A program made the translations under genes and the position numbers. Below are positions 1-32,000 of a stretch of DNA of 32,000 bases, piece after piece. Location: assembly GCA_041674405.1 (NCBI GenBank), contig JBAYVT010000001.1, positions 210,001 through 242,000 on the forward strand. Reading direction: 5' to 3'. The notes beneath the pieces are model-generated. The model had not been told where the DNA came from. It did not search any database and saw only the letters and a list, made by a program, of their open reading frames with translations. Source of the DNA: Patescibacteria group bacterium. GTDB lineage: Bacteria; Patescibacteriota; UBA1384; XYA2-FULL-43-10. The number at the start of each line of letters is the position of its first letter. Positions within the stretch are counted from its first letter, which is position 1.

Positions 1-238
1 CTTCTAATTTTTCGAGCCGGTCATAGTAATCAGGATACTCATTAAGATGCGCCAAAGCGATTTTTCCGGTTACAAGAGAATCATCACTGGTTACATTCGT
101 GGCTTCATCGCGATTGCCATGTTCTAATTCAACACCCATCCCCTTGCGATACTGCTCAATATCAAAACGCGACCAATCGATGCCCAATCTTTCTCCAATT
201 TCTTTTGCCTCTTCCGCAGAAAATGATTCCTTTGGCAT
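1..238 (-). CDS. small conserved hypothetical protein (DUF5661-like), 3' end cut by window edge
   Basis: Frame is open from the window edge to ATG at 236-238, preceded by an AAGGAG SD (rc of about 244-249). Translation is MPKESFSAEEAKEIGERLGIDWSRFDIEQYRKGMGVELEHGNRDEATNVTSDDSLVTGKIALAHLNEYPDYYDRLEKLE. The family name is from memory only. Confidence 0.5.
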   Translation of the reverse strand, partial: MPKESFSAEEAKEIGERLGIDWSRFDIEQYRKGMGVELEHGNRDEATNVTSDDSLVTGKIALAHLNEYPDYYDRLEKLE

Positions 239-264
239 AATTTCTCCTTCATGGACTTTATAAA

Positions 265-840
265 CTATTTAAATAATATCATATGAAGATTTGACCAATT
301 TGAGACTATTAATGATATTAAAATAATATTGGCAACAGGAAAAATAATTAGATTTTCAAACCAATGCCCGGTTTCGATTCTGATTCCATCAAATGGCTTA
401 GGCGGAATGCCGAAAAAGCGTTTCCAAGGATAGAACAATGGGATTCCCTCAACCGTAAACATGTCGGCTAAAAGATGGGCCAGATAAGCAAGCCCAAAAG
501 CTATGATGACCGGAGCCGGTAAAACACCCCAATACAAGGGAAGCGAATTCAGCAGTAAAATTATCAAAATATTAAAGATTGCATAACCAAGAATTGAGTG
601 TGTGATATTACGATGTTTGATAAACGGATCAACTAGATGGCCAACCGCGTGCCCTGAACCAAATGGTAATTTATCCCAAATTTCCGAAGCCGGCTGGTCG
701 ATATCAGGCAAAAGCGCACCAAAATAAGAGAACAATAAAACCGCTGCAAATGTCGCCGGCATATAGCTAGCATCTTGCATTGCAATAAAGCTTCCCATTC
801 CTATTGTGATACCAATTGCTTTATGGGTTTTTCCGGTCAT
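265..840 (-). CDS. membrane-bound metal-dependent hydrolase (YdjM/DUF457-like)
   Basis: 191-aa polytopic ORF with conserved His motifs (GKTHKAIG, HAVGH, NITHS, AHLLAD) typical of the YdjM family. Confidence 0.7.
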   Translation of the reverse strand: MTGKTHKAIGITIGMGSFIAMQDASYMPATFAAVLLFSYFGALLPDIDQPASEIWDKLPFGSGHAVGHLVDPFIKHRNITHSILGYAIFNILIILLLNSLPLYWGVLPAPVIIAFGLAYLAHLLADMFTVEGIPLFYPWKRFFGIPPKPFDGIRIETGHWFENLIIFPVANIILISLIVSNWSNLHMILFK

Positions 841-920
841 TTACATCCCAAATAAATAATATGGAAACAATCCAGCATTCCCGATAAAATAGATTATGAG
901 AAAATTATATCAAACCTTTT

Positions 921-1595
921 ATGAGACAGAAATTACTCCGAAAATATTCAATTATTATTATTGCGATAGCCGCCACGCTTTTAGCAATTTTGATCTACCT
1001 TGTGTACTATCATCCAATTTCACACATTGATATTGCCTTTTCCCGAGATTTGCAATCGGAAGGTGACACAGGTTTGAGCCGAACGCTTTTTTTTAGCATA
1101 TTTAGGTCCATCAGCTTTTTGGGGATACCAGTCGTTGCCGGAGTTATGATTGTGCTTTCTGCTCTCTTATTCTGGTTTTTCGGCTATTTCCGTGAATCAA
1201 TTTATATATTGATAACTGTTGTCGGTACTCCAATTGAAGAACTAGCAAAACTGATCATCGGCCGGCCGCGGCCTCCAGCTGATGTCGTCAAAATAATCGA
1301 CCAGCAATCCTCTCCGAGTTTCCCTAGTGGGCACGTAGTTTTCTTTACAATTTTTTTCGGATTTTTGATAGCTGCGATGATTATAAATAAAAAAATAAAA
1401 CTCTGGATTAGAGTTGCATTAGCATCAATTTCTACAATTTTGGTGGTTTTAGTTTCTTTTTCGCGGGTTTATCTCGGATCACATTGGATATCCGACGTTA
1501 TCGGAGGCTACCTTGTAGGAATAATCATACTTTGTATGATTTTGTATTTTTATCTAAAACCAATATTTAAAATATCTGACCGAATTAAAATTTAG
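921..1595 (+). CDS. PAP2 family phosphatase (undecaprenyl-diphosphatase-like)
   Basis: All three PAP2 motifs are present: KLIIGRPRP (KX6RP), PSGH and SRVYLGSHWISDV (SRX5HX3D). Multiple TM helices. Confidence 0.85.
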   Translation: MRQKLLRKYSIIIIAIAATLLAILIYLVYYHPISHIDIAFSRDLQSEGDTGLSRTLFFSIFRSISFLGIPVVAGVMIVLSALLFWFFGYFRESIYILITVVGTPIEELAKLIIGRPRPPADVVKIIDQQSSPSFPSGHVVFFTIFFGFLIAAMIINKKIKLWIRVALASISTILVVLVSFSRVYLGSHWISDVIGGYLVGIIILCMILYFYLKPIFKISDRIKI

Positions 1596-2316
1596 CTAAA
1601 ATAAAAGCAGCCAGAAATCCTAAAACGGTAATTATTCCGATCGAAAATCCACCCTCCTCATATGCTTCCGGCATCATCGTGTCCGCTAACATGGCGAGAA
1701 TTGCACCGGCCGCAAACGCTTCGATAATACCAATGTTGTTCGGATCGATGTCGGTAAGAAATATGTAACTCAATATTGTTATCACTAGAGTTGTGATCGC
1801 TACGATCGCCCAGGTGGTGAATATTTTTTTGTTGGAATAGCCCTCTTTCTTAAGCCCAGTAATGGATGAAATTCCCTCCGGGAAGTTGGATATAACGATC
1901 GCCATTGCCATCAGGAAGCCCCTGCCATGCCCCGCAAACAAAGATATGCCGAGAGCTGCCGATTCGGGTATTCCATCCAGAATTGCCCCCAGAGTGATTG
2001 CGCGGCCATTGGTTATTGCACCAGTCTCGATCATTTTTCTTCGTTTGTGATTACGTCCTCCGTAAAAATGAAGTAAATAATCCCCAAGAACATATGCCAA
2101 GCCACCGATAAGAAAGCCGATGGTTACAGCATCAAAACCACCAAAAGAAAAGGCGTCTTCCATTAGCCCAAAGGTGAGGGCGCAAACCAAAACCCCGGCA
2201 CCAAATGCCATGAAACGAGCTATTACCCGTTGTGAGAAATTAAAATATATGCCGACAGCTGCCCCACCGACGAGTGCAAGTCCAGAAATTGCTCCATATA
2301 AAACTGCATATTCCAT
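1585..2316 (-). CDS. ZIP family metal (zinc) transporter
   Basis: 243-aa polytopic membrane protein with LDGIPES and SNFPEG motifs and a His/Arg-rich loop (GGRNHKRRK), as in ZupT/GufA-like ZIP proteins. Confidence 0.8.
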   Translation of the reverse strand: MEYAVLYGAISGLALVGGAAVGIYFNFSQRVIARFMAFGAGVLVCALTFGLMEDAFSFGGFDAVTIGFLIGGLAYVLGDYLLHFYGGRNHKRRKMIETGAITNGRAITLGAILDGIPESAALGISLFAGHGRGFLMAMAIVISNFPEGISSITGLKKEGYSNKKIFTTWAIVAITTLVITILSYIFLTDIDPNNIGIIEAFAAGAILAMLADTMMPEAYEEGGFSIGIITVLGFLAAFILAKF

Positions 2317-2322
2317 AAAAAT

Positions 2323-2331
2323 ATTTTATCA
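2323..2331 (-). promoter_or_regulatory. extended -10 promoter (TGATAAAAT) for a possibly leaderless ZIP mRNA
   Basis: Minus strand reads tttGATAAAATatttttATG. The -10 ends 7 nt before the A of the start codon. No SD is present and there is no room for another promoter after the upstream terminator. Confidence 0.35.
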
Positions 2332-2340
2332 AATTTAGCC

Positions 2341-2379
2341 ATTAAAAAGAAACTCCCGCCCCCGGAAACCGGGGACGGG
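2341..2379 (-). terminator. intrinsic terminator of the GC-rich unit
   Basis: Hairpin cccgcccccgg-aaa-ccggggacggg (2355-2379). On the minus strand it is followed by aGTTTCTTTTT. Confidence 0.65.
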
Positions 2380-2403
2380 TGACGAAATTCGCGGGGACTC
2401 GGC

Positions 2404-2634
2404 CTAGAGGCCGGCAATCCCATTCGCCATTGCTGGCGAGAGGATGGTGTTGCCAGAGGATGACGCTTCGACGGAAGTTCCGCCACGCCATCGCTCTCCG
2501 GCAATGTGTTGGCCAACCCACATCGCGTGGGCAGCCTGCTGCTGCGGAGTGGGAGGGGAGCAAACCACGGCTCCCTTCGACCTCTGTCGGCGGAAGTACT
2601 CCTCCGCCTCTTCCCAAGCAGGGAAAATCAACAT
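2404..2634 (-). CDS. candidate 76-aa GC-rich orphan ORF (alternatively part of a structured ncRNA)
   Basis: ATG at 2634 is preceded by GGAGGTG with a 5-nt spacer. It sits 28 nt downstream of the predicted TSS, and the stop TAG lies 25 nt before the terminator. Product is MLIFPAWEEAEEYFRRQRSKGAVVCSPPTPQQQAAHAMWVGQHIAGERWRGG... with no family recognised. Five ORFs overlap here, so an open frame alone is weak evidence. Confidence 0.35.
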   Translation of the reverse strand: MLIFPAWEEAEEYFRRQRSKGAVVCSPPTPQQQAAHAMWVGQHIAGERWRGGTSVEASSSGNTILSPAMANGIAGL

Positions 2635-2668
2635 ATGCCACCTCCAGCGGAAGAGTAGTAACAAAAAT

Positions 2669-2697
2669 ACTCTACAATATATATTGTGATTTGTCAA
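2669..2697 (-). promoter_or_regulatory. sigma70-like promoter TTGACA-17-TAGAGT with a 14-nt palindrome in the spacer
   Basis: -35 is the rc of 2692-2697 and -10 is the rc of 2669-2674, with an exact 17-nt spacer. The spacer contains the perfect palindrome ACAATATATATTGT (2675-2688). Confidence 0.45.
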
Positions 2698-2863
2698 TAT
2701 TAAGGCAACAATATTTTTATTAATAATAAAGGCACAATAGAACGATAAAACAAAAAGTTATCCACAAAAATTGTAGAACGCAGGGATTAAACTACCACCA
2801 TCAATCAAAGAATAAATATTCCCTATTGCATAAAAATGAAGATATTAAACTGGAACTCGTTCG

Positions 2864-5800
2864 CTATGGATTTGTAACTGTGATAGGAGTAGTTGCAGAA
2901 GCAGTCACCCCAGCACTATCTTGGACTGTCACTTTGGCAGTATAGGTGCCGGCTGCAGTATATGTACAGACCCCGGATAGGGTTGGAGTGTCCTTAAGCA
3001 CTCTGACTGGAGTAGTGTTGCCAATCTTACAGTAGTAGGAGTAGGTCTTAGTGCCTGTGGCGCCACCGGTGACATTTGAGGTAAGGGCAACTGTTTGAGT
3101 ATTGTTTACAATCAAAGAGCTGGGAGTTGCATTGAGCGTTACGGCGAGAGATGCGGGAGGAGCAGCTGCTTGCGTTGTACAACGTATTGTCGTCGTCGCC
3201 ATTCTACCTGTAAGAATGTTGATTCCTGTTGGACGAGAGTTGACACACAATTTTCCAGTACCTCGCTGCCGAATTGAACTAATTAACTGGCTACCAGATG
3301 GGATATTTCGAATTATGAAGTAGCCTTGACCGTTTGTGATTGCGGCTTTCGGACCAATTTGGATGACGTAATTGGCGAGAATTGTTGAATCACTGGCGCT
3401 ACGCAGCGTCCCCTGGACCGATCCTAAATTTGTGATGTGTAGGGCTGCTAAAGCACTATCTGCCCAATTATTTAAGGTTTGAATGGCGGAAACTACGGTC
3501 GCCCGTACTGAGCTTATTACGGGAGCTAGAATTCTTTGATACTGAATACTTACTTTTTGAGATAACGGCAGTTTGTCGTAAGTACTCTGGATCCAAGAAC
3601 CATTAGAAATCTGGGCGTAGGTATATGGGATGCCGGTGACGCTTCCGCCAACCGATTTGAACACCTGGCCATCATCCGGGTCAACCCTACCGACATTGTC
3701 AGCAAACCATTGCCACATATACTTCATAATATTTTGGCACGTACCAGTAGTATGGTCTCTAATAATCCCATGAAGCCGTCCGTGCTGCATGAAATAAGCC
3801 CAGTAAAAGCTTGCAAAGAATTCATTATCATTGTCCCACGGGTGTCCTCCTGTATCCCCAGGCATCAGCTCAACATTCGAATCCGTTATCGCTCCCATCA
3901 CACAACCTTTATCCGGTCCAGCCATAACCCGGTTGTAAAGATCGTTCCATGGTGCATATATACTTGGAGTTGAATTCCTAATTTTCTCATTAACAGCGTG
4001 GCCGTACTCATGGGCGATGGTAGCGCCAACATCAGCACCGGTCGGGTCTGAAGCCAGTGAAAAGTCTAAAAGCTCGGTAGAAAAAATGATCGGCTTCACG
4101 TCTTTGCCAATTTTAGCGCAATTCCACATGCCGTTCCACTGGTATCCTTCAATTTTTCCCATTGGCAGGAAGCCAATCACAACAGGGCGGACATCCTTAG
4201 ATTGTGACTTTAACCTACGGAGTGATTGTGCCGCTTCATCGAAAATTGAGCTATGCTGCCCATATATAGTCTTGGGCTTGAATATCATATAAATACCATC
4301 GCCGTAATCTTTTAATAAACTGTTGTCATCAGGGCTGCAAAGGTCTTCGACATCACCGAGACGAGTCCAGTTATCATAGCCTGGAGTAAATTCTACCGGC
4401 GGGGACTTGGCGTTGTGCTTATTTATTCCCACGCGGTATGTGCCAGCGCTTGTCGGAACAAATTTGGCTGTTTCTTCTCCAAAATCATTGACGGCCAGAA
4501 AAGCCTTGTCGGCTGTCTTTGACCACGATCCGTCGGCAGTTTTCTTTTCCAGATAAAGGTCAGTATAATCGCAATCCTTGAAGTAGTCGTAGTTATAGAC
4601 ATATATTCCCGCCTGAGCTTCCAGGGCGGGGGCCTTTTGAAGAGTTAGGACGATGACCTTTGGTTGTTGTGTTTCGACGTCTTTTTCGACCACGGCGGTT
4701 GTATGTAGGAGTTTATATCCCTGTTTCAACACCATGAGATCCAGCGGCTGTCCCTCGGCAAACCCTTGAGGCACAATCCCGGCAGGGGGAGAAATTGGCG
4801 TCCTGTTGGGCTGCAAATAGCTCGAATAACTCTCGTAAAGGCTAAAATCGTTTTTTAATTTTAAATCGAGACCAGAAGACGATGTTCCAATGTAAGCGGC
4901 ATCTGTGAATCCGAGATTGGAAAAATAGTAGTTGTTAAGCTTATTTACCACAGTGGCCCCCGCAATTCTTTTACCACTCTCGTCAATAACTTTAATCGGT
5001 ACGGGCGAAAACTCAGATTGGCCGGTGTCTAATAGCATCAATAGATTCCTGGCGGCAAAATCTTTCTGTTGATCGAGGGTCAGCGAAAAATAATTTTGCG
5101 GTATTGTGAAACTTTGGGTTTTGGAAGCGCCATTTTTTGTTGCTTTGGCAGTATAGGTTTTCCCTAATTCAAACGAAAAATTTGCCTTCCCTAACCAGTC
5201 GGTAATTTTTGTTTGAACGACACCTTGGCCGTTTAGCGTAACTTCGGCGTCACCGATGGCTTTAAGTGTTTTGGAGTCAGCCACCATAATCGAGGCCGGT
5301 AGACCTGATGTTATATATTTTTGCAAAGAAAGTGTAATAGAAATCTTGCCCGTAAGTCCTACATCAAGCGTGATACGGCTTGAAGAGTTTTGCAGATATC
5401 CAGTTTTGAAGGCATCAACAGTCAGGACACCGGTGACATTTGTAAAGGATGCATACCCAGAAGTGTCAGTATTTTTCGATATAGGATTTTCGTCAGAAAT
5501 ATTCCTTCGCACATTAACCTGAGCAGCGACGATTGGTTTACTATCTTGATCCAAAACCTGAACTTTTATTTCGCGATCAAGTGTCTGCGCCCTTTGCAAA
5601 TTTACAATAGTTTCGTCTCCTCGCGTGTTGGGATAGCCAATAAAATCGTAGTAACCCACCTTTGTGACCTTGATCATCGGTACTGGAGCACATCCGTGAA
5701 ACTTCCACGCCAAATAATCGAAAATATCCTGGCTGTAAAAGTACGCTTTTCCCTGGGGATCCGTTATCTTGGAGGGCACATTCAGGTAGCTACATCCACG

Positions 5801-7612
5801 ATCAAAGACGGTCACTTGAGCGCCGAGCACGGGGGAGGTTGGGTAAGTTCCGTCTTTCACTGCCACCTTGATGCCAAGATAATATATATCAAGCGATAGA
5901 TCAGGAAGAGTGATTACGCCGTTTATAATCTCCGACTTCCTGAAGATTCTAATAGAGTCAGTATTATTTAGAAATTTCAAATATCCCGGAATCGTATAGG
6001 TTACTTTGTAGCTATCGGAGCTAATGGGAATATCTGCAATCTTGTAATTCGCGCCGTTGTTTGCATCAATCGAAGCCGCTTGAGATGTTGTGTTAAAGTG
6101 CTTATCGGTGCCAGAAAGCTGGATATCAACTCCAATTCCGCTAATTAATTCTCCAGTACCTTTCATCACAACTCTGCCTTGTGCCTTAAAGGTATTGGGC
6201 TCTGTTGCGGCGGGATCCGCTACGACTTGAGCGACTGCGGTCGCTCCGAGAACATCCCTCTCAATAATAACTTTGGGCTTAAACGTACCGCTGTCCGTAT
6301 AGGTATGGCTGACCGTTTTGGTCAAATCCGTGACATTATCAAATTTAACCCCATATCTAGAATCAGCCGGATCACCGCAAACAGTAATAATACTGCTGAT
6401 AAAATTGCCCTGATTGTCACAATTCCACCAAAAAGTATAGTTCAAAGTCCCTGTAGCGGTCCCGGAAGCGGTTGCGGTCAATGTATCAGACAAAGGCGCC
6501 GTTCCTGAAGTTGGGGTGGCAGTCAATGTAGCATTGAGTGTGGGGGTTGTTGGATTTGGTGTTGGATCCGAGACCGTAACATTTACCGAACCAGAACCAG
6601 AACCGGCGGAGCTCGTGCAAGTCAGAGAATATATTGTGGTAGCCAAGGGAGAGATATTTGCACTGCCACTCAATGTATTATTCCACCACCCGCTTGGCGA
6701 TGCGGTACATAGACTGAGTGTTGCATTTGTTATTGTCCAAGTTAGTGATGTAGTTGTGCCCCTCTGCATCGTTACGGCGCTGGCACCGCCCGCTGTCTTA
6801 AGATTTACAATTGGCTTCGGAGAAGCCGTGCTTGCCATTATGAAATTTGCTTCCGAAGTAGCCCCGGAAGAAATAGTAACGGAACGGCTGGTGGGCTGAG
6901 AATTATATCCGGCCTTGTAGGCAGTCACAGTGTAATTACCGACAGGAATGTCTGAAATAGAATAATTGTAGAGCGTAGTACCGGAAGTAGTTGCAGTTTT
7001 GACGACAGTGGTTTGCAAGATATTTACCACATCGTTGGATCCCAGAACATTAATAGTTACACCATCCAGATTCTTTTGAACACCATCGACGTAAGATGTT
7101 ACTTGCCCATGCAATATTCCCATATTTGCGGAACAGGTAGCTGGGTCGACTTTTCCAACTTTAATAGTTGCGCTATTTCCGTATGTTCCCGGATCGTGCG
7201 TGCCCCAGGTGCCTTCCGGCGGTGGGCTATTATTCCATGCGCCGCTTTCATAGCCTAAAAAACCATAATTGGTCACTGACCAAACTCTCTGTCCTGACCA
7301 AGGATAATCGATAAGATTGATAGTGTGATTACTGTCCATTCGGTAATATACCCCCGGATTTCCTTCCGAGGTGTCGTTCGTCCCCGTATATGTATAATAC
7401 CCGTTAAATTCCGCTCTGCCGGCATTACATACTGTATATGTTTGTGGCCAAGCAGCTATTGTATCGGCCTTGATATGAAGAACATTAGCTAGCTTAGGAA
7501 AATATCCGAATTTGGCGGCTGCAATGGAGCCGGAAGCAAGAAGGACAAATACAAAAAGACCGGCGTAAAGTATTAGCTTGCGTTTTGAGATTTGTTTCAG
7601 GCGTTCGAACAT
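2864..7612 (-). CDS. giant secreted/surface multidomain protein with a zinc-metalloprotease HEXXH core
   Basis: 1582-aa ORF with a GAGGGG SD. It has an N-terminal signal anchor (LILYAGLFVFVLLASGSIAAA) and repeated carboxypeptidase-regulatory-like and Ig-like beta modules. PKD-like modules occur near both ends (TLNYTFWWNCDN..., TKTYSYYCKIG...). The HEXXH motif is ATIAHEYGHAV. Confidence 0.85.
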   Translation of the reverse strand: MFERLKQISKRKLILYAGLFVFVLLASGSIAAAKFGYFPKLANVLHIKADTIAAWPQTYTVCNAGRAEFNGYYTYTGTNDTSEGNPGVYYRMDSNHTINLIDYPWSGQRVWSVTNYGFLGYESGAWNNSPPPEGTWGTHDPGTYGNSATIKVGKVDPATCSANMGILHGQVTSYVDGVQKNLDGVTINVLGSNDVVNILQTTVVKTATTSGTTLYNYSISDIPVGNYTVTAYKAGYNSQPTSRSVTISSGATSEANFIMASTASPKPIVNLKTAGGASAVTMQRGTTTSLTWTITNATLSLCTASPSGWWNNTLSGSANISPLATTIYSLTCTSSAGSGSGSVNVTVSDPTPNPTTPTLNATLTATPTSGTAPLSDTLTATASGTATGTLNYTFWWNCDNQGNFISSIITVCGDPADSRYGVKFDNVTDLTKTVSHTYTDSGTFKPKVIIERDVLGATAVAQVVADPAATEPNTFKAQGRVVMKGTGELISGIGVDIQLSGTDKHFNTTSQAASIDANNGANYKIADIPISSDSYKVTYTIPGYLKFLNNTDSIRIFRKSEIINGVITLPDLSLDIYYLGIKVAVKDGTYPTSPVLGAQVTVFDRGCSYLNVPSKITDPQGKAYFYSQDIFDYLAWKFHGCAPVPMIKVTKVGYYDFIGYPNTRGDETIVNLQRAQTLDREIKVQVLDQDSKPIVAAQVNVRRNISDENPISKNTDTSGYASFTNVTGVLTVDAFKTGYLQNSSSRITLDVGLTGKISITLSLQKYITSGLPASIMVADSKTLKAIGDAEVTLNGQGVVQTKITDWLGKANFSFELGKTYTAKATKNGASKTQSFTIPQNYFSLTLDQQKDFAARNLLMLLDTGQSEFSPVPIKVIDESGKRIAGATVVNKLNNYYFSNLGFTDAAYIGTSSSGLDLKLKNDFSLYESYSSYLQPNRTPISPPAGIVPQGFAEGQPLDLMVLKQGYKLLHTTAVVEKDVETQQPKVIVLTLQKAPALEAQAGIYVYNYDYFKDCDYTDLYLEKKTADGSWSKTADKAFLAVNDFGEETAKFVPTSAGTYRVGINKHNAKSPPVEFTPGYDNWTRLGDVEDLCSPDDNSLLKDYGDGIYMIFKPKTIYGQHSSIFDEAAQSLRRLKSQSKDVRPVVIGFLPMGKIEGYQWNGMWNCAKIGKDVKPIIFSTELLDFSLASDPTGADVGATIAHEYGHAVNEKIRNSTPSIYAPWNDLYNRVMAGPDKGCVMGAITDSNVELMPGDTGGHPWDNDNEFFASFYWAYFMQHGRLHGIIRDHTTGTCQNIMKYMWQWFADNVGRVDPDDGQVFKSVGGSVTGIPYTYAQISNGSWIQSTYDKLPLSQKVSIQYQRILAPVISSVRATVVSAIQTLNNWADSALAALHITNLGSVQGTLRSASDSTILANYVIQIGPKAAITNGQGYFIIRNIPSGSQLISSIRQRGTGKLCVNSRPTGINILTGRMATTTIRCTTQAAAPPASLAVTLNATPSSLIVNNTQTVALTSNVTGGATGTKTYSYYCKIGNTTPVRVLKDTPTLSGVCTYTAAGTYTAKVTVQDSAGVTASATTPITVTNP

Positions 7613-7724
7613 ATCCCCTCAAACTTAAAATCAGCTGAACCGTGATTCTATATGTATTATTGTAAACCCGAAATTAATATTTTGGAATAGTGGAGTATAA
7701 TTTAAAAAATCAATTGGAGAAAAA

Positions 7725-8255
7725 ATGACCAGGGAAATTGTTTTCCGAAGATTGACCAAAAAGGAATCAGAAATACTAACAAACGAAGTTAGAAACACTC
7801 CGAATATTGTGGCAGTGCCGATCAATCGCTGGAGATCATTTGATAAGATGTTCGTATTTGAAGATGAAAAAGGGATAGGCGGTGTCTGCGCCTTGGATTA
7901 TTTTGGCAAAGATTGGGCGGAAATTGCCGACTTTATTGTTCTCCCCCGCCTTCGCGGCAAAGGAATTGGCAGAAAATTGTTCGATAAAGCGTTCGGGTAT
8001 TTAAAGATTCATCAGTATAATATTTATATTGTGAGCAGAAATCCGTTAGTGATTGGGATGATGGAAAAAGCCGTTTTTAATATATATCAAAACTTTTTCC
8101 AGATGCCATGGCCGGTGATCTGGCATTCGACCAAGAAAACGTTAAATCTGGCTGTAATGACCGAATTTGTACGGAAATTATTCGTTTTCAGGAAAAAAAC
8201 ATCCTTAGTATATGGAATATTAAGAAAGGAAGATTATGGGAAAAACTTGGACTGA
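7725..8255 (+). CDS. GNAT family N-acetyltransferase
   Basis: Acetyl-CoA binding motif A is present (VLPRLRGKGIGRKLFDKA). 176 aa, with a GGAGA SD upstream. Confidence 0.8.
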   Translation: MTREIVFRRLTKKESEILTNEVRNTPNIVAVPINRWRSFDKMFVFEDEKGIGGVCALDYFGKDWAEIADFIVLPRLRGKGIGRKLFDKAFGYLKIHQYNIYIVSRNPLVIGMMEKAVFNIYQNFFQMPWPVIWHSTKKTLNLAVMTEFVRKLFVFRKKTSLVYGILRKEDYGKNLD

Positions 8256-8694
8256 AAAATTGCATGATTCAAAAGACTTGCCAAAAACGGGAAAGCTGAA
8301 CAAAAATGCCCGGATCCATTGGCATGGCGATACGATGACGGTGCCAGCACCGCTCGAGGTTGATGAAATAATGAAAAAAGTGCCGAAGGGCAAGATCATT
8401 ACGATCAATGAAATCAGGCAGAAGATCGCAAAAAAGCATGGCTCAGATATCGCCTGTCCCCTAACATGCGGGATTTTTTCCTGGATTGCTGCCCACGCCG
8501 CTGAGGAACAACGCGAAGAGGGCAAAAAGAACATCACGCCGTGGTGGAGAACATTGAAATCCGACGGATCGCTCAATCCCAAATTCCCCGGTGAATGCGA
8601 TCTTCAGAAAAAGATCCTTGAGGACGAAGGTTTTACGATCAAGAAACGAGGTAAAAAGTATTTCGTCGAAGATTTTGAAAAATATTTGGCCTAA
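8236..8694 (+). CDS. MGMT/alkyltransferase-like (ATL) family DNA-binding protein
   Basis: VPKGKIITINEIRQKIA...G....ITPWWRTLKSDGSLN resembles the MGMT DNA-binding domain, with PWWR replacing the catalytic PCHR. It overlaps the GNAT gene by 20 nt, consistent with an operon. Confidence 0.55.
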   Translation: MGKTWTEKLHDSKDLPKTGKLNKNARIHWHGDTMTVPAPLEVDEIMKKVPKGKIITINEIRQKIAKKHGSDIACPLTCGIFSWIAAHAAEEQREEGKKNITPWWRTLKSDGSLNPKFPGECDLQKKILEDEGFTIKKRGKKYFVEDFEKYLA

Positions 8695-8728
8695 ACCTTT
8701 CATCGCAACTAATTCCAATAATAGTCTC

Positions 8729-8762
8729 AAATGCTTTAATACGTGCAGTATAAAGCATTTTT
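8729..8762 (+). terminator. intrinsic terminator after the ATL-like gene
   Basis: aaatgcttta(a)tac-gtgca-gtataaagcattt hairpin followed by tt. Confidence 0.6.
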
Positions 8763-8775
8763 AACAATTTGGGGC

Positions 8776-8806
8776 TAAAAATCAAGAACCCGCCGGGGAG
8801 GGCGGG
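8776..8806 (-). terminator. intrinsic terminator of the GC-rich 388-aa gene
   Basis: cccgcc-ggggag-ggcggg hairpin (8789-8806). On the minus strand it is followed by ttcttgattttt. Confidence 0.6.
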
Positions 8807-8883
8807 AACTTGGATACTTCTTCGGAGCGTGGAGCTCCAATTTGAGATTCGTGGAAAGAGGTACCCCGAAAAGCAGGATGGAC

Positions 8884-10050
8884 TTAGCCGGCCTTCAGGA
8901 CCCTAGGCGGGTCATTGGCGAAGTAGTCGGGAGCCTCATTGATCAGGCAGCGAATGCCCGCGTAGTACCATGCTCCATATCGGTATAGCGGTTTCTCACT
9001 AATGACGACCTGGTCGTCACCCACAAGATCCGTTATTACTTGCTGAAGCTCTGGCTCCCCTCCACTCATGACCACTCTGCCGTCCGCGGTCTGATAGACG
9101 CCCATAGCCAGTGGATGGTGGATTCGTTTGATCCGATGGAACTCGATGCCAGCGCGTATGGCCCGACGACGACACTCACGAAGCGTCGAATCAGGGTTGT
9201 ACTTTGGCGGTTTTCTCTGTCCCTGGAAGCCAGACCAGATCAAGGGGTCAGCAAGCAGGTGCAAGCCACCTCGACGGTCTTCAATTACGGCGAAGAACCG
9301 ATCGATGTGGTTGTCGGCGCCATAGCCCATCTTGCTCGCTTGTCCATCCAGGAAGGTAGCTGATACTTCCGGGAGTTCGAGCACTGCCATTCCCAGATCC
9401 TTGAGTGGCTGTATCGGCGGCGGTTTGAGCTCATAGCGATCTTCTCCCAACGCCTTCAACGTTTCTGGTCCAGGCATTTCGACCTTGTCGAACACAACTG
9501 CCAAAGACTGCCTGAAGAGTATCCGGCCGCCTTCGCCGTAGATACTGTCGACAACGTTGTTCTTTTCCACCCAAGCCGGATCGACGACCCGGCTATGTCG
9601 CGGATCGAGCACAGCTTGGAAGCGGTGCCAGCTCAGGTCCATCATCACCGTGCCATTCGGCAGCATGGTCCACAGGTCCCGAGGGAACCCTTGAACCAAG
9701 ATGTCAATGTCCGGGAAGTTGATGGTCGGGAAAGGGCCACTCTTCATCGCATCGAAATACTGCTGGCCCAGAAGCTCCCTAAAGGCTAGCATCACCATGG
9801 GAGTCAAACCTGCCGCAGCCAGCATGGAATAGATCAGGGCCCATTCTTCCGCAGCTTCCTGAGCCATTCCCCGGAGAATCCCCATGAATTCGGGGTCTTT
9901 GGCGGGAAGAGCATAGCTGCGGCCCGGGACTAAACTGTACCGGGAAAACGTTGGAAGCGGGTACGGCGCAAACCGCTCGTCTTGCCCATACGGTCTCGTC
10001 TTGTAGACGTTTGATACGGCAAAATGCGGCAAGCCATAAACGTGAATCAC
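8884..10050 (-). CDS. GC-rich orphan protein, about 388 aa, no recognisable family
   Basis: The long ORF in the track is 8884..10128. The preferred start is GTG at 10050, preceded by AAGGAGG with an 8-nt spacer. A candidate promoter TTGTGG-17-TACTAT lies at 10083-10111 (rc). The ORF is strongly GC-rich compared with its flanks. Confidence 0.6.
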   Translation of the reverse strand: MIHVYGLPHFAVSNVYKTRPYGQDERFAPYPLPTFSRYSLVPGRSYALPAKDPEFMGILRGMAQEAAEEWALIYSMLAAAGLTPMVMLAFRELLGQQYFDAMKSGPFPTINFPDIDILVQGFPRDLWTMLPNGTVMMDLSWHRFQAVLDPRHSRVVDPAWVEKNNVVDSIYGEGGRILFRQSLAVVFDKVEMPGPETLKALGEDRYELKPPPIQPLKDLGMAVLELPEVSATFLDGQASKMGYGADNHIDRFFAVIEDRRGGLHLLADPLIWSGFQGQRKPPKYNPDSTLRECRRRAIRAGIEFHRIKRIHHPLAMGVYQTADGRVVMSGGEPELQQVITDLVGDDQVVISEKPLYRYGAWYYAGIRCLINEAPDYFANDPPRVLKAG

Positions 10051-10206
10051 GCAGATGCCCTCCTTTCGGGCTTCGCTTTGGGATAGTACGGCTACATTTG
10101 GATTACCACAATTTTTAGAAAATAGCAAGGCTGGTTAAGTTCAAAATTATTTACGCTGCGTTTTCCAAAATATTTTATTTATCCACTTCCAAAGCGAAAA
10201 AAGTAT

Positions 10207-10235
10207 TTGACAAAAATATTTCATTAGTGTACAAT
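10207..10235 (+). promoter_or_regulatory. sigma70-like promoter TTGACA-17-TACAAT for the RRM gene
   Basis: -35 at 10207-10212 and -10 at 10230-10235, with an exact 17-nt spacer. It predicts a leader of about 100 nt. Confidence 0.6.
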
Positions 10236-10340
10236 ATTACCAAGTTTGAGAGTGTAGGTGTGCTAAGAACTTTCGTTCAAATCCCCCGAGACAATCAAGC
10301 GGGTCGATTTAATTATCGCTTAGGAAAGCGAACTGAAAAC

Positions 10341-10640
10341 ATGGATCAAGAAGTTGAAAAGAGCAACAAGCTCTATGTAGGAAATCTTCCCTACAATGTA
10401 GATGATCAGCCTTTCCGTGATGAACAGCTTAAAGCAATCTTCGCCGAAGCCGGCGAGGTTTCTGAAGCTACCGTTATCACAGAGAGAGAAACTGGTCGTT
10501 CTAAAGGGTTCGGATTCGTCACTTATGCTGACGAAGCCACAGCCACCAAGGCTTTGGAAGAACTCAATGGAAAAGAAATTGGCGGCAGAGAATTAAGAAT
10601 TTCTTATGCCCGACCAATGCGCGAGAGAGAAGACAGATAA
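10341..10640 (+). CDS. RNA-binding protein with a single RRM domain
   Basis: RNP-2 (LYVGNLPY) and RNP-1 (KGFGFVTY) motifs are present. ATG 10341 is chosen because the track start at 10227 lies inside the predicted promoter. Confidence 0.85.
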   Translation: MDQEVEKSNKLYVGNLPYNVDDQPFRDEQLKAIFAEAGEVSEATVITERETGRSKGFGFVTYADEATATKALEELNGKEIGGRELRISYARPMREREDR

Positions 10641-10661
10641 TTTCGTCTACTTGACGCGAAT

Positions 10662-10703
10662 AAAAGCAAAAATCCCCCAAAGGGGGATTTTTGCTTTTAT
10701 AAT
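10662..10703 (+). terminator. intrinsic terminator after the RRM gene
   Basis: 17-bp stem aaaagcaaaaatccccc-aaa-gggggatttttgctttt followed by a T-rich tail. Confidence 0.8.
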
Positions 10704-10731
10704 TGATTTTTTACGCCCAGTGCGTTAGTAT
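10703..10731 (+). promoter_or_regulatory. sigma70-like promoter TTGATT-17-TAGTAT of GC-rich unit c
   Basis: -35 at 10703-10708 and -10 at 10726-10731, with a 17-nt spacer. It sits exactly at the AT-to-GC composition boundary. Confidence 0.45.
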
Positions 10732-10820
10732 TGCGGTGCTCGCAGCAAGGCAACTTTCCAGTCCGGATCTGGCCGCCCCTCACGAAAATTCAACCGCCTA
10801 TGGCGGAGGAGGAGCTGACC

Positions 10821-11174
10821 ATGACAAAGAGCTGGAGAATATTGCTAGAAGGTTTCGAGGCACTCGAGGAAAAAGTCCATCATGCGTTGTTCGAAGTCGC
10901 AGCAGCGCAAGAGGACGCAGATGCGGGATGGGACTCGTGGCTAGAGTGGGAAGAACTCGCGAAGCAGGTCCGGCGCGCAGCGCACGCCCGGGACCTCTCG
11001 ATAGACGAGTTTGACTCGCTTTGCCGCACGGCCCGTCGGTACCAGAACAAGAGAGTGCATGACCTCTGCGTCGCACTCGAGATCGAGAGTTTCGCAGAGG
11101 AAGACGGCACCATGATCTGGGAGCAGTTTTGTGCTTTAGTTGGCAAACTCGAGCACCTGGCGCCAAGCCCGTAG
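10821..11174 (+). CDS. GC-rich orphan protein, about 117 aa, predicted helical and acidic
   Basis: ATG 10821 is preceded by GGAGGAGGAG with a 6-nt spacer. ATG 10800 is an alternative start, and the track ORF begins at 10731 inside the promoter. Product is MTKSWRILLEGFEALEEKVHHALFEVAAAQEDADAGWDSWLEWEELAKQVRR... with no family recognised. Confidence 0.5.
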   Translation: MTKSWRILLEGFEALEEKVHHALFEVAAAQEDADAGWDSWLEWEELAKQVRRAAHARDLSIDEFDSLCRTARRYQNKRVHDLCVALEIESFAEEDGTMIWEQFCALVGKLEHLAPSP

Positions 11175-11202
11175 GGAGCTCCGAGCCTTCAACGAGCGAG
11201 TC

Positions 11203-11240
11203 GGGCGGTCTGATGCATGGACCGCCCACAATTTATTTTA
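11203..11240 (+). terminator. intrinsic terminator of GC-rich unit c
   Basis: gggcggtc-tgatgcatg-gaccgccc hairpin followed by acaatttatttta. Confidence 0.6.
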
Positions 11241-11243
11241 GAC

Positions 11244-12011
11244 CTATTTCTTTAAGTTCTCACTCGACATAAACTTTTTGATGTCATTGATCGTAGACAT
11301 GAATTGGGCAGGAAAAATGATCGTGGAATTTTTCTCTGTCGAAATTTCAGATAGGACTTGAAGGTTTCGAAGCTGCAGTGCAATTGGGTGTTTATTGATA
11401 ATATCAGCAGCTTTACCAAGTTTGTCCGCCGATTGAAATTCGCCTTCGGCAGCGATAATTTTTGCTCTTTTCTCCCTTTCAGCTTCTGCCTGTTTTGCCA
11501 TCGCTCTCTGCATCGTATCAGGAAGTTGAATATCTTTGATCTCAACAGTTGTTACAATCACGCCCCAAGCTTCTGTATGGCTATCGATAATTTTTTTGAT
11601 TTTTTGGTTAATTTTGTCCGTGTCAGAAAGAACCTCATCAAGTGAAAATTGGCCCACGATATTTCTCACGGTCGTTTGGGCAATCTGGTTTACCGCCGCA
11701 TAAACATTTTGGACGGCAACGATCGATTTGGTTGCATCTACCACATGGTAATAAGCCACGGCTGCCACATCAATCGAAACATTATCGCGCGTGATAATTT
11801 TCTGGGATTGAACCGGCATTGTAATTATCTGTAGAGAAATTTTGTAAAGTCGATCAATAATCGGAATAATCATCCGAATTCCTGGCTCTTTTTCTCCTAT
11901 CACCCGCCCAAGCCTAAACCAGACTCCCCGTTCATATTGCTGAACTACCCGCAATGCCGCAGCGATTAATATCACCGCAATCCCGATCACATACCACCAT
12001 ACTATGCTCAT
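11244..12011 (-). CDS. SPFH/band-7 (stomatin/slipin-like) membrane protein
   Basis: N-terminal TM helix followed by [14 protein letters not shown]... and a C-terminal coiled-coil [17 protein letters not shown], which is typical of the SPFH domain. Confidence 0.85.
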
Positions 12012-12129
12012 TTTTTCCTTTCGTTATTGATTAAAATGTAGTGCTAGTTTAGAAAAATTGCAATAGGCAGGACAACTAGAACAATCGCTTCGGCTTGGGT
12101 ATAATACGGAAAGACAAAAGAAAGGAATT

Positions 12130-13062
12130 ATGGCGAAAGTAATCGAAGTAAAAAATTTGTCCAAAAAGTACGGACCGCTTGTTGCGGTTGATGGAATCAA
12201 TTTTAGTGTTGAAAAGGGTGAAATTTTTGGTCTTTTGGGTGAAAATGGAGCCGGTAAGACGACAACACTTGAGATGATTGAGGGGTTAAGGAAACCATCT
12301 AGCGGAGAAATCAAAGTGCTTGGCCATGATTCGCAGAGTGAAATTGCCGAGATTAAGAATAGGATTGGAGTCCAGCTCCAGTCATCAGCATATTTCAGCT
12401 TTTTAAATCTAAGAGAAATTCTTGATCTTTTTGGTGGGTTTTATCCGAAGAGAATCGCCACGGATGAGCTTCTTTCCATGGTCCGGCTCAGGGAAAAATC
12501 AAAAGACTTCGTCGGCAACCTCTCTGGCGGACAGAAGCAAAGATTCTCGATTATTGCTAGCCTCATAAATGATCCCGATGTGGTTTTTCTTGATGAGCCA
12601 ACCACCGGCCTCGACCCTCTGGCGCGCCGAAACCTCTGGGATATTATTCTGAAAATCAAGTCGCAAGGAAAAACAATAATTCTGACCACTCATTACATGG
12701 AGGAAGCAGAAAAACTTTGCGACCGAATTGCAATCATGGAGAGAGGAAAAATTCTCGCTATTGGCACGGTCCACGAACTCATCTTGAAGGTAAATAATCC
12801 ATTCAGAATTCAATTTGTCGCCGCTGGTATTCCAGCAAACATTGAAAAAAACATTCGCGGATGCTGTGGAGAATTCGTGAAATTCGATGGCAAAACTGAC
12901 CATTACGAGTTGCAGCTTAAAAATCGCAAGGATTTAAAAACTGCTCTATCAGAGATTGAAAAAATAAATTACGAAGATTTACTGGTAACGCGAGCATCAC
13001 TTGAAGAATTATTTATCGAGCTTACAGGAAAAGCGATTGAGGACGAGGAGGCAAATGCTTAG
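12130..13062 (+). CDS. ABC transporter ATP-binding protein (ABC-2 type exporter)
   Basis: Walker A (GENGAGKTT), signature (LSGGQKQR) and Walker B (VVFLDEPTTGLD) motifs are present. Confidence 0.9.
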   Translation: MAKVIEVKNLSKKYGPLVAVDGINFSVEKGEIFGLLGENGAGKTTTLEMIEGLRKPSSGEIKVLGHDSQSEIAEIKNRIGVQLQSSAYFSFLNLREILDLFGGFYPKRIATDELLSMVRLREKSKDFVGNLSGGQKQRFSIIASLINDPDVVFLDEPTTGLDPLARRNLWDIILKIKSQGKTIILTTHYMEEAEKLCDRIAIMERGKILAIGTVHELILKVNNPFRIQFVAAGIPANIEKNIRGCCGEFVKFDGKTDHYELQLKNRKDLKTALSEIEKINYEDLLVTRASLEELFIELTGKAIEDEEANA

Positions 13063-14137
13063 ATTATTTATCGCAGACCTGAAAATGCTGGTCCGGAATC
13101 GACAGGCGCTTTTTTGGAGCTTGATGTTTCCGCTGATGTTTACAATAATTTTTGGCTTCTTTTTTGGCGGGTCAACCATCGCCGGCACAATTGGCTTGAT
13201 CAACAATTCGAACACACAGATAGCGCAGGGTCTAGTTTCTGCACTCAAGGGAACCGACTTACTCAAAGTCCAGGACGAGAGCGATTTGAACACAGCCAAA
13301 GATTTGATCAAGAAAAACACAATTTCTGCGGTCGTCGTGATTCCTCAAGGTTTTGGGGATATCACCCCCGATTCACCAAGACAAGTTGATGTTATTTACG
13401 ACCCCGGATCGCAACAGCTTGTGGCAATTATTAATTCTTTTCTGAATACTTATCTTACCAATGTAAATTATTCCGTTCAGAATGCTAAACCGATTTTTTC
13501 CGTTAATGCCCAGGCAATAAATTCGGAGAGAAAGTTAAATTACTTCGATTTTGTTCTTGCTGGAATCCTCGGGATGGCAATCATGCAATCCTCCATTATC
13601 GGCGTTTCTATTGCCATCAGCACTTACAGGCAGGAAAAAATACTAAAGCGCATAACCACCACCCCGATTAAGACATGGCAATTTATCATCGCCGAAGTTT
13701 TATCGCGTTTAGTGGTAAATTTAATTCAAGTTGCCCTCGTTCTGGCGCTTGGCGTTTATGCATTTCACGGACATATTTATGGAAATATCTTCGAAATTTT
13801 CGGCATCGCTCTTTTGGGTGCCCTTCTATTTCAGATGATCGGTTTTGTGGTTGCCAGCTTTGCCAAAACCGCCGATGCGGCGCAAGGGATGGCAACCGCT
13901 ATCGGAATCCCGATGATGTTTCTAGCCGGCGTATTTTTTCCGATCGATTCTTTGCCCAAGTGGCTTTACTCTGTTGTCCAATATCTGCCACTTGCACCAC
14001 TTCTCAGAATCCTGCGCACTGTGGCCCTTGAAGCTGGCTCGGCTTTTCAAAACCCAGTGAATATGGCAATCGTCGGTGCCTGGATTGTCGTATGTTTGGC
14101 ACTTTCGCTCTGGAGATTTCGCCTATCAGAAGAATAG
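13055..14137 (+). CDS. ABC-2 family transporter permease
   Basis: ATG 13055 follows a GAGGAGG SD and overlaps the ATPase stop. The protein is polytopic (MLRLFIADLKMLVRNRQALFWSLMFPL...), the typical ABC-2 partner. Confidence 0.8.
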   Translation: MLRLFIADLKMLVRNRQALFWSLMFPLMFTIIFGFFFGGSTIAGTIGLINNSNTQIAQGLVSALKGTDLLKVQDESDLNTAKDLIKKNTISAVVVIPQGFGDITPDSPRQVDVIYDPGSQQLVAIINSFLNTYLTNVNYSVQNAKPIFSVNAQAINSERKLNYFDFVLAGILGMAIMQSSIIGVSIAISTYRQEKILKRITTTPIKTWQFIIAEVLSRLVVNLIQVALVLALGVYAFHGHIYGNIFEIFGIALLGALLFQMIGFVVASFAKTADAAQGMATAIGIPMMFLAGVFFPIDSLPKWLYSVVQYLPLAPLLRILRTVALEAGSAFQNPVNMAIVGAWIVVCLALSLWRFRLSEE

Positions 14138-14236
14138 TGGACAAATGGGCTATTGCCGAGCCCTACAAAATGATATGATATATATGGTGAATTGTGAAAT
14201 TTGCCATTTGAAATATTTAGTGAGGAGGATACCACA

Positions 14237-14440
14237 ATGGATCCAGAAGAGACACAAGAAGAAACAACCCCTGTTGAGGGTGGCGAAGCTGAAGGCACTG
14301 AGGCTCCAGCAGCACCAGAAGCGAATGCAGAAGGTGGAGAAGAATCAGAACTCGGTGCACCAGCCGACGAAGAAGCTCCAAAAGCTCCAGAGACGGGAGC
14401 CGAAGGCGAAAGTGAAGAAGAACCACCAGCCACAGAGTAA
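14237..14440 (+). CDS. small highly acidic, low-complexity (E/P/A/G/T-rich) protein
   Basis: ATG 14237 is preceded by GAGGAGG with an 8-nt spacer; the track start is 14201. The 67-aa product is MDPEETQEETTPVEGGEAEGTEAPAAPEANAEGGEESELGAPADEEAPKAPETGAEGESEEEPPATE, and a strong terminator follows. Confidence 0.45.
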   Translation: MDPEETQEETTPVEGGEAEGTEAPAAPEANAEGGEESELGAPADEEAPKAPETGAEGESEEEPPATE

Positions 14441-14451
14441 TTCAATTGAAC

Positions 14452-14489
14452 AATAAGAAAAATCAGGCCTTGGCCTGATTTTTCTTATT
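14452..14489. terminator. bidirectional intrinsic terminator between convergent genes
   Basis: Perfect 18-bp inverted repeat aataagaaaaatcaggcc/ggcctgatttttcttatt with A/T runs on both sides. Confidence 0.8.
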
Positions 14490-14500
14490 GTAAATATAAT

Positions 14501-15130
14501 TTATTCTGCGCTTGTATCTGTTGATATTTTGGAAACGACCACATCAAACATGTGTGTTCCGGAGGAAACAATATACATCGAAATATCGCCTTTATCAAAA
14601 TATGCACTGAACGAATCGCTTGTGTTGTAGTTCGCCGTTTTGGTATAGCCGGCATTTACAAAAGCATTTTCTATGTCTGAATATTTTGAGGCATTGACTT
14701 CATTTTTTGTAGTATAATACAGCGTTGCACTATCCGTTGCCGATGACCAAAGCGAAAGTTTTGCTCCGCCAAACAAATTGGTAAGTATTGGCTTGATTTC
14801 CGCATTAACAGAAATCGACAAGGAATCAGACGGAGTAACTTCTTGAACCTGTGAATAATCATTGGTATCAGTGCCAATATTTGTAGTGTCAGTGTTCACA
14901 CCGGTGGTGTCTTTGATCACATCCGACACTGCATTGTGGACTCTATTTTTGACAAAACGATAAATTCCATAACTAATTCCGCCACCCACAACTACAAGGA
15001 CGAGTACCACAATCAGGATAATCAATCCTACATTTGTTTTTTTCTTGGCTGGTGCGGCCTGTGTCGGCTGCGGCGCTGCCGTTTGCGCTGGTGCTGGCGC
15101 CTCAGGAGTATTTTTTTGATCCTCTGGCAT
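14501..15130 (-). CDS. single-pass membrane-anchored protein, unknown function
   Basis: Pro/Ala-rich N-terminus, one TM helix (VGLIILIVVLVLVVVGGGISYGIY) and an extracytoplasmic Ser/Thr/Asn-rich domain. Confidence 0.6.
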   Translation of the reverse strand: MPEDQKNTPEAPAPAQTAAPQPTQAAPAKKKTNVGLIILIVVLVLVVVGGGISYGIYRFVKNRVHNAVSDVIKDTTGVNTDTTNIGTDTNDYSQVQEVTPSDSLSISVNAEIKPILTNLFGGAKLSLWSSATDSATLYYTTKNEVNASKYSDIENAFVNAGYTKTANYNTSDSFSAYFDKGDISMYIVSSGTHMFDVVVSKISTDTSAE

Positions 15131-15358
15131 AAACCCTCCATATTCCTTTTGGAATTTAGTTCTAAATATTATTACACAGGATTATTTTACCCCCATTTTA
15201 TAAAGATTCAAAGTTTTTATTAGAAATTATAATGCAACATCTTTGTTGATCGGCTAAGATTCTGATAGCGTTAAACAAAAAATTAAATGATTTTATTTTC
15301 AGTTTTAATTTTTGATTCCGAAGGGACCCCTTTGGGGCTTTGATTTAGATGAGGTGCC

Positions 15359-15802
15359 ATGATTATTACCAGCCCCGATTTTCAAGAAGGAGAAAAAATT
15401 CCAGAAATATATACCTGTGACGGCAACGATATTGCGCCGGATATCATTGTTGATGATGTCCCAGATGAGGCAAAAAGTTTAGCATTAATTATGGATGATC
15501 CCGATGCCCCGATGCATACTTGGACTCATTGGATTGCTTGGAACATTCCTCCCGGGACGAAAAAAATCAAAGAAGGAATGACACCCGAAGGCACAATTGA
15601 GGGAATAACTTCTGCTGGTAATGCCGGATACCACGGCCCTTGCCCAACCGAAGGAGAGCATAGATATTTTTTTCGATTCTATGCGCTGGATACGATGCTG
15701 AAAATATCTGAAGAATCAGATCGGCACAAGGTTGAACAAGCCATGTCTGGCCATATTATCGAAACATCGGATCTGATGGGGCTGTATGAAAAAGAAGACT
15801 AA
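15359..15802 (+). CDS. YbhB/YbcL family PEBP (Raf kinase inhibitor-like) protein
   Basis: DDPDAP...WTHW...GYHGPCP..GEHRYFFRFYALD motifs are characteristic of bacterial PEBP. Confidence 0.85.
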   Translation: MIITSPDFQEGEKIPEIYTCDGNDIAPDIIVDDVPDEAKSLALIMDDPDAPMHTWTHWIAWNIPPGTKKIKEGMTPEGTIEGITSAGNAGYHGPCPTEGEHRYFFRFYALDTMLKISEESDRHKVEQAMSGHIIETSDLMGLYEKED

Positions 15803-15807
15803 GCGTT

Positions 15808-16119
15808 TTACACAACTGCAATTACAAATAATGCAATTAATGTAATGATTGCAACGAAGAGAACGGTATAAAGAAGAAGGCTTATGGCTTCTTTTTTCTT
15901 ACCATCAAAGTAAAGCATAAGCGGTTTTCCTACCGATAATATGCCCACGACTAGAGCCGAAAGCACAAAAACCATGAGAAATGTGGCACTTCCGATTATC
16001 GAATTCATTTTCCCGAAAATCTTTTCACCATTATTAAGAAATAACACAACCAGAACTACATACGCTGCAATACCAATTGCGTTGATAACGCCTCTCCACA
16101 TTAGGCTCAAATTTTTCAT
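15808..16119 (-). CDS. small integral membrane protein, unknown function
   Basis: 103-aa ORF with three predicted TM helices. No motif recognised. Confidence 0.5.
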   Translation of the reverse strand: MKNLSLMWRGVINAIGIAAYVVLVVLFLNNGEKIFGKMNSIIGSATFLMVFVLSALVVGILSVGKPLMLYFDGKKKEAISLLLYTVLFVAIITLIALFVIAVV

Positions 16120-16184
16120 TTAATCTCCTTTTTAATAGTAATCGATATTATAGCACAGCTTGAAATTAGTGCTAAGATAATTGT

Positions 16185-16442
16185 ATGAATAATGGCGACA
16201 AAAAAACAAAAGGCAAATTTGTTTATGTTTTAATACAAGTTCTAGGTGTTTTTTTGTTAATTCTGGGAGTACTGGGAATATTACTCCCGATATTACCCGG
16301 TTGGCCATTGATTTTTTTTGGGCTCTTGATTTTGGGAGCAGATGTTGCATTTCGTGACCGCATAATCAACATATTTCCCGAAAGGTTTCGTCCTGTAATT
16401 CGCCATCATGCAGACAAAATATATGCAAAAAAACACAAATAA
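16185..16442 (+). CDS. small membrane protein (PGPGW-like)
   Basis: Two TM helices with LPILPGWPLIFFGLLILG, resembling the PGPGW motif family. Confidence 0.5.
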   Translation: MNNGDKKTKGKFVYVLIQVLGVFLLILGVLGILLPILPGWPLIFFGLLILGADVAFRDRIINIFPERFRPVIRHHADKIYAKKHK

Positions 16443-17064
16443 TAAACCAACTTTTGAAATTGAAAAACATTTTCAGGAGCAAGGTTTCGAACTTGTCGCT
16501 GGGGCTGACGAAGTCGGAAGAGGAGCCCTTGCTGGTCCAATTTTTGCCGCAGCGGCAATTTTTGATATTGAAAAAAACTTTCGCGGAATCCGAAAAATTA
16601 AAGATTCGAAATTGTTGAAAGCAAAAGAAAGAGAAGAAATCCTGAAATATATACGAAAAAATGTGATCGATTCGGCAATAGGGTCAGCATCTGTCGAGGA
16701 GATTAACAAACATGGAATTGGTGCGGCAAATATCATGGCTTTCAAGCGCGCTCTCGATAATTTAAAAAGTGTTGATTTTGCCATCATTGACGGGCGGCAA
16801 TTTCGAGGTTTCGCATATAAATATTTTTGTGTGGAGAAGGGTGATAATAAATCAATTTCGATAGCTGCAGCCTCGATAATTGCCAAAGTCGAGAGAGACA
16901 AATTGATGAGCGAATTAGACCCGAGTGATATATATGGTTTCAAAAATAATAAGGGCTACGGCGCCAAAAAACATCAAGAAGCCTTGAAATCTCATGGCCC
17001 AAGCGAACACCACAGAACTCAATTCATACGCGGGATTCTGAATTCTGATCCGAAATTGTTTTGA
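16408..17064 (+). CDS. rnhB: ribonuclease HII
   Basis: GADEVGRGALAGPI, DSKLL and NNKGYG motifs are present. An alternative start is ATG 16423. Confidence 0.9.
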   Translation: MQTKYMQKNTNNKPTFEIEKHFQEQGFELVAGADEVGRGALAGPIFAAAAIFDIEKNFRGIRKIKDSKLLKAKEREEILKYIRKNVIDSAIGSASVEEINKHGIGAANIMAFKRALDNLKSVDFAIIDGRQFRGFAYKYFCVEKGDNKSISIAAASIIAKVERDKLMSELDPSDIYGFKNNKGYGAKKHQEALKSHGPSEHHRTQFIRGILNSDPKLF

Positions 17065-17088
17065 ATAGTACAAACTTAATTATCATTT

Positions 17089-17958
17089 TCATTTCTGTCC
17101 AGTTATCACTGTTCCTGTGCGTTCTTCGAAAAACTCATCATTTGGGTTTATTTTTAATAGTTCTTCCTTAAGCTCATCGTCAAAATTTTTGAGATTATTG
17201 CCAAAAAGTTCCGGGGCGGCGTAAGAATAGCTATGTTGTTCTTGGGCAATCTCGCTTGACGCGACCTTGATCTTTGGAAACTTTAAGTGTTCGTAGCGAA
17301 CGTTTTCGAAGCCTATTTCTTCCAGGATTTTCGGATAATCTTTTGTCTTAACACTAGGAAATGAACCGCTCGATGTTCGCCTCTCTTCACCAAGATATTT
17401 TTTAATAATTTCGATTGTTTTCTGCTGCCAGACCTCTGGTGTATTTTGCCAAATTGTTGAGACTCCGGTTATACCGACACAACCTCCGGGAGCCAGAATT
17501 GTATAGGCAAATTCAAGCATTCTTTTGTAATCCATCCAGTGGAGCGAATTGCCAAAGGTCACTGCCTGAAATTCTCCGATTGTATCGCTTAAATCTTCTC
17601 CGTTTGCACAAAGCCAATCGATATTCTCTGCTTTCCTTTCGGTAGCCAGAATTTTGCCCTCGTCGATCATTTCCCTGCTTGGCTCAACGGCAACTACCCG
17701 ATTAAAATAATGGCTTAAAGGGATAGCAAGAGTGCCCGGGCCAGCGCCGATGTCAAGCAAATCGCCCTTTTTGTCAGGCAGGTTCGCGACAATAAGATCG
17801 ATAACCTCTTTGGGATATTGCGGGCGATATTTGTAATATTTTGATGAGCCCTTAAAAACATCCATTTGCGTCCTGTTCGTTATTTGCTGCATACTATCAT
17901 AGCCAAAAAATCCTAAACACTGATCCAAAGTTGTTCTAATAATCGATTCAGATAACAC
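17089..17958 (-). CDS. class I SAM-dependent methyltransferase
   Basis: Motif I LLDIGAGPGTLA, with downstream VVAVEPS and FQAVTFGNSLHW, indicates a Rossmann methyltransferase. Confidence 0.8.
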   Translation of the reverse strand: MLSESIIRTTLDQCLGFFGYDSMQQITNRTQMDVFKGSSKYYKYRPQYPKEVIDLIVANLPDKKGDLLDIGAGPGTLAIPLSHYFNRVVAVEPSREMIDEGKILATERKAENIDWLCANGEDLSDTIGEFQAVTFGNSLHWMDYKRMLEFAYTILAPGGCVGITGVSTIWQNTPEVWQQKTIEIIKKYLGEERRTSSGSFPSVKTKDYPKILEEIGFENVRYEHLKFPKIKVASSEIAQEQHSYSYAAPELFGNNLKNFDDELKEELLKINPNDEFFEERTGTVITGQK

Positions 17959-17969
17959 GAATGATTTCT

Positions 17970-18131
17970 CTAATACAAATCTTGAATTTTGTTCTGTAGT
18001 TCTTGAATTTTAATAGCGATTCGGTCTTTCTGAACTTTTTTAAGATCAGGTCCGTATTTAACAACGAATCGTTCTATTCTGGCCAGTGCCTCCAGAGTCT
18101 TTACTACCGTTTTTTCTAGTTTTTCTTCCAT
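17970..18131 (-). CDS. small coiled-coil hypothetical protein
   Basis: Internal ATG at 18131 gives the 53-aa product MEEKLEKTVVKTLEALARIERFVVKYGPDLKKVQKDRIAIKIQELQNKIQDLY. It is immediately upstream of the methyltransferase. Support is weak. Confidence 0.3.
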   Translation of the reverse strand: MEEKLEKTVVKTLEALARIERFVVKYGPDLKKVQKDRIAIKIQELQNKIQDLY

Positions 18132-18274
18132 GCCCGGATTATAGCACGAAAAATGATCGAAAAAGATCCCTTCCGAATCCCATATTATTGCAAGACCAGG
18201 AAAAACAACCACCAAAAGTCGGAGAAAAAAAGATGGCGATATTATTATGATAGAAATAAGTTTATGATTAAATC

Positions 18275-18943
18275 ATGGAATCAGTAATCATAGCAGACAA
18301 TTTAATAAAGATTTACCATTCAAGCACCAACAATGTCAAAGCTTTAGATAAAGTGTCTCTTGAAATTTCGAGTGGTGAGTTTTTGATGATTACTGGCAGA
18401 AATGGCTCTGGAAAATCAACGCTTCTTCATCAATTAGCTTTATTAGATGAATATGATAGCGGCGAAATAATTATTAACAATCAAAAAACCTCCCACCTTT
18501 CGGAAAGAAAACGTATGGATTTGCGGCTCAGGGGGCTGGGCTATATCTTCCAGGAATACGCCTTGATCGGTGAACTTTCGGCACTGGAAAATGTAATGCT
18601 TCCGGCAATGATGCTGGAATCAAGCAAGGAAGCAAAGGCTAAGGCTTTCGAAATATTGGAAAAAGTTGATTTGAGAGAAAAATGCTTTCGGCTTCCATCA
18701 GAGCTTTCTGGCGGCGAACAACAAAGAGTCGCGATCGCTCGTTCGCTCATAAATAGCCCAAAGATTATTTTTGCCGACGAACCAACAGCAAATCTGGATT
18801 CGACCTCTTCAAAAAAAGTATTGGAAATTTTTAAATCTTTAAATAAGAAAGATGATATTACTATTGTAATGGTTACTCATGAACCGGAGGAGTTGGCTTA
18901 TGCCAGCCGTCATATTCAATTAGCAGACGGAAGGATAGTATGA
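18275..18943 (+). CDS. ABC transporter ATP-binding protein (MacB/LolD/FtsE-like)
   Basis: Walker A (GRNGSGKST), signature (LSGGEQQRVAIAR) and Walker B (IIFADEPT) motifs are present. Confidence 0.9.
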   Translation: MESVIIADNLIKIYHSSTNNVKALDKVSLEISSGEFLMITGRNGSGKSTLLHQLALLDEYDSGEIIINNQKTSHLSERKRMDLRLRGLGYIFQEYALIGELSALENVMLPAMMLESSKEAKAKAFEILEKVDLREKCFRLPSELSGGEQQRVAIARSLINSPKIIFADEPTANLDSTSSKKVLEIFKSLNKKDDITIVMVTHEPEELAYASRHIQLADGRIV

Positions 18944-20142
18944 AAAGTCAAAACCGCCTGCCCTTTTATCTAACTTTAAAATATCTACAGCGAGGAAAAA
19001 AGTGGACATTATTCCTTACCGTTTTTCTGGTGGCTATTGCTTTTGTCAACTTGTTGTTCATCTCCTCTTTGTTTAACGGTATTATAAAAGGCACTAACGA
19101 ACAAATTATTAACACCATGACTGGCAATATTTATATCGCTCCCAAAGAGGGGGAAGAGTTTATAAGCAATAAAACCAAAAATGTTAATACTTTACGTTCG
19201 ATTGATGGGGTTATTGGTGTAAGCGCTCAAGCCCAACTGCCGGCACGGCTTGAGTATAAAAAAATTTCCGGCAATTGGCAGGTGTTAGCCATAAAGCCAG
19301 GTGATGAGGCGCAAGTCACTAATACCTCACAAAAAATGATCGCTGGCCGTTATCTTGAGGAGAATGATGAAGATGGCATTATTTTAGGCCAGCAAATTGC
19401 CGGCGGCGACGGGGTAGAACAAAATGCATTTTCCCTCAAAGGCGCAAAAGTCGGCGAAAAAGTTAAATTAATTTTCAATAATCAATCATATGAGTTTACA
19501 ATTCGCGGAATTTTTAAAACAAAATTTCTTAACGCCGATGAACAGGCTTTTATTACGCAAAAAGCTTTTGAAAAATTACTCCCGGAGATCGACGATAAAA
19601 CAAGTACGATTATTATAAAAGTTGCGAATAATCATGACGAAGATACGGTAATTTCCAGTATTAAGGATAAAAACATTGACGGCAATGTCTATACTTGGCG
19701 CGAGGTTGCTGGACTAATGAAATCAGTAAGCGAAAGTTTTTCAAGTATTAATGTTATCATGACCTTTGTTGGCATATTAATTGCCGCTGTCACCATTTTT
19801 ATAGTTATATATGTGGACATTATCAACAAGCGAAAACAAATCGGCATTTTACGAGCCATTGGTATTCGGCCATACATCATTATTTTTAGTTATGTAATTT
19901 TATCGGCCGTTTATTCGGTAATAGGGGTTTTGCTCGGCACGGCCATATTTTTTGCAATCCTGACACCTTATTTTATAGCTCATCCATTTCAAATTCCAAT
20001 AACGGATGTTGTTCTTGCCCTAGATAAAGTTGATTTTATTGCTCGCGCCGAAGCGGTAATGTGGGTTTCTGTATTTTCTGGTTTAATTCCGGCGGCAGTT
20101 GTTACTCGGACTAAAATGCTCGATGCGATTCTAGGGAGATAA
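18940..20142 (+). CDS. ABC transporter permease, FtsX/MacB-like
   Basis: Overlaps the ATPase stop. It has an N-terminal TM helix, a large periplasmic domain and a C-terminal FtsX-type 3-TM bundle (RKQIGILRAIGIRP). Confidence 0.8.
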   Translation: MKSQNRLPFYLTLKYLQRGKKWTLFLTVFLVAIAFVNLLFISSLFNGIIKGTNEQIINTMTGNIYIAPKEGEEFISNKTKNVNTLRSIDGVIGVSAQAQLPARLEYKKISGNWQVLAIKPGDEAQVTNTSQKMIAGRYLEENDEDGIILGQQIAGGDGVEQNAFSLKGAKVGEKVKLIFNNQSYEFTIRGIFKTKFLNADEQAFITQKAFEKLLPEIDDKTSTIIIKVANNHDEDTVISSIKDKNIDGNVYTWREVAGLMKSVSESFSSINVIMTFVGILIAAVTIFIVIYVDIINKRKQIGILRAIGIRPYIIIFSYVILSAVYSVIGVLLGTAIFFAILTPYFIAHPFQIPITDVVLALDKVDFIARAEAVMWVSVFSGLIPAAVVTRTKMLDAILGR

Positions 20143-20169
20143 TGATTTCAACAATTAAAAGGGAATAAT

Positions 20170-20195
20170 AAAAACACCAATTTGTTGGTGTTTTT
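20170..20195. terminator. intrinsic terminator (bidirectional A/T tails)
   Basis: aaaaacaccaa-tttg-ttggtgttttt. Confidence 0.75.
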
Positions 20196-20199
20196 ATTA

Positions 20200-20218
20200 T
20201 GGTTCGGGGATAGGGATT
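20200..20218 (-). repeat. 19-nt duplicate of the tRNA-Gln 3' end (T-stem 3' strand, acceptor 3' strand and CCA)
   Basis: tggttcggggatagggatt is identical to 20372-20390. The sequence upstream of it cannot be folded into a cloverleaf. Confidence 0.8.
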
Positions 20219-20371
20219 TCGGGCATTCGCGCTGCTCACTTCTAAAAACCCTCGGTTTTTAGTGTTTTCCGCCAGCGGGAGACCAATTGTTCTCCCGACC
20301 CCTCTCTCGTCCGAACCCCATATATAACCACCCAAAAGAAAAACGACCACCAAAAGGTGATCATTTTTCTT

Positions 20372-20445
20372 TGGTTCGGGGATAGGGATTCGGACCCCAA
20401 TTCTTTGGACCAAAACCAAATGTCCTGCCATTAGACGATCCCCGA
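20372..20445 (-). tRNA. tRNA-Gln (anticodon UUG), CCA encoded
   Basis: The rc reads TCGGGGA TC GTCT AATGGCA GGAC A TTTGG TTTTGGT CCAAA GAAT TGGGG TCCGAAT CCCTA TCCCCGA ACCA. This is a 74-nt cloverleaf with a U1:A72 pair. A weak terminator, gatcacc-tttt-ggtggtc plus T-run, lies just downstream (20345-20362). Confidence 0.85.
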
Positions 20446-20621
20446 ATATCAAATTCTAATCCAAAACCCAGCTCCCAAACTTATCGTTTGCAAGCATTAG
20501 CATACCCGAAATCACTCGCATTTTCAACTAAAACACCCCAGCGTAAGCCGAGGTGTTACCCATTACAGGTCTCCCTGAATTGGGCCATAATTTGCGTTCG
20601 CTGGGGCTGTTTTAGGCTTTA

Positions 20622-20940
20622 TGAAGCATCCAATAAGCCGGGTTTTGTATAACGATAGCAATCTATCTACGCGTGGAGACCGCAGGTCACCTTCCGAGTC
20701 GGAATTGATGTCAGGCGGTCCACTCCACTTGCACCGAGCTAGGCTTGCCACAGACGCACATTGCTGTACGAACGCGTGAGCTCTTACCTCACGATTTCAA
20801 CCTTACCGGTCTTGCGACTTAGGCGGTATATTTTCTGTTGCGCTGTTCTCAGAGCTTTCACCCTGCTTGTTTTCACAAGCGCTCCACTCTGCGGTGCCCG
20901 GACTTTCCTCCCTTGCGGGTAGCTATCTAGAATGCTTTTA
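20622..20940 (-). ncRNA. rnpB: RNase P RNA (bacterial type, reduced)
   Basis: The rc of 20896-20911 is GGAGGAAAGTCCGGGC (P4 5' strand) and the rc of 20633-20648 is ACAAAACCCGGCTTAT (P4 3' strand). P1 pairs AAGCATTC (20930-20937) with GGATGCTT (20624-31). P2 pairs GATAGC with GCTATC. P3 is a minimal CCC-GCAA-GGG hairpin. Confidence 0.8.
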
Positions 20941-20950
20941 AAGCATTAAT

Positions 20951-20979
20951 ATTGTATCCGAAAATGACCAAAAAGTCAA
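20951..20979 (-). promoter_or_regulatory. sigma70-like promoter TTGACT-17-TACAAT for rnpB
   Basis: -35 is the rc of 20974-20979 and -10 is the rc of 20951-20956, with an exact 17-nt spacer. The TSS is predicted a few nt upstream of P1. Confidence 0.55.
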
Positions 20980-21006
20980 TGTTTAAGGGTTGGAACTCAC
21001 AAAAAG

Positions 21007-21028
21007 ATTATCTTATATTAAAATATTT
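21007..21028 (+). repeat. left copy of the perfect 22-bp direct repeat ATTATCTTATATTAAAATATTT
   Basis: Identical to 22383-22404. Confidence 0.9.
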
Positions 21029-21064
21029 AAATTATAGGATATTGATACAAAATTTTAGTTTTAA

Positions 21065-21098
21065 CCGAAGGCGCCAGGCCGCAAGGCCTGGCGCTCGG
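21065..21098 (-). terminator. GC-rich GNRA-loop hairpin directly after the HD-MTase stop codon
   Basis: ccga(ag)gcgccaggcc-gcaa-ggcctggcgc-tcgg. On the minus strand it is followed by ttaaaactaaaatttt. Confidence 0.65.
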
Positions 21099-21104
21099 TG
21101 ATAC

Positions 21105-22211
21105 TTAGTTGGTTCGGCCGAAAATCAGCCGGAAGGCTTCCGGGTCAACGCACGGATAGCCAGAAAAGTCGAAGTCGTGGTCTTCTGCGATCAGCGAGAA
21201 GCCTGGGAGCATCGCTTCGATCTGTCGACTTGCGACCTCGATGCTGTCTGCACCATAGGTCGGCGTGTAGCTCTCGATGACCTCGAGTCGCCCATCGCTT
21301 AAAGACAATACTCGGAGGAGTTCCTGTGGGCTGAGCGCATCGGGGCAGCGTAGTGCTACGTTCGCCATCACGATATCGCCAGCATCATCCGGAATCGGCA
21401 GTGCGTCCGCCGTCCCGGGCAAGATAATCTCTGGGGCGGAGTTGCGCAGCTTGGCCGTCTCGACAGAAAGCACAGCCGCGACTTTGCGATCTGCCTGTGA
21501 GGGTTCGACGCCGATGATCAGCTCAAGCGGAGTATGTTTCCGAAAGAGGCTGATTGGCAGTCTGCCGGGCCCAATCTCTATAAGGACCTTTGGCTCCTCG
21601 CCGCGCTCCGCACAAAGCACACCGTAGTTGCGAATGATGTTTCTCGCTACATTGGTGTGCCATTCGCTGGCATGGTTCGTGCCCCAGTACTGGGGAGTGA
21701 GCCTGATCTCCGGCCAGAGATAGGCCACCATTCCATGGAGATTCGGCCAGAAGAAGTCCCAGCCACCCTCAAAGCCGAACTCGGCCGCGAGTTTGTCGAA
21801 GTCCTCGCGAAAATCCGAGTACGCGCCAGCCATCCGTGATAGGTCGGCAGCACGCAAGATTTTCGCCTCGACGGTGACCGGCATGACGCCAGCATTGGTA
21901 GGTTTGATCGCATCGATCACTGCGGCGATCATGTGCTCCAGGTAGCCAAGTTTCCGCATCTCCTCGGCAGCCACCTTGGCACTCAGCTCCTCAGGAGTCG
22001 AGCACCCGAATTCTCGCGGATCCTTGCCAAACAACGCATCATGGAAAAGCGCTGCCCAGACAAGGACCTCAATCGAGACGTGGATGCCGCAATGTCGGCA
22101 TCGTTCTGCAAGCATGAAGGCAGTTGCGCAGACCCCCTGAGCATGCCTCCAATTATGGTACGGCCGCATGGTGTAATACGGCCAAGCCAATTTCTCGATG
22201 AATCCCAGCAT
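21105..22211 (-). CDS. GC-rich HD-domain phosphohydrolase fused to a methyltransferase-like Rossmann domain
   Basis: ATG 22211 is preceded by AGGGGGA with a 5-nt spacer; the track start is 22232. The N-terminus has RPYHNWRHAQGV...AALFHDALFG (an H...HD metal site). The C-terminus has VLIEIGPGRLP and IIGVEPS...GDIVMANVAL, which resemble SAM-MTase motifs I and IV. A candidate promoter TTGGAT-17-GATAAT lies at 22282-22310 (rc). Confidence 0.7.
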   Translation of the reverse strand: MLGFIEKLAWPYYTMRPYHNWRHAQGVCATAFMLAERCRHCGIHVSIEVLVWAALFHDALFGKDPREFGCSTPEELSAKVAAEEMRKLGYLEHMIAAVIDAIKPTNAGVMPVTVEAKILRAADLSRMAGAYSDFREDFDKLAAEFGFEGGWDFFWPNLHGMVAYLWPEIRLTPQYWGTNHASEWHTNVARNIIRNYGVLCAERGEEPKVLIEIGPGRLPISLFRKHTPLELIIGVEPSQADRKVAAVLSVETAKLRNSAPEIILPGTADALPIPDDAGDIVMANVALRCPDALSPQELLRVLSLSDGRLEVIESYTPTYGADSIEVASRQIEAMLPGFSLIAEDHDFDFSGYPCVDPEAFRLIFGRTN

Positions 22212-22323
22212 CTTGGTCCCCCTTGTGTACAAGCCTGAATTTCGAGCAGTGCTAGATTAACACAAAAAACATGTTCCGTAAATTATCCAAACATTAGTAC
22301 ATCCATCCAAATCTTATTATTCC

Positions 22324-22367
22324 AAACGTAACAATTTCTCCGCGACCGCGGAGAAATTGTTACGTTT
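22324..22367. repeat. perfect 21-bp-stem hairpin (aaacgtaacaatttctccgcg-ac-cgcggagaaattgttacgttt)
   Basis: Read directly from the sequence. The T-run follows only on the plus strand, where no upstream plus-strand gene exists. It lies 15 bp inside the right 22-bp repeat. Confidence 0.7.
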
Positions 22368-22382
22368 TTATTTCTAAAACAA

Positions 22383-22404
22383 ATTATCTTATATTAAAAT
22401 ATTT
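22383..22404 (+). repeat. right copy of the perfect 22-bp direct repeat
   Basis: Identical to 21007-21028. Confidence 0.9.
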
Positions 22405-22430
22405 TTATCAAATAAGTACAAAAAAGTGAT

Positions 22431-22856
22431 TTATTTAATCATTTTCTTTAGATAAATATCTACTGGCTCCTTCGTGGTTTGGGTAAGCTTTTTGGGAAGT
22501 TTATCCGGTGGGAACCATCTCATATCCTCGTGCTTATTCGGTTCCATATTTTTTGGTTCCTGGCCGTCTCGGATTTTTGCCAGGTGGTGGATCGCCACCC
22601 AATGCTGACCTTCAATTATATGGTCCGTGTATCCTAGACACTCTAAGATATCAATATCGACTCCAATTTCCTCACGAATCTCTCGCTTTAGCATCTCTTC
22701 AACTGTTTCACCAAATTCAACCGTGCCGCCGGGCTTCGTCCAAAAACCGGCATCGTTATTGCTTTTTGACGTTCGTTTTAATAATAGAATTTCGTTGTTG
22801 TCATTGACAATTAAGGCACCGCCACCAACTCCGATGAAGTCTTTCCCTGGTTTTAT
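22431..22856 (-). CDS. NUDIX hydrolase with no canonical start codon (possible ATA start or pseudogene)
   Basis: The frame is open from 22870 downward. The Nudix box GGTVEFGETVEEMLKREIREEIGV spans the only ATG (22694), so an 87-aa product would be truncated. Upstream in frame there is no ATG, GTG or TTG. ATA at 22856 lies 5 nt after AAGGAG, which is embedded in the thrS end. Confidence 0.55.
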   Translation of the reverse strand: MKPGKDFIGVGGGALIVNDNNEILLLKRTSKSNNDAGFWTKPGGTVEFGETVEEMLKREIREEIGVDIDILECLGYTDHIIEGQHWVAIHHLAKIRDGQEPKNMEPNKHEDMRWFPPDKLPKKLTQTTKEPVDIYLKKMIK

Positions 22857-22858
22857 TT

Positions 22859-24583
22859 TTACTCCTTGACTTCTTTAATAACCGCAGATAAATCTTCTTG
22901 CCCTTTGTCGCCTTCGCCATATTTACGGACAGCGACTTTTTCAGCCTCGATTTCTTTGTCGCCGACAATAAGCATATATGGGATTTTTTGCATCTCGGCT
23001 TCGCGAATTTTTTTGCCGATCGATTCAGTACGATCATCAACCTTAACTCGAATTCCGGCTTCATTGAGCTCCTTTTCGATTTTTGCGGCGTAGTCCAAAT
23101 GTTTATCGGAGATTGGCAACACAATAGCCTGGACAGGAGCGAGCCATGTCGGAAATGCGCCGGCAACATTCTCGATATATATACCAAGAAAACGCTCGAT
23201 TGCCCCATAAATCACGCGATGGATCATTACAGGACGGACTTTTTCACCTTTTTCATCAATATAGGTCAAGTCGAATGTTTCCGGATTGGCAAAGTCAAGC
23301 TGTATTGTGCCGCACTGCCATGTGCGACCGATAGCATCCTTTAGATGAAAATCAAATTTCGGGCCATAGAATGCTCCATCACCTTCATTAACTTTATGTT
23401 CGATTTTGTTTTCAGCAAGAATTTCCTTCATTGTCGATTCTGCCTTTTCCCAAACCTCATCCGAACCGACTGACTTTTCCGGCCTTGTTGAAAGCTCAAT
23501 ATGATCAACTTTCATGCCAAATTTCTCATACATTTCAAAACATAAATCAAATACCTTTTTGATTTCTTCCTTTACCTGATCAGGCCGGCAATAGATGTGG
23601 GCATCATCTTGTGTAAACTGGCGAAGGCGCATAAGCCCATGGACTTCGCCCGAACCTTCGTAGCGGTGGACCAAGCCAATCTCCCCCATCTTTACCGGCA
23701 GATCTCGGTATGAATGAACCTTAGTCCTGTAAATCAGCATACCGCCGATGCAGTTCATTGGCTTTACAGCATAGGAATAATCTTTTTCATCGGGAGTTCT
23801 GGCTAAATACATTCTTTCGGCATAGTTTTTCATGTGTCCGCTCTGCTCCCAGACTTCTTTTAGCATCATGATTGGGGTATTTACCTCTTCGTATCTCTCA
23901 CGGCGATGAACCTGCCGCCAATACTCGAGCATTTTTTGAAATACAATCCAGCCATTATCATGCCAAAAAACAAAGTTTGGTCCTTCCTTGTGAAACGAAA
24001 AGAGATCCAGCTCCGTGGCAAGTTTGCGGTGATCGCGCTTCTCAGCTTCCAGTATGATTTCTTCATACTTTTTAAGCTCAGACTCGTTTTCAAACGCAAG
24101 AGCATATATCCTCTGTAGCATTTTGTTTTTCTCACTACCTCGCCAATAAGCACCGGCAATTTTATCAAGCTTAAAACCAACATTTTTGAGATCAGAGGTT
24201 GTATCAACGTGAGGACCAGCACAAAGATCGACAAATTCTCCTGTTTTGTAAAGTGAAACTTTGTCATTGCCACTACTCTTCAAATCTTTAATCAACTCCA
24301 ATTTGTAATTTTGTTTGTCAAATTTTTCAATTGCTTGGCTTATTTCCACTTCTGATTTTTCAAAGGCAAGATTCTTTTCAATAATCTCGCGCATTTTTTT
24401 CTCAAGTTTTGGCAAATCCTCCGGCACCAAAGCTCGGGGCAAGTCAAAATCATAATAAAAGCCATTTTCAATCGCCGGACCAATACCAAGTTTTGCATCA
24501 GGGAACATCTCAAGTACTGCCATCGCCAGTACATGGCTCAGCGAATGCCTCATGGTTTCAAGTTCAAATTTTTTTTCAGCCAT
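22859..24583 (-). CDS. thrS: threonine--tRNA ligase (short form lacking the N-terminal TGS domain)
   Basis: 574 aa. The editing-domain motif HSLSHVLAMAV starts at residue 13. Class II core motifs (HRYEGSGEVHGLMRLRQFTQDDAH, GAFYGPKFD) and a C-terminal anticodon-binding domain are present. Confidence 0.95.
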   Translation of the reverse strand: MAEKKFELETMRHSLSHVLAMAVLEMFPDAKLGIGPAIENGFYYDFDLPRALVPEDLPKLEKKMREIIEKNLAFEKSEVEISQAIEKFDKQNYKLELIKDLKSSGNDKVSLYKTGEFVDLCAGPHVDTTSDLKNVGFKLDKIAGAYWRGSEKNKMLQRIYALAFENESELKKYEEIILEAEKRDHRKLATELDLFSFHKEGPNFVFWHDNGWIVFQKMLEYWRQVHRRERYEEVNTPIMMLKEVWEQSGHMKNYAERMYLARTPDEKDYSYAVKPMNCIGGMLIYRTKVHSYRDLPVKMGEIGLVHRYEGSGEVHGLMRLRQFTQDDAHIYCRPDQVKEEIKKVFDLCFEMYEKFGMKVDHIELSTRPEKSVGSDEVWEKAESTMKEILAENKIEHKVNEGDGAFYGPKFDFHLKDAIGRTWQCGTIQLDFANPETFDLTYIDEKGEKVRPVMIHRVIYGAIERFLGIYIENVAGAFPTWLAPVQAIVLPISDKHLDYAAKIEKELNEAGIRVKVDDRTESIGKKIREAEMQKIPYMLIVGDKEIEAEKVAVRKYGEGDKGQEDLSAVIKEVKE

Positions 24584-24641
24584 ATAAACTCCAATATTAC
24601 TTGTTAATCATATTGTAACAAAAATCAAACGGTTTAACTTT

Positions 24642-25100
24642 TTATTTTATTAGACCCAATCTTTCAAATAATTCAATCGATGGTGGGGTTAGTTTAATTT
24701 TGTCTAGTTCCGAGATATCAGCCCATTGAAATATTTCAAGATCGTCGCCAATTTTTACCAAAATCTCACTCGCGTCTTCACTTGCCGATACCTTAAAAAC
24801 ATTGAAAGACATTGTGCACAAGACTTTTTCTCCGGTTGTTCGCAACGTTTTTTCCGACTCGCCAATTCCTTTGTCATCAATCAATTCAATGCTGTAATTC
24901 TTAATATTGATTCCTGTTTCCTCTGAAATTTCTCTCCGAAGTGCCGTCTCAAAATTTTCATCTTCATCCACGCCTCCTCCCGGAAGATGCCAAAAGTCCA
25001 CGTAAACTCCGCCTCCGTGAGCGTGTTTTTTACCAAGAAATATTTTTTTATCTTTTGAAATAATCATTGCGGAGACTATTTCACGATGGATTGTGCGCAT
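24642..25100 (-). CDS. NUDIX hydrolase
   Basis: Nudix box GGGVDEDENFETALRREISEETGI is present. 152 aa. Confidence 0.85.
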   Translation of the reverse strand: MRTIHREIVSAMIISKDKKIFLGKKHAHGGGVYVDFWHLPGGGVDEDENFETALRREISEETGINIKNYSIELIDDKGIGESEKTLRTTGEKVLCTMSFNVFKVSASEDASEILVKIGDDLEIFQWADISELDKIKLTPPSIELFERLGLIK

Positions 25101-25123
25101 TGTATTGATATTAAACTAAATAA

Positions 25124-25181
25124 AAAGACCAATTATCTCGAGACCCCAAACTTTGGGGGGTTCCATCTCGATATGGTCTTT
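25124..25181 (-). terminator. long interrupted hairpin / attenuator between glyA and NUDIX
   Basis: aaagacca...tcgaga-cccc...gggg...tctcga..tggtcttt. On the minus strand it is followed by ttatttagttt, only about 25 nt before the NUDIX ATG. Confidence 0.5.
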
Positions 25182-25298
25182 ATTTGCCGATTCGTTTCGG
25201 CTTACGCTGTTTCTCGCCGGTTGGTGAATCCGGGTCACTAAAACAGATTAATTGACATTAGTTTAACACATTTAGATAAGAACGTAAATATCTTCAGA

Positions 25299-26546
25299 TT
25301 ATTTCGTTATTCCCGGCACCGGAAAAACTTTTGTCATTTCTGCGACTTCCTTTTTGATTTCGGCAAGCTTTGATTCATTATTCATATTTTCAGCAACTAT
25401 ATTGAATAATTCAGCGATTCGCTGCATCTCTCCTGCTCCCATGCCACGAGTTGTCAGAGCGGCGGTGCCAACACGGATTCCAGAAGTGACCTTTGGGGGA
25501 TTTGGATCATTCGGGACGGCATTTTTGTTTACCGTAATGCCGGCTTTGTCGAGCGCGACTTCGAATTCCTTACCGGTGATTTTTTTGCTCTGTAAATCAA
25601 CCAAAATTAAATGATTATCCGTACCACCTGTTACCAAATCAAAGTCTAAGCTCATCAGGGTTTTGGCAAAAGTCTGCATATTGTCGAGGACTTTACCAAT
25701 ATACTCTTTAAATTCAGGCTTCAATGCTTCACCAAAAGCAACTGCCTTAGCGGCGATAATATGCTCAAGCGGACCTCCTTGAATACCCGGGAAAATCGTT
25801 TTGTTGATTTTTTTTGAGAGCTCCTCGTTATTGGTCATGATAATTCCTGACCTAGGGCCTCGCAAAGTTTTGTGAGTTGTTGAGGTAACAATATCTGCAA
25901 CTCCAACAGGGGATTCGTGGTAGCCCGTCGCAACGAGACCAGCGATATGGGCAATGTCTGCAAATAAAAGTGCACCGACTGAGTTTGCAATTTCGCGAAA
26001 TTTTTTAAAATCCAGCTTTCGCGGGTATGCAGAGTATCCACACATGATCACTTGTGGCTTAGCTTCTTTTGCTAATTCAGCAATTTGATTATAATCAAGC
26101 ACTCCTGTTTCTGGGTTCAGACCATAAGAATAGGATTCAAAAAACTTACCCGAAAATGAAACCTTTGATCCGTGGGTCAAGTGCCCGCCGGCATCAAGCG
26201 ATTGGCCCATAATTTTATCACCCGGTTTCAAGGTGGCAAAATACGCCGCCATATTAGCGCTGGAACCAGAATGCGGTTGGACATTGGCAAATTTGCAGCC
26301 GAATAATTTTTTAAGCCGATCAATAGCCAGGTTTTCGGCTTGATCGATAAACTCACAGCCGCCGTAATACCGTGCGCCGGGATAACCTTCGGCATATTTA
26401 TTGGTTAAAACCGAGCCTTGTGCTTCAAGCACTGCTTTTGATGGATAATTTTCAGACGCAATCATCTCAAGCCCTTCAGTCTGGCGCCTCTCTTCACAAC
26501 GGATGATGTCATACATTTCTTTGTCGTTTTTTTCAAGCTCGGTCAT
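25299..26546 (-). CDS. glyA: serine hydroxymethyltransferase
   Basis: 415 aa with the PLP-lysine motif [15 protein letters not shown]. The sequence reads as SHMT along its whole length (MIASENY..., [10 protein letters not shown]). Confidence 0.95.
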
Positions 26547-27199
26547 TTTTCCTCCAATTCATGATATTCAATTAACTCTTTTTTAAATTCACTATAAAAT
26601 CTTTTTAAGAACAAATTCCTGCGCCGTGCAATTTTCTTGGAATACGCAAAATGCAATTTATCCCATTTTATCATCGGATCTCTTCTGATTTGATCCAGCA
26701 GGCTATGATTCAGCCATATTTCTTCATCTTTTGGTACCGGTTTGTCAGTATATATTGGGAAACCTCTCTCGCCGAAGTAATATGCCAATCGCGCTATGCC
26801 GATTGCGCCAAGCATTTCAATTTTATCGGCATCTTGCAAAATCCTTACTTCATCTTTGTCTGATTTTTCAGCTTTATCTCCCTCATGATAGTTGTCGTGC
26901 AATTTAATAACTTCTAGAACAGCAGCAATTTTTTTCTTCGGGAAGCCAACTTCCGGCAGCCATTTTTCTGCTATTTCCATGCCATATTTGTAGTGGTGCC
27001 AATCGTCATCTTCATGATGCATAAAACCAATATCATGCATTAGGCATGCTGCTTCCAAAATTTCCGTATCACAAGGAACTTTTGCTGCAATTTTAAGCGC
27101 GTTATCCCGCACTCGAGTTAAATGGAAAAAATCATGACAGGCAGTATATCCTTCCAGATACTTCTTGATCTTTTTTTCCAAATCCTTTTGCCAGCTCAT
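26543..27199 (-). CDS. HD domain phosphohydrolase
   Basis: [10 protein letters not shown]...CLMHDIGF...LHD motifs are present. It overlaps the glyA start by 4 nt. Confidence 0.8.
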
Positions 27200-27300
27200 G
27201 TATTTCCTTGGAGTTACATGAATATTATAACCAGATCAGGCAATTTCTGCCACAGAAAATGAAAATATATGAGCTTTCTATGTAGTTATTAATCAGAAAT

Positions 27301-28908
27301 TTACAGCTCTTTCAGCCGTTCTTCAAATTCTTCGTCCAATTGAGATTTCAAATCTTCATGAAATTTGTCGTCATAATCTTTAACTGTGTCTTTAACTCGC
27401 CCGCAGCTTTTTTCTTCGAGGCAAAAATGCGGAATTTGGCATTTGGTCACCATCAGTTTTGCAATATTAGGCAATTTTTTCCGTTCAAGAATTTTTTTAA
27501 TTTTTTCCATTTCTTTAATAGCCATTGGGCGCAATTGCGCTTCAGCGGTCGTGCAGGTCCTCACCGGGTAATAACCAGCAATTAGATTATATAAATCGTA
27601 TTGCTGCAAAATATCCACCCTAACTCCGCGCGGCATAATGAAAATAGCATCAGAGGGCTTAATTTTGTATTTCCCAATGAGTAAGAAATATGCATCGAGA
27701 GCATTAATGACAATATTCAAATATTCATAAAGCAGACTTTTCTGCTTTTTTATAGTAGGCGGAATAGTGAAAAAACGATCAATAATTTTAAGGTCAGCCT
27801 CCGCTAGTTTTTCTTTGGCAATTTTATTGCGGTATTTCTCAAAGATTGGCTGGCAGCGGTCAATAGCATAATACAGCGAGTCTGGCGTCATTGGTACTGT
27901 CCTATGGCGTTTTTTGTCTCCCCAAACCCGCCAGGAAACTGCTGATAGCACCTTGACCGTAAGAGCAGTATTGTAGTCACGGCAAAAGTCATGCCGTAGA
28001 GCTAATAACTTACGCCAATTTTTTTTGATCATCCTTTTATTTGGGACTAATTCCTTTTCTTTCTTTACGATTTCCTTGGCGCTCCTATCAAGGCCTGGTG
28101 TAATTGTTGCATCTAAGCTAATTACATCGGACAAGTCGTTGGAGATACCTTTAGCTTTAATTAGTTCGCGTGTAATGTTTATCTTTGCTGGATCCTTAAA
28201 GGGATTAGGATAAGGAAGAACATTTCGGCCTGCAAGATCTCTGGAAGCATATACTAAATCCACGCCATATTTTTTTAGCTCTTTTTCAATTTTTTGGATC
28301 ATCATCTGGGCTTCTTCAGGCATCCAATCACCTTGCGATTCTGCTTCCTTCTTAAAAGCTATTACAGATTCAATCGGGTAAGCGATAATACCGGTACCAT
28401 ATATACCATAATGCAGTGTTTTTGATGCATCATCTTTGTTGATTCCACTTTTGAGCAATTTGTTTAGAAAATTGATATTATTATCTGAAATTTTTTTATA
28501 AATTGCTTTTGCTTCGGCATTATTGTTAATGGCAGTAGGGTATACTATGTCATCTACAGTGGTATCGGTGCGGCGTCCTGAAGCCATGAGCGCAGACGAG
28601 AAAACCATCCCGGTCATCAAAGAGTCAATAAATTTTGAAGCTTCATAGGTAAAACAGATCGCCGGTGTCGTGGCAATCGAGGCATGACCTCGAAGAGAGG
28701 ACCGGCGAATAATGCCTTTGACTTTTTTGTCTAGGTCCTGGCCTTTTTCACAGACATCTTTGTAAAGATCTTTGACGGATTTGCCTTTAAATGTCATTAA
28801 AGCAGACAGAGAAACCAAATCTTGAGGCTTAAGATATCCTGTTTTATCTGCTAAAACCGGAATCACCCCCAAAAATGTGACTTTCATGTCTGATACTTTT
28901 CTTGCCAT
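27301..28908 (-). CDS. ThyX-like FAD-dependent thymidylate synthase, tandem-duplicated 535-aa form
   Basis: The C-terminal half has VWGDKKRHRTVPMTPDSLYY (the ThyX RHR...S signature) and MPRGVRVD...YPVRTCTTAEAQLRPMA. The N-terminal half has LRGHASIATTP...SALMASGRR, a degenerate copy without RHR. Assignment is by motif only. Confidence 0.6.
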   Translation of the reverse strand: MARKVSDMKVTFLGVIPVLADKTGYLKPQDLVSLSALMTFKGKSVKDLYKDVCEKGQDLDKKVKGIIRRSSLRGHASIATTPAICFTYEASKFIDSLMTGMVFSSALMASGRRTDTTVDDIVYPTAINNNAEAKAIYKKISDNNINFLNKLLKSGINKDDASKTLHYGIYGTGIIAYPIESVIAFKKEAESQGDWMPEEAQMMIQKIEKELKKYGVDLVYASRDLAGRNVLPYPNPFKDPAKINITRELIKAKGISNDLSDVISLDATITPGLDRSAKEIVKKEKELVPNKRMIKKNWRKLLALRHDFCRDYNTALTVKVLSAVSWRVWGDKKRHRTVPMTPDSLYYAIDRCQPIFEKYRNKIAKEKLAEADLKIIDRFFTIPPTIKKQKSLLYEYLNIVINALDAYFLLIGKYKIKPSDAIFIMPRGVRVDILQQYDLYNLIAGYYPVRTCTTAEAQLRPMAIKEMEKIKKILERKKLPNIAKLMVTKCQIPHFCLEEKSCGRVKDTVKDYDDKFHEDLKSQLDEEFEERLKEL

Positions 28909-28946
28909 AAAACTCCTTGAAAAAGTTAATTAGTATATATTAAATT

Positions 28947-29528
28947 TCAAAATCGTAACTCTTCTTTGATAAGTTCAACTTCGGGTGTCATATCAAAATA
29001 CTCGCTGTTTATCTTGATTTTGCCTCGAAATTTTTCGCAAATTATTCCCCTTTTATTGGCCAAGCGTCTTGCTTCCGGCTCAGATTCTTTCTTGGATCCG
29101 TCACTGCCTTCCTTGACTCTTAAATATTCGTCTAAATAAATAATCTTTTTGATTCCAAGATTGTTCAGTGCCTTTAAGCAGTCATAGCATGGAAAGAGGG
29201 TAATATATAAGGTTGAGCCTTTCAGGCGCTCAGTGTTGCCGGAATTAATAATCGCATTTATCTCGCTATGTGCCCCACGGCAACGCTGAATTTCATTCGT
29301 GTCCGGATCTCCATGCACCTTTGCGCAACCTTCATCAATACAATGAATATCGCCGGCGGTCGGCCCATTATAACCCAAAGAAATTACCCTGTGGTTTTCA
29401 TCCACAAAAACGGAACCGACTTTGTGAAAAATACAAGCGGTTCTTTCCGCAGCAGCAACGGCAATGGTCATAAAAAACTCATCCCAAGAAAGCCTATGGT
29501 TTCTTTGATATTTCTTATCTTTTGCCAT
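28947..29528 (-). CDS. dCMP (deoxycytidylate) deaminase family zinc enzyme
   Basis: Zinc motifs GAHSEINAI (H-x-E) and PCYDCLKAL (PCxxC) are present. 193 aa. Confidence 0.8.
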   Translation of the reverse strand: MAKDKKYQRNHRLSWDEFFMTIAVAAAERTACIFHKVGSVFVDENHRVISLGYNGPTAGDIHCIDEGCAKVHGDPDTNEIQRCRGAHSEINAIINSGNTERLKGSTLYITLFPCYDCLKALNNLGIKKIIYLDEYLRVKEGSDGSKKESEPEARRLANKRGIICEKFRGKIKINSEYFDMTPEVELIKEELRF

Positions 29529-29542
29529 TTGTCCTCCGGTTA

Positions 29543-30082
29543 TTACACTTGGATTTCTTTACCCTTGCTGGTTACCCTTCCACCTTTCCATTGTCCCCGA
29601 TATGCATTTGATTTCCCCGATATCTCAAAAAACATTATATGAACGATTCTGGCACCTAGTTCAATTTCAAATTCGCATGGACCAGAATTATAAAACAGAA
29701 ATGAAAGTTCCCCGCAATATCCTGGATCGATTTTTCCACCGGACATAATAATTCCTGATCGAAACAGGGTGCTCCTAAGCCACATCGCAGCAGTCAAATT
29801 CAGTGGCATATTTACCTTTTCGTTAGTTGTCACCAAGTAGCAATCGCCCGGTTTGAAAATAACTGATTGTTTTTTTTCTGGTATATATTCATATAACAAT
29901 TTTGAGTCAGTCGAGTCGCGTTCGGTAAGCCCCATAAATCCCCTGCCGCTTATTTCATGCACTTTTCCAAGACACAGGTCAAAACCACAGCCCTCTGGAT
30001 TTGTAAGCTCTCTTTCACACAGGTTTTCAACTAATTTTTGTTTTTTGACAAGATCCAAGAGTTTGTCCACGCCGAGTACCAT
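29543..30082 (-). CDS. dCTP deaminase / dUTPase superfamily protein
   Basis: SGGKIDPGYCGELSFLFYN is typical of the dCTP deaminase/dUTPase beta-barrel family. 179 aa. Confidence 0.75.
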   Translation of the reverse strand: MVLGVDKLLDLVKKQKLVENLCERELTNPEGCGFDLCLGKVHEISGRGFMGLTERDSTDSKLLYEYIPEKKQSVIFKPGDCYLVTTNEKVNMPLNLTAAMWLRSTLFRSGIIMSGGKIDPGYCGELSFLFYNSGPCEFEIELGARIVHIMFFEISGKSNAYRGQWKGGRVTSKGKEIQV

Positions 30083-30318
30083 CTTCCCTCCAAATTTATT
30101 GATATATACCAGAAACTTTTTGATAAAAAATGCGCCGGATAATTAGCGCAAATTGTAGTTTATTTCTGTTTTTTAAAGTATAGCAATACATAAATATTTT
30201 GGCGCAAGAATCGATTTGAAGATACAAAAATTATAATCACAAATTGGCAAATTACTATTTTTTATTTCCAGCATTGGATATTTATACCTAAGGCATAAAG
30301 TAAAAAAATGTTTTAGAC

Positions 30319-30347
30319 TTGAGAAAACGCATAAGTTTTGCTATCAT
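30319..30347 (+). promoter_or_regulatory. sigma70-like promoter TTGAGA-17-TATCAT
   Basis: -35 at 30319-30324 and -10 at 30342-30347, with a 17-nt spacer. Confidence 0.5.
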
Positions 30348-30359
30348 CATAATGTTTTT

Positions 30360-30421
30360 GGGCGGTTAGTCCCGATGCGGTAACCCGATCGGGATCCCGA
30401 AAGCTTCGCTCTTCGGGACTC
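30360..30421 (+). promoter_or_regulatory. GC-rich structured 5' leader with competing CCCGA/TCGGG pairings
   Basis: The outer stem pairs AGTCCCGA (30368-75) with TCGGGACT (30413-20). The interior contains overlapping palindromes CCCGATCGGG and CGGGATCCCG. It ends 7 nt before the GIY-YIG ATG. Confidence 0.35.
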
Positions 30422-30427
30422 TTTACA

Positions 30428-30688
30428 ATGAAACCAAGCGTATATATTTTAAAACTCGATGACGGAAGTTATTATATTGGATCAACTCGCGACTTAAAGA
30501 GACGCATTGCTGAACACCGGAAAGGTTTAAAAGCCAGTACAAGATTTTCTAAGAATCCCCAGATCGTATTCTTCCAGAATTTTGAAACTTATCATCAAGC
30601 TCGAATTATCGAGATAAAATTAAAATCCTATAAAAGTCGCAAAGTGATCGAAAAAATTATTAAGGAAGGAAAAATTAACAAATTATAA
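30428..30688 (+). CDS. GIY-YIG nuclease family protein (stand-alone URI domain)
   Basis: VYILKLDDGSYYIGSTRDLKRRIAEHRKG matches the GIY...YIG...R...E pattern. 86 aa. Confidence 0.85.
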   Translation: MKPSVYILKLDDGSYYIGSTRDLKRRIAEHRKGLKASTRFSKNPQIVFFQNFETYHQARIIEIKLKSYKSRKVIEKIIKEGKINKL

Positions 30689-30692
30689 TAAT

Positions 30693-30769
30693 GGGCCCGT
30701 AGCTCAGTTGGTTAGAGCGCATCGTTGACATCGATGAGGTCTGCAGTTCGAGTCTGCACGGGCCCACCA
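30693..30769 (+). tRNA. tRNA-Val (anticodon GAC), CCA encoded
   Basis: GGGCCCG TA GCTC AGTTGGTTA GAGC G CATCG TTGACAT CGATG AGGTC TGCAG TTCGAGT CTGCA CGGGCCC ACCA. Confidence 0.95.
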
Positions 30770-30799
30770 AAAAAATCCCTACTTTGTTAGGAATTTTTT
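30770..30799. terminator. bidirectional terminator between tRNA-Val and the XRE-Hsp20 gene
   Basis: aaaaaatcccta-ctttgt-taggaatttttt, with one mismatch in the stem. Confidence 0.55.
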
Positions 30800-30821
30800 T
30801 GTTATCTAACTTATTAATTTG

Positions 30822-31694
30822 TTACTTTTTGGCTTTTTTCTTGACCGCAATTTTGGCAGCTTGTTTCGGTGCGACTTTCGGTACAGTAATAGTCAAAATT
30901 CCGTTGTCCATCTCAGCTTCGGCCTTTTCTGATTTAACTTCGGATGGCAGTGTGAAGCTTCTAGTAAATGATCCAGTATACATTTCTTTGTGATAAAATC
31001 CCTCGTCTTTTTCTTCCTTTTCCTCTTTTTTCTCACCAGAAATTGTCATTATGTTATCGGCAACTTCAACAGTGACATCTTCCTCGGCAACTCCCGGAAG
31101 TTCGGCTTTGACTATGACAGCGTCTTTGGTTTCTTTTACATTGATTTTCGGCATTCCGCCAGCCTTGGCTGGGGTGACAACGCTTTCCTCAAAAAGACGA
31201 TCCATTGCATCACGGAGAGTAACCATTTCTCCGAAAGGGCGCCACGGCCCAATTTCTCTTGGCATAGAATTCTCCTTTACCCCGAGCCTGTCGAGGGGTT
31301 TACCCACCTCATCGAGCCTGTCGAGGGGTTTACCCACCTCATCGAGCCTGTCGAGGGGTTTACCCACCTCATCGAGCCTGCCGAGGAGTCTCTCGTCCTC
31401 AATTTGTCCGAGTTGCCCAGCAGTTGCGGGGTTATGATTAATAATTTTTATTGGTGAATTATTTTCAAACATTTGATTAATTTCTTTTTCAAAATCAAAT
31501 ATTTCCTCAAATGCAGAATTGAAAAAATTGCACATCGATACAACAAGGGGTAGTGATGGCATATATTTCCCCTGCTCAAGAGCGATCACAGACTGCCGGG
31601 AAATACCCAGAGCTTCGGCCAGTTCCTCTTGTGAAAGATCGTGTTGGCGACGAAGTTCGCGCAATCTGTTTTGAATGTTTGGTTCTTCTTTCAT
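30822..31694 (-). CDS. XRE-family HTH domain fused to an Hsp20/alpha-crystallin small heat-shock protein
   Basis: The N-terminus LRELRRQHDLSQEELAEALGISRQSVIALEQGK is an HTH_XRE domain. A 3x LDEVGKPLDR linker follows. The C-terminus WRPFGEM...VKAELPGVAEEDVTVEVADNIMTISGEK...GSFTRSFTLP...NGILTITVPK is an alpha-crystallin domain. An internal ATG at 31265 with its own AAGGAG SD (31272-31277) could also yield a stand-alone sHSP. Confidence 0.85.
   Translation of the reverse strand: MKEEPNIQNRLRELRRQHDLSQEELAEALGISRQSVIALEQGKYMPSLPLVVSMCNFFNSAFEEIFDFEKEINQMFENNSPIKIINHNPATAGQLGQIEDERLLGRLDEVGKPLDRLDEVGKPLDRLDEVGKPLDRLGVKENSMPREIGPWRPFGEMVTLRDAMDRLFEESVVTPAKAGGMPKINVKETKDAVIVKAELPGVAEEDVTVEVADNIMTISGEKKEEKEEKDEGFYHKEMYTGSFTRSFTLPSEVKSEKAEAEMDNGILTITVPKVAPKQAAKIAVKKKAKK
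31283..31388 (-). repeat. tandem repeat, 3 perfect 30-bp units plus a diverged partial unit, in-frame coding
   Basis: The unit cgagcctgtcgaggggtttacccacctcat occurs at 31283, 31313 and 31343. The partial fourth copy has 2 mismatches. It encodes the decapeptide LDEVGKPLDR. Confidence 0.9.
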
Positions 31695-31751
31695 AATTTT
31701 TTACTCATCAGTGATGGAATTCTGTGAAAGATCCTTGTGGTTAAATTTCAT

Positions 31752-31788
31752 TGATGTAAAGTTTACTTTACATCATGATCTTTGTCAA
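31752..31788 (-). promoter_or_regulatory. promoter TTGACA-17-TAAACT overlapped by an 11-bp-arm perfect palindrome (putative XRE operator)
   Basis: -35 is the rc of 31783-31788 and -10 is the rc of 31760-31765. The palindrome TGATGTAAAGT-tt-ACTTTACATCA spans 31752-31775 and covers the -10 and the spacer. Confidence 0.55.
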
Positions 31789-32000
31789 GGTGCCTTAAAT
31801 GAAATCAAAAGCTAAATCAAGAATTAAAACCGCAAAAAAATCAATAAATTTCAAATTACATTTATTAATTTTAATTATAGTTATAGGTTATCTTTCCCAT
31901 AGAGAAATATCTTTGTTTTTTTGCCCAAATTGAAGGTTTTAGCTGATTTTATGAATATGTGCTCGGTGAATGTAAAAGACAGCGAAACGACCCTGGCATC

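Follow-up and report, generated by a model that had tools for sequence, protein, structure and literature searches.

Four GC-rich single-gene units in an AT-rich Patescibacteria chromosome: composition, relatives and probable horizontal origin

The window analyzed here, a 32,000-nt stretch of contig JBAYVT010000001.1 from a Patescibacteria group bacterium, contains four GC-rich blocks (U1 to U4), each of which lies in an intergenic position with ordinary host genes on both sides, as a preliminary description of this DNA had stated. That description also credited every block with a promoter, an SD sequence and a terminator. We found that each block does hold one real gene with expression signals of its own (SD, promoter-like site and hairpin). 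The full wiring was recovered for U1; the terminators of U2 and U3 were called by the scan, while their promoters fell under its threshold and were read by eye, and the hairpin of U4 was not called. U1 (2341..2697, minus strand; GC 0.566, gene GC3 0.675) is located between a 1582-aa surface-protein gene and a ZIP transporter gene. Its CDS (2404-2634, minus) encodes a 76-aa orphan with the SD GGAGGTGG, and the scan detected a promoter-like site, TTGACA-17-TAGAGT (2697-2669, minus), and a strong terminator hairpin with a T tract (2379-2355, minus). U2 (8776..10111, minus; GC 0.556, GC3 0.647) contains a CDS of 388 aa (8884-10050, minus) that starts with GTG and has AAGGAGGG upstream of the start; its promoter-like site is TTGCTA-17-TAATCC, and its terminator hairpin lies at 8806-8789 (minus). 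U3 (10703..11240, plus; GC 0.569, GC3 0.669) encodes 117 aa (10821-11174, plus), or 124 aa from an alternative start at 10800, and a GC-rich 5' leader of about 90 nt lies upstream of the CDS on the same strand, with a weak promoter-like site, TTGATT-17-TAGTAT (about 10704-10732, plus), and a terminator hairpin (11203-11227, plus).

U4 (21029..22376, minus; GC 0.543 for the unit and 0.576 for the gene, GC3 0.675) has a CDS of 368 aa (21105-22211, minus) with the SD AAGGGGGA, a promoter region at about 22256-22310 (minus), a terminator hairpin at about 21070-21096 (minus), missed by the scan on account of its weak T tract, and a perfect palindrome with 21-nt arms (22324-22367). The unit is flanked by a direct repeat, AAAAAGATTATCTTATATTAAAATATTT, with 22 nt exact, 26 of 28 positions identical and a spacing of 1376. 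Copy 1 (21001..21028) abuts the promoter of the RNase P RNA gene; copy 2 (22377..22404) lies 26 nt downstream of a short NUDIX gene and overlaps a promoter-like site, TTGATA-17-GATAAT, on the minus strand. The neighboring host gene is the class A RNase P RNA (20619..20938, minus; promoter TTGACT-17-TACAAT at 20979-20951, minus), beyond which, as seen from U4, lies tRNA-Gln (20372-20445). The 3' end of tRNA-Gln is repeated nearby, 172 nt away.

The blocks had been judged by eye to be much richer in GC than their surroundings, and the computed values agree (54-57% vs. 41%). The window outside the four segments (with U4 taken as 21029-22382, GC likewise 0.543) has a GC of 0.410, and in a 300-nt profile the blocks form plateaus of 0.55-0.59, against an outside mean of 0.413 (SD 0.045) and an outside maximum of 0.547 in a tandem-repeat patch near 31141. 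Compared with 29 host genes, the genes of U1 to U4 had GC z-scores of 6.2, 4.6, 4.9, and 5.0 and GC3 z-scores of 4.0-4.5 (GC3 0.65-0.68 vs. 0.40). The foreign character of the composition, also proposed earlier, extended to codon usage, where the correlation of RSCU with the host was −0.07 to −0.20 (0.58-0.72 for host genes), and to base-composition-normalized tetranucleotide usage (r = 0.67 for the blocks vs. 0.86 ± 0.05 for random sets of host segments). GC1, GC2 and amino-acid usage were shifted too. In all four blocks, both strands carry overlapping ORFs with a length of 80 aa or more, another trait noted before (5, 2, 4, and 5 in U1 to U4).

The preliminary description could assign U2 to no family, and no sequence match was obtained in Pfam, NCBIfam or PDB sequences; the query was 8884-10065, longer by 5 residues at the N-terminus than the 388-aa CDS. 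This assignment is superseded by Foldseek searches with an AlphaFold model (pLDDT 72, pTM 0.76), on which U2 is predicted to be a divergent homologue of the pentein-fold enzymes that modify guanidino groups. The best matches were DDAH, ArgZ, amidinotransferase, agmatine deiminase, and PPAD (probability 0.97-1.0), and the best 30 PDB matches were all pentein enzymes (probability 0.8-1.0, TM 0.3-0.5). U2 thus shares a predicted fold with these enzymes, although its identity to solved pentein structures is only 10-15% and some 55 residues at its N-terminus form a clade-specific extension that the known enzymes do not have. Residues D130, H253, D255, H310, and C373 are invariant in 9 homologues, the most distant of which has 24% identity. 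By analogy, the D / H-x-D / C catalytic set (D130, H253-x-D255 and C373) appears to be conserved as in active sites of the agmatine deiminase and PPAD type; we take the Asp, the His-x-Asp and the C-terminal Cys to have the catalytic roles that they have in pentein enzymes. The family comprises 276 clusters at 50% identity, and no more than 4 members of its close clade turned up in the 5.8 billion protein clusters.

U4 had been reported to carry HD and methyltransferase motifs, and profile searches bear this out: the protein is, as judged from its sequence, an HD domain resembling class I PDEs fused to a class-I-methyltransferase-like domain. The N-terminus matched Pfam HD with 27.1 bits (cutoff 22) and PDEase_I below threshold (18.6 bits, cutoff 24.8); a PDB profile match to PDE10A (E about 1e-3) and Foldseek matches to PDE and HD structures, the latter from a low-confidence model, point the same way. 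The YHNWxHA...HD motifs are present and the H...HD metal ligands are kept (H19, H23, H57, and D58 are invariant), while the second His of the HDxxH motif found in HD-domain phosphohydrolases is absent. The C-terminus resembles class I SAM methyltransferases through a profile match to YcgJ (E 3.6e-4, residues 211-322) that spans EIGPG; this domain has a model pLDDT below 50 and was without a match in the Pfam search. The fusion is rare, with only 5 homologue clusters among 5.8 billion. As for the two remaining products, no family match was found in our searches for either. U1 forms a singleton cluster, and U3 has one other homologue cluster (74% identity) among the 5.8 billion.

Considering that orthologues of all four genes at the same syntenic positions and with the same GC in all relatives would speak for ancestral genes, the related loci were compared. 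The GTDB relatives showed no synteny with the window. U2 and U4 occurred in the diverged relatives available for comparison. Locus L002 (about 78% DNA identity) keeps U2 adjoining the same RRM gene as in the window and has lost U3 within a 3.1-kb deletion, and three genomes (the window, L005 and L102) carry a U4-family gene downstream of thrS. The homologue islands, like the units of the window, exceeded their own flanks in GC (L001, 0.61 vs. 0.43; L002, 0.55 vs. 0.44; L005, 0.59 vs. about 0.45; L104, 0.56 vs. 0.39). The regulatory flanks of U4 travel with the gene: its promoter, 5'UTR and terminator are kept in L005, L104, and L103, with compensatory changes in the stem. Both genes are under purifying selection, with a dN/dS of 0.08 for U2 (window vs. 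L002) and 0.18 for U4 (window vs. L005). Their four-fold-site divergence (0.50 and 0.64) is similar to that of the neighboring host genes (0.36-0.64 and 0.62), which suggests that they were inherited together with their neighbors. By that criterion, U2 and U4 are, in part at least, ancestral genes of the clade, and they do not appear to be recent arrivals.

On these grounds, we consider it probable, if by no means certain, that the four blocks are old, domesticated, moron-like single-gene islets of foreign, GC-richer origin in an AT-rich CPR chromosome. The units would have reached the lineage horizontally, with GC-richer Patescibacteria as the most plausible source, since genes of the latter share the GC and GC3 of U1 to U4 (0.54-0.57 and 0.60-0.67 in loci of GC-richer Saccharibacteria). 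Although the composition is compatible, no homologue of any unit was found in these Saccharibacteria, and the donor was not found, as every close homologue whose flanks are available is embedded in an AT-rich, CPR-like contig. Entry may have involved uptake of DNA and its insertion, either illegitimate or site-specific and in trans, a step suggested by the 22-28-nt repeats that U4 retains; we infer insertion rather than see it, because an empty site was not recovered for any of the four units among the relatives examined. Afterwards, related CPR genomes of one clade would have inherited the units and probably exchanged them again through homology in the flanks. They would represent separate acquisitions rather than one system: nothing was found to link them functionally, and a shared means of mobilization, also suggested earlier, is not borne out, as flanking repeats occur at U4 only. 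This last fact, together with the lack of a recombinase in the window, also counts against the islet reading. So does the GC4 of U4 (0.63-0.69), which is undecayed at near-saturated synonymous divergence, except perhaps in L103; if U4 had descended vertically since the ancestor of the window, L005 and L102, decay toward the host would be expected. Its near-perfect repeat speaks for an event more recent than the synteny suggests.

The islets resemble several known systems. Phage morons are independent insertions of promoter, gene and terminator with atypical GC (PMC3594210), and the units likewise are single genes with their own promoter and terminator and a GC unlike that of their neighbors, placed between two otherwise adjacent genes. 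They differ in occurring in a bacterial chromosome among housekeeping genes without prophage context, in having no viral or PHROG relatives apart from weak HD matches of U4, and in the conservation of U2 and U4 at syntenic positions in diverged genomes. Genomic islands of Patescibacteria, a phylum into which most detected transfers come from other Patescibacteria, the dominant route, also consist of accessory genes of atypical composition and mostly without functional annotation (PMC12455944); these islands are multigenic, whereas the present islets have one gene and 0.36-1.35 kb and their GC contrast persists in orthologues. U4 recalls tRNA-associated integrative islands in its direct-repeat bounds, its position about 0.6 kb from tRNA-Gln beside RNase P RNA, and the duplicated tRNA 3' end close by. 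Unlike them, it has a single gene and no integrase, and its repeat lies outside the tRNA; U1 to U3 have no flanking repeats. Integron cassettes, which are promoterless ORFs with attC, arrayed beside an integron integrase, differ from the dispersed units, which have promoter-like sites of their own and hairpins made of short GC stems and T tracts, with no integrase in the window.

The islet reading amounts to horizontal gene acquisition of a known kind; what is odd, and alone lacks an explanation, is the high GC that these genes retain in relatives. The U4 family had GC3/GC4 values of 0.63-0.72 in four of the five AT-rich genomes, down to 35% amino-acid identity, and U2 homologues at 59% identity were GC-richer still (GC3 0.74). 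It is conceivable, though in our judgment unlikely, that an AT-rich Patescibacteria clade has a common stock of self-contained GC-rich modules, which keep their high GC even though synonymous divergence is saturating and which recur at the same hot spots (for example, downstream of thrS beside RNase P RNA and tRNA-Gln). If so, there would be an unrecognized GC-rich reservoir or vehicle and an in-trans, repeat-generating insertion (22-nt repeats, conserved palindrome), or else selection or biased gene conversion would keep the GC of particular genes high. The latter possibility, taken as a full explanation, would make the units long-resident lineage-specific genes whose GC is kept high by coding or mRNA selection or by GC-biased gene conversion at recombination hot spots. 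The persistence just described fits it, as does the thrS-downstream neighborhood shared by three genomes with four-fold sites near saturation. We regard it as somewhat less probable still, because the shifts in GC1, GC2 and amino-acid usage are those that a long stay in a GC-rich genome should produce, the GC of distant U2 homologues is ordinary in similar genomes, and the U4 homologue of L103 has a GC3 of 0.44; moreover, we know of no mechanism that would target single genes.

About equally improbable is that the units are cargo of mobile elements (prophage morons, a defense islet, or an integrative element with its integrase elsewhere) that target intergenic sites such as the tRNA-Gln/RNase P region. 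The moron-like architecture (PMC3594210), the 22/28-nt repeat around U4, the repeated tRNA-Gln 3' end, the palindromic hairpin that accompanies U4 in both the window and L104, and a variable spot that in relatives holds an IS transposase or alternative GC-rich cassettes would all accord with it. Against this, no relatives of the units were found among IMG/VR viral contigs, INPHARED phages and PLSDB plasmids, PADLOC gave no matches, and PHROG gave only weak HD phosphohydrolase matches for U4. Phage and recombinase genes are absent from the window and the 10 kb to its left, a Pfam search across the window having confirmed the earlier remark that it contains no recombinase domain, and U1 to U3 lack repeats.

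GC-rich blocks in AT-rich genomes are often structured RNA genes, and here ORFs on both strands and the RNase P RNA directly adjoining U4 might suggest the same, but this is highly improbable given that no block had an Rfam match (at gathering or at E ≤ 1) and that codon-position structure, SD sequences, conserved protein homologues and low dN/dS are seen, which refutes it for U2 and U4. An assembly or binning artefact, in which the CPR contig incorporated GC-rich reads from a different organism, is as improbable: the sequence is of MAG origin and the composition boundaries are sharp, but they match promoters and terminators rather than random points, and related loci repeat the structure of a unit in AT-rich flanks. 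Chimeric assembly, a caveat of the preliminary description, is effectively refuted for U1 to U3 by two independent assemblies that are 100% identical where they overlap (L099, Logan, SRR6484325, over window 1-10840; L100, JGI, over 1-2553) and by the same U2-RRM junction in the diverged L002, while for U4 the evidence consists of the related loci with a U4-like unit. The 76-aa gene of U1 was called likewise in L099.

The GC content of the four GC-rich blocks, each of which carries one gene, was 0.566 in U1 (2341–2697, minus strand), 0.556 in U2 (8776–10111, minus), 0.569 in U3 (10703–11240, plus), and 0.543 in U4 (21029–22376, minus), compared with 0.410 in the remainder of the window. We found that the GC of the four genes lay 4.6–6.2 SD above that of the host genes (n = 29), and their GC3 was 0.65–0.68 against 0.395 ± 0.063 in the host genes. 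Their codon usage was uncorrelated with that of the host, and composition-normalized tetranucleotide usage deviated too. These deviations demonstrated that the GC-rich blocks, estimated by eye in the preliminary description, are real and far beyond the gene-to-gene variance of the window. The gene content of the window (thrS, glyA, thyX, RNase HII, an RRM protein, ABC transporters, RNase P RNA, and two tRNAs) fits Patescibacteria (CPR), and its proteins were present in NCBI as exact matches (MFA7243894–MFA7243911). Outside U1–U4, the GC maximum was a 30-nt tandem repeat of about four copies, 88–100% identical (31253–31401), inside an HTH and HSP20 fusion gene (30822–31694, minus).

Each block contained one ORF, a Shine-Dalgarno sequence, and a GC-rich hairpin downstream. 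U1 (CDS 2404–2634, minus) encodes 76 aa, with the promoter TTGACA-17-TAGAGT and a strong terminator. The CDS of U2 (8884–10050, minus; 388 aa) is followed by a terminator at 8806–8789, its promoter being under the scan threshold; the U2 query used in searches had 5 extra N-terminal residues, the correct start codon being GTG at 10050. U3 (CDS 10821–11174, plus; 117 aa) has a weak promoter-like TTGATT-17-TAGTAT and a terminator at 11203–11227. The hairpin of U4 (CDS 21105–22211, minus; 368 aa), at about 21070–21096, was missed by the terminator scan because of its weak T tract. It is kept in four homologous loci with compensatory stem changes, and the promoter and 5'UTR are likewise conserved; thus, the expression signals of U4 are part of the unit and inherited together with it. 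This architecture resembles that of phage morons (PMC3594210), whereas U1–U4 are chromosomal. Upstream of the U4 promoter lies a perfect palindrome with 21-nt arms (22324–22367), and a homologous hairpin with a compensatory G/C change was located downstream of the U4 homolog in another carrier (L104, 1332–1353), so the same hairpin occupies opposite sides of the gene in two genomes. At U1, the start codon of a ZIP transporter gene follows about 30–40 nt downstream of the terminator (2316–2355), with no evident Shine-Dalgarno sequence and little room for a promoter; the transporter may be expressed by read-through or from a leaderless start.

No sequence match to U2 was found in Pfam, NCBIfam, or PDB. 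Its AlphaFold model (pLDDT 72, pTM 0.76) matched exclusively guanidino-modifying enzymes of the pentein fold, namely DDAH, ArgZ, amidinotransferases, agmatine deiminase, and PPAD (probability up to 1.0). D130, H253-x-D255, H310, and C373 were invariant in homologs down to 24% identity, a set that by analogy corresponds to the active sites of agmatine deiminase and PPAD. Profile searching gave 276 clusters at 50% identity, indicating an uncharacterized family of modest size; the subclade of U2 comprised no more than four members, and the next homologs had ≤35% identity. In U4, a Pfam HD domain with class-I-PDE-like motifs scored above threshold and the C-terminal region matched the YcgJ methyltransferase, while the structure model was poor (pLDDT 52). 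U1 was an orphan forming a singleton cluster, and U3 an orphan with one other homolog cluster. U2 and U4 define uncharacterized enzyme families, the former putatively guanidino-modifying and the latter a rare predicted fusion of a PDE-like HD domain with a methyltransferase.

Both genes were under purifying selection (dN/dS 0.08 for U2 and 0.18 for U4). Divergence at four-fold sites was 0.50 between U2 and its ortholog in L002 and 0.64 between U4 and its homolog in L005, compared with 0.36–0.64 and 0.62, respectively, in neighboring host genes, values that fit co-inheritance. A U4-family gene follows thrS, at a distance of 0.2–2.5 kb and oriented alike, in three genomes, those of the window, L005 (55% identity), and L102 (35% identity). 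Homologs of U2 and U4 also formed GC-rich islands between AT-rich flanks (0.61 vs. 0.43 in L001 and 0.55 vs. 0.44 in L002 for U2; 0.59 vs. about 0.45 in L005 and 0.56 vs. 0.39 in L104 for U4). The U4 homolog in L103 was nearly host-like (GC3 0.44), and U2 homologs at 31–33% identity had ordinary GC. Additional GC-rich orphan genes (GC3 0.74–0.77) with their own hairpin terminators, unrelated to U1 or U3, flank the U4 homolog of L005 (2259–2867 and 4347–4805, both minus) and the U2 homolog of L001 (9901–10098, minus). Further GC-rich islands (0.55–0.64), found in the related contigs L095 (2250–5123), L092 (2250–5190), and L091 of the metagenome search anchored on the ABC-2 permease, encode pseudopilin-like proteins with N_methyl and DUF1559 domains next to a truncated ABC ATPase. 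In L092, an AT-rich segment with a 334-aa ORF, by eye a candidate IS-type (DDE) transposase, takes the place of one L095 cassette.

With their tiny genomes, CPR bacteria are considered dependent on hosts and on DNA uptake. U1–U4 are best explained as four single-gene islets that were gained by separate horizontal acquisitions and then domesticated, an account that supports the repeated acquisition and domestication suggested in the preliminary description. The source would probably be GC-richer Patescibacteria, and the islets would have been kept because their proteins are useful. In GC-richer Saccharibacteria (loci of 52–55% GC), genes had a GC of 0.54–0.57 and a GC3 of 0.60–0.67, which is the composition of U1–U4. 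In a survey of aquifer Patescibacteria, other Patescibacteria were the source of most detected transfers into the phylum (PMC12455944). The explanation is thus of a known kind, horizontal gene acquisition; what is new are the gene families and a modest anomaly. Delimited, selected single-gene gains with portable promoters and terminators would offer CPR genomes a route to new functions without mobile-element machinery, and the U2 and U4 families could bear on the arginine/polyamine or nucleotide-signal metabolism of episymbionts. In several lineages the islet genes have kept a composition unlike that of the host, which confronts amelioration models with a small anomaly that can be tested.

A direct repeat brackets U4 only (21001–21028 and 22377–22404; ATTATCTTATATTAAAATATTT; 22 nt exact, 26/28 overall), while around U1–U3 nothing was found beyond short AT-rich chance matches. 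In several AT-rich lineages GC3 has stayed high with synonymous divergence close to saturation, while the U4 repeat is almost perfect, and neither a donor of U1–U4 nor an empty site was found. Among GTDB species representatives, with the slipin gene as anchor, 0 of 80 loci were syntenic, and the distribution of the slipin gene looked patchy; a metagenome search anchored on the ABC-2 permease gave relatives at 55–62% identity with different gene order and no empty sites. Together, the missing donor and empty site, the persistent GC3, and the near-perfect repeat would be compatible with hot spots that repeatedly exchange genes with a GC-rich pool, or with active maintenance of GC. Recent acquisition of U2 or U4 was not supported. 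Polarized synonymous changes in U2 (31 S>W vs. 15 W>S) were dismissed as evidence, since a ratio of about 2.8:1 is expected from saturation of the GC-rich outgroup alone. L002 lacks 3.1 kb (1496–1545 vs. window 10695–13837) comprising U3, slipin, the ABC ATPase, and most of the ABC-2 permease, of which a C-terminal remnant remains; this absence is a deletion in that lineage.

The functionally linked gene set, the other suggestion of the preliminary description, was not supported, and a common donor signature of U2 and U4 beyond GC was not demonstrable (tetranucleotide r 0.37, compared with 0.49 for host–host). A phage, plasmid, or defense origin was rejected: U2 and U4 had no relatives in IMG/VR, INPHARED, or PLSDB, PADLOC gave no match for any of U1–U4, and in PHROGs U4 alone had matches, weak ones to HD phosphohydrolases. 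The chimeric assembly considered in the preliminary description is ruled out for U1–U3 by L099 (Logan assembly of SRR6484325), 100% identical across 1–10840 and thus across U1, U2, and the start of U3, by a JGI contig (L100) identical across 1–2553, and by L002, where the diverged U2 ortholog (~78% DNA identity), with an alignable terminator, adjoins the same RRM gene. The reading of the blocks as structured RNA was likewise rejected: Rfam searches at gathering thresholds and at E ≤ 1 identified only RNase P RNA and tRNAs, with no family in any block.

Domain searches covering the window and the 10 kb on its left side found no recombinase, an absence noted before for the window. A stretch comprising the 3' end of tRNA-Gln with 8 downstream bases (20364–20390) is repeated 172 nt downstream of the tRNA (20192–20218; 24/27), and the 145 nt between the copies gave no tRNA or Rfam call; this repeat is an att-like signature left by an integrated element of which almost nothing remains. 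A stand-alone 86-aa ORF with a GIY-YIG nuclease domain (30428–30688) lies directly upstream of tRNA-Val. Between the convergent genes for the ABC-2 permease and a 209-aa protein, an inverted repeat with 37-nt arms (14433–14508), probably a bidirectional terminator, causes spurious sub-threshold miRNA/sRNA matches in Rfam.

Follow-up and report, generated by a model that had tools for sequence, protein, structure and literature searches.

A perfect 22-bp direct repeat around a GC-rich single-gene unit looks like a scar of recent recombination beside the RNase P RNA gene of a Patescibacteria genome

The window analyzed here, a 32-kb stretch of a Patescibacteria genome, contains a perfect 22-bp direct repeat, ATTATCTTATATTAAAATATTT, in exactly two copies (21007-21028 and 22383-22404), and this arrangement, beside the RNase P RNA gene, resembles a scar left by recent recombination. 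Nothing that we found shows a new kind of mobile cassette. The two identical copies had been reported in an initial annotation of this DNA, and an exact scan and shuffles bore them out: the 22-mer had no match in 100 shuffles, and the longest substring common to shuffled flanks was at most 10 nt, versus the 22 nt observed. Allowing up to three mismatches, no third copy was found in the window. Beyond the edges of the repeat all likeness stops, the flanks of the two copies being unrelated (p = 0.63 and 0.95). As our best reading, advanced tentatively and with a little less than even confidence, the unit between the copies would have entered, or re-entered, as a circle through a recent single crossover at these 22 identical bp.

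The structure is identical, base for base, in three assemblies. The ENA contig k141_1464549 carries it unchanged (99.995% over 18.5 kb), and the Logan contig SRR6484325_496270 matches at 100% over 3695 bp, both repeats included. An assembly chimera, in which a GC-rich gene was threaded into the contig via a shared k-mer, would fit the strong compositional contrast and a repeat length near small assembler k values. However, the same junctions are present in MEGAHIT k141, Logan k=31 and JGI contigs, and homologous GC-rich genes occupy AT-rich contexts on five other contigs. We therefore rejected an assembly artefact, and give the chimera practically no credence.

The interval between the two copies measures 1354 bp, and its only credible gene (21105-22211, minus strand; ATG at 22211, stop codon at 21105-21107) encodes a 368-aa HD phosphohydrolase fused to a SAM-methyltransferase-like domain. 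The HD domain is recognized by Pfam (5.8e-06), and the C-terminal region resembles SAM methyltransferases (PDB 1xxl, 3.6e-4); AlphaFold, run on a 5-sequence alignment, gave a mean pLDDT of 52 and was confident for the HD domain only. The ribosome-binding site AAGGGGGA (22217-22224, minus strand), read from the sequence and aligned with the related loci L087 and L088, stands 5 nt upstream of the ATG. The predicted promoter (22254-22282, minus strand) consists of a -35 box TTTACG, a 17-nt spacer and an extended -10, TGTGT-TAATCT, and the promoter block TTGTGnTAATCTAnCACTGC and the -35 box also align in L087 and L088. The initial annotation had described the 1354 bp as carrying this gene alone, with its own promoter, and this description held: the unit is self-contained, with promoter, ribosome-binding site, terminator and the HD/methyltransferase-like gene as sole ORF. 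The GC content of the interval is ~58% (0.55-0.60), versus 0.29-0.45 in the flanks and roughly 40% in the genome, and the GC3 of the HD ORF reaches 0.67, versus 0.35-0.44 in neighboring genes. Codon usage of the HD unit correlates with that of other GC-rich single-gene units (r = 0.43-0.66), versus r = -0.3 to 0.15 with host genes. These data support that the unit is foreign to the host genome in GC, GC3 and codon usage. PADLOC returned no match, NCBIfam only sub-threshold HD-domain matches, and a donor search of PLSDB plasmids, INPHARED phages and IMG/VR came back without an HD homologue.

Two hairpins lie within the interval. The first (21065-21098, minus strand; stem GCGCCAGGCC/GGCCTGGCGC, outer pairs CCGA/TCGG) forms a stable stem directly after the HD stop codon (fold -30 to -32 kcal/mol, z = -5.8). 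All 10 stem pairs are paired in four loci (the window, L087, L088 and L089), with compensatory changes in 2 of the 10, and the hairpin is, by prediction, the HD gene's own conserved, G+C-rich intrinsic terminator. Its coordinates had been annotated correctly, but not its GNRA loop: the GCAA loop is on the non-transcribed strand, the gene strand reading UUGC. The second is a perfect 21-bp palindromic hairpin (22324-22367; fold z = -10) with a plus-strand T-run, 15 nt inward from the repeat and 64 nt downstream of the NUDIX stop codon. It had been described as a terminator for the plus strand only. The longer T-run is indeed specific to that strand, but since the stem is a perfect palindrome both strands read the same. 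Hairpins of the same style occur elsewhere in the window (10660-10700, 20165-20200 and 14433-14508), a related hairpin is found downstream of the HD homologue in L088, and the palindrome has the same form as what appear to be the host's ordinary bidirectional terminators. The proposal that the hairpins are recombination structures at the ends of the unit thus lost its ground, one being the conserved HD terminator and the other a host-style palindromic terminator. The rest of the window, ~1 Mb of fetched loci and IMG/VR contained no other copy of the 21-bp hairpin, and Rfam at permissive thresholds gave sub-threshold matches only, driven by the hairpins. The hairpin label in the window is AATTTCTCCGCG.

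On the left, the repeat faces the RNase P RNA gene rnpB (20619-20938, minus strand; bacterial class A, 149.7 bits), a host gene beyond which lies a tRNA-Gln gene (20372-20445, minus strand). The predicted rnpB promoter P1 (20951-20979, minus strand; TTGACT, 17-nt spacer, TACAAT) was placed relative to the rnpB 5' end, and the left copy ends 27 nt before its -35 box. On the right, the repeat lies 26 nt after the stop codon of a NUDIX hydrolase gene (22431-22850, minus strand), also a host gene, in which no canonical start codon precedes the NUDIX box. By arithmetic, removal of the insert and one 22-mer would leave ~75 nt from the NUDIX stop (22431) to the rnpB -35 box (20979), and the reconstructed empty site is plausible, in line with the rejoining of the NUDIX stop codon to the rnpB promoter foreseen in the initial annotation. 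The predicted empty-site junction reads ...CTCACAAAAAG-ATTATCTTATATTAAAATATTT-TTATCAAATAAG... and the predicted circle junction ...TTTCTAAAACAA-ATTATCTTATATTAAAATATTT-AAATTATAGGATATT...; both can be written down exactly and searched for in reads.

On the minus strand, the end of the right copy, GATAAT, and the adjacent TTGATA (22411-22406) make up a sigma-70-like site, matching at 10 of 12 positions. In the restored spacer, this TTGATA-17-GATAAT site would stand ~56 nt upstream of P1, a plausible tandem stable-RNA promoter arrangement that speaks for the crossover reading. Alternatively, the repeat could be a functional cis-element, protein-binding or of the promoter/UP type, whose two copies selection or gene conversion keeps the same. 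AT-rich elements are common upstream of stable-RNA promoters, and the two copies lie upstream of rnpB and upstream of the HD unit; the 22-mer contains -10-like GATAAT/TAAGAT, with the right copy completing the promoter match, and in the related locus L093 two copies of ATTATCTTA, inverted relative to each other, lie shortly after the ThrRS gene. However, binding sites are seldom identical at 22 of 22 positions with an abrupt loss of similarity outside, the left copy has no -35 partner, a third copy is absent from the 32 kb, and no conserved counterpart of the 22-mer was found upstream of the HD homologues in L087 and L088. We consider a cis-element unlikely.

Segment 21029-22404 is a complete transcription unit, with an AT-rich extended -10 promoter, a ribosome-binding site, a GC-rich ORF and a G+C-rich terminator, and also includes an AT-rich leader of ~100 bp with the host-style palindromic terminator. 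Under the crossover reading, a putative circular copy of this unit carrying one 22-mer would have encountered the identical chromosomal 22-mer in the spacer that separates the ThrRS-NUDIX operon, at its 3' end, from the rnpB promoter, and one reciprocal crossover, that is, a Campbell-type integration, would yield one 22-mer per junction and no similarity past it. The presumed agent of this crossover might be a recombinase encoded elsewhere in the genome, acting in trans on a CIME-like element, or short-homology recombination after DNA uptake. The latter would resemble Campbell-type insertion after natural transformation, in which a circular or circularized fragment with a short stretch identical to the chromosome integrates, leaving a copy of that stretch at each junction. 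A length of 22 bp is at the lower limit for RecA-dependent exchange, and no source of the 22-mer in a donor circle is indicated.

Elements bounded by recombination sites and mobilized in trans have been described. [quoted passage not shown] The unit resembles such att-flanked islets in having direct repeats at both ends, exact over 22 bp, and no integrase or transfer genes inside, so that it would need a recombinase in trans. Unlike CIMEs, it has no known cognate autonomous element or integrase, its site is 68 nt upstream of rnpB and not at the 3' end of a tRNA or tmRNA gene, its would-be att sites have no detectable recombinase-binding arms, and it is only 1.35 kb long, with one gene and candidate mobility. 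IMEXs and pdif modules are small, without their own recombinase, and are moved by host XerC/D at ~28-bp sites (PMC7399989, PMC6744903). The unit shares with IMEXs and with Acinetobacter pdif modules its one or few genes, the lack of its own recombinase and the bracketing sites. By contrast, the sites flanking pdif modules are inverted whereas the window repeats are direct. Since CIMEs, IMEXs and pdif modules are described already, an att-flanked element moved in trans would not be a new type on that basis alone; the undescribed cassette type raised as a possibility in the initial annotation would not follow from it.

The 22-mer could also be part of a dif site at the replication terminus, with the cassette an IMEX or dif module exploiting XerC/D. 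The cumulative GC skew peaks at 20223, genes are uniformly on the minus strand to the right of the site, TTATATTAAAA matches, by eye, the canonical XerD arm at 9 of 11 positions, and the element is small and without integrase. However, the skew mostly follows the gene strand, and third-position skew shows no flip. With a position-weight matrix derived from six canonical dif sites, the left copy scored 6.1 bits, versus shuffle maxima of 6.5-14.6, and nothing in the window rose above the shuffles; the 22-mer thus does not score as a dif site. The inner arms of dif are palindromic (positions 7-12 and 17-22; PMC3025954). In a test for 11-6-11 inverted arms, the best match, 9 of 11 in the reconstructed attB, gave p = 0.09, and the three other sites p above 0.4, none of them significant. 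We judge a Xer-exploiting element very improbable.

Integron cassettes also have a single ORF and, at one end, a sequence that forms a hairpin, and they too rely on a recombinase from elsewhere. However, an attC site marks the cassette boundary with an imperfect palindrome that includes extrahelical bases and R''/R' GTTRRRY cores, whereas the 21-bp hairpin is perfectly palindromic, lacks extrahelical bases and a GTTRRRY core (missing from the junctions as well), and stands 15 nt inward from the repeat instead of at the junction. Integron cassettes are mostly promoterless and form an array beside intI/attI, whereas the unit has its own conserved promoter and terminator, and the window contains no intI, attI, cassette array or tyrosine recombinase. 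MITEs and other non-autonomous transposons, likewise, are short, devoid of transposase and flanked by a duplication. The repeat could be a target-site duplication left by the 22-nt staggered cut of a transposase-, casposase- or Cas1-like enzyme, the cassette being a non-autonomous transposon, and the repeat is indeed sharp-edged and directly abuts the insert. By contrast with MITEs, the unit has no terminal inverted repeats pairing its ends, carries a full gene, and is present in a single copy, no other copy of its ends having been found; no transposase is encoded in the window, and usual target-site duplications measure 2-15 bp (ISfinder tables), a range that 22 bp exceeds. We regard this origin as quite unlikely.

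The searches yielded neither an empty-site allele nor a circular junction nor a second insertion, the three assemblies all carrying the insert. Exact-protein look-ups with ThrRS and NUDIX retrieved the same strain only; the ENA and Logan contigs span the site with the insert, and contig L002, from the same strain, ends within the NUDIX gene without reaching the site. Among GTDB relatives, ThrRS identity was at most 63% with no rnpB synteny, NUDIX relatives were at most 66% identical with no synteny, and the contigs of the closest ThrRS relatives (88% and 83%) end just after ThrRS. The 22-mer is absent from IMG/VR, from relatives and from ~1 Mb of fetched loci, and an exact scan of JGI metagenome contigs hit four unrelated AT-rich contigs only, as chance matches. 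No recombinase domain was detected in any sizeable ORF of the 32-kb window, in agreement with the annotated lack of a nearby integrase or transposase; the sequence covered amounted to ~35 kb out of a contig of 250-396 kb. None of nine other GC-rich single-gene units had flanking repeats above chance. The mobility proposed in the initial annotation thus gained no support, whether from an empty site in the assemblies and relatives searched or from a further 22-mer, hairpin or cassette with the same ends in the window, the fetched loci or IMG/VR. Its reading of the unit was supported as regards the sharp-edged 22-bp repeat, the foreign composition and the plausible empty site, but not as regards evidence of mobility.

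The HD gene family occurs in the same ThrRS/nucleotide-metabolism neighborhood in several related CPR lineages and is GC-rich in nearly all of them, indicating that it is not newly arrived foreign cargo. Within this neighborhood, the position of the HD gene differs between L087, L090, L099 and the window, which would fit repeated local relocation. Synonymous sites between related lineages are saturated (dS above 2). A neutral identity of 22 out of 22 is therefore young, much younger than the gene's tie to the region. The crossover would thus be recent, whereas the GC-rich HD family recurs in shifting positions of the CPR-clade neighborhood, so the repeat would mark a recent insertion or re-insertion, the family itself having reached the clade earlier. 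L088 shows promoter, HD gene, terminator, spacer and a AATTTCTCC...GGAGAAATT hairpin in this order, which equals a circular permutation, at the 22-mer, of the cassette in the window (none of 200 shuffles gave a better alignment). This speaks for the crossover reading, but the argument is not secure, since the 5' context of L088 is missing.

The main rival is that the repeat is a by-product of local rearrangement and involves no mobile element. The HD unit would already have stood downstream of the ThrRS operon, and repair, template switching or unequal crossover in this much-rearranged region would then have juxtaposed rnpB-tRNA-Gln or shifted the unit over a short distance, duplicating 22 bp of the native NUDIX 3' region. 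HD homologues do occupy the same neighborhood in L087, L090 and L099, the gene order around them differs in every relative, and the 21-bp hairpin is of the host terminator type, at the position expected for a NUDIX terminator. The lack of a recombinase, of a second copy and of repeats at other GC-rich units points the same way. In addition, a weak alignment (p = 0.005) with the tail of L093, whose ThrRS is 88% identical, runs past both edges of the right copy and on into the hairpin, as if this copy and the hairpin were contiguous with native sequence; this would make the right side ancestral, not a junction, unless L093 carries the same element. However, this similarity is weak and lies in AT-rich sequence, neutral sites are saturated, the edges of the duplication are sharp and similarity stops there, the reconstructed empty site is clean, and placing a 1.35-kb unit while duplicating exactly 22 bp is simpler as a crossover or a staggered cut. 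Local rearrangement is thus a serious but less probable explanation than the single crossover. A similarity between the hairpin modules of L093 and L088, both loci from SRR22315504, was discarded, as it was gone once the shared CCCCGTACGGGG apex was removed.

A bolder and improbable extension of the crossover reading would make the GC-rich self-contained single-gene units a CPR-clade cassette class, circulating among related genomes via circles and inserted at short AT-rich cores by a host-encoded recombinase, the window repeat being the first intact attL/attR pair. GC3 would then be kept high by frequent exchange, for instance through GC-biased conversion where recombination is most active, or by residence in an extrachromosomal pool rich in GC. 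Each unit of this proposed class combines an AT-rich promoter with a GC-rich ORF and terminator.

Should the repeat be an integration scar, it would offer a clean, dated case of streamlined, uncultured Patescibacteria gaining or reshuffling single accessory genes that carry no recombinase of their own. A more general puzzle comes from single-gene units whose third codon positions stay GC-rich in long-diverged AT-rich genomes, as in the HD family with its persistently high GC3. It concerns the maintenance of base composition and the custom of taking atypical GC as proof of recent transfer.

The 22-mer ATTATCTTATATTAAAATATTT is present as exactly two identical direct copies in the window, at 21007-21028 and 22383-22404, as the initial annotation had claimed. 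A scan of the window permitting up to 3 mismatches found no third copy, and shuffles likewise gave 0 matches. Chance sharing between composition-matched flanks reached at most 10 nt, versus the 22 observed, and the repeat edges are sharp, the sequences beside the two copies being unrelated (p=0.63 and 0.95). The intervening 1354 bp have a GC content of 55-60%, versus 29-45% around them, the latter being typical of the window. On one side lie rnpB (20619-20938, minus strand) and tRNA-Gln (20372-20445, minus strand); on the other, a NUDIX gene ends at 22431, with ThrRS next after it. This NUDIX gene (22431-22880, minus strand), which lies downstream of ThrRS, lacks any ATG, GTG or TTG codon ahead of the NUDIX box, and gene callers report it as an 87-aa fragment beginning within the box; its likeliest start is an ATA codon located 5 nt past an AAGGAG motif and overlapping the ThrRS stop. 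The repeat-flanked single-gene islet is real and clean. Indeed, an ENA MEGAHIT k141 contig of 395,669 bp showed 99.995% identity across 18.5 kb, insert included, and a Logan contig from SRR6484325 showed 100% identity across 3695 bp, covering both repeats; since both carry the insert with its repeats, an assembly artefact is extremely improbable. The sole structural difference from the same-strain ENA assembly over the 18.5 kb is a 30-bp in-frame tandem repeat of 3.5 copies (31283-31386) inside an HTH-HSP20 gene (30822-31694), which is 60 bp (two units) shorter in the ENA contig.

The unit carries one gene (21105-22211, minus strand) encoding an HD domain and a C-terminal region weakly matching SAM-dependent methyltransferases (1xxl, E=3.6e-4); remoter two-domain relatives carry the source name HD phosphohydrolase or SAM methyltransferase. 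As proposed, this HD gene has its own promoter: an RBS (AAGGGGGA) and a predicted extended -10 promoter (TTTACG-17-TGTGT-TAATCT) lie upstream of the ORF, and the promoter core is alignable with regions upstream of the homologues in the related loci L087 and L088. Hairpins exist at both ends, but their reading as recombination structures did not survive: neither has recombination-site features, and Rfam returned generic hairpin similarity and nothing further. The hairpin at 21065-21098, downstream of the HD gene, has its supposed GNRA loop on the non-transcribed strand. The same stem stands 3' of the stop codon in L087, L088 and L089, with 40 of 40 alignment cells paired and compensatory changes in two pairs, and is the predicted HD gene terminator. 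The 21-bp stem at 22324-22367, held to be a terminator for the plus strand only, is a perfect palindrome 64 nt past the NUDIX stop, and resembles other long AT-rich post-gene palindromes in the window (10660-10700, 14433-14508 and 20165-20200) and in the tails of L093, L094 and L088. These long perfect palindromes, with small G+C apexes (in the relatives at L093 4855-4874, L088 1325-1353 and L094 about 4000-4045), serve as intergenic terminators. They group into sequence families common to several loci and genomes: the apex CCCCGTACGGGG is present in both the L093 and L088 palindromes, and ATAAAAGCAAAAATC is common to the 10660 palindrome and the L094 tail. Logan contigs often end at such palindromes.

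As the most economical mechanism we tentatively favor, a little short of an even chance, a single recent crossover at the 22-bp identity, by which a circular copy of the unit, long associated with the region, would have been inserted. The exact, sharp-edged repeat brackets a complete unit, and removal of the unit with one 22-mer in silico restores a compact NUDIX-rnpB spacer, as anticipated. In this reconstructed spacer, a promoter-like TTGATA-17-GATAAT, now split from rnpB, would stand in tandem with the rnpB promoter P1 (20951-20979, minus strand). In L088, a hairpin related to that at 22324-22367 sits downstream of the HD terminator (alignment beaten by 0/200 shuffles); this arrangement would be a circular permutation of the window order with the 22-mer as breakpoint, the outcome predicted for a circular copy that reopened there, and is suggestive only, since the L088 upstream context is missing. 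Synonymous sites are saturated even in the closest ThrRS pair (dS about 3); lineages this far apart offer no usable comparison of neutral intergenic sequence, and any neutral identity of 22/22 positions has to be far younger than their splits. Against an integration scar, a weak alignment of the L093 tail runs through the right copy and past both its edges (p=0.005), which would fit a native right side, unless L093 holds the same element. The inner junction of the right copy (22378-22390) has 13 nt in common with an inverted pair, ACAAATTATCTTA ... TAAGATAATCAATTTGT, that encloses a 32-nt G+C-richer segment directly past the ThrRS stop of L093 (4784-4850).

Searches for mobility were negative. 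At no level of relatedness, from the same strain through distant relatives and metagenome contigs, did an empty site turn up. The main rival to the crossover, a rearrangement by-product involving no mobile element, is possible but rather doubtful. The 22-mer and the 22324-22367 hairpin each occupy one locus in the window and gave no further copy in IMG/VR or among fetched loci totalling about 1 Mb, the related hairpin downstream of the L088 HD homologue being the sole exception; a conserved cis-element is an unlikely explanation of the 22-mer. Domain searches detected no recombinase, integrase or transposase within the window, in line with the initial annotation, and inverted repeats are absent from the cassette ends; a staggered-cut duplication appears more unlikely still. 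A Xer/dif origin is the least credible of these, since scoring against canonical dif sites does not pick out the 22-mer and none of the reconstructed attB, attP, attL and attR sites carries inverted arms that reach significance. The peak in GC skew near 20.2 kb follows gene orientation for the most part. Cassettes with like ends were not recovered, 0/9 other GC-rich single-gene units being repeat-flanked above chance. Att-flanked elements without a recombinase, moved in trans, are already covered by CIMEs (PMC6323972) and IMEX/pdif modules (PMC7399989, PMC6744903), and the present evidence does not support the suggested undescribed cassette type, an unlikely though conceivable reading.

One of these nine units lies in the window at about 8790-10110 (minus strand; GC about 56%, GC3 0.64), with no flanking direct repeat. 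Its ORF (about 8884-10044/10128, minus strand) has no match in Pfam, NCBIfam or PADLOC, and it has a predicted extended -10 promoter (TTGCTA-17-TGTGG-TAATCC) and a G+C-rich terminator (about 8790-8808, CCCGCC-GGGGA-GGGCGGG); in codon usage it correlates with the HD gene (r=0.64). GC-rich single-gene units, each with a promoter and terminator of its own, are found repeatedly in this CPR clade (window 21105-22211; L087 2259-4805; L088; L090 1481-2422; L099 694-1638 and 8461-8841).

The host is a Patescibacteria (CPR) MAG, in agreement with the NCBI name on an identical ThrRS. Its nearest named relatives, Berkelbacteria and Saccharibacteria, have ThrRS identities of 62-69%; closer are L093 (88%), L094 (83%), L087 (about 82%), L095 (76%) and L099 (75%). 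A conserved minus-strand nucleotide-metabolism cluster (24642-30082) runs dUTPase, dCMP deaminase, ThyX, a 218-aa HD protein, SHMT and NUDIX, then ThrRS, a gene set kept in relatives with its order reshuffled; a small GIY-YIG gene (30430-30690) adjoins tRNA-Val.

A word-indexed search yielded five HD relatives, and a profile search 1175 matches, about ten of them close. Every close homologue with readable context resides in the ThrRS neighbourhood: some 2.5 kb downstream from ThrRS, with another GC-rich single-gene unit on either side, in L087; in the order ThrRS, NUDIX, TrmB, HD, convergent gene in L090, with the same convergent downstream neighbour in L089; and in the order tRNA-Val, HD, TrmB, dUTPase, onward to ThrRS, in L099. 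We conclude that the HD family is no stranger to this region. HD identity to the window copy (L088 61%, L087 56%, L089 49%, L090 and L099 about 36%) parallels ThrRS identity in ranking (88%, about 82%, then about 75%), L088 and L093 coming from one and the same sample. TGTCA-N7-8-TGACA palindromes occur upstream of the homologues in L087 (2950-2975), L090 (1395-1470) and L099 (1700-1800); the divergent pairing of HD with a TrmB-family regulator gene in L090 and L099 suggests a role for them as TrmB operators. At the window copy, both this motif and an adjacent TrmB gene are missing.

The HD genes have GC3 values of 0.67, 0.71, 0.64, 0.58 and 0.80, with L089 an exception (0.44), versus 0.35-0.57 in host genes. 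All GC-rich units have mutually correlated codon usage, whatever the genome or gene family (r = 0.43-0.66); with host genes there is no such correlation. Since HD GC3 stays at 0.58-0.80 in AT-rich genomes despite synonymous saturation of their ThrRS genes, the atypical GC cannot simply be taken as a sign of recent transfer. The high GC3 may reflect repeated, recent gains by one neighbourhood from a GC-rich pool, or may be kept by a gene-specific process.

Follow-up and report, generated by a model that had tools for sequence, protein, structure and literature searches.

A single open reading frame in the genome of a Patescibacteria group bacterium joins an XRE-type helix-turn-helix (HTH) domain to a complete small heat-shock protein (sHSP), and the product of this gene is probably the master heat-shock repressor of the Berkelbacteria class of Patescibacteria, operating by the mechanism proposed below. 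The architecture of the gene, its conservation, its regulon, the lack of classical heat-shock regulators and the link between this HTH subfamily and a palindromic sequence are established here. Textbook heat-shock control in bacteria is based on four systems, i.e., σ32, HrcA, HspR, and CtsR, with chaperone feedback acting in trans. If our reading is correct, the gene described here would add a fifth system to these, with chaperone and repressor combined in a single polypeptide, and it would be the first case in which an sHSP is proposed to have a role in sequence-specific binding of DNA. A full-text literature search found no description of an sHSP with a sequence-specific DNA-binding domain, and nothing relevant on Hsp20-HTH fusions or on HrcA replacement in Berkelbacteria.

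Architecture of the fusion gene and its internal start

The gene lies near one end of the window (the whole stretch of 32,000 nucleotides that was analysed), where the following features were located.

31783..31788, minus strand: -35 box TTGACA, conserved in all related loci
31760..31765, minus strand: -10 box TAAACT, after a 17-nt spacer, at the palindrome centre
31752..31775, unstranded: predicted operator, a perfect 11+11 palindrome, TGATGTAAAGT-tt-ACTTTACATCA, with core TGTAAAG-N4-CTTTACA
30822..31694, minus strand: full-length open reading frame of 290 aa (stop included), XRE HTH plus linker plus complete sHSP
31461..31694, minus strand: XRE/Cro-C1 HTH domain, aa 1-78 (Pfam HTH_3 at aa 11-64, i.e., 31503-31664)
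31266..31460, minus strand: hypervariable linker, aa 79-143, predicted to be disordered (homologue alignment and AF2 model)
31437..31451, minus strand: conserved hydrophobic island I-K-I-I-N, aa 82-86, IxI-like, within the linker
31283..31386, minus strand: in-frame tandem repeat encoding (LDEVGKPLDR)n, period 30 bp, 3.5 copies, 98% matches
31272..31277, minus strand: internal Shine-Dalgarno sequence AAGGAG, 6 nt ahead of the internal ATG
31263..31265, minus strand: internal in-frame ATG (codon 144, Met144), start of the predicted free 147-aa sHSP isoform
31140..31265, minus strand: sHSP N-terminal region, aa 144-185, with conserved MPxExxPWRPF and SLRDAMDRLFE helix
30846..31139, minus strand: alpha-crystallin domain, aa 186-283 (Pfam HSP20, PF00011)
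30843..30851, minus strand: C-terminal I-x-I/V oligomerisation motif I282-A-V284 and Lys-rich tail, KIxIKKK conserved (58 homologues)

A first-pass annotation of this DNA had described one 290-aa frame that combines an XRE HTH domain with a full sHSP, and profile searches bore this out, as both domains scored well above their Pfam cut-offs (HTH_3 at aa 11-64, E 2.8e-14, 53.3 bits against a cut-off of 23; HSP20 at aa 186-283, E 2.6e-23, 82.5 bits against a gathering cut-off of 20.8). The structures nearest to aa 8-70 among those solved are the PbsX-family regulator 9k3w (E 1.3e-17) and CylR2 (1utx; E 1e-14), while wheat Hsp16.9 (1gme) is the solved sHSP match to the C-terminal half (E 1.4e-25). 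An AF2 model of the protein contains helices spanning aa 10-78 (pLDDT 71-86), a helix at aa 160-169 within the sHSP N-terminal region, and a beta-sandwich at aa 183-273 (pLDDT about 72-75); with a pTM of 0.33, the model of the whole protein is uninformative on contact between the domains. The HTH_3 score, together with a palindrome at the gene's own promoter, places the protein among the XRE/Cro-C1 HTH transcription factors, and its recognition helix reads G-I-S-R-Q-S-V-I-A-L-E. The domain score, the I-x-I/V motif and the N-terminal WxPF-type motif (P150-W-R-P-F154, of a type kept among 58 homologues) likewise place it among the small heat-shock proteins. Like canonical sHSPs such as wheat Hsp16.9, Schizosaccharomyces pombe Hsp16 (3w1z) and Methanocaldococcus jannaschii Hsp16.5, it has an N-terminal region, an alpha-crystallin domain, GxL and the C-terminal I-x-I/V; judged by its motifs, the C-terminal half is a complete small heat-shock protein that is predicted to be oligomerisation-competent. 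Homologues of the protein bear the precomputed Pfam tags PF27746 and PF24250; PF24250, an archaeal HVO_2718 HTH family, had no match within the organism's own genome.

Between the two domains, the linker varies from 17 to 91 aa among homologues. Its IKIIN island is nevertheless conserved, with I/V/L in 50, I in 40 and N in 42 of 58 sequences, and one may speculate that it has a docking role.

The first-pass annotation also held that the internal Shine-Dalgarno sequence and ATG allow for a stand-alone sHSP, a proposal that gained support from comparison of sequences. The internal Met is present in 58/58 homologous sequences (it is absent in one class member, G164), and an AAGGAG-type Shine-Dalgarno sequence precedes it in 26/28 loci, as compared to a genomic background in which GGAG lies upstream of 1.6% of internal ATGs and AAGGAG encodes 8.8% of K-E dipeptides. 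At the other end of the gene, the first start codon is located only 4-9 nt past the -10 box in 20/39 loci, so that about half of the loci look leaderless. The internal start is thus likely to be in use, and the invariant Met, the conserved Shine-Dalgarno sequence and the leaderless-looking loci together suggest that one gene probably gives rise to both a repressor in small amounts and a free sHSP in large amounts. As the organism's own genome also contains a second, separate sHSP gene that has no operator, the free isoform would not strictly be required as a chaperone.

Predicted operator, regulon and the missing classical regulators

The promoter TTGACA-17-TAAACT, which matches at 10/12 positions, is overlapped by the palindrome exactly where the first-pass annotation had placed it, with arms at 31752-31762 and 31765-31775 that lie over the -10 box. 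Upstream of the fusion gene, the palindrome follows TTGACA in 30/30 related loci and in those class members that are the most divergent; by this conservation, it behaves as the operator that it had been proposed to be. Across the class, recognition helix and operator hardly vary; the sole variant operator (ATGTAAGG-TATA-TATTACAT) is that of G293, in which the helix is unchanged.

A search of the 929,371-bp genome with a relaxed operator pattern (TGTMAAG-N4-CTTKACA) identified exactly 3 sites, as compared to 0.0 in 20 shuffles. These sites are found at the fusion gene, at dnaK and at groES-groEL, each directly after TTGACA, and the promoters of this regulon are of the σ70 type (e.g., TTGACA-17-TACATT). 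Each of 41 genomes of relatives contained 1-4 operator sites and no match to a reversed control pattern, which was found in only 4/401 genomes of a sample of the phylum. Among 40 non-fusion sites fetched from relatives, 18 were located before dnaK, 16 before groES, 2 before clpP and 1 before a Clp_N-AAA+ gene; clpP and a ClpB/C-type gene hence bear the operator in some relatives. A search of the dnaK leader against Rfam gave no match. The earlier view of the protein as an autoregulator is consistent with the palindrome at its own promoter but was too narrow in scope, as dnaK and groES-groEL share the operator. Since these two promoters carry its site in a class that lacks HrcA, the fusion protein looks like a master heat-shock regulator and is a probable master heat-shock switch.

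Classical heat-shock regulators were not detected in the organism's own genome. Profile searches found no HrcA (PF01628), no CtsR (PF05848), no MerR_1/HspR (a search whose control matched 12/14 reference genomes) and no RpoH above the TIGR02392 cut-off, with the best match, an RpoD-like σ factor, scoring 170.6 bits where 323 are required. No CIRCE element (TTAGCACTC-N9-GAGTGCTAA) was found with up to 3 mismatches allowed, while CIRCE is present in two other Patescibacteria (G236 and G043). Elsewhere in the phylum, 335/377 genomes contained HrcA, as compared to 0/24 within the class. The locus can thus be assigned to none of the HrcA-CIRCE, HspR-HAIR, CtsR and RpoH (σ32) systems.

Outside of the class, the HTH domain occurs in stand-alone homologues that are 40-50% identical and share the same [ST]RQ[ST][IV]I helix. 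These homologues are found in CcdA-like/membrane-protein operons with the same palindrome, and 13/24 out-of-class genomes with the site have it ≤3 kb from a stand-alone HTH gene; no hsp20 gene was found within 2 kb of the stand-alone HTH gene at 13 such loci. As the palindrome adjoins these homologues in operons without chaperones, the motif appears to be tied to the HTH domain rather than to heat-shock genes. Within the class, HTH and sites are found together in 18 genomes, both are absent in 4 and only 2 are discordant. Binding of DNA by the HTH-sHSP protein seems quite likely.

Proposed mechanism and rival explanations

We propose that the XRE HTH, a small-repressor module of the CylR2/PbsX-like type, would bind TGTAAAG-N4-CTTTACA as a dimer and, with the palindrome lying over the spacer and -10 box of its own, the dnaK and the groES-groEL promoters, would block RNA polymerase. 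A flexible linker that tolerates changes in length would join this repressor domain to the sHSP, and one mRNA would give rise to two in-frame products, i.e., a scarce full-length repressor, whose start lacks a Shine-Dalgarno sequence and is leaderless in many relatives, and an abundant free 147-aa sHSP, with translation beginning at the conserved internal AAGGAG-ATG. This free sHSP would be able to co-assemble with the sHSP part of the repressor. In response to heat or proteotoxic stress, unfolding clients would be bound by the sHSP moieties and/or the oligomeric state of these moieties would shift, such that the repressor would be pulled off the DNA and dnaK, groESL and the fusion gene would be derepressed; DnaK and GroEL, along with a Clp ATPase in some relatives, would then clear the clients, which would free the repressor and restore repression. 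Sensing through client titration is, in our judgement, plausible if somewhat doubtful. Even more tentatively, we suggest that the gene may act as a one-gene proteostasis thermostat that supplies both the repressor and, via the internal start, its chaperone partner. Hetero-oligomers of the two would be titrated by unfolded proteins, such that the load of clients would translate directly into derepression of dnaK, groESL and the fusion gene, and this cis-fused sensor-effector would have taken the place of HrcA-CIRCE at the base of the class.

Three other explanations bear on this proposal. The fusion itself could have been an artefact of assembly or sequencing, or a recent read-through of a regulator gene into hsp20 by way of the tandem repeat, given that a perfect 30-bp repeat separates the domains and that its copy number varies between assemblies. 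The protein from a second assembly (P0002) is, though, identical save for exactly two repeat units fewer, and since the unit is 10 codons long, a change in copy number stays in frame and the repeat hides no frameshift. Moreover, most homologues are fused yet lack the repeat. The fusion is present in one open frame, with no stop between the domains, in 38/41 related genomes (relatives that do not represent independent samples), at about 35 named Berkelbacteria/Patescibacteria MAG loci, with dozens of independent MAGs represented, and in the complete genome CP011213.1. The best 120 database homologues all have both HTH_3 and HSP20; among the top 150 clusters (50% identity), about 65 show two matched stretches. 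An origin by artefact or read-through is thus refuted by comparative data and carries hardly any probability. The related suggestion of the first-pass annotation, that regulator and hsp20 were formerly separate genes, gained no support either, as a split, adjacent pair was found nowhere and the stand-alone HTH genes sit in non-chaperone operons. It is also conceivable that another regulator binds the palindrome and that the HTH-sHSP protein is a mere member of the regulon, e.g., a DNA-tethered chaperone that protects the nucleoid, or regulates other targets. The fusion is restricted to one class of Patescibacteria, the Berkelbacteria, and not every member fits simply: two have truncated forms (G096 and G412), and in two assemblies sites were found with no fusion gene detected, i.e., G018, a complete-looking but fragmented assembly that has kept the operator at dnaK, and G386, a fragmented assembly with no HTH match. 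A novel regulator is also conceivable in a class that has none of the known heat-shock regulators. Nonetheless, the only HTH_3 domain identified in the organism's own genome by profile search is the one in the fusion, the fusion gene always bears the site, families f9 and f16 of the class have lost both site and HTH, and stand-alone HTH homologues adjoin the same palindrome in operons without chaperones, all of which makes a separate regulator quite improbable.

A further explanation would retain the same repressor and regulon but replace client titration with an intrinsic thermometer, in which the sHSP oligomer dissociates or rearranges, or the HTH dimer unfolds, upon heating. RheA of Streptomyces albus and the temperature-labile CylR2 dimer are models for such sensing, and heating is known to shift sHSP oligomers to smaller species. 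Consistent with this, CylR2 and similar small repressors that act as dimers are the nearest HTH relatives with solved structures, and the conserved IxI/V tail and linker IKIIN suggest that oligomer contacts carry weight. While the sequence does not separate an intrinsic thermometer from client titration, the conserved free sHSP isoform fits stoichiometric titration or a hetero-oligomer at least as well, and we regard the thermometer as unlikely.

Relation to known heat-shock systems

Among known systems, the proposed repressor invites comparison with HrcA-CIRCE (class I, e.g., in Bacillus subtilis), as both place a palindrome over σ70-type dnaK and groESL promoters under a repressor, which is predicted in the present case. 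How active HrcA is presumably depends on the chaperone that is available, through GroEL feedback, which resembles the sensing proposed here, and HrcA occupies the same position in the regulon in most other Patescibacteria. By contrast, the present system uses an XRE HTH, the operator TGTAAAG-N4-CTTTACA and a covalently fused sHSP, whereas the HrcA system relies on a separate GroEL in trans. HspR-HAIR (Streptomyces, Helicobacter, Deinococcus) is an autoregulated dnaK repressor that senses via a chaperone titrated by unfolded proteins. The fusion protein is likewise a predicted autoregulated heat-shock repressor over dnaK with chaperone-based sensing, but HspR belongs to the MerR family, of which this genome has no MerR_1 member, and its partner DnaK is bound non-covalently. 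CtsR, a repressor of clp genes, functions as an intrinsic thermosensor; in some relatives clpP and a ClpB/C-type gene likewise bear the operator described here, although CtsR itself is absent. RheA is a repressor that is dedicated to the sHSP gene hsp18 and itself senses temperature. RheA and its sHSP are, however, separate genes and proteins, while here the sHSP is within the repressor polypeptide, so that the resemblance is functional only. CylR2 and 9k3w are dimeric XRE repressors of about 65 aa that act on inverted repeats, and the stand-alone homologues in other Patescibacteria are of this size and have the same palindrome as the fusion gene; unlike the fusion protein, CylR2 and 9k3w lack a chaperone domain, and the genes that they control are unrelated.

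Throughout an entire class of uncultivated, ultra-small bacteria (Berkelbacteria/CPR), HrcA has apparently been displaced, a concrete case of core regulation being rewired in reduced CPR genomes, and the gene and its 20-bp operator would together form a compact natural stress-sensing module. With regard to the two predicted products, internal starts also give rise to in-frame isoforms of ClpB (95 and 80 kDa) and of IF2, where the short form co-assembles with the long form. The short form predicted here would differ in that it loses the whole DNA-binding domain and becomes a pure chaperone subunit; such a pair of isoforms from one open reading frame puts the long-debated titration model within direct experimental reach.

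A regulator fused to a small heat-shock protein

The fusion gene joins an XRE-type helix-turn-helix (HTH) domain, through a linker, to a complete small heat-shock protein (sHSP, Hsp20), and every element that the first-pass annotation had listed for it (fusion ORF, promoter, palindrome, internal Shine-Dalgarno sequence and ATG) was located at the coordinates given there:

31788-31783, minus strand: -35 box TTGACA, with a 17-nt spacer before the -10 box
31765-31760, minus strand: -10 box TAAACT, with TTGACA a sigma-70-type promoter (10/12)
31752-31775: perfect palindrome TGATGTAAAGT-tt-ACTTTACATCA, covering the -10 box
30822..31694, minus strand: fusion ORF, 290 aa (ORF call)
aa 11-64, minus strand: HTH_3 domain (Pfam, 53.3 bits; cut-off 23)
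31283-31386, minus strand: tandem repeat between the domains (30-bp unit, 3.5 copies, 98% matches, encoding LDEVGKPLDR)
31277-31272, minus strand: internal Shine-Dalgarno sequence AAGGAG, 6 nt ahead of the internal ATG
31265-31263, minus strand: internal ATG, in frame (Met144)
aa 186-283, minus strand: HSP20 domain (Pfam, 82.5 bits; cut-off 20.8)

In NCBIfam, the protein showed only sub-threshold likeness to named sHSPs and XRE antitoxins/repressors. By profile, the closest solved structures for the N-terminal domain were the PbsX-family regulator 9k3w (65 aa; 1.3e-17) and CylR2 (1utx; 1e-14), and the HTH part therefore corresponds to an entire small dimeric repressor; the closest to the C-terminal half was wheat Hsp16.9 (1gme; 1.4e-25). 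In an AlphaFold2 model built with the homologue alignment as input, residues 10-78 form helices (pLDDT 71-86), 79-155 are disordered, 160-169 form a helix and 183-273 a beta-sandwich (pLDDT about 72-75); a pTM of 0.33 is what two flexibly linked domains should give. In an alignment of 58 homologues the HTH is strongly conserved (LSQEELAxxLGISRQSIIALEQGKYMPSLPLA), the sHSP N-terminal region is conserved (MPxExxPWRPFRE..SLRDAMDRLFEDS), and the alpha-crystallin domain leads into a K-I-x-I/V-K-K tail at the C-terminus; the linker is hypervariable (17-91 aa, median 32.5) with a single conserved island, [IV]-I-N (here IKIIN, aa 82-86, window 31437-31451). The island is similar to IxI motifs, which bind in the beta4/beta8 groove of alpha-crystallin domains, and so could keep the HTH attached to the sHSP body.

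The fusion is genuine, and an assembly artefact is excluded. Among 1582 matches from a search of 5.8 billion proteins, all of the best 120 (230-308 aa) carry both PF01381 and PF00011; these come from Patescibacteria/Berkelbacteria MAGs, the fullest name given being "Hsp20 family protein". Among 1.84 billion representatives clustered at 50% identity, 43 clusters matched below 1e-30, with two matched stretches in about 65 of the top 150 clusters. Orthologous HTH and sHSP parts lie within one open frame in 38/41 related genomes. A frameshift in the repeat, which the first-pass annotation had named as the finding that would undo the fusion, cannot hide there because the unit is 10 codons and P0002, the same protein from a second assembly, is identical save for the loss of exactly two units; most homologues are without any repeat.

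About 35 named loci with the fusion are from Candidatus Berkelbacteria/Patescibacteria MAGs, including the complete genome CP011213.1. In an even selection of 401 genomes from the phylum, fusion-sized frames were present in 6/6 genomes of the window's order and, among 17 of its class, in 10 at full size and 2 in truncated form, and nowhere else; other Patescibacteria classes have just stand-alone HTH homologues of 64-105 aa. The truncated variants (121 aa, L153 in genome G096; 142 aa, L154 in G412) combine the HTH with only a weakly matching sHSP fragment, and both genomes still have operator sites.

The suggestion that two formerly separate genes were joined was borne out only in a general way: relatives of the HTH occur on their own in other classes, but an adjacent regulator and hsp20 arrangement was not found at those loci. 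The sHSP half is nearest to Chloroflexota sHSPs (43-50% identity), not to the second sHSP of its own genome. Its nearest free relatives (L108-L152) are sHSPs of Dehalococcoidia and Anaerolineae; several of these matches extend over 900-1270 nt, so that the sHSP genes there may be tandem or extended. The second sHSP gene (G000:C4:36570-36938, own genome) encodes a stand-alone 122-aa protein with a short N-terminal region and a strong Shine-Dalgarno sequence; it is 38% identical to the fusion's sHSP over the domain, has its own promoter (TTGACT-17-TACAAT) without an operator, and has stand-alone counterparts in most relatives.

The operator and a predicted heat-shock regulon

The overlap of palindrome and promoter is conserved: the layout cTTGACA-AA-ATGTAAAG-N4-CTTTACAT-T precedes the fusion gene in 30/30 related loci, with the -10 box (TACATT in the related loci) within the right arm, and the TTGACA-palindrome arrangement is kept even in the most divergent class members. 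Since the operator spans the spacer and -10 box, its position predicts repression through promoter occlusion.

A scan of the window's own genome (929,371 bp, 98.7% complete) for the strict palindrome, allowing up to 3 mismatches, hit the fusion promoter and one further site, which directly follows a TTGACA box and lies about 225 nt ahead of dnaK; the third-best match follows TTGACAAT upstream of groES-groEL. The relaxed form TGTMAAG-N4-CTTKACA recovered exactly these three sites (0.0 in 20 shuffles). Operator sites were found in 41/41 relatives (1-4 per genome, mostly 3; none with the reversed control), and 40 non-fusion sites fetched from them lie upstream of dnaK (18), groES (16), clpP (2) and a Clp_N/AAA+ ClpB/C-type gene (1), the other 3 being unassigned or truncated loci. 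The palindrome thus marks a predicted heat-shock regulon.

An extremely stable, GC-rich hairpin (G000:C1:181765-181875; L002 1530-1640; outside the window) sits in the dnaK leader, past the promoter/operator and ahead of the start, with about 40 nested pairs, -71.5 kcal/mol and a z-score of -9.3 (equally stable shuffles, 0/200). It is unique within the genome and has no Rfam match; candidate explanations are an RNA thermometer, an attenuator and the insertion of a structured cassette.

Candidate binders of the operator

The fusion protein itself probably binds the operator, the best available argument, drawn from genome comparison, being the association of HTH and palindrome outside the class. 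The pattern is rare there (24/377 genomes), and 13 of these 24 genomes have a stand-alone homologue of the fusion's HTH, with the same recognition helix ([ST]RQ[ST][IV]I), within 3 kb of the site. The palindrome lies at the stand-alone HTH's own promoter or operon start, and the operons encode a membrane protein of roughly 120 aa and a CcdA/DsbD-like protein, with no chaperones; it is therefore this HTH subfamily, and not the heat-shock genes, that the palindrome accompanies. The conserved operons at L155-L167, from other classes (e.g., L158 435 and 2262, L166 2200, L165 2613), contain 64-105-aa XRE homologues, the palindrome TGT[AC]AAG-N4-CTT[TG]ACA and also a gene for a protein of roughly 350 aa; in them, this repressor subfamily seems to control a second, undescribed regulon.

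That some other protein binds the operator is improbable. Sites without a detected fusion gene in G018 and G386 would fit such a binder, and both assemblies are fragmented (G386, 300 contigs). Against it, no HTH_3 domain other than the fusion's was found in its genome, and within the class HTH and sites are lost together: both occur in 18 genomes, both are absent in 4 (families f9 and f16), and 2 are discordant (G386, and G293 with a degenerate operator); the association outside the class weakens this alternative further.

No HrcA, CIRCE (up to 3 mismatches), CtsR or MerR-family protein, and hence no HspR, was found in the window's own genome, and RpoH searches gave nothing above cut-off. Across the phylum sample, 335/377 genomes from outside the class have HrcA vs 0/24 inside, and CIRCE was found in two HrcA-positive genomes checked. 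Class members G234, G249, G373 (f9) and G399 (f16) lack fusion, operator and HrcA. In family f23, HrcA occurs in just 2/23 genomes and the fusion is absent; many are 75-88% complete, and f23 may be a further lineage with non-canonical heat-shock control or reflect incompleteness.

Two predicted products from one ORF and the proposed sensing step

The internal start proposed in the first-pass annotation is conserved: Met144 is invariant (58/58 homologues), and AAGGAG, AGGGAG or AAGGAC lies 5-7 nt upstream of it in 26/28 related loci. Genome-wide, AAGGAG encodes just 8.8% of K-E dipeptides and GGAG at -14..-5 precedes just 1.6% of in-frame internal ATGs; what is conserved as "KE" before Met is thus, at the nucleotide level, a Shine-Dalgarno sequence. 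In 20/39 distinct loci the first start codon is just 4-9 nt past the -10 box, so that these mRNAs are predicted to be leaderless; the window's gene has a 58-nt leader and no recognisable Shine-Dalgarno sequence before the first start. The ORF would yield little of the full-length repressor and much of a free 147-aa sHSP, the latter able to co-assemble with the repressor via its alpha-crystallin domain and IxI/V tail. The internal Met is missing from one class member (G164), so the dual-product arrangement is common, not universal.

The model with the best support has the protein acting as an autoregulated master repressor, with the fused sHSP part as its sensor. For the sensing step we tentatively prefer titration of the sHSP part by clients, at slightly under even odds; sensing by the oligomer itself, through a temperature-dependent shift in its state, is unlikely. 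Coupling a repressor to chaperone availability is common to HrcA/GroEL and HspR/DnaK; unlike these systems, the present one combines an XRE domain and a covalently fused sHSP with a new operator and probably two isoforms from one gene, so that the implementation, not the logic, is new. Searches of full-text papers turned up no description of an HTH-sHSP protein, its operator or Berkelbacteria heat-shock control.

At the fusion gene's 3' end, a convergent tRNA-Val(GAC) gene lies at 30693-30769 (plus strand), and reading by eye showed a weak hairpin and, after it, a T-run at about 30769-30797 (minus strand), where the terminator scan gave none. An 86-aa ORF before the tRNA (30428-30688, plus strand) has a start that appears to resemble a GIY-YIG nuclease (YILKLDDGSYYIGST).
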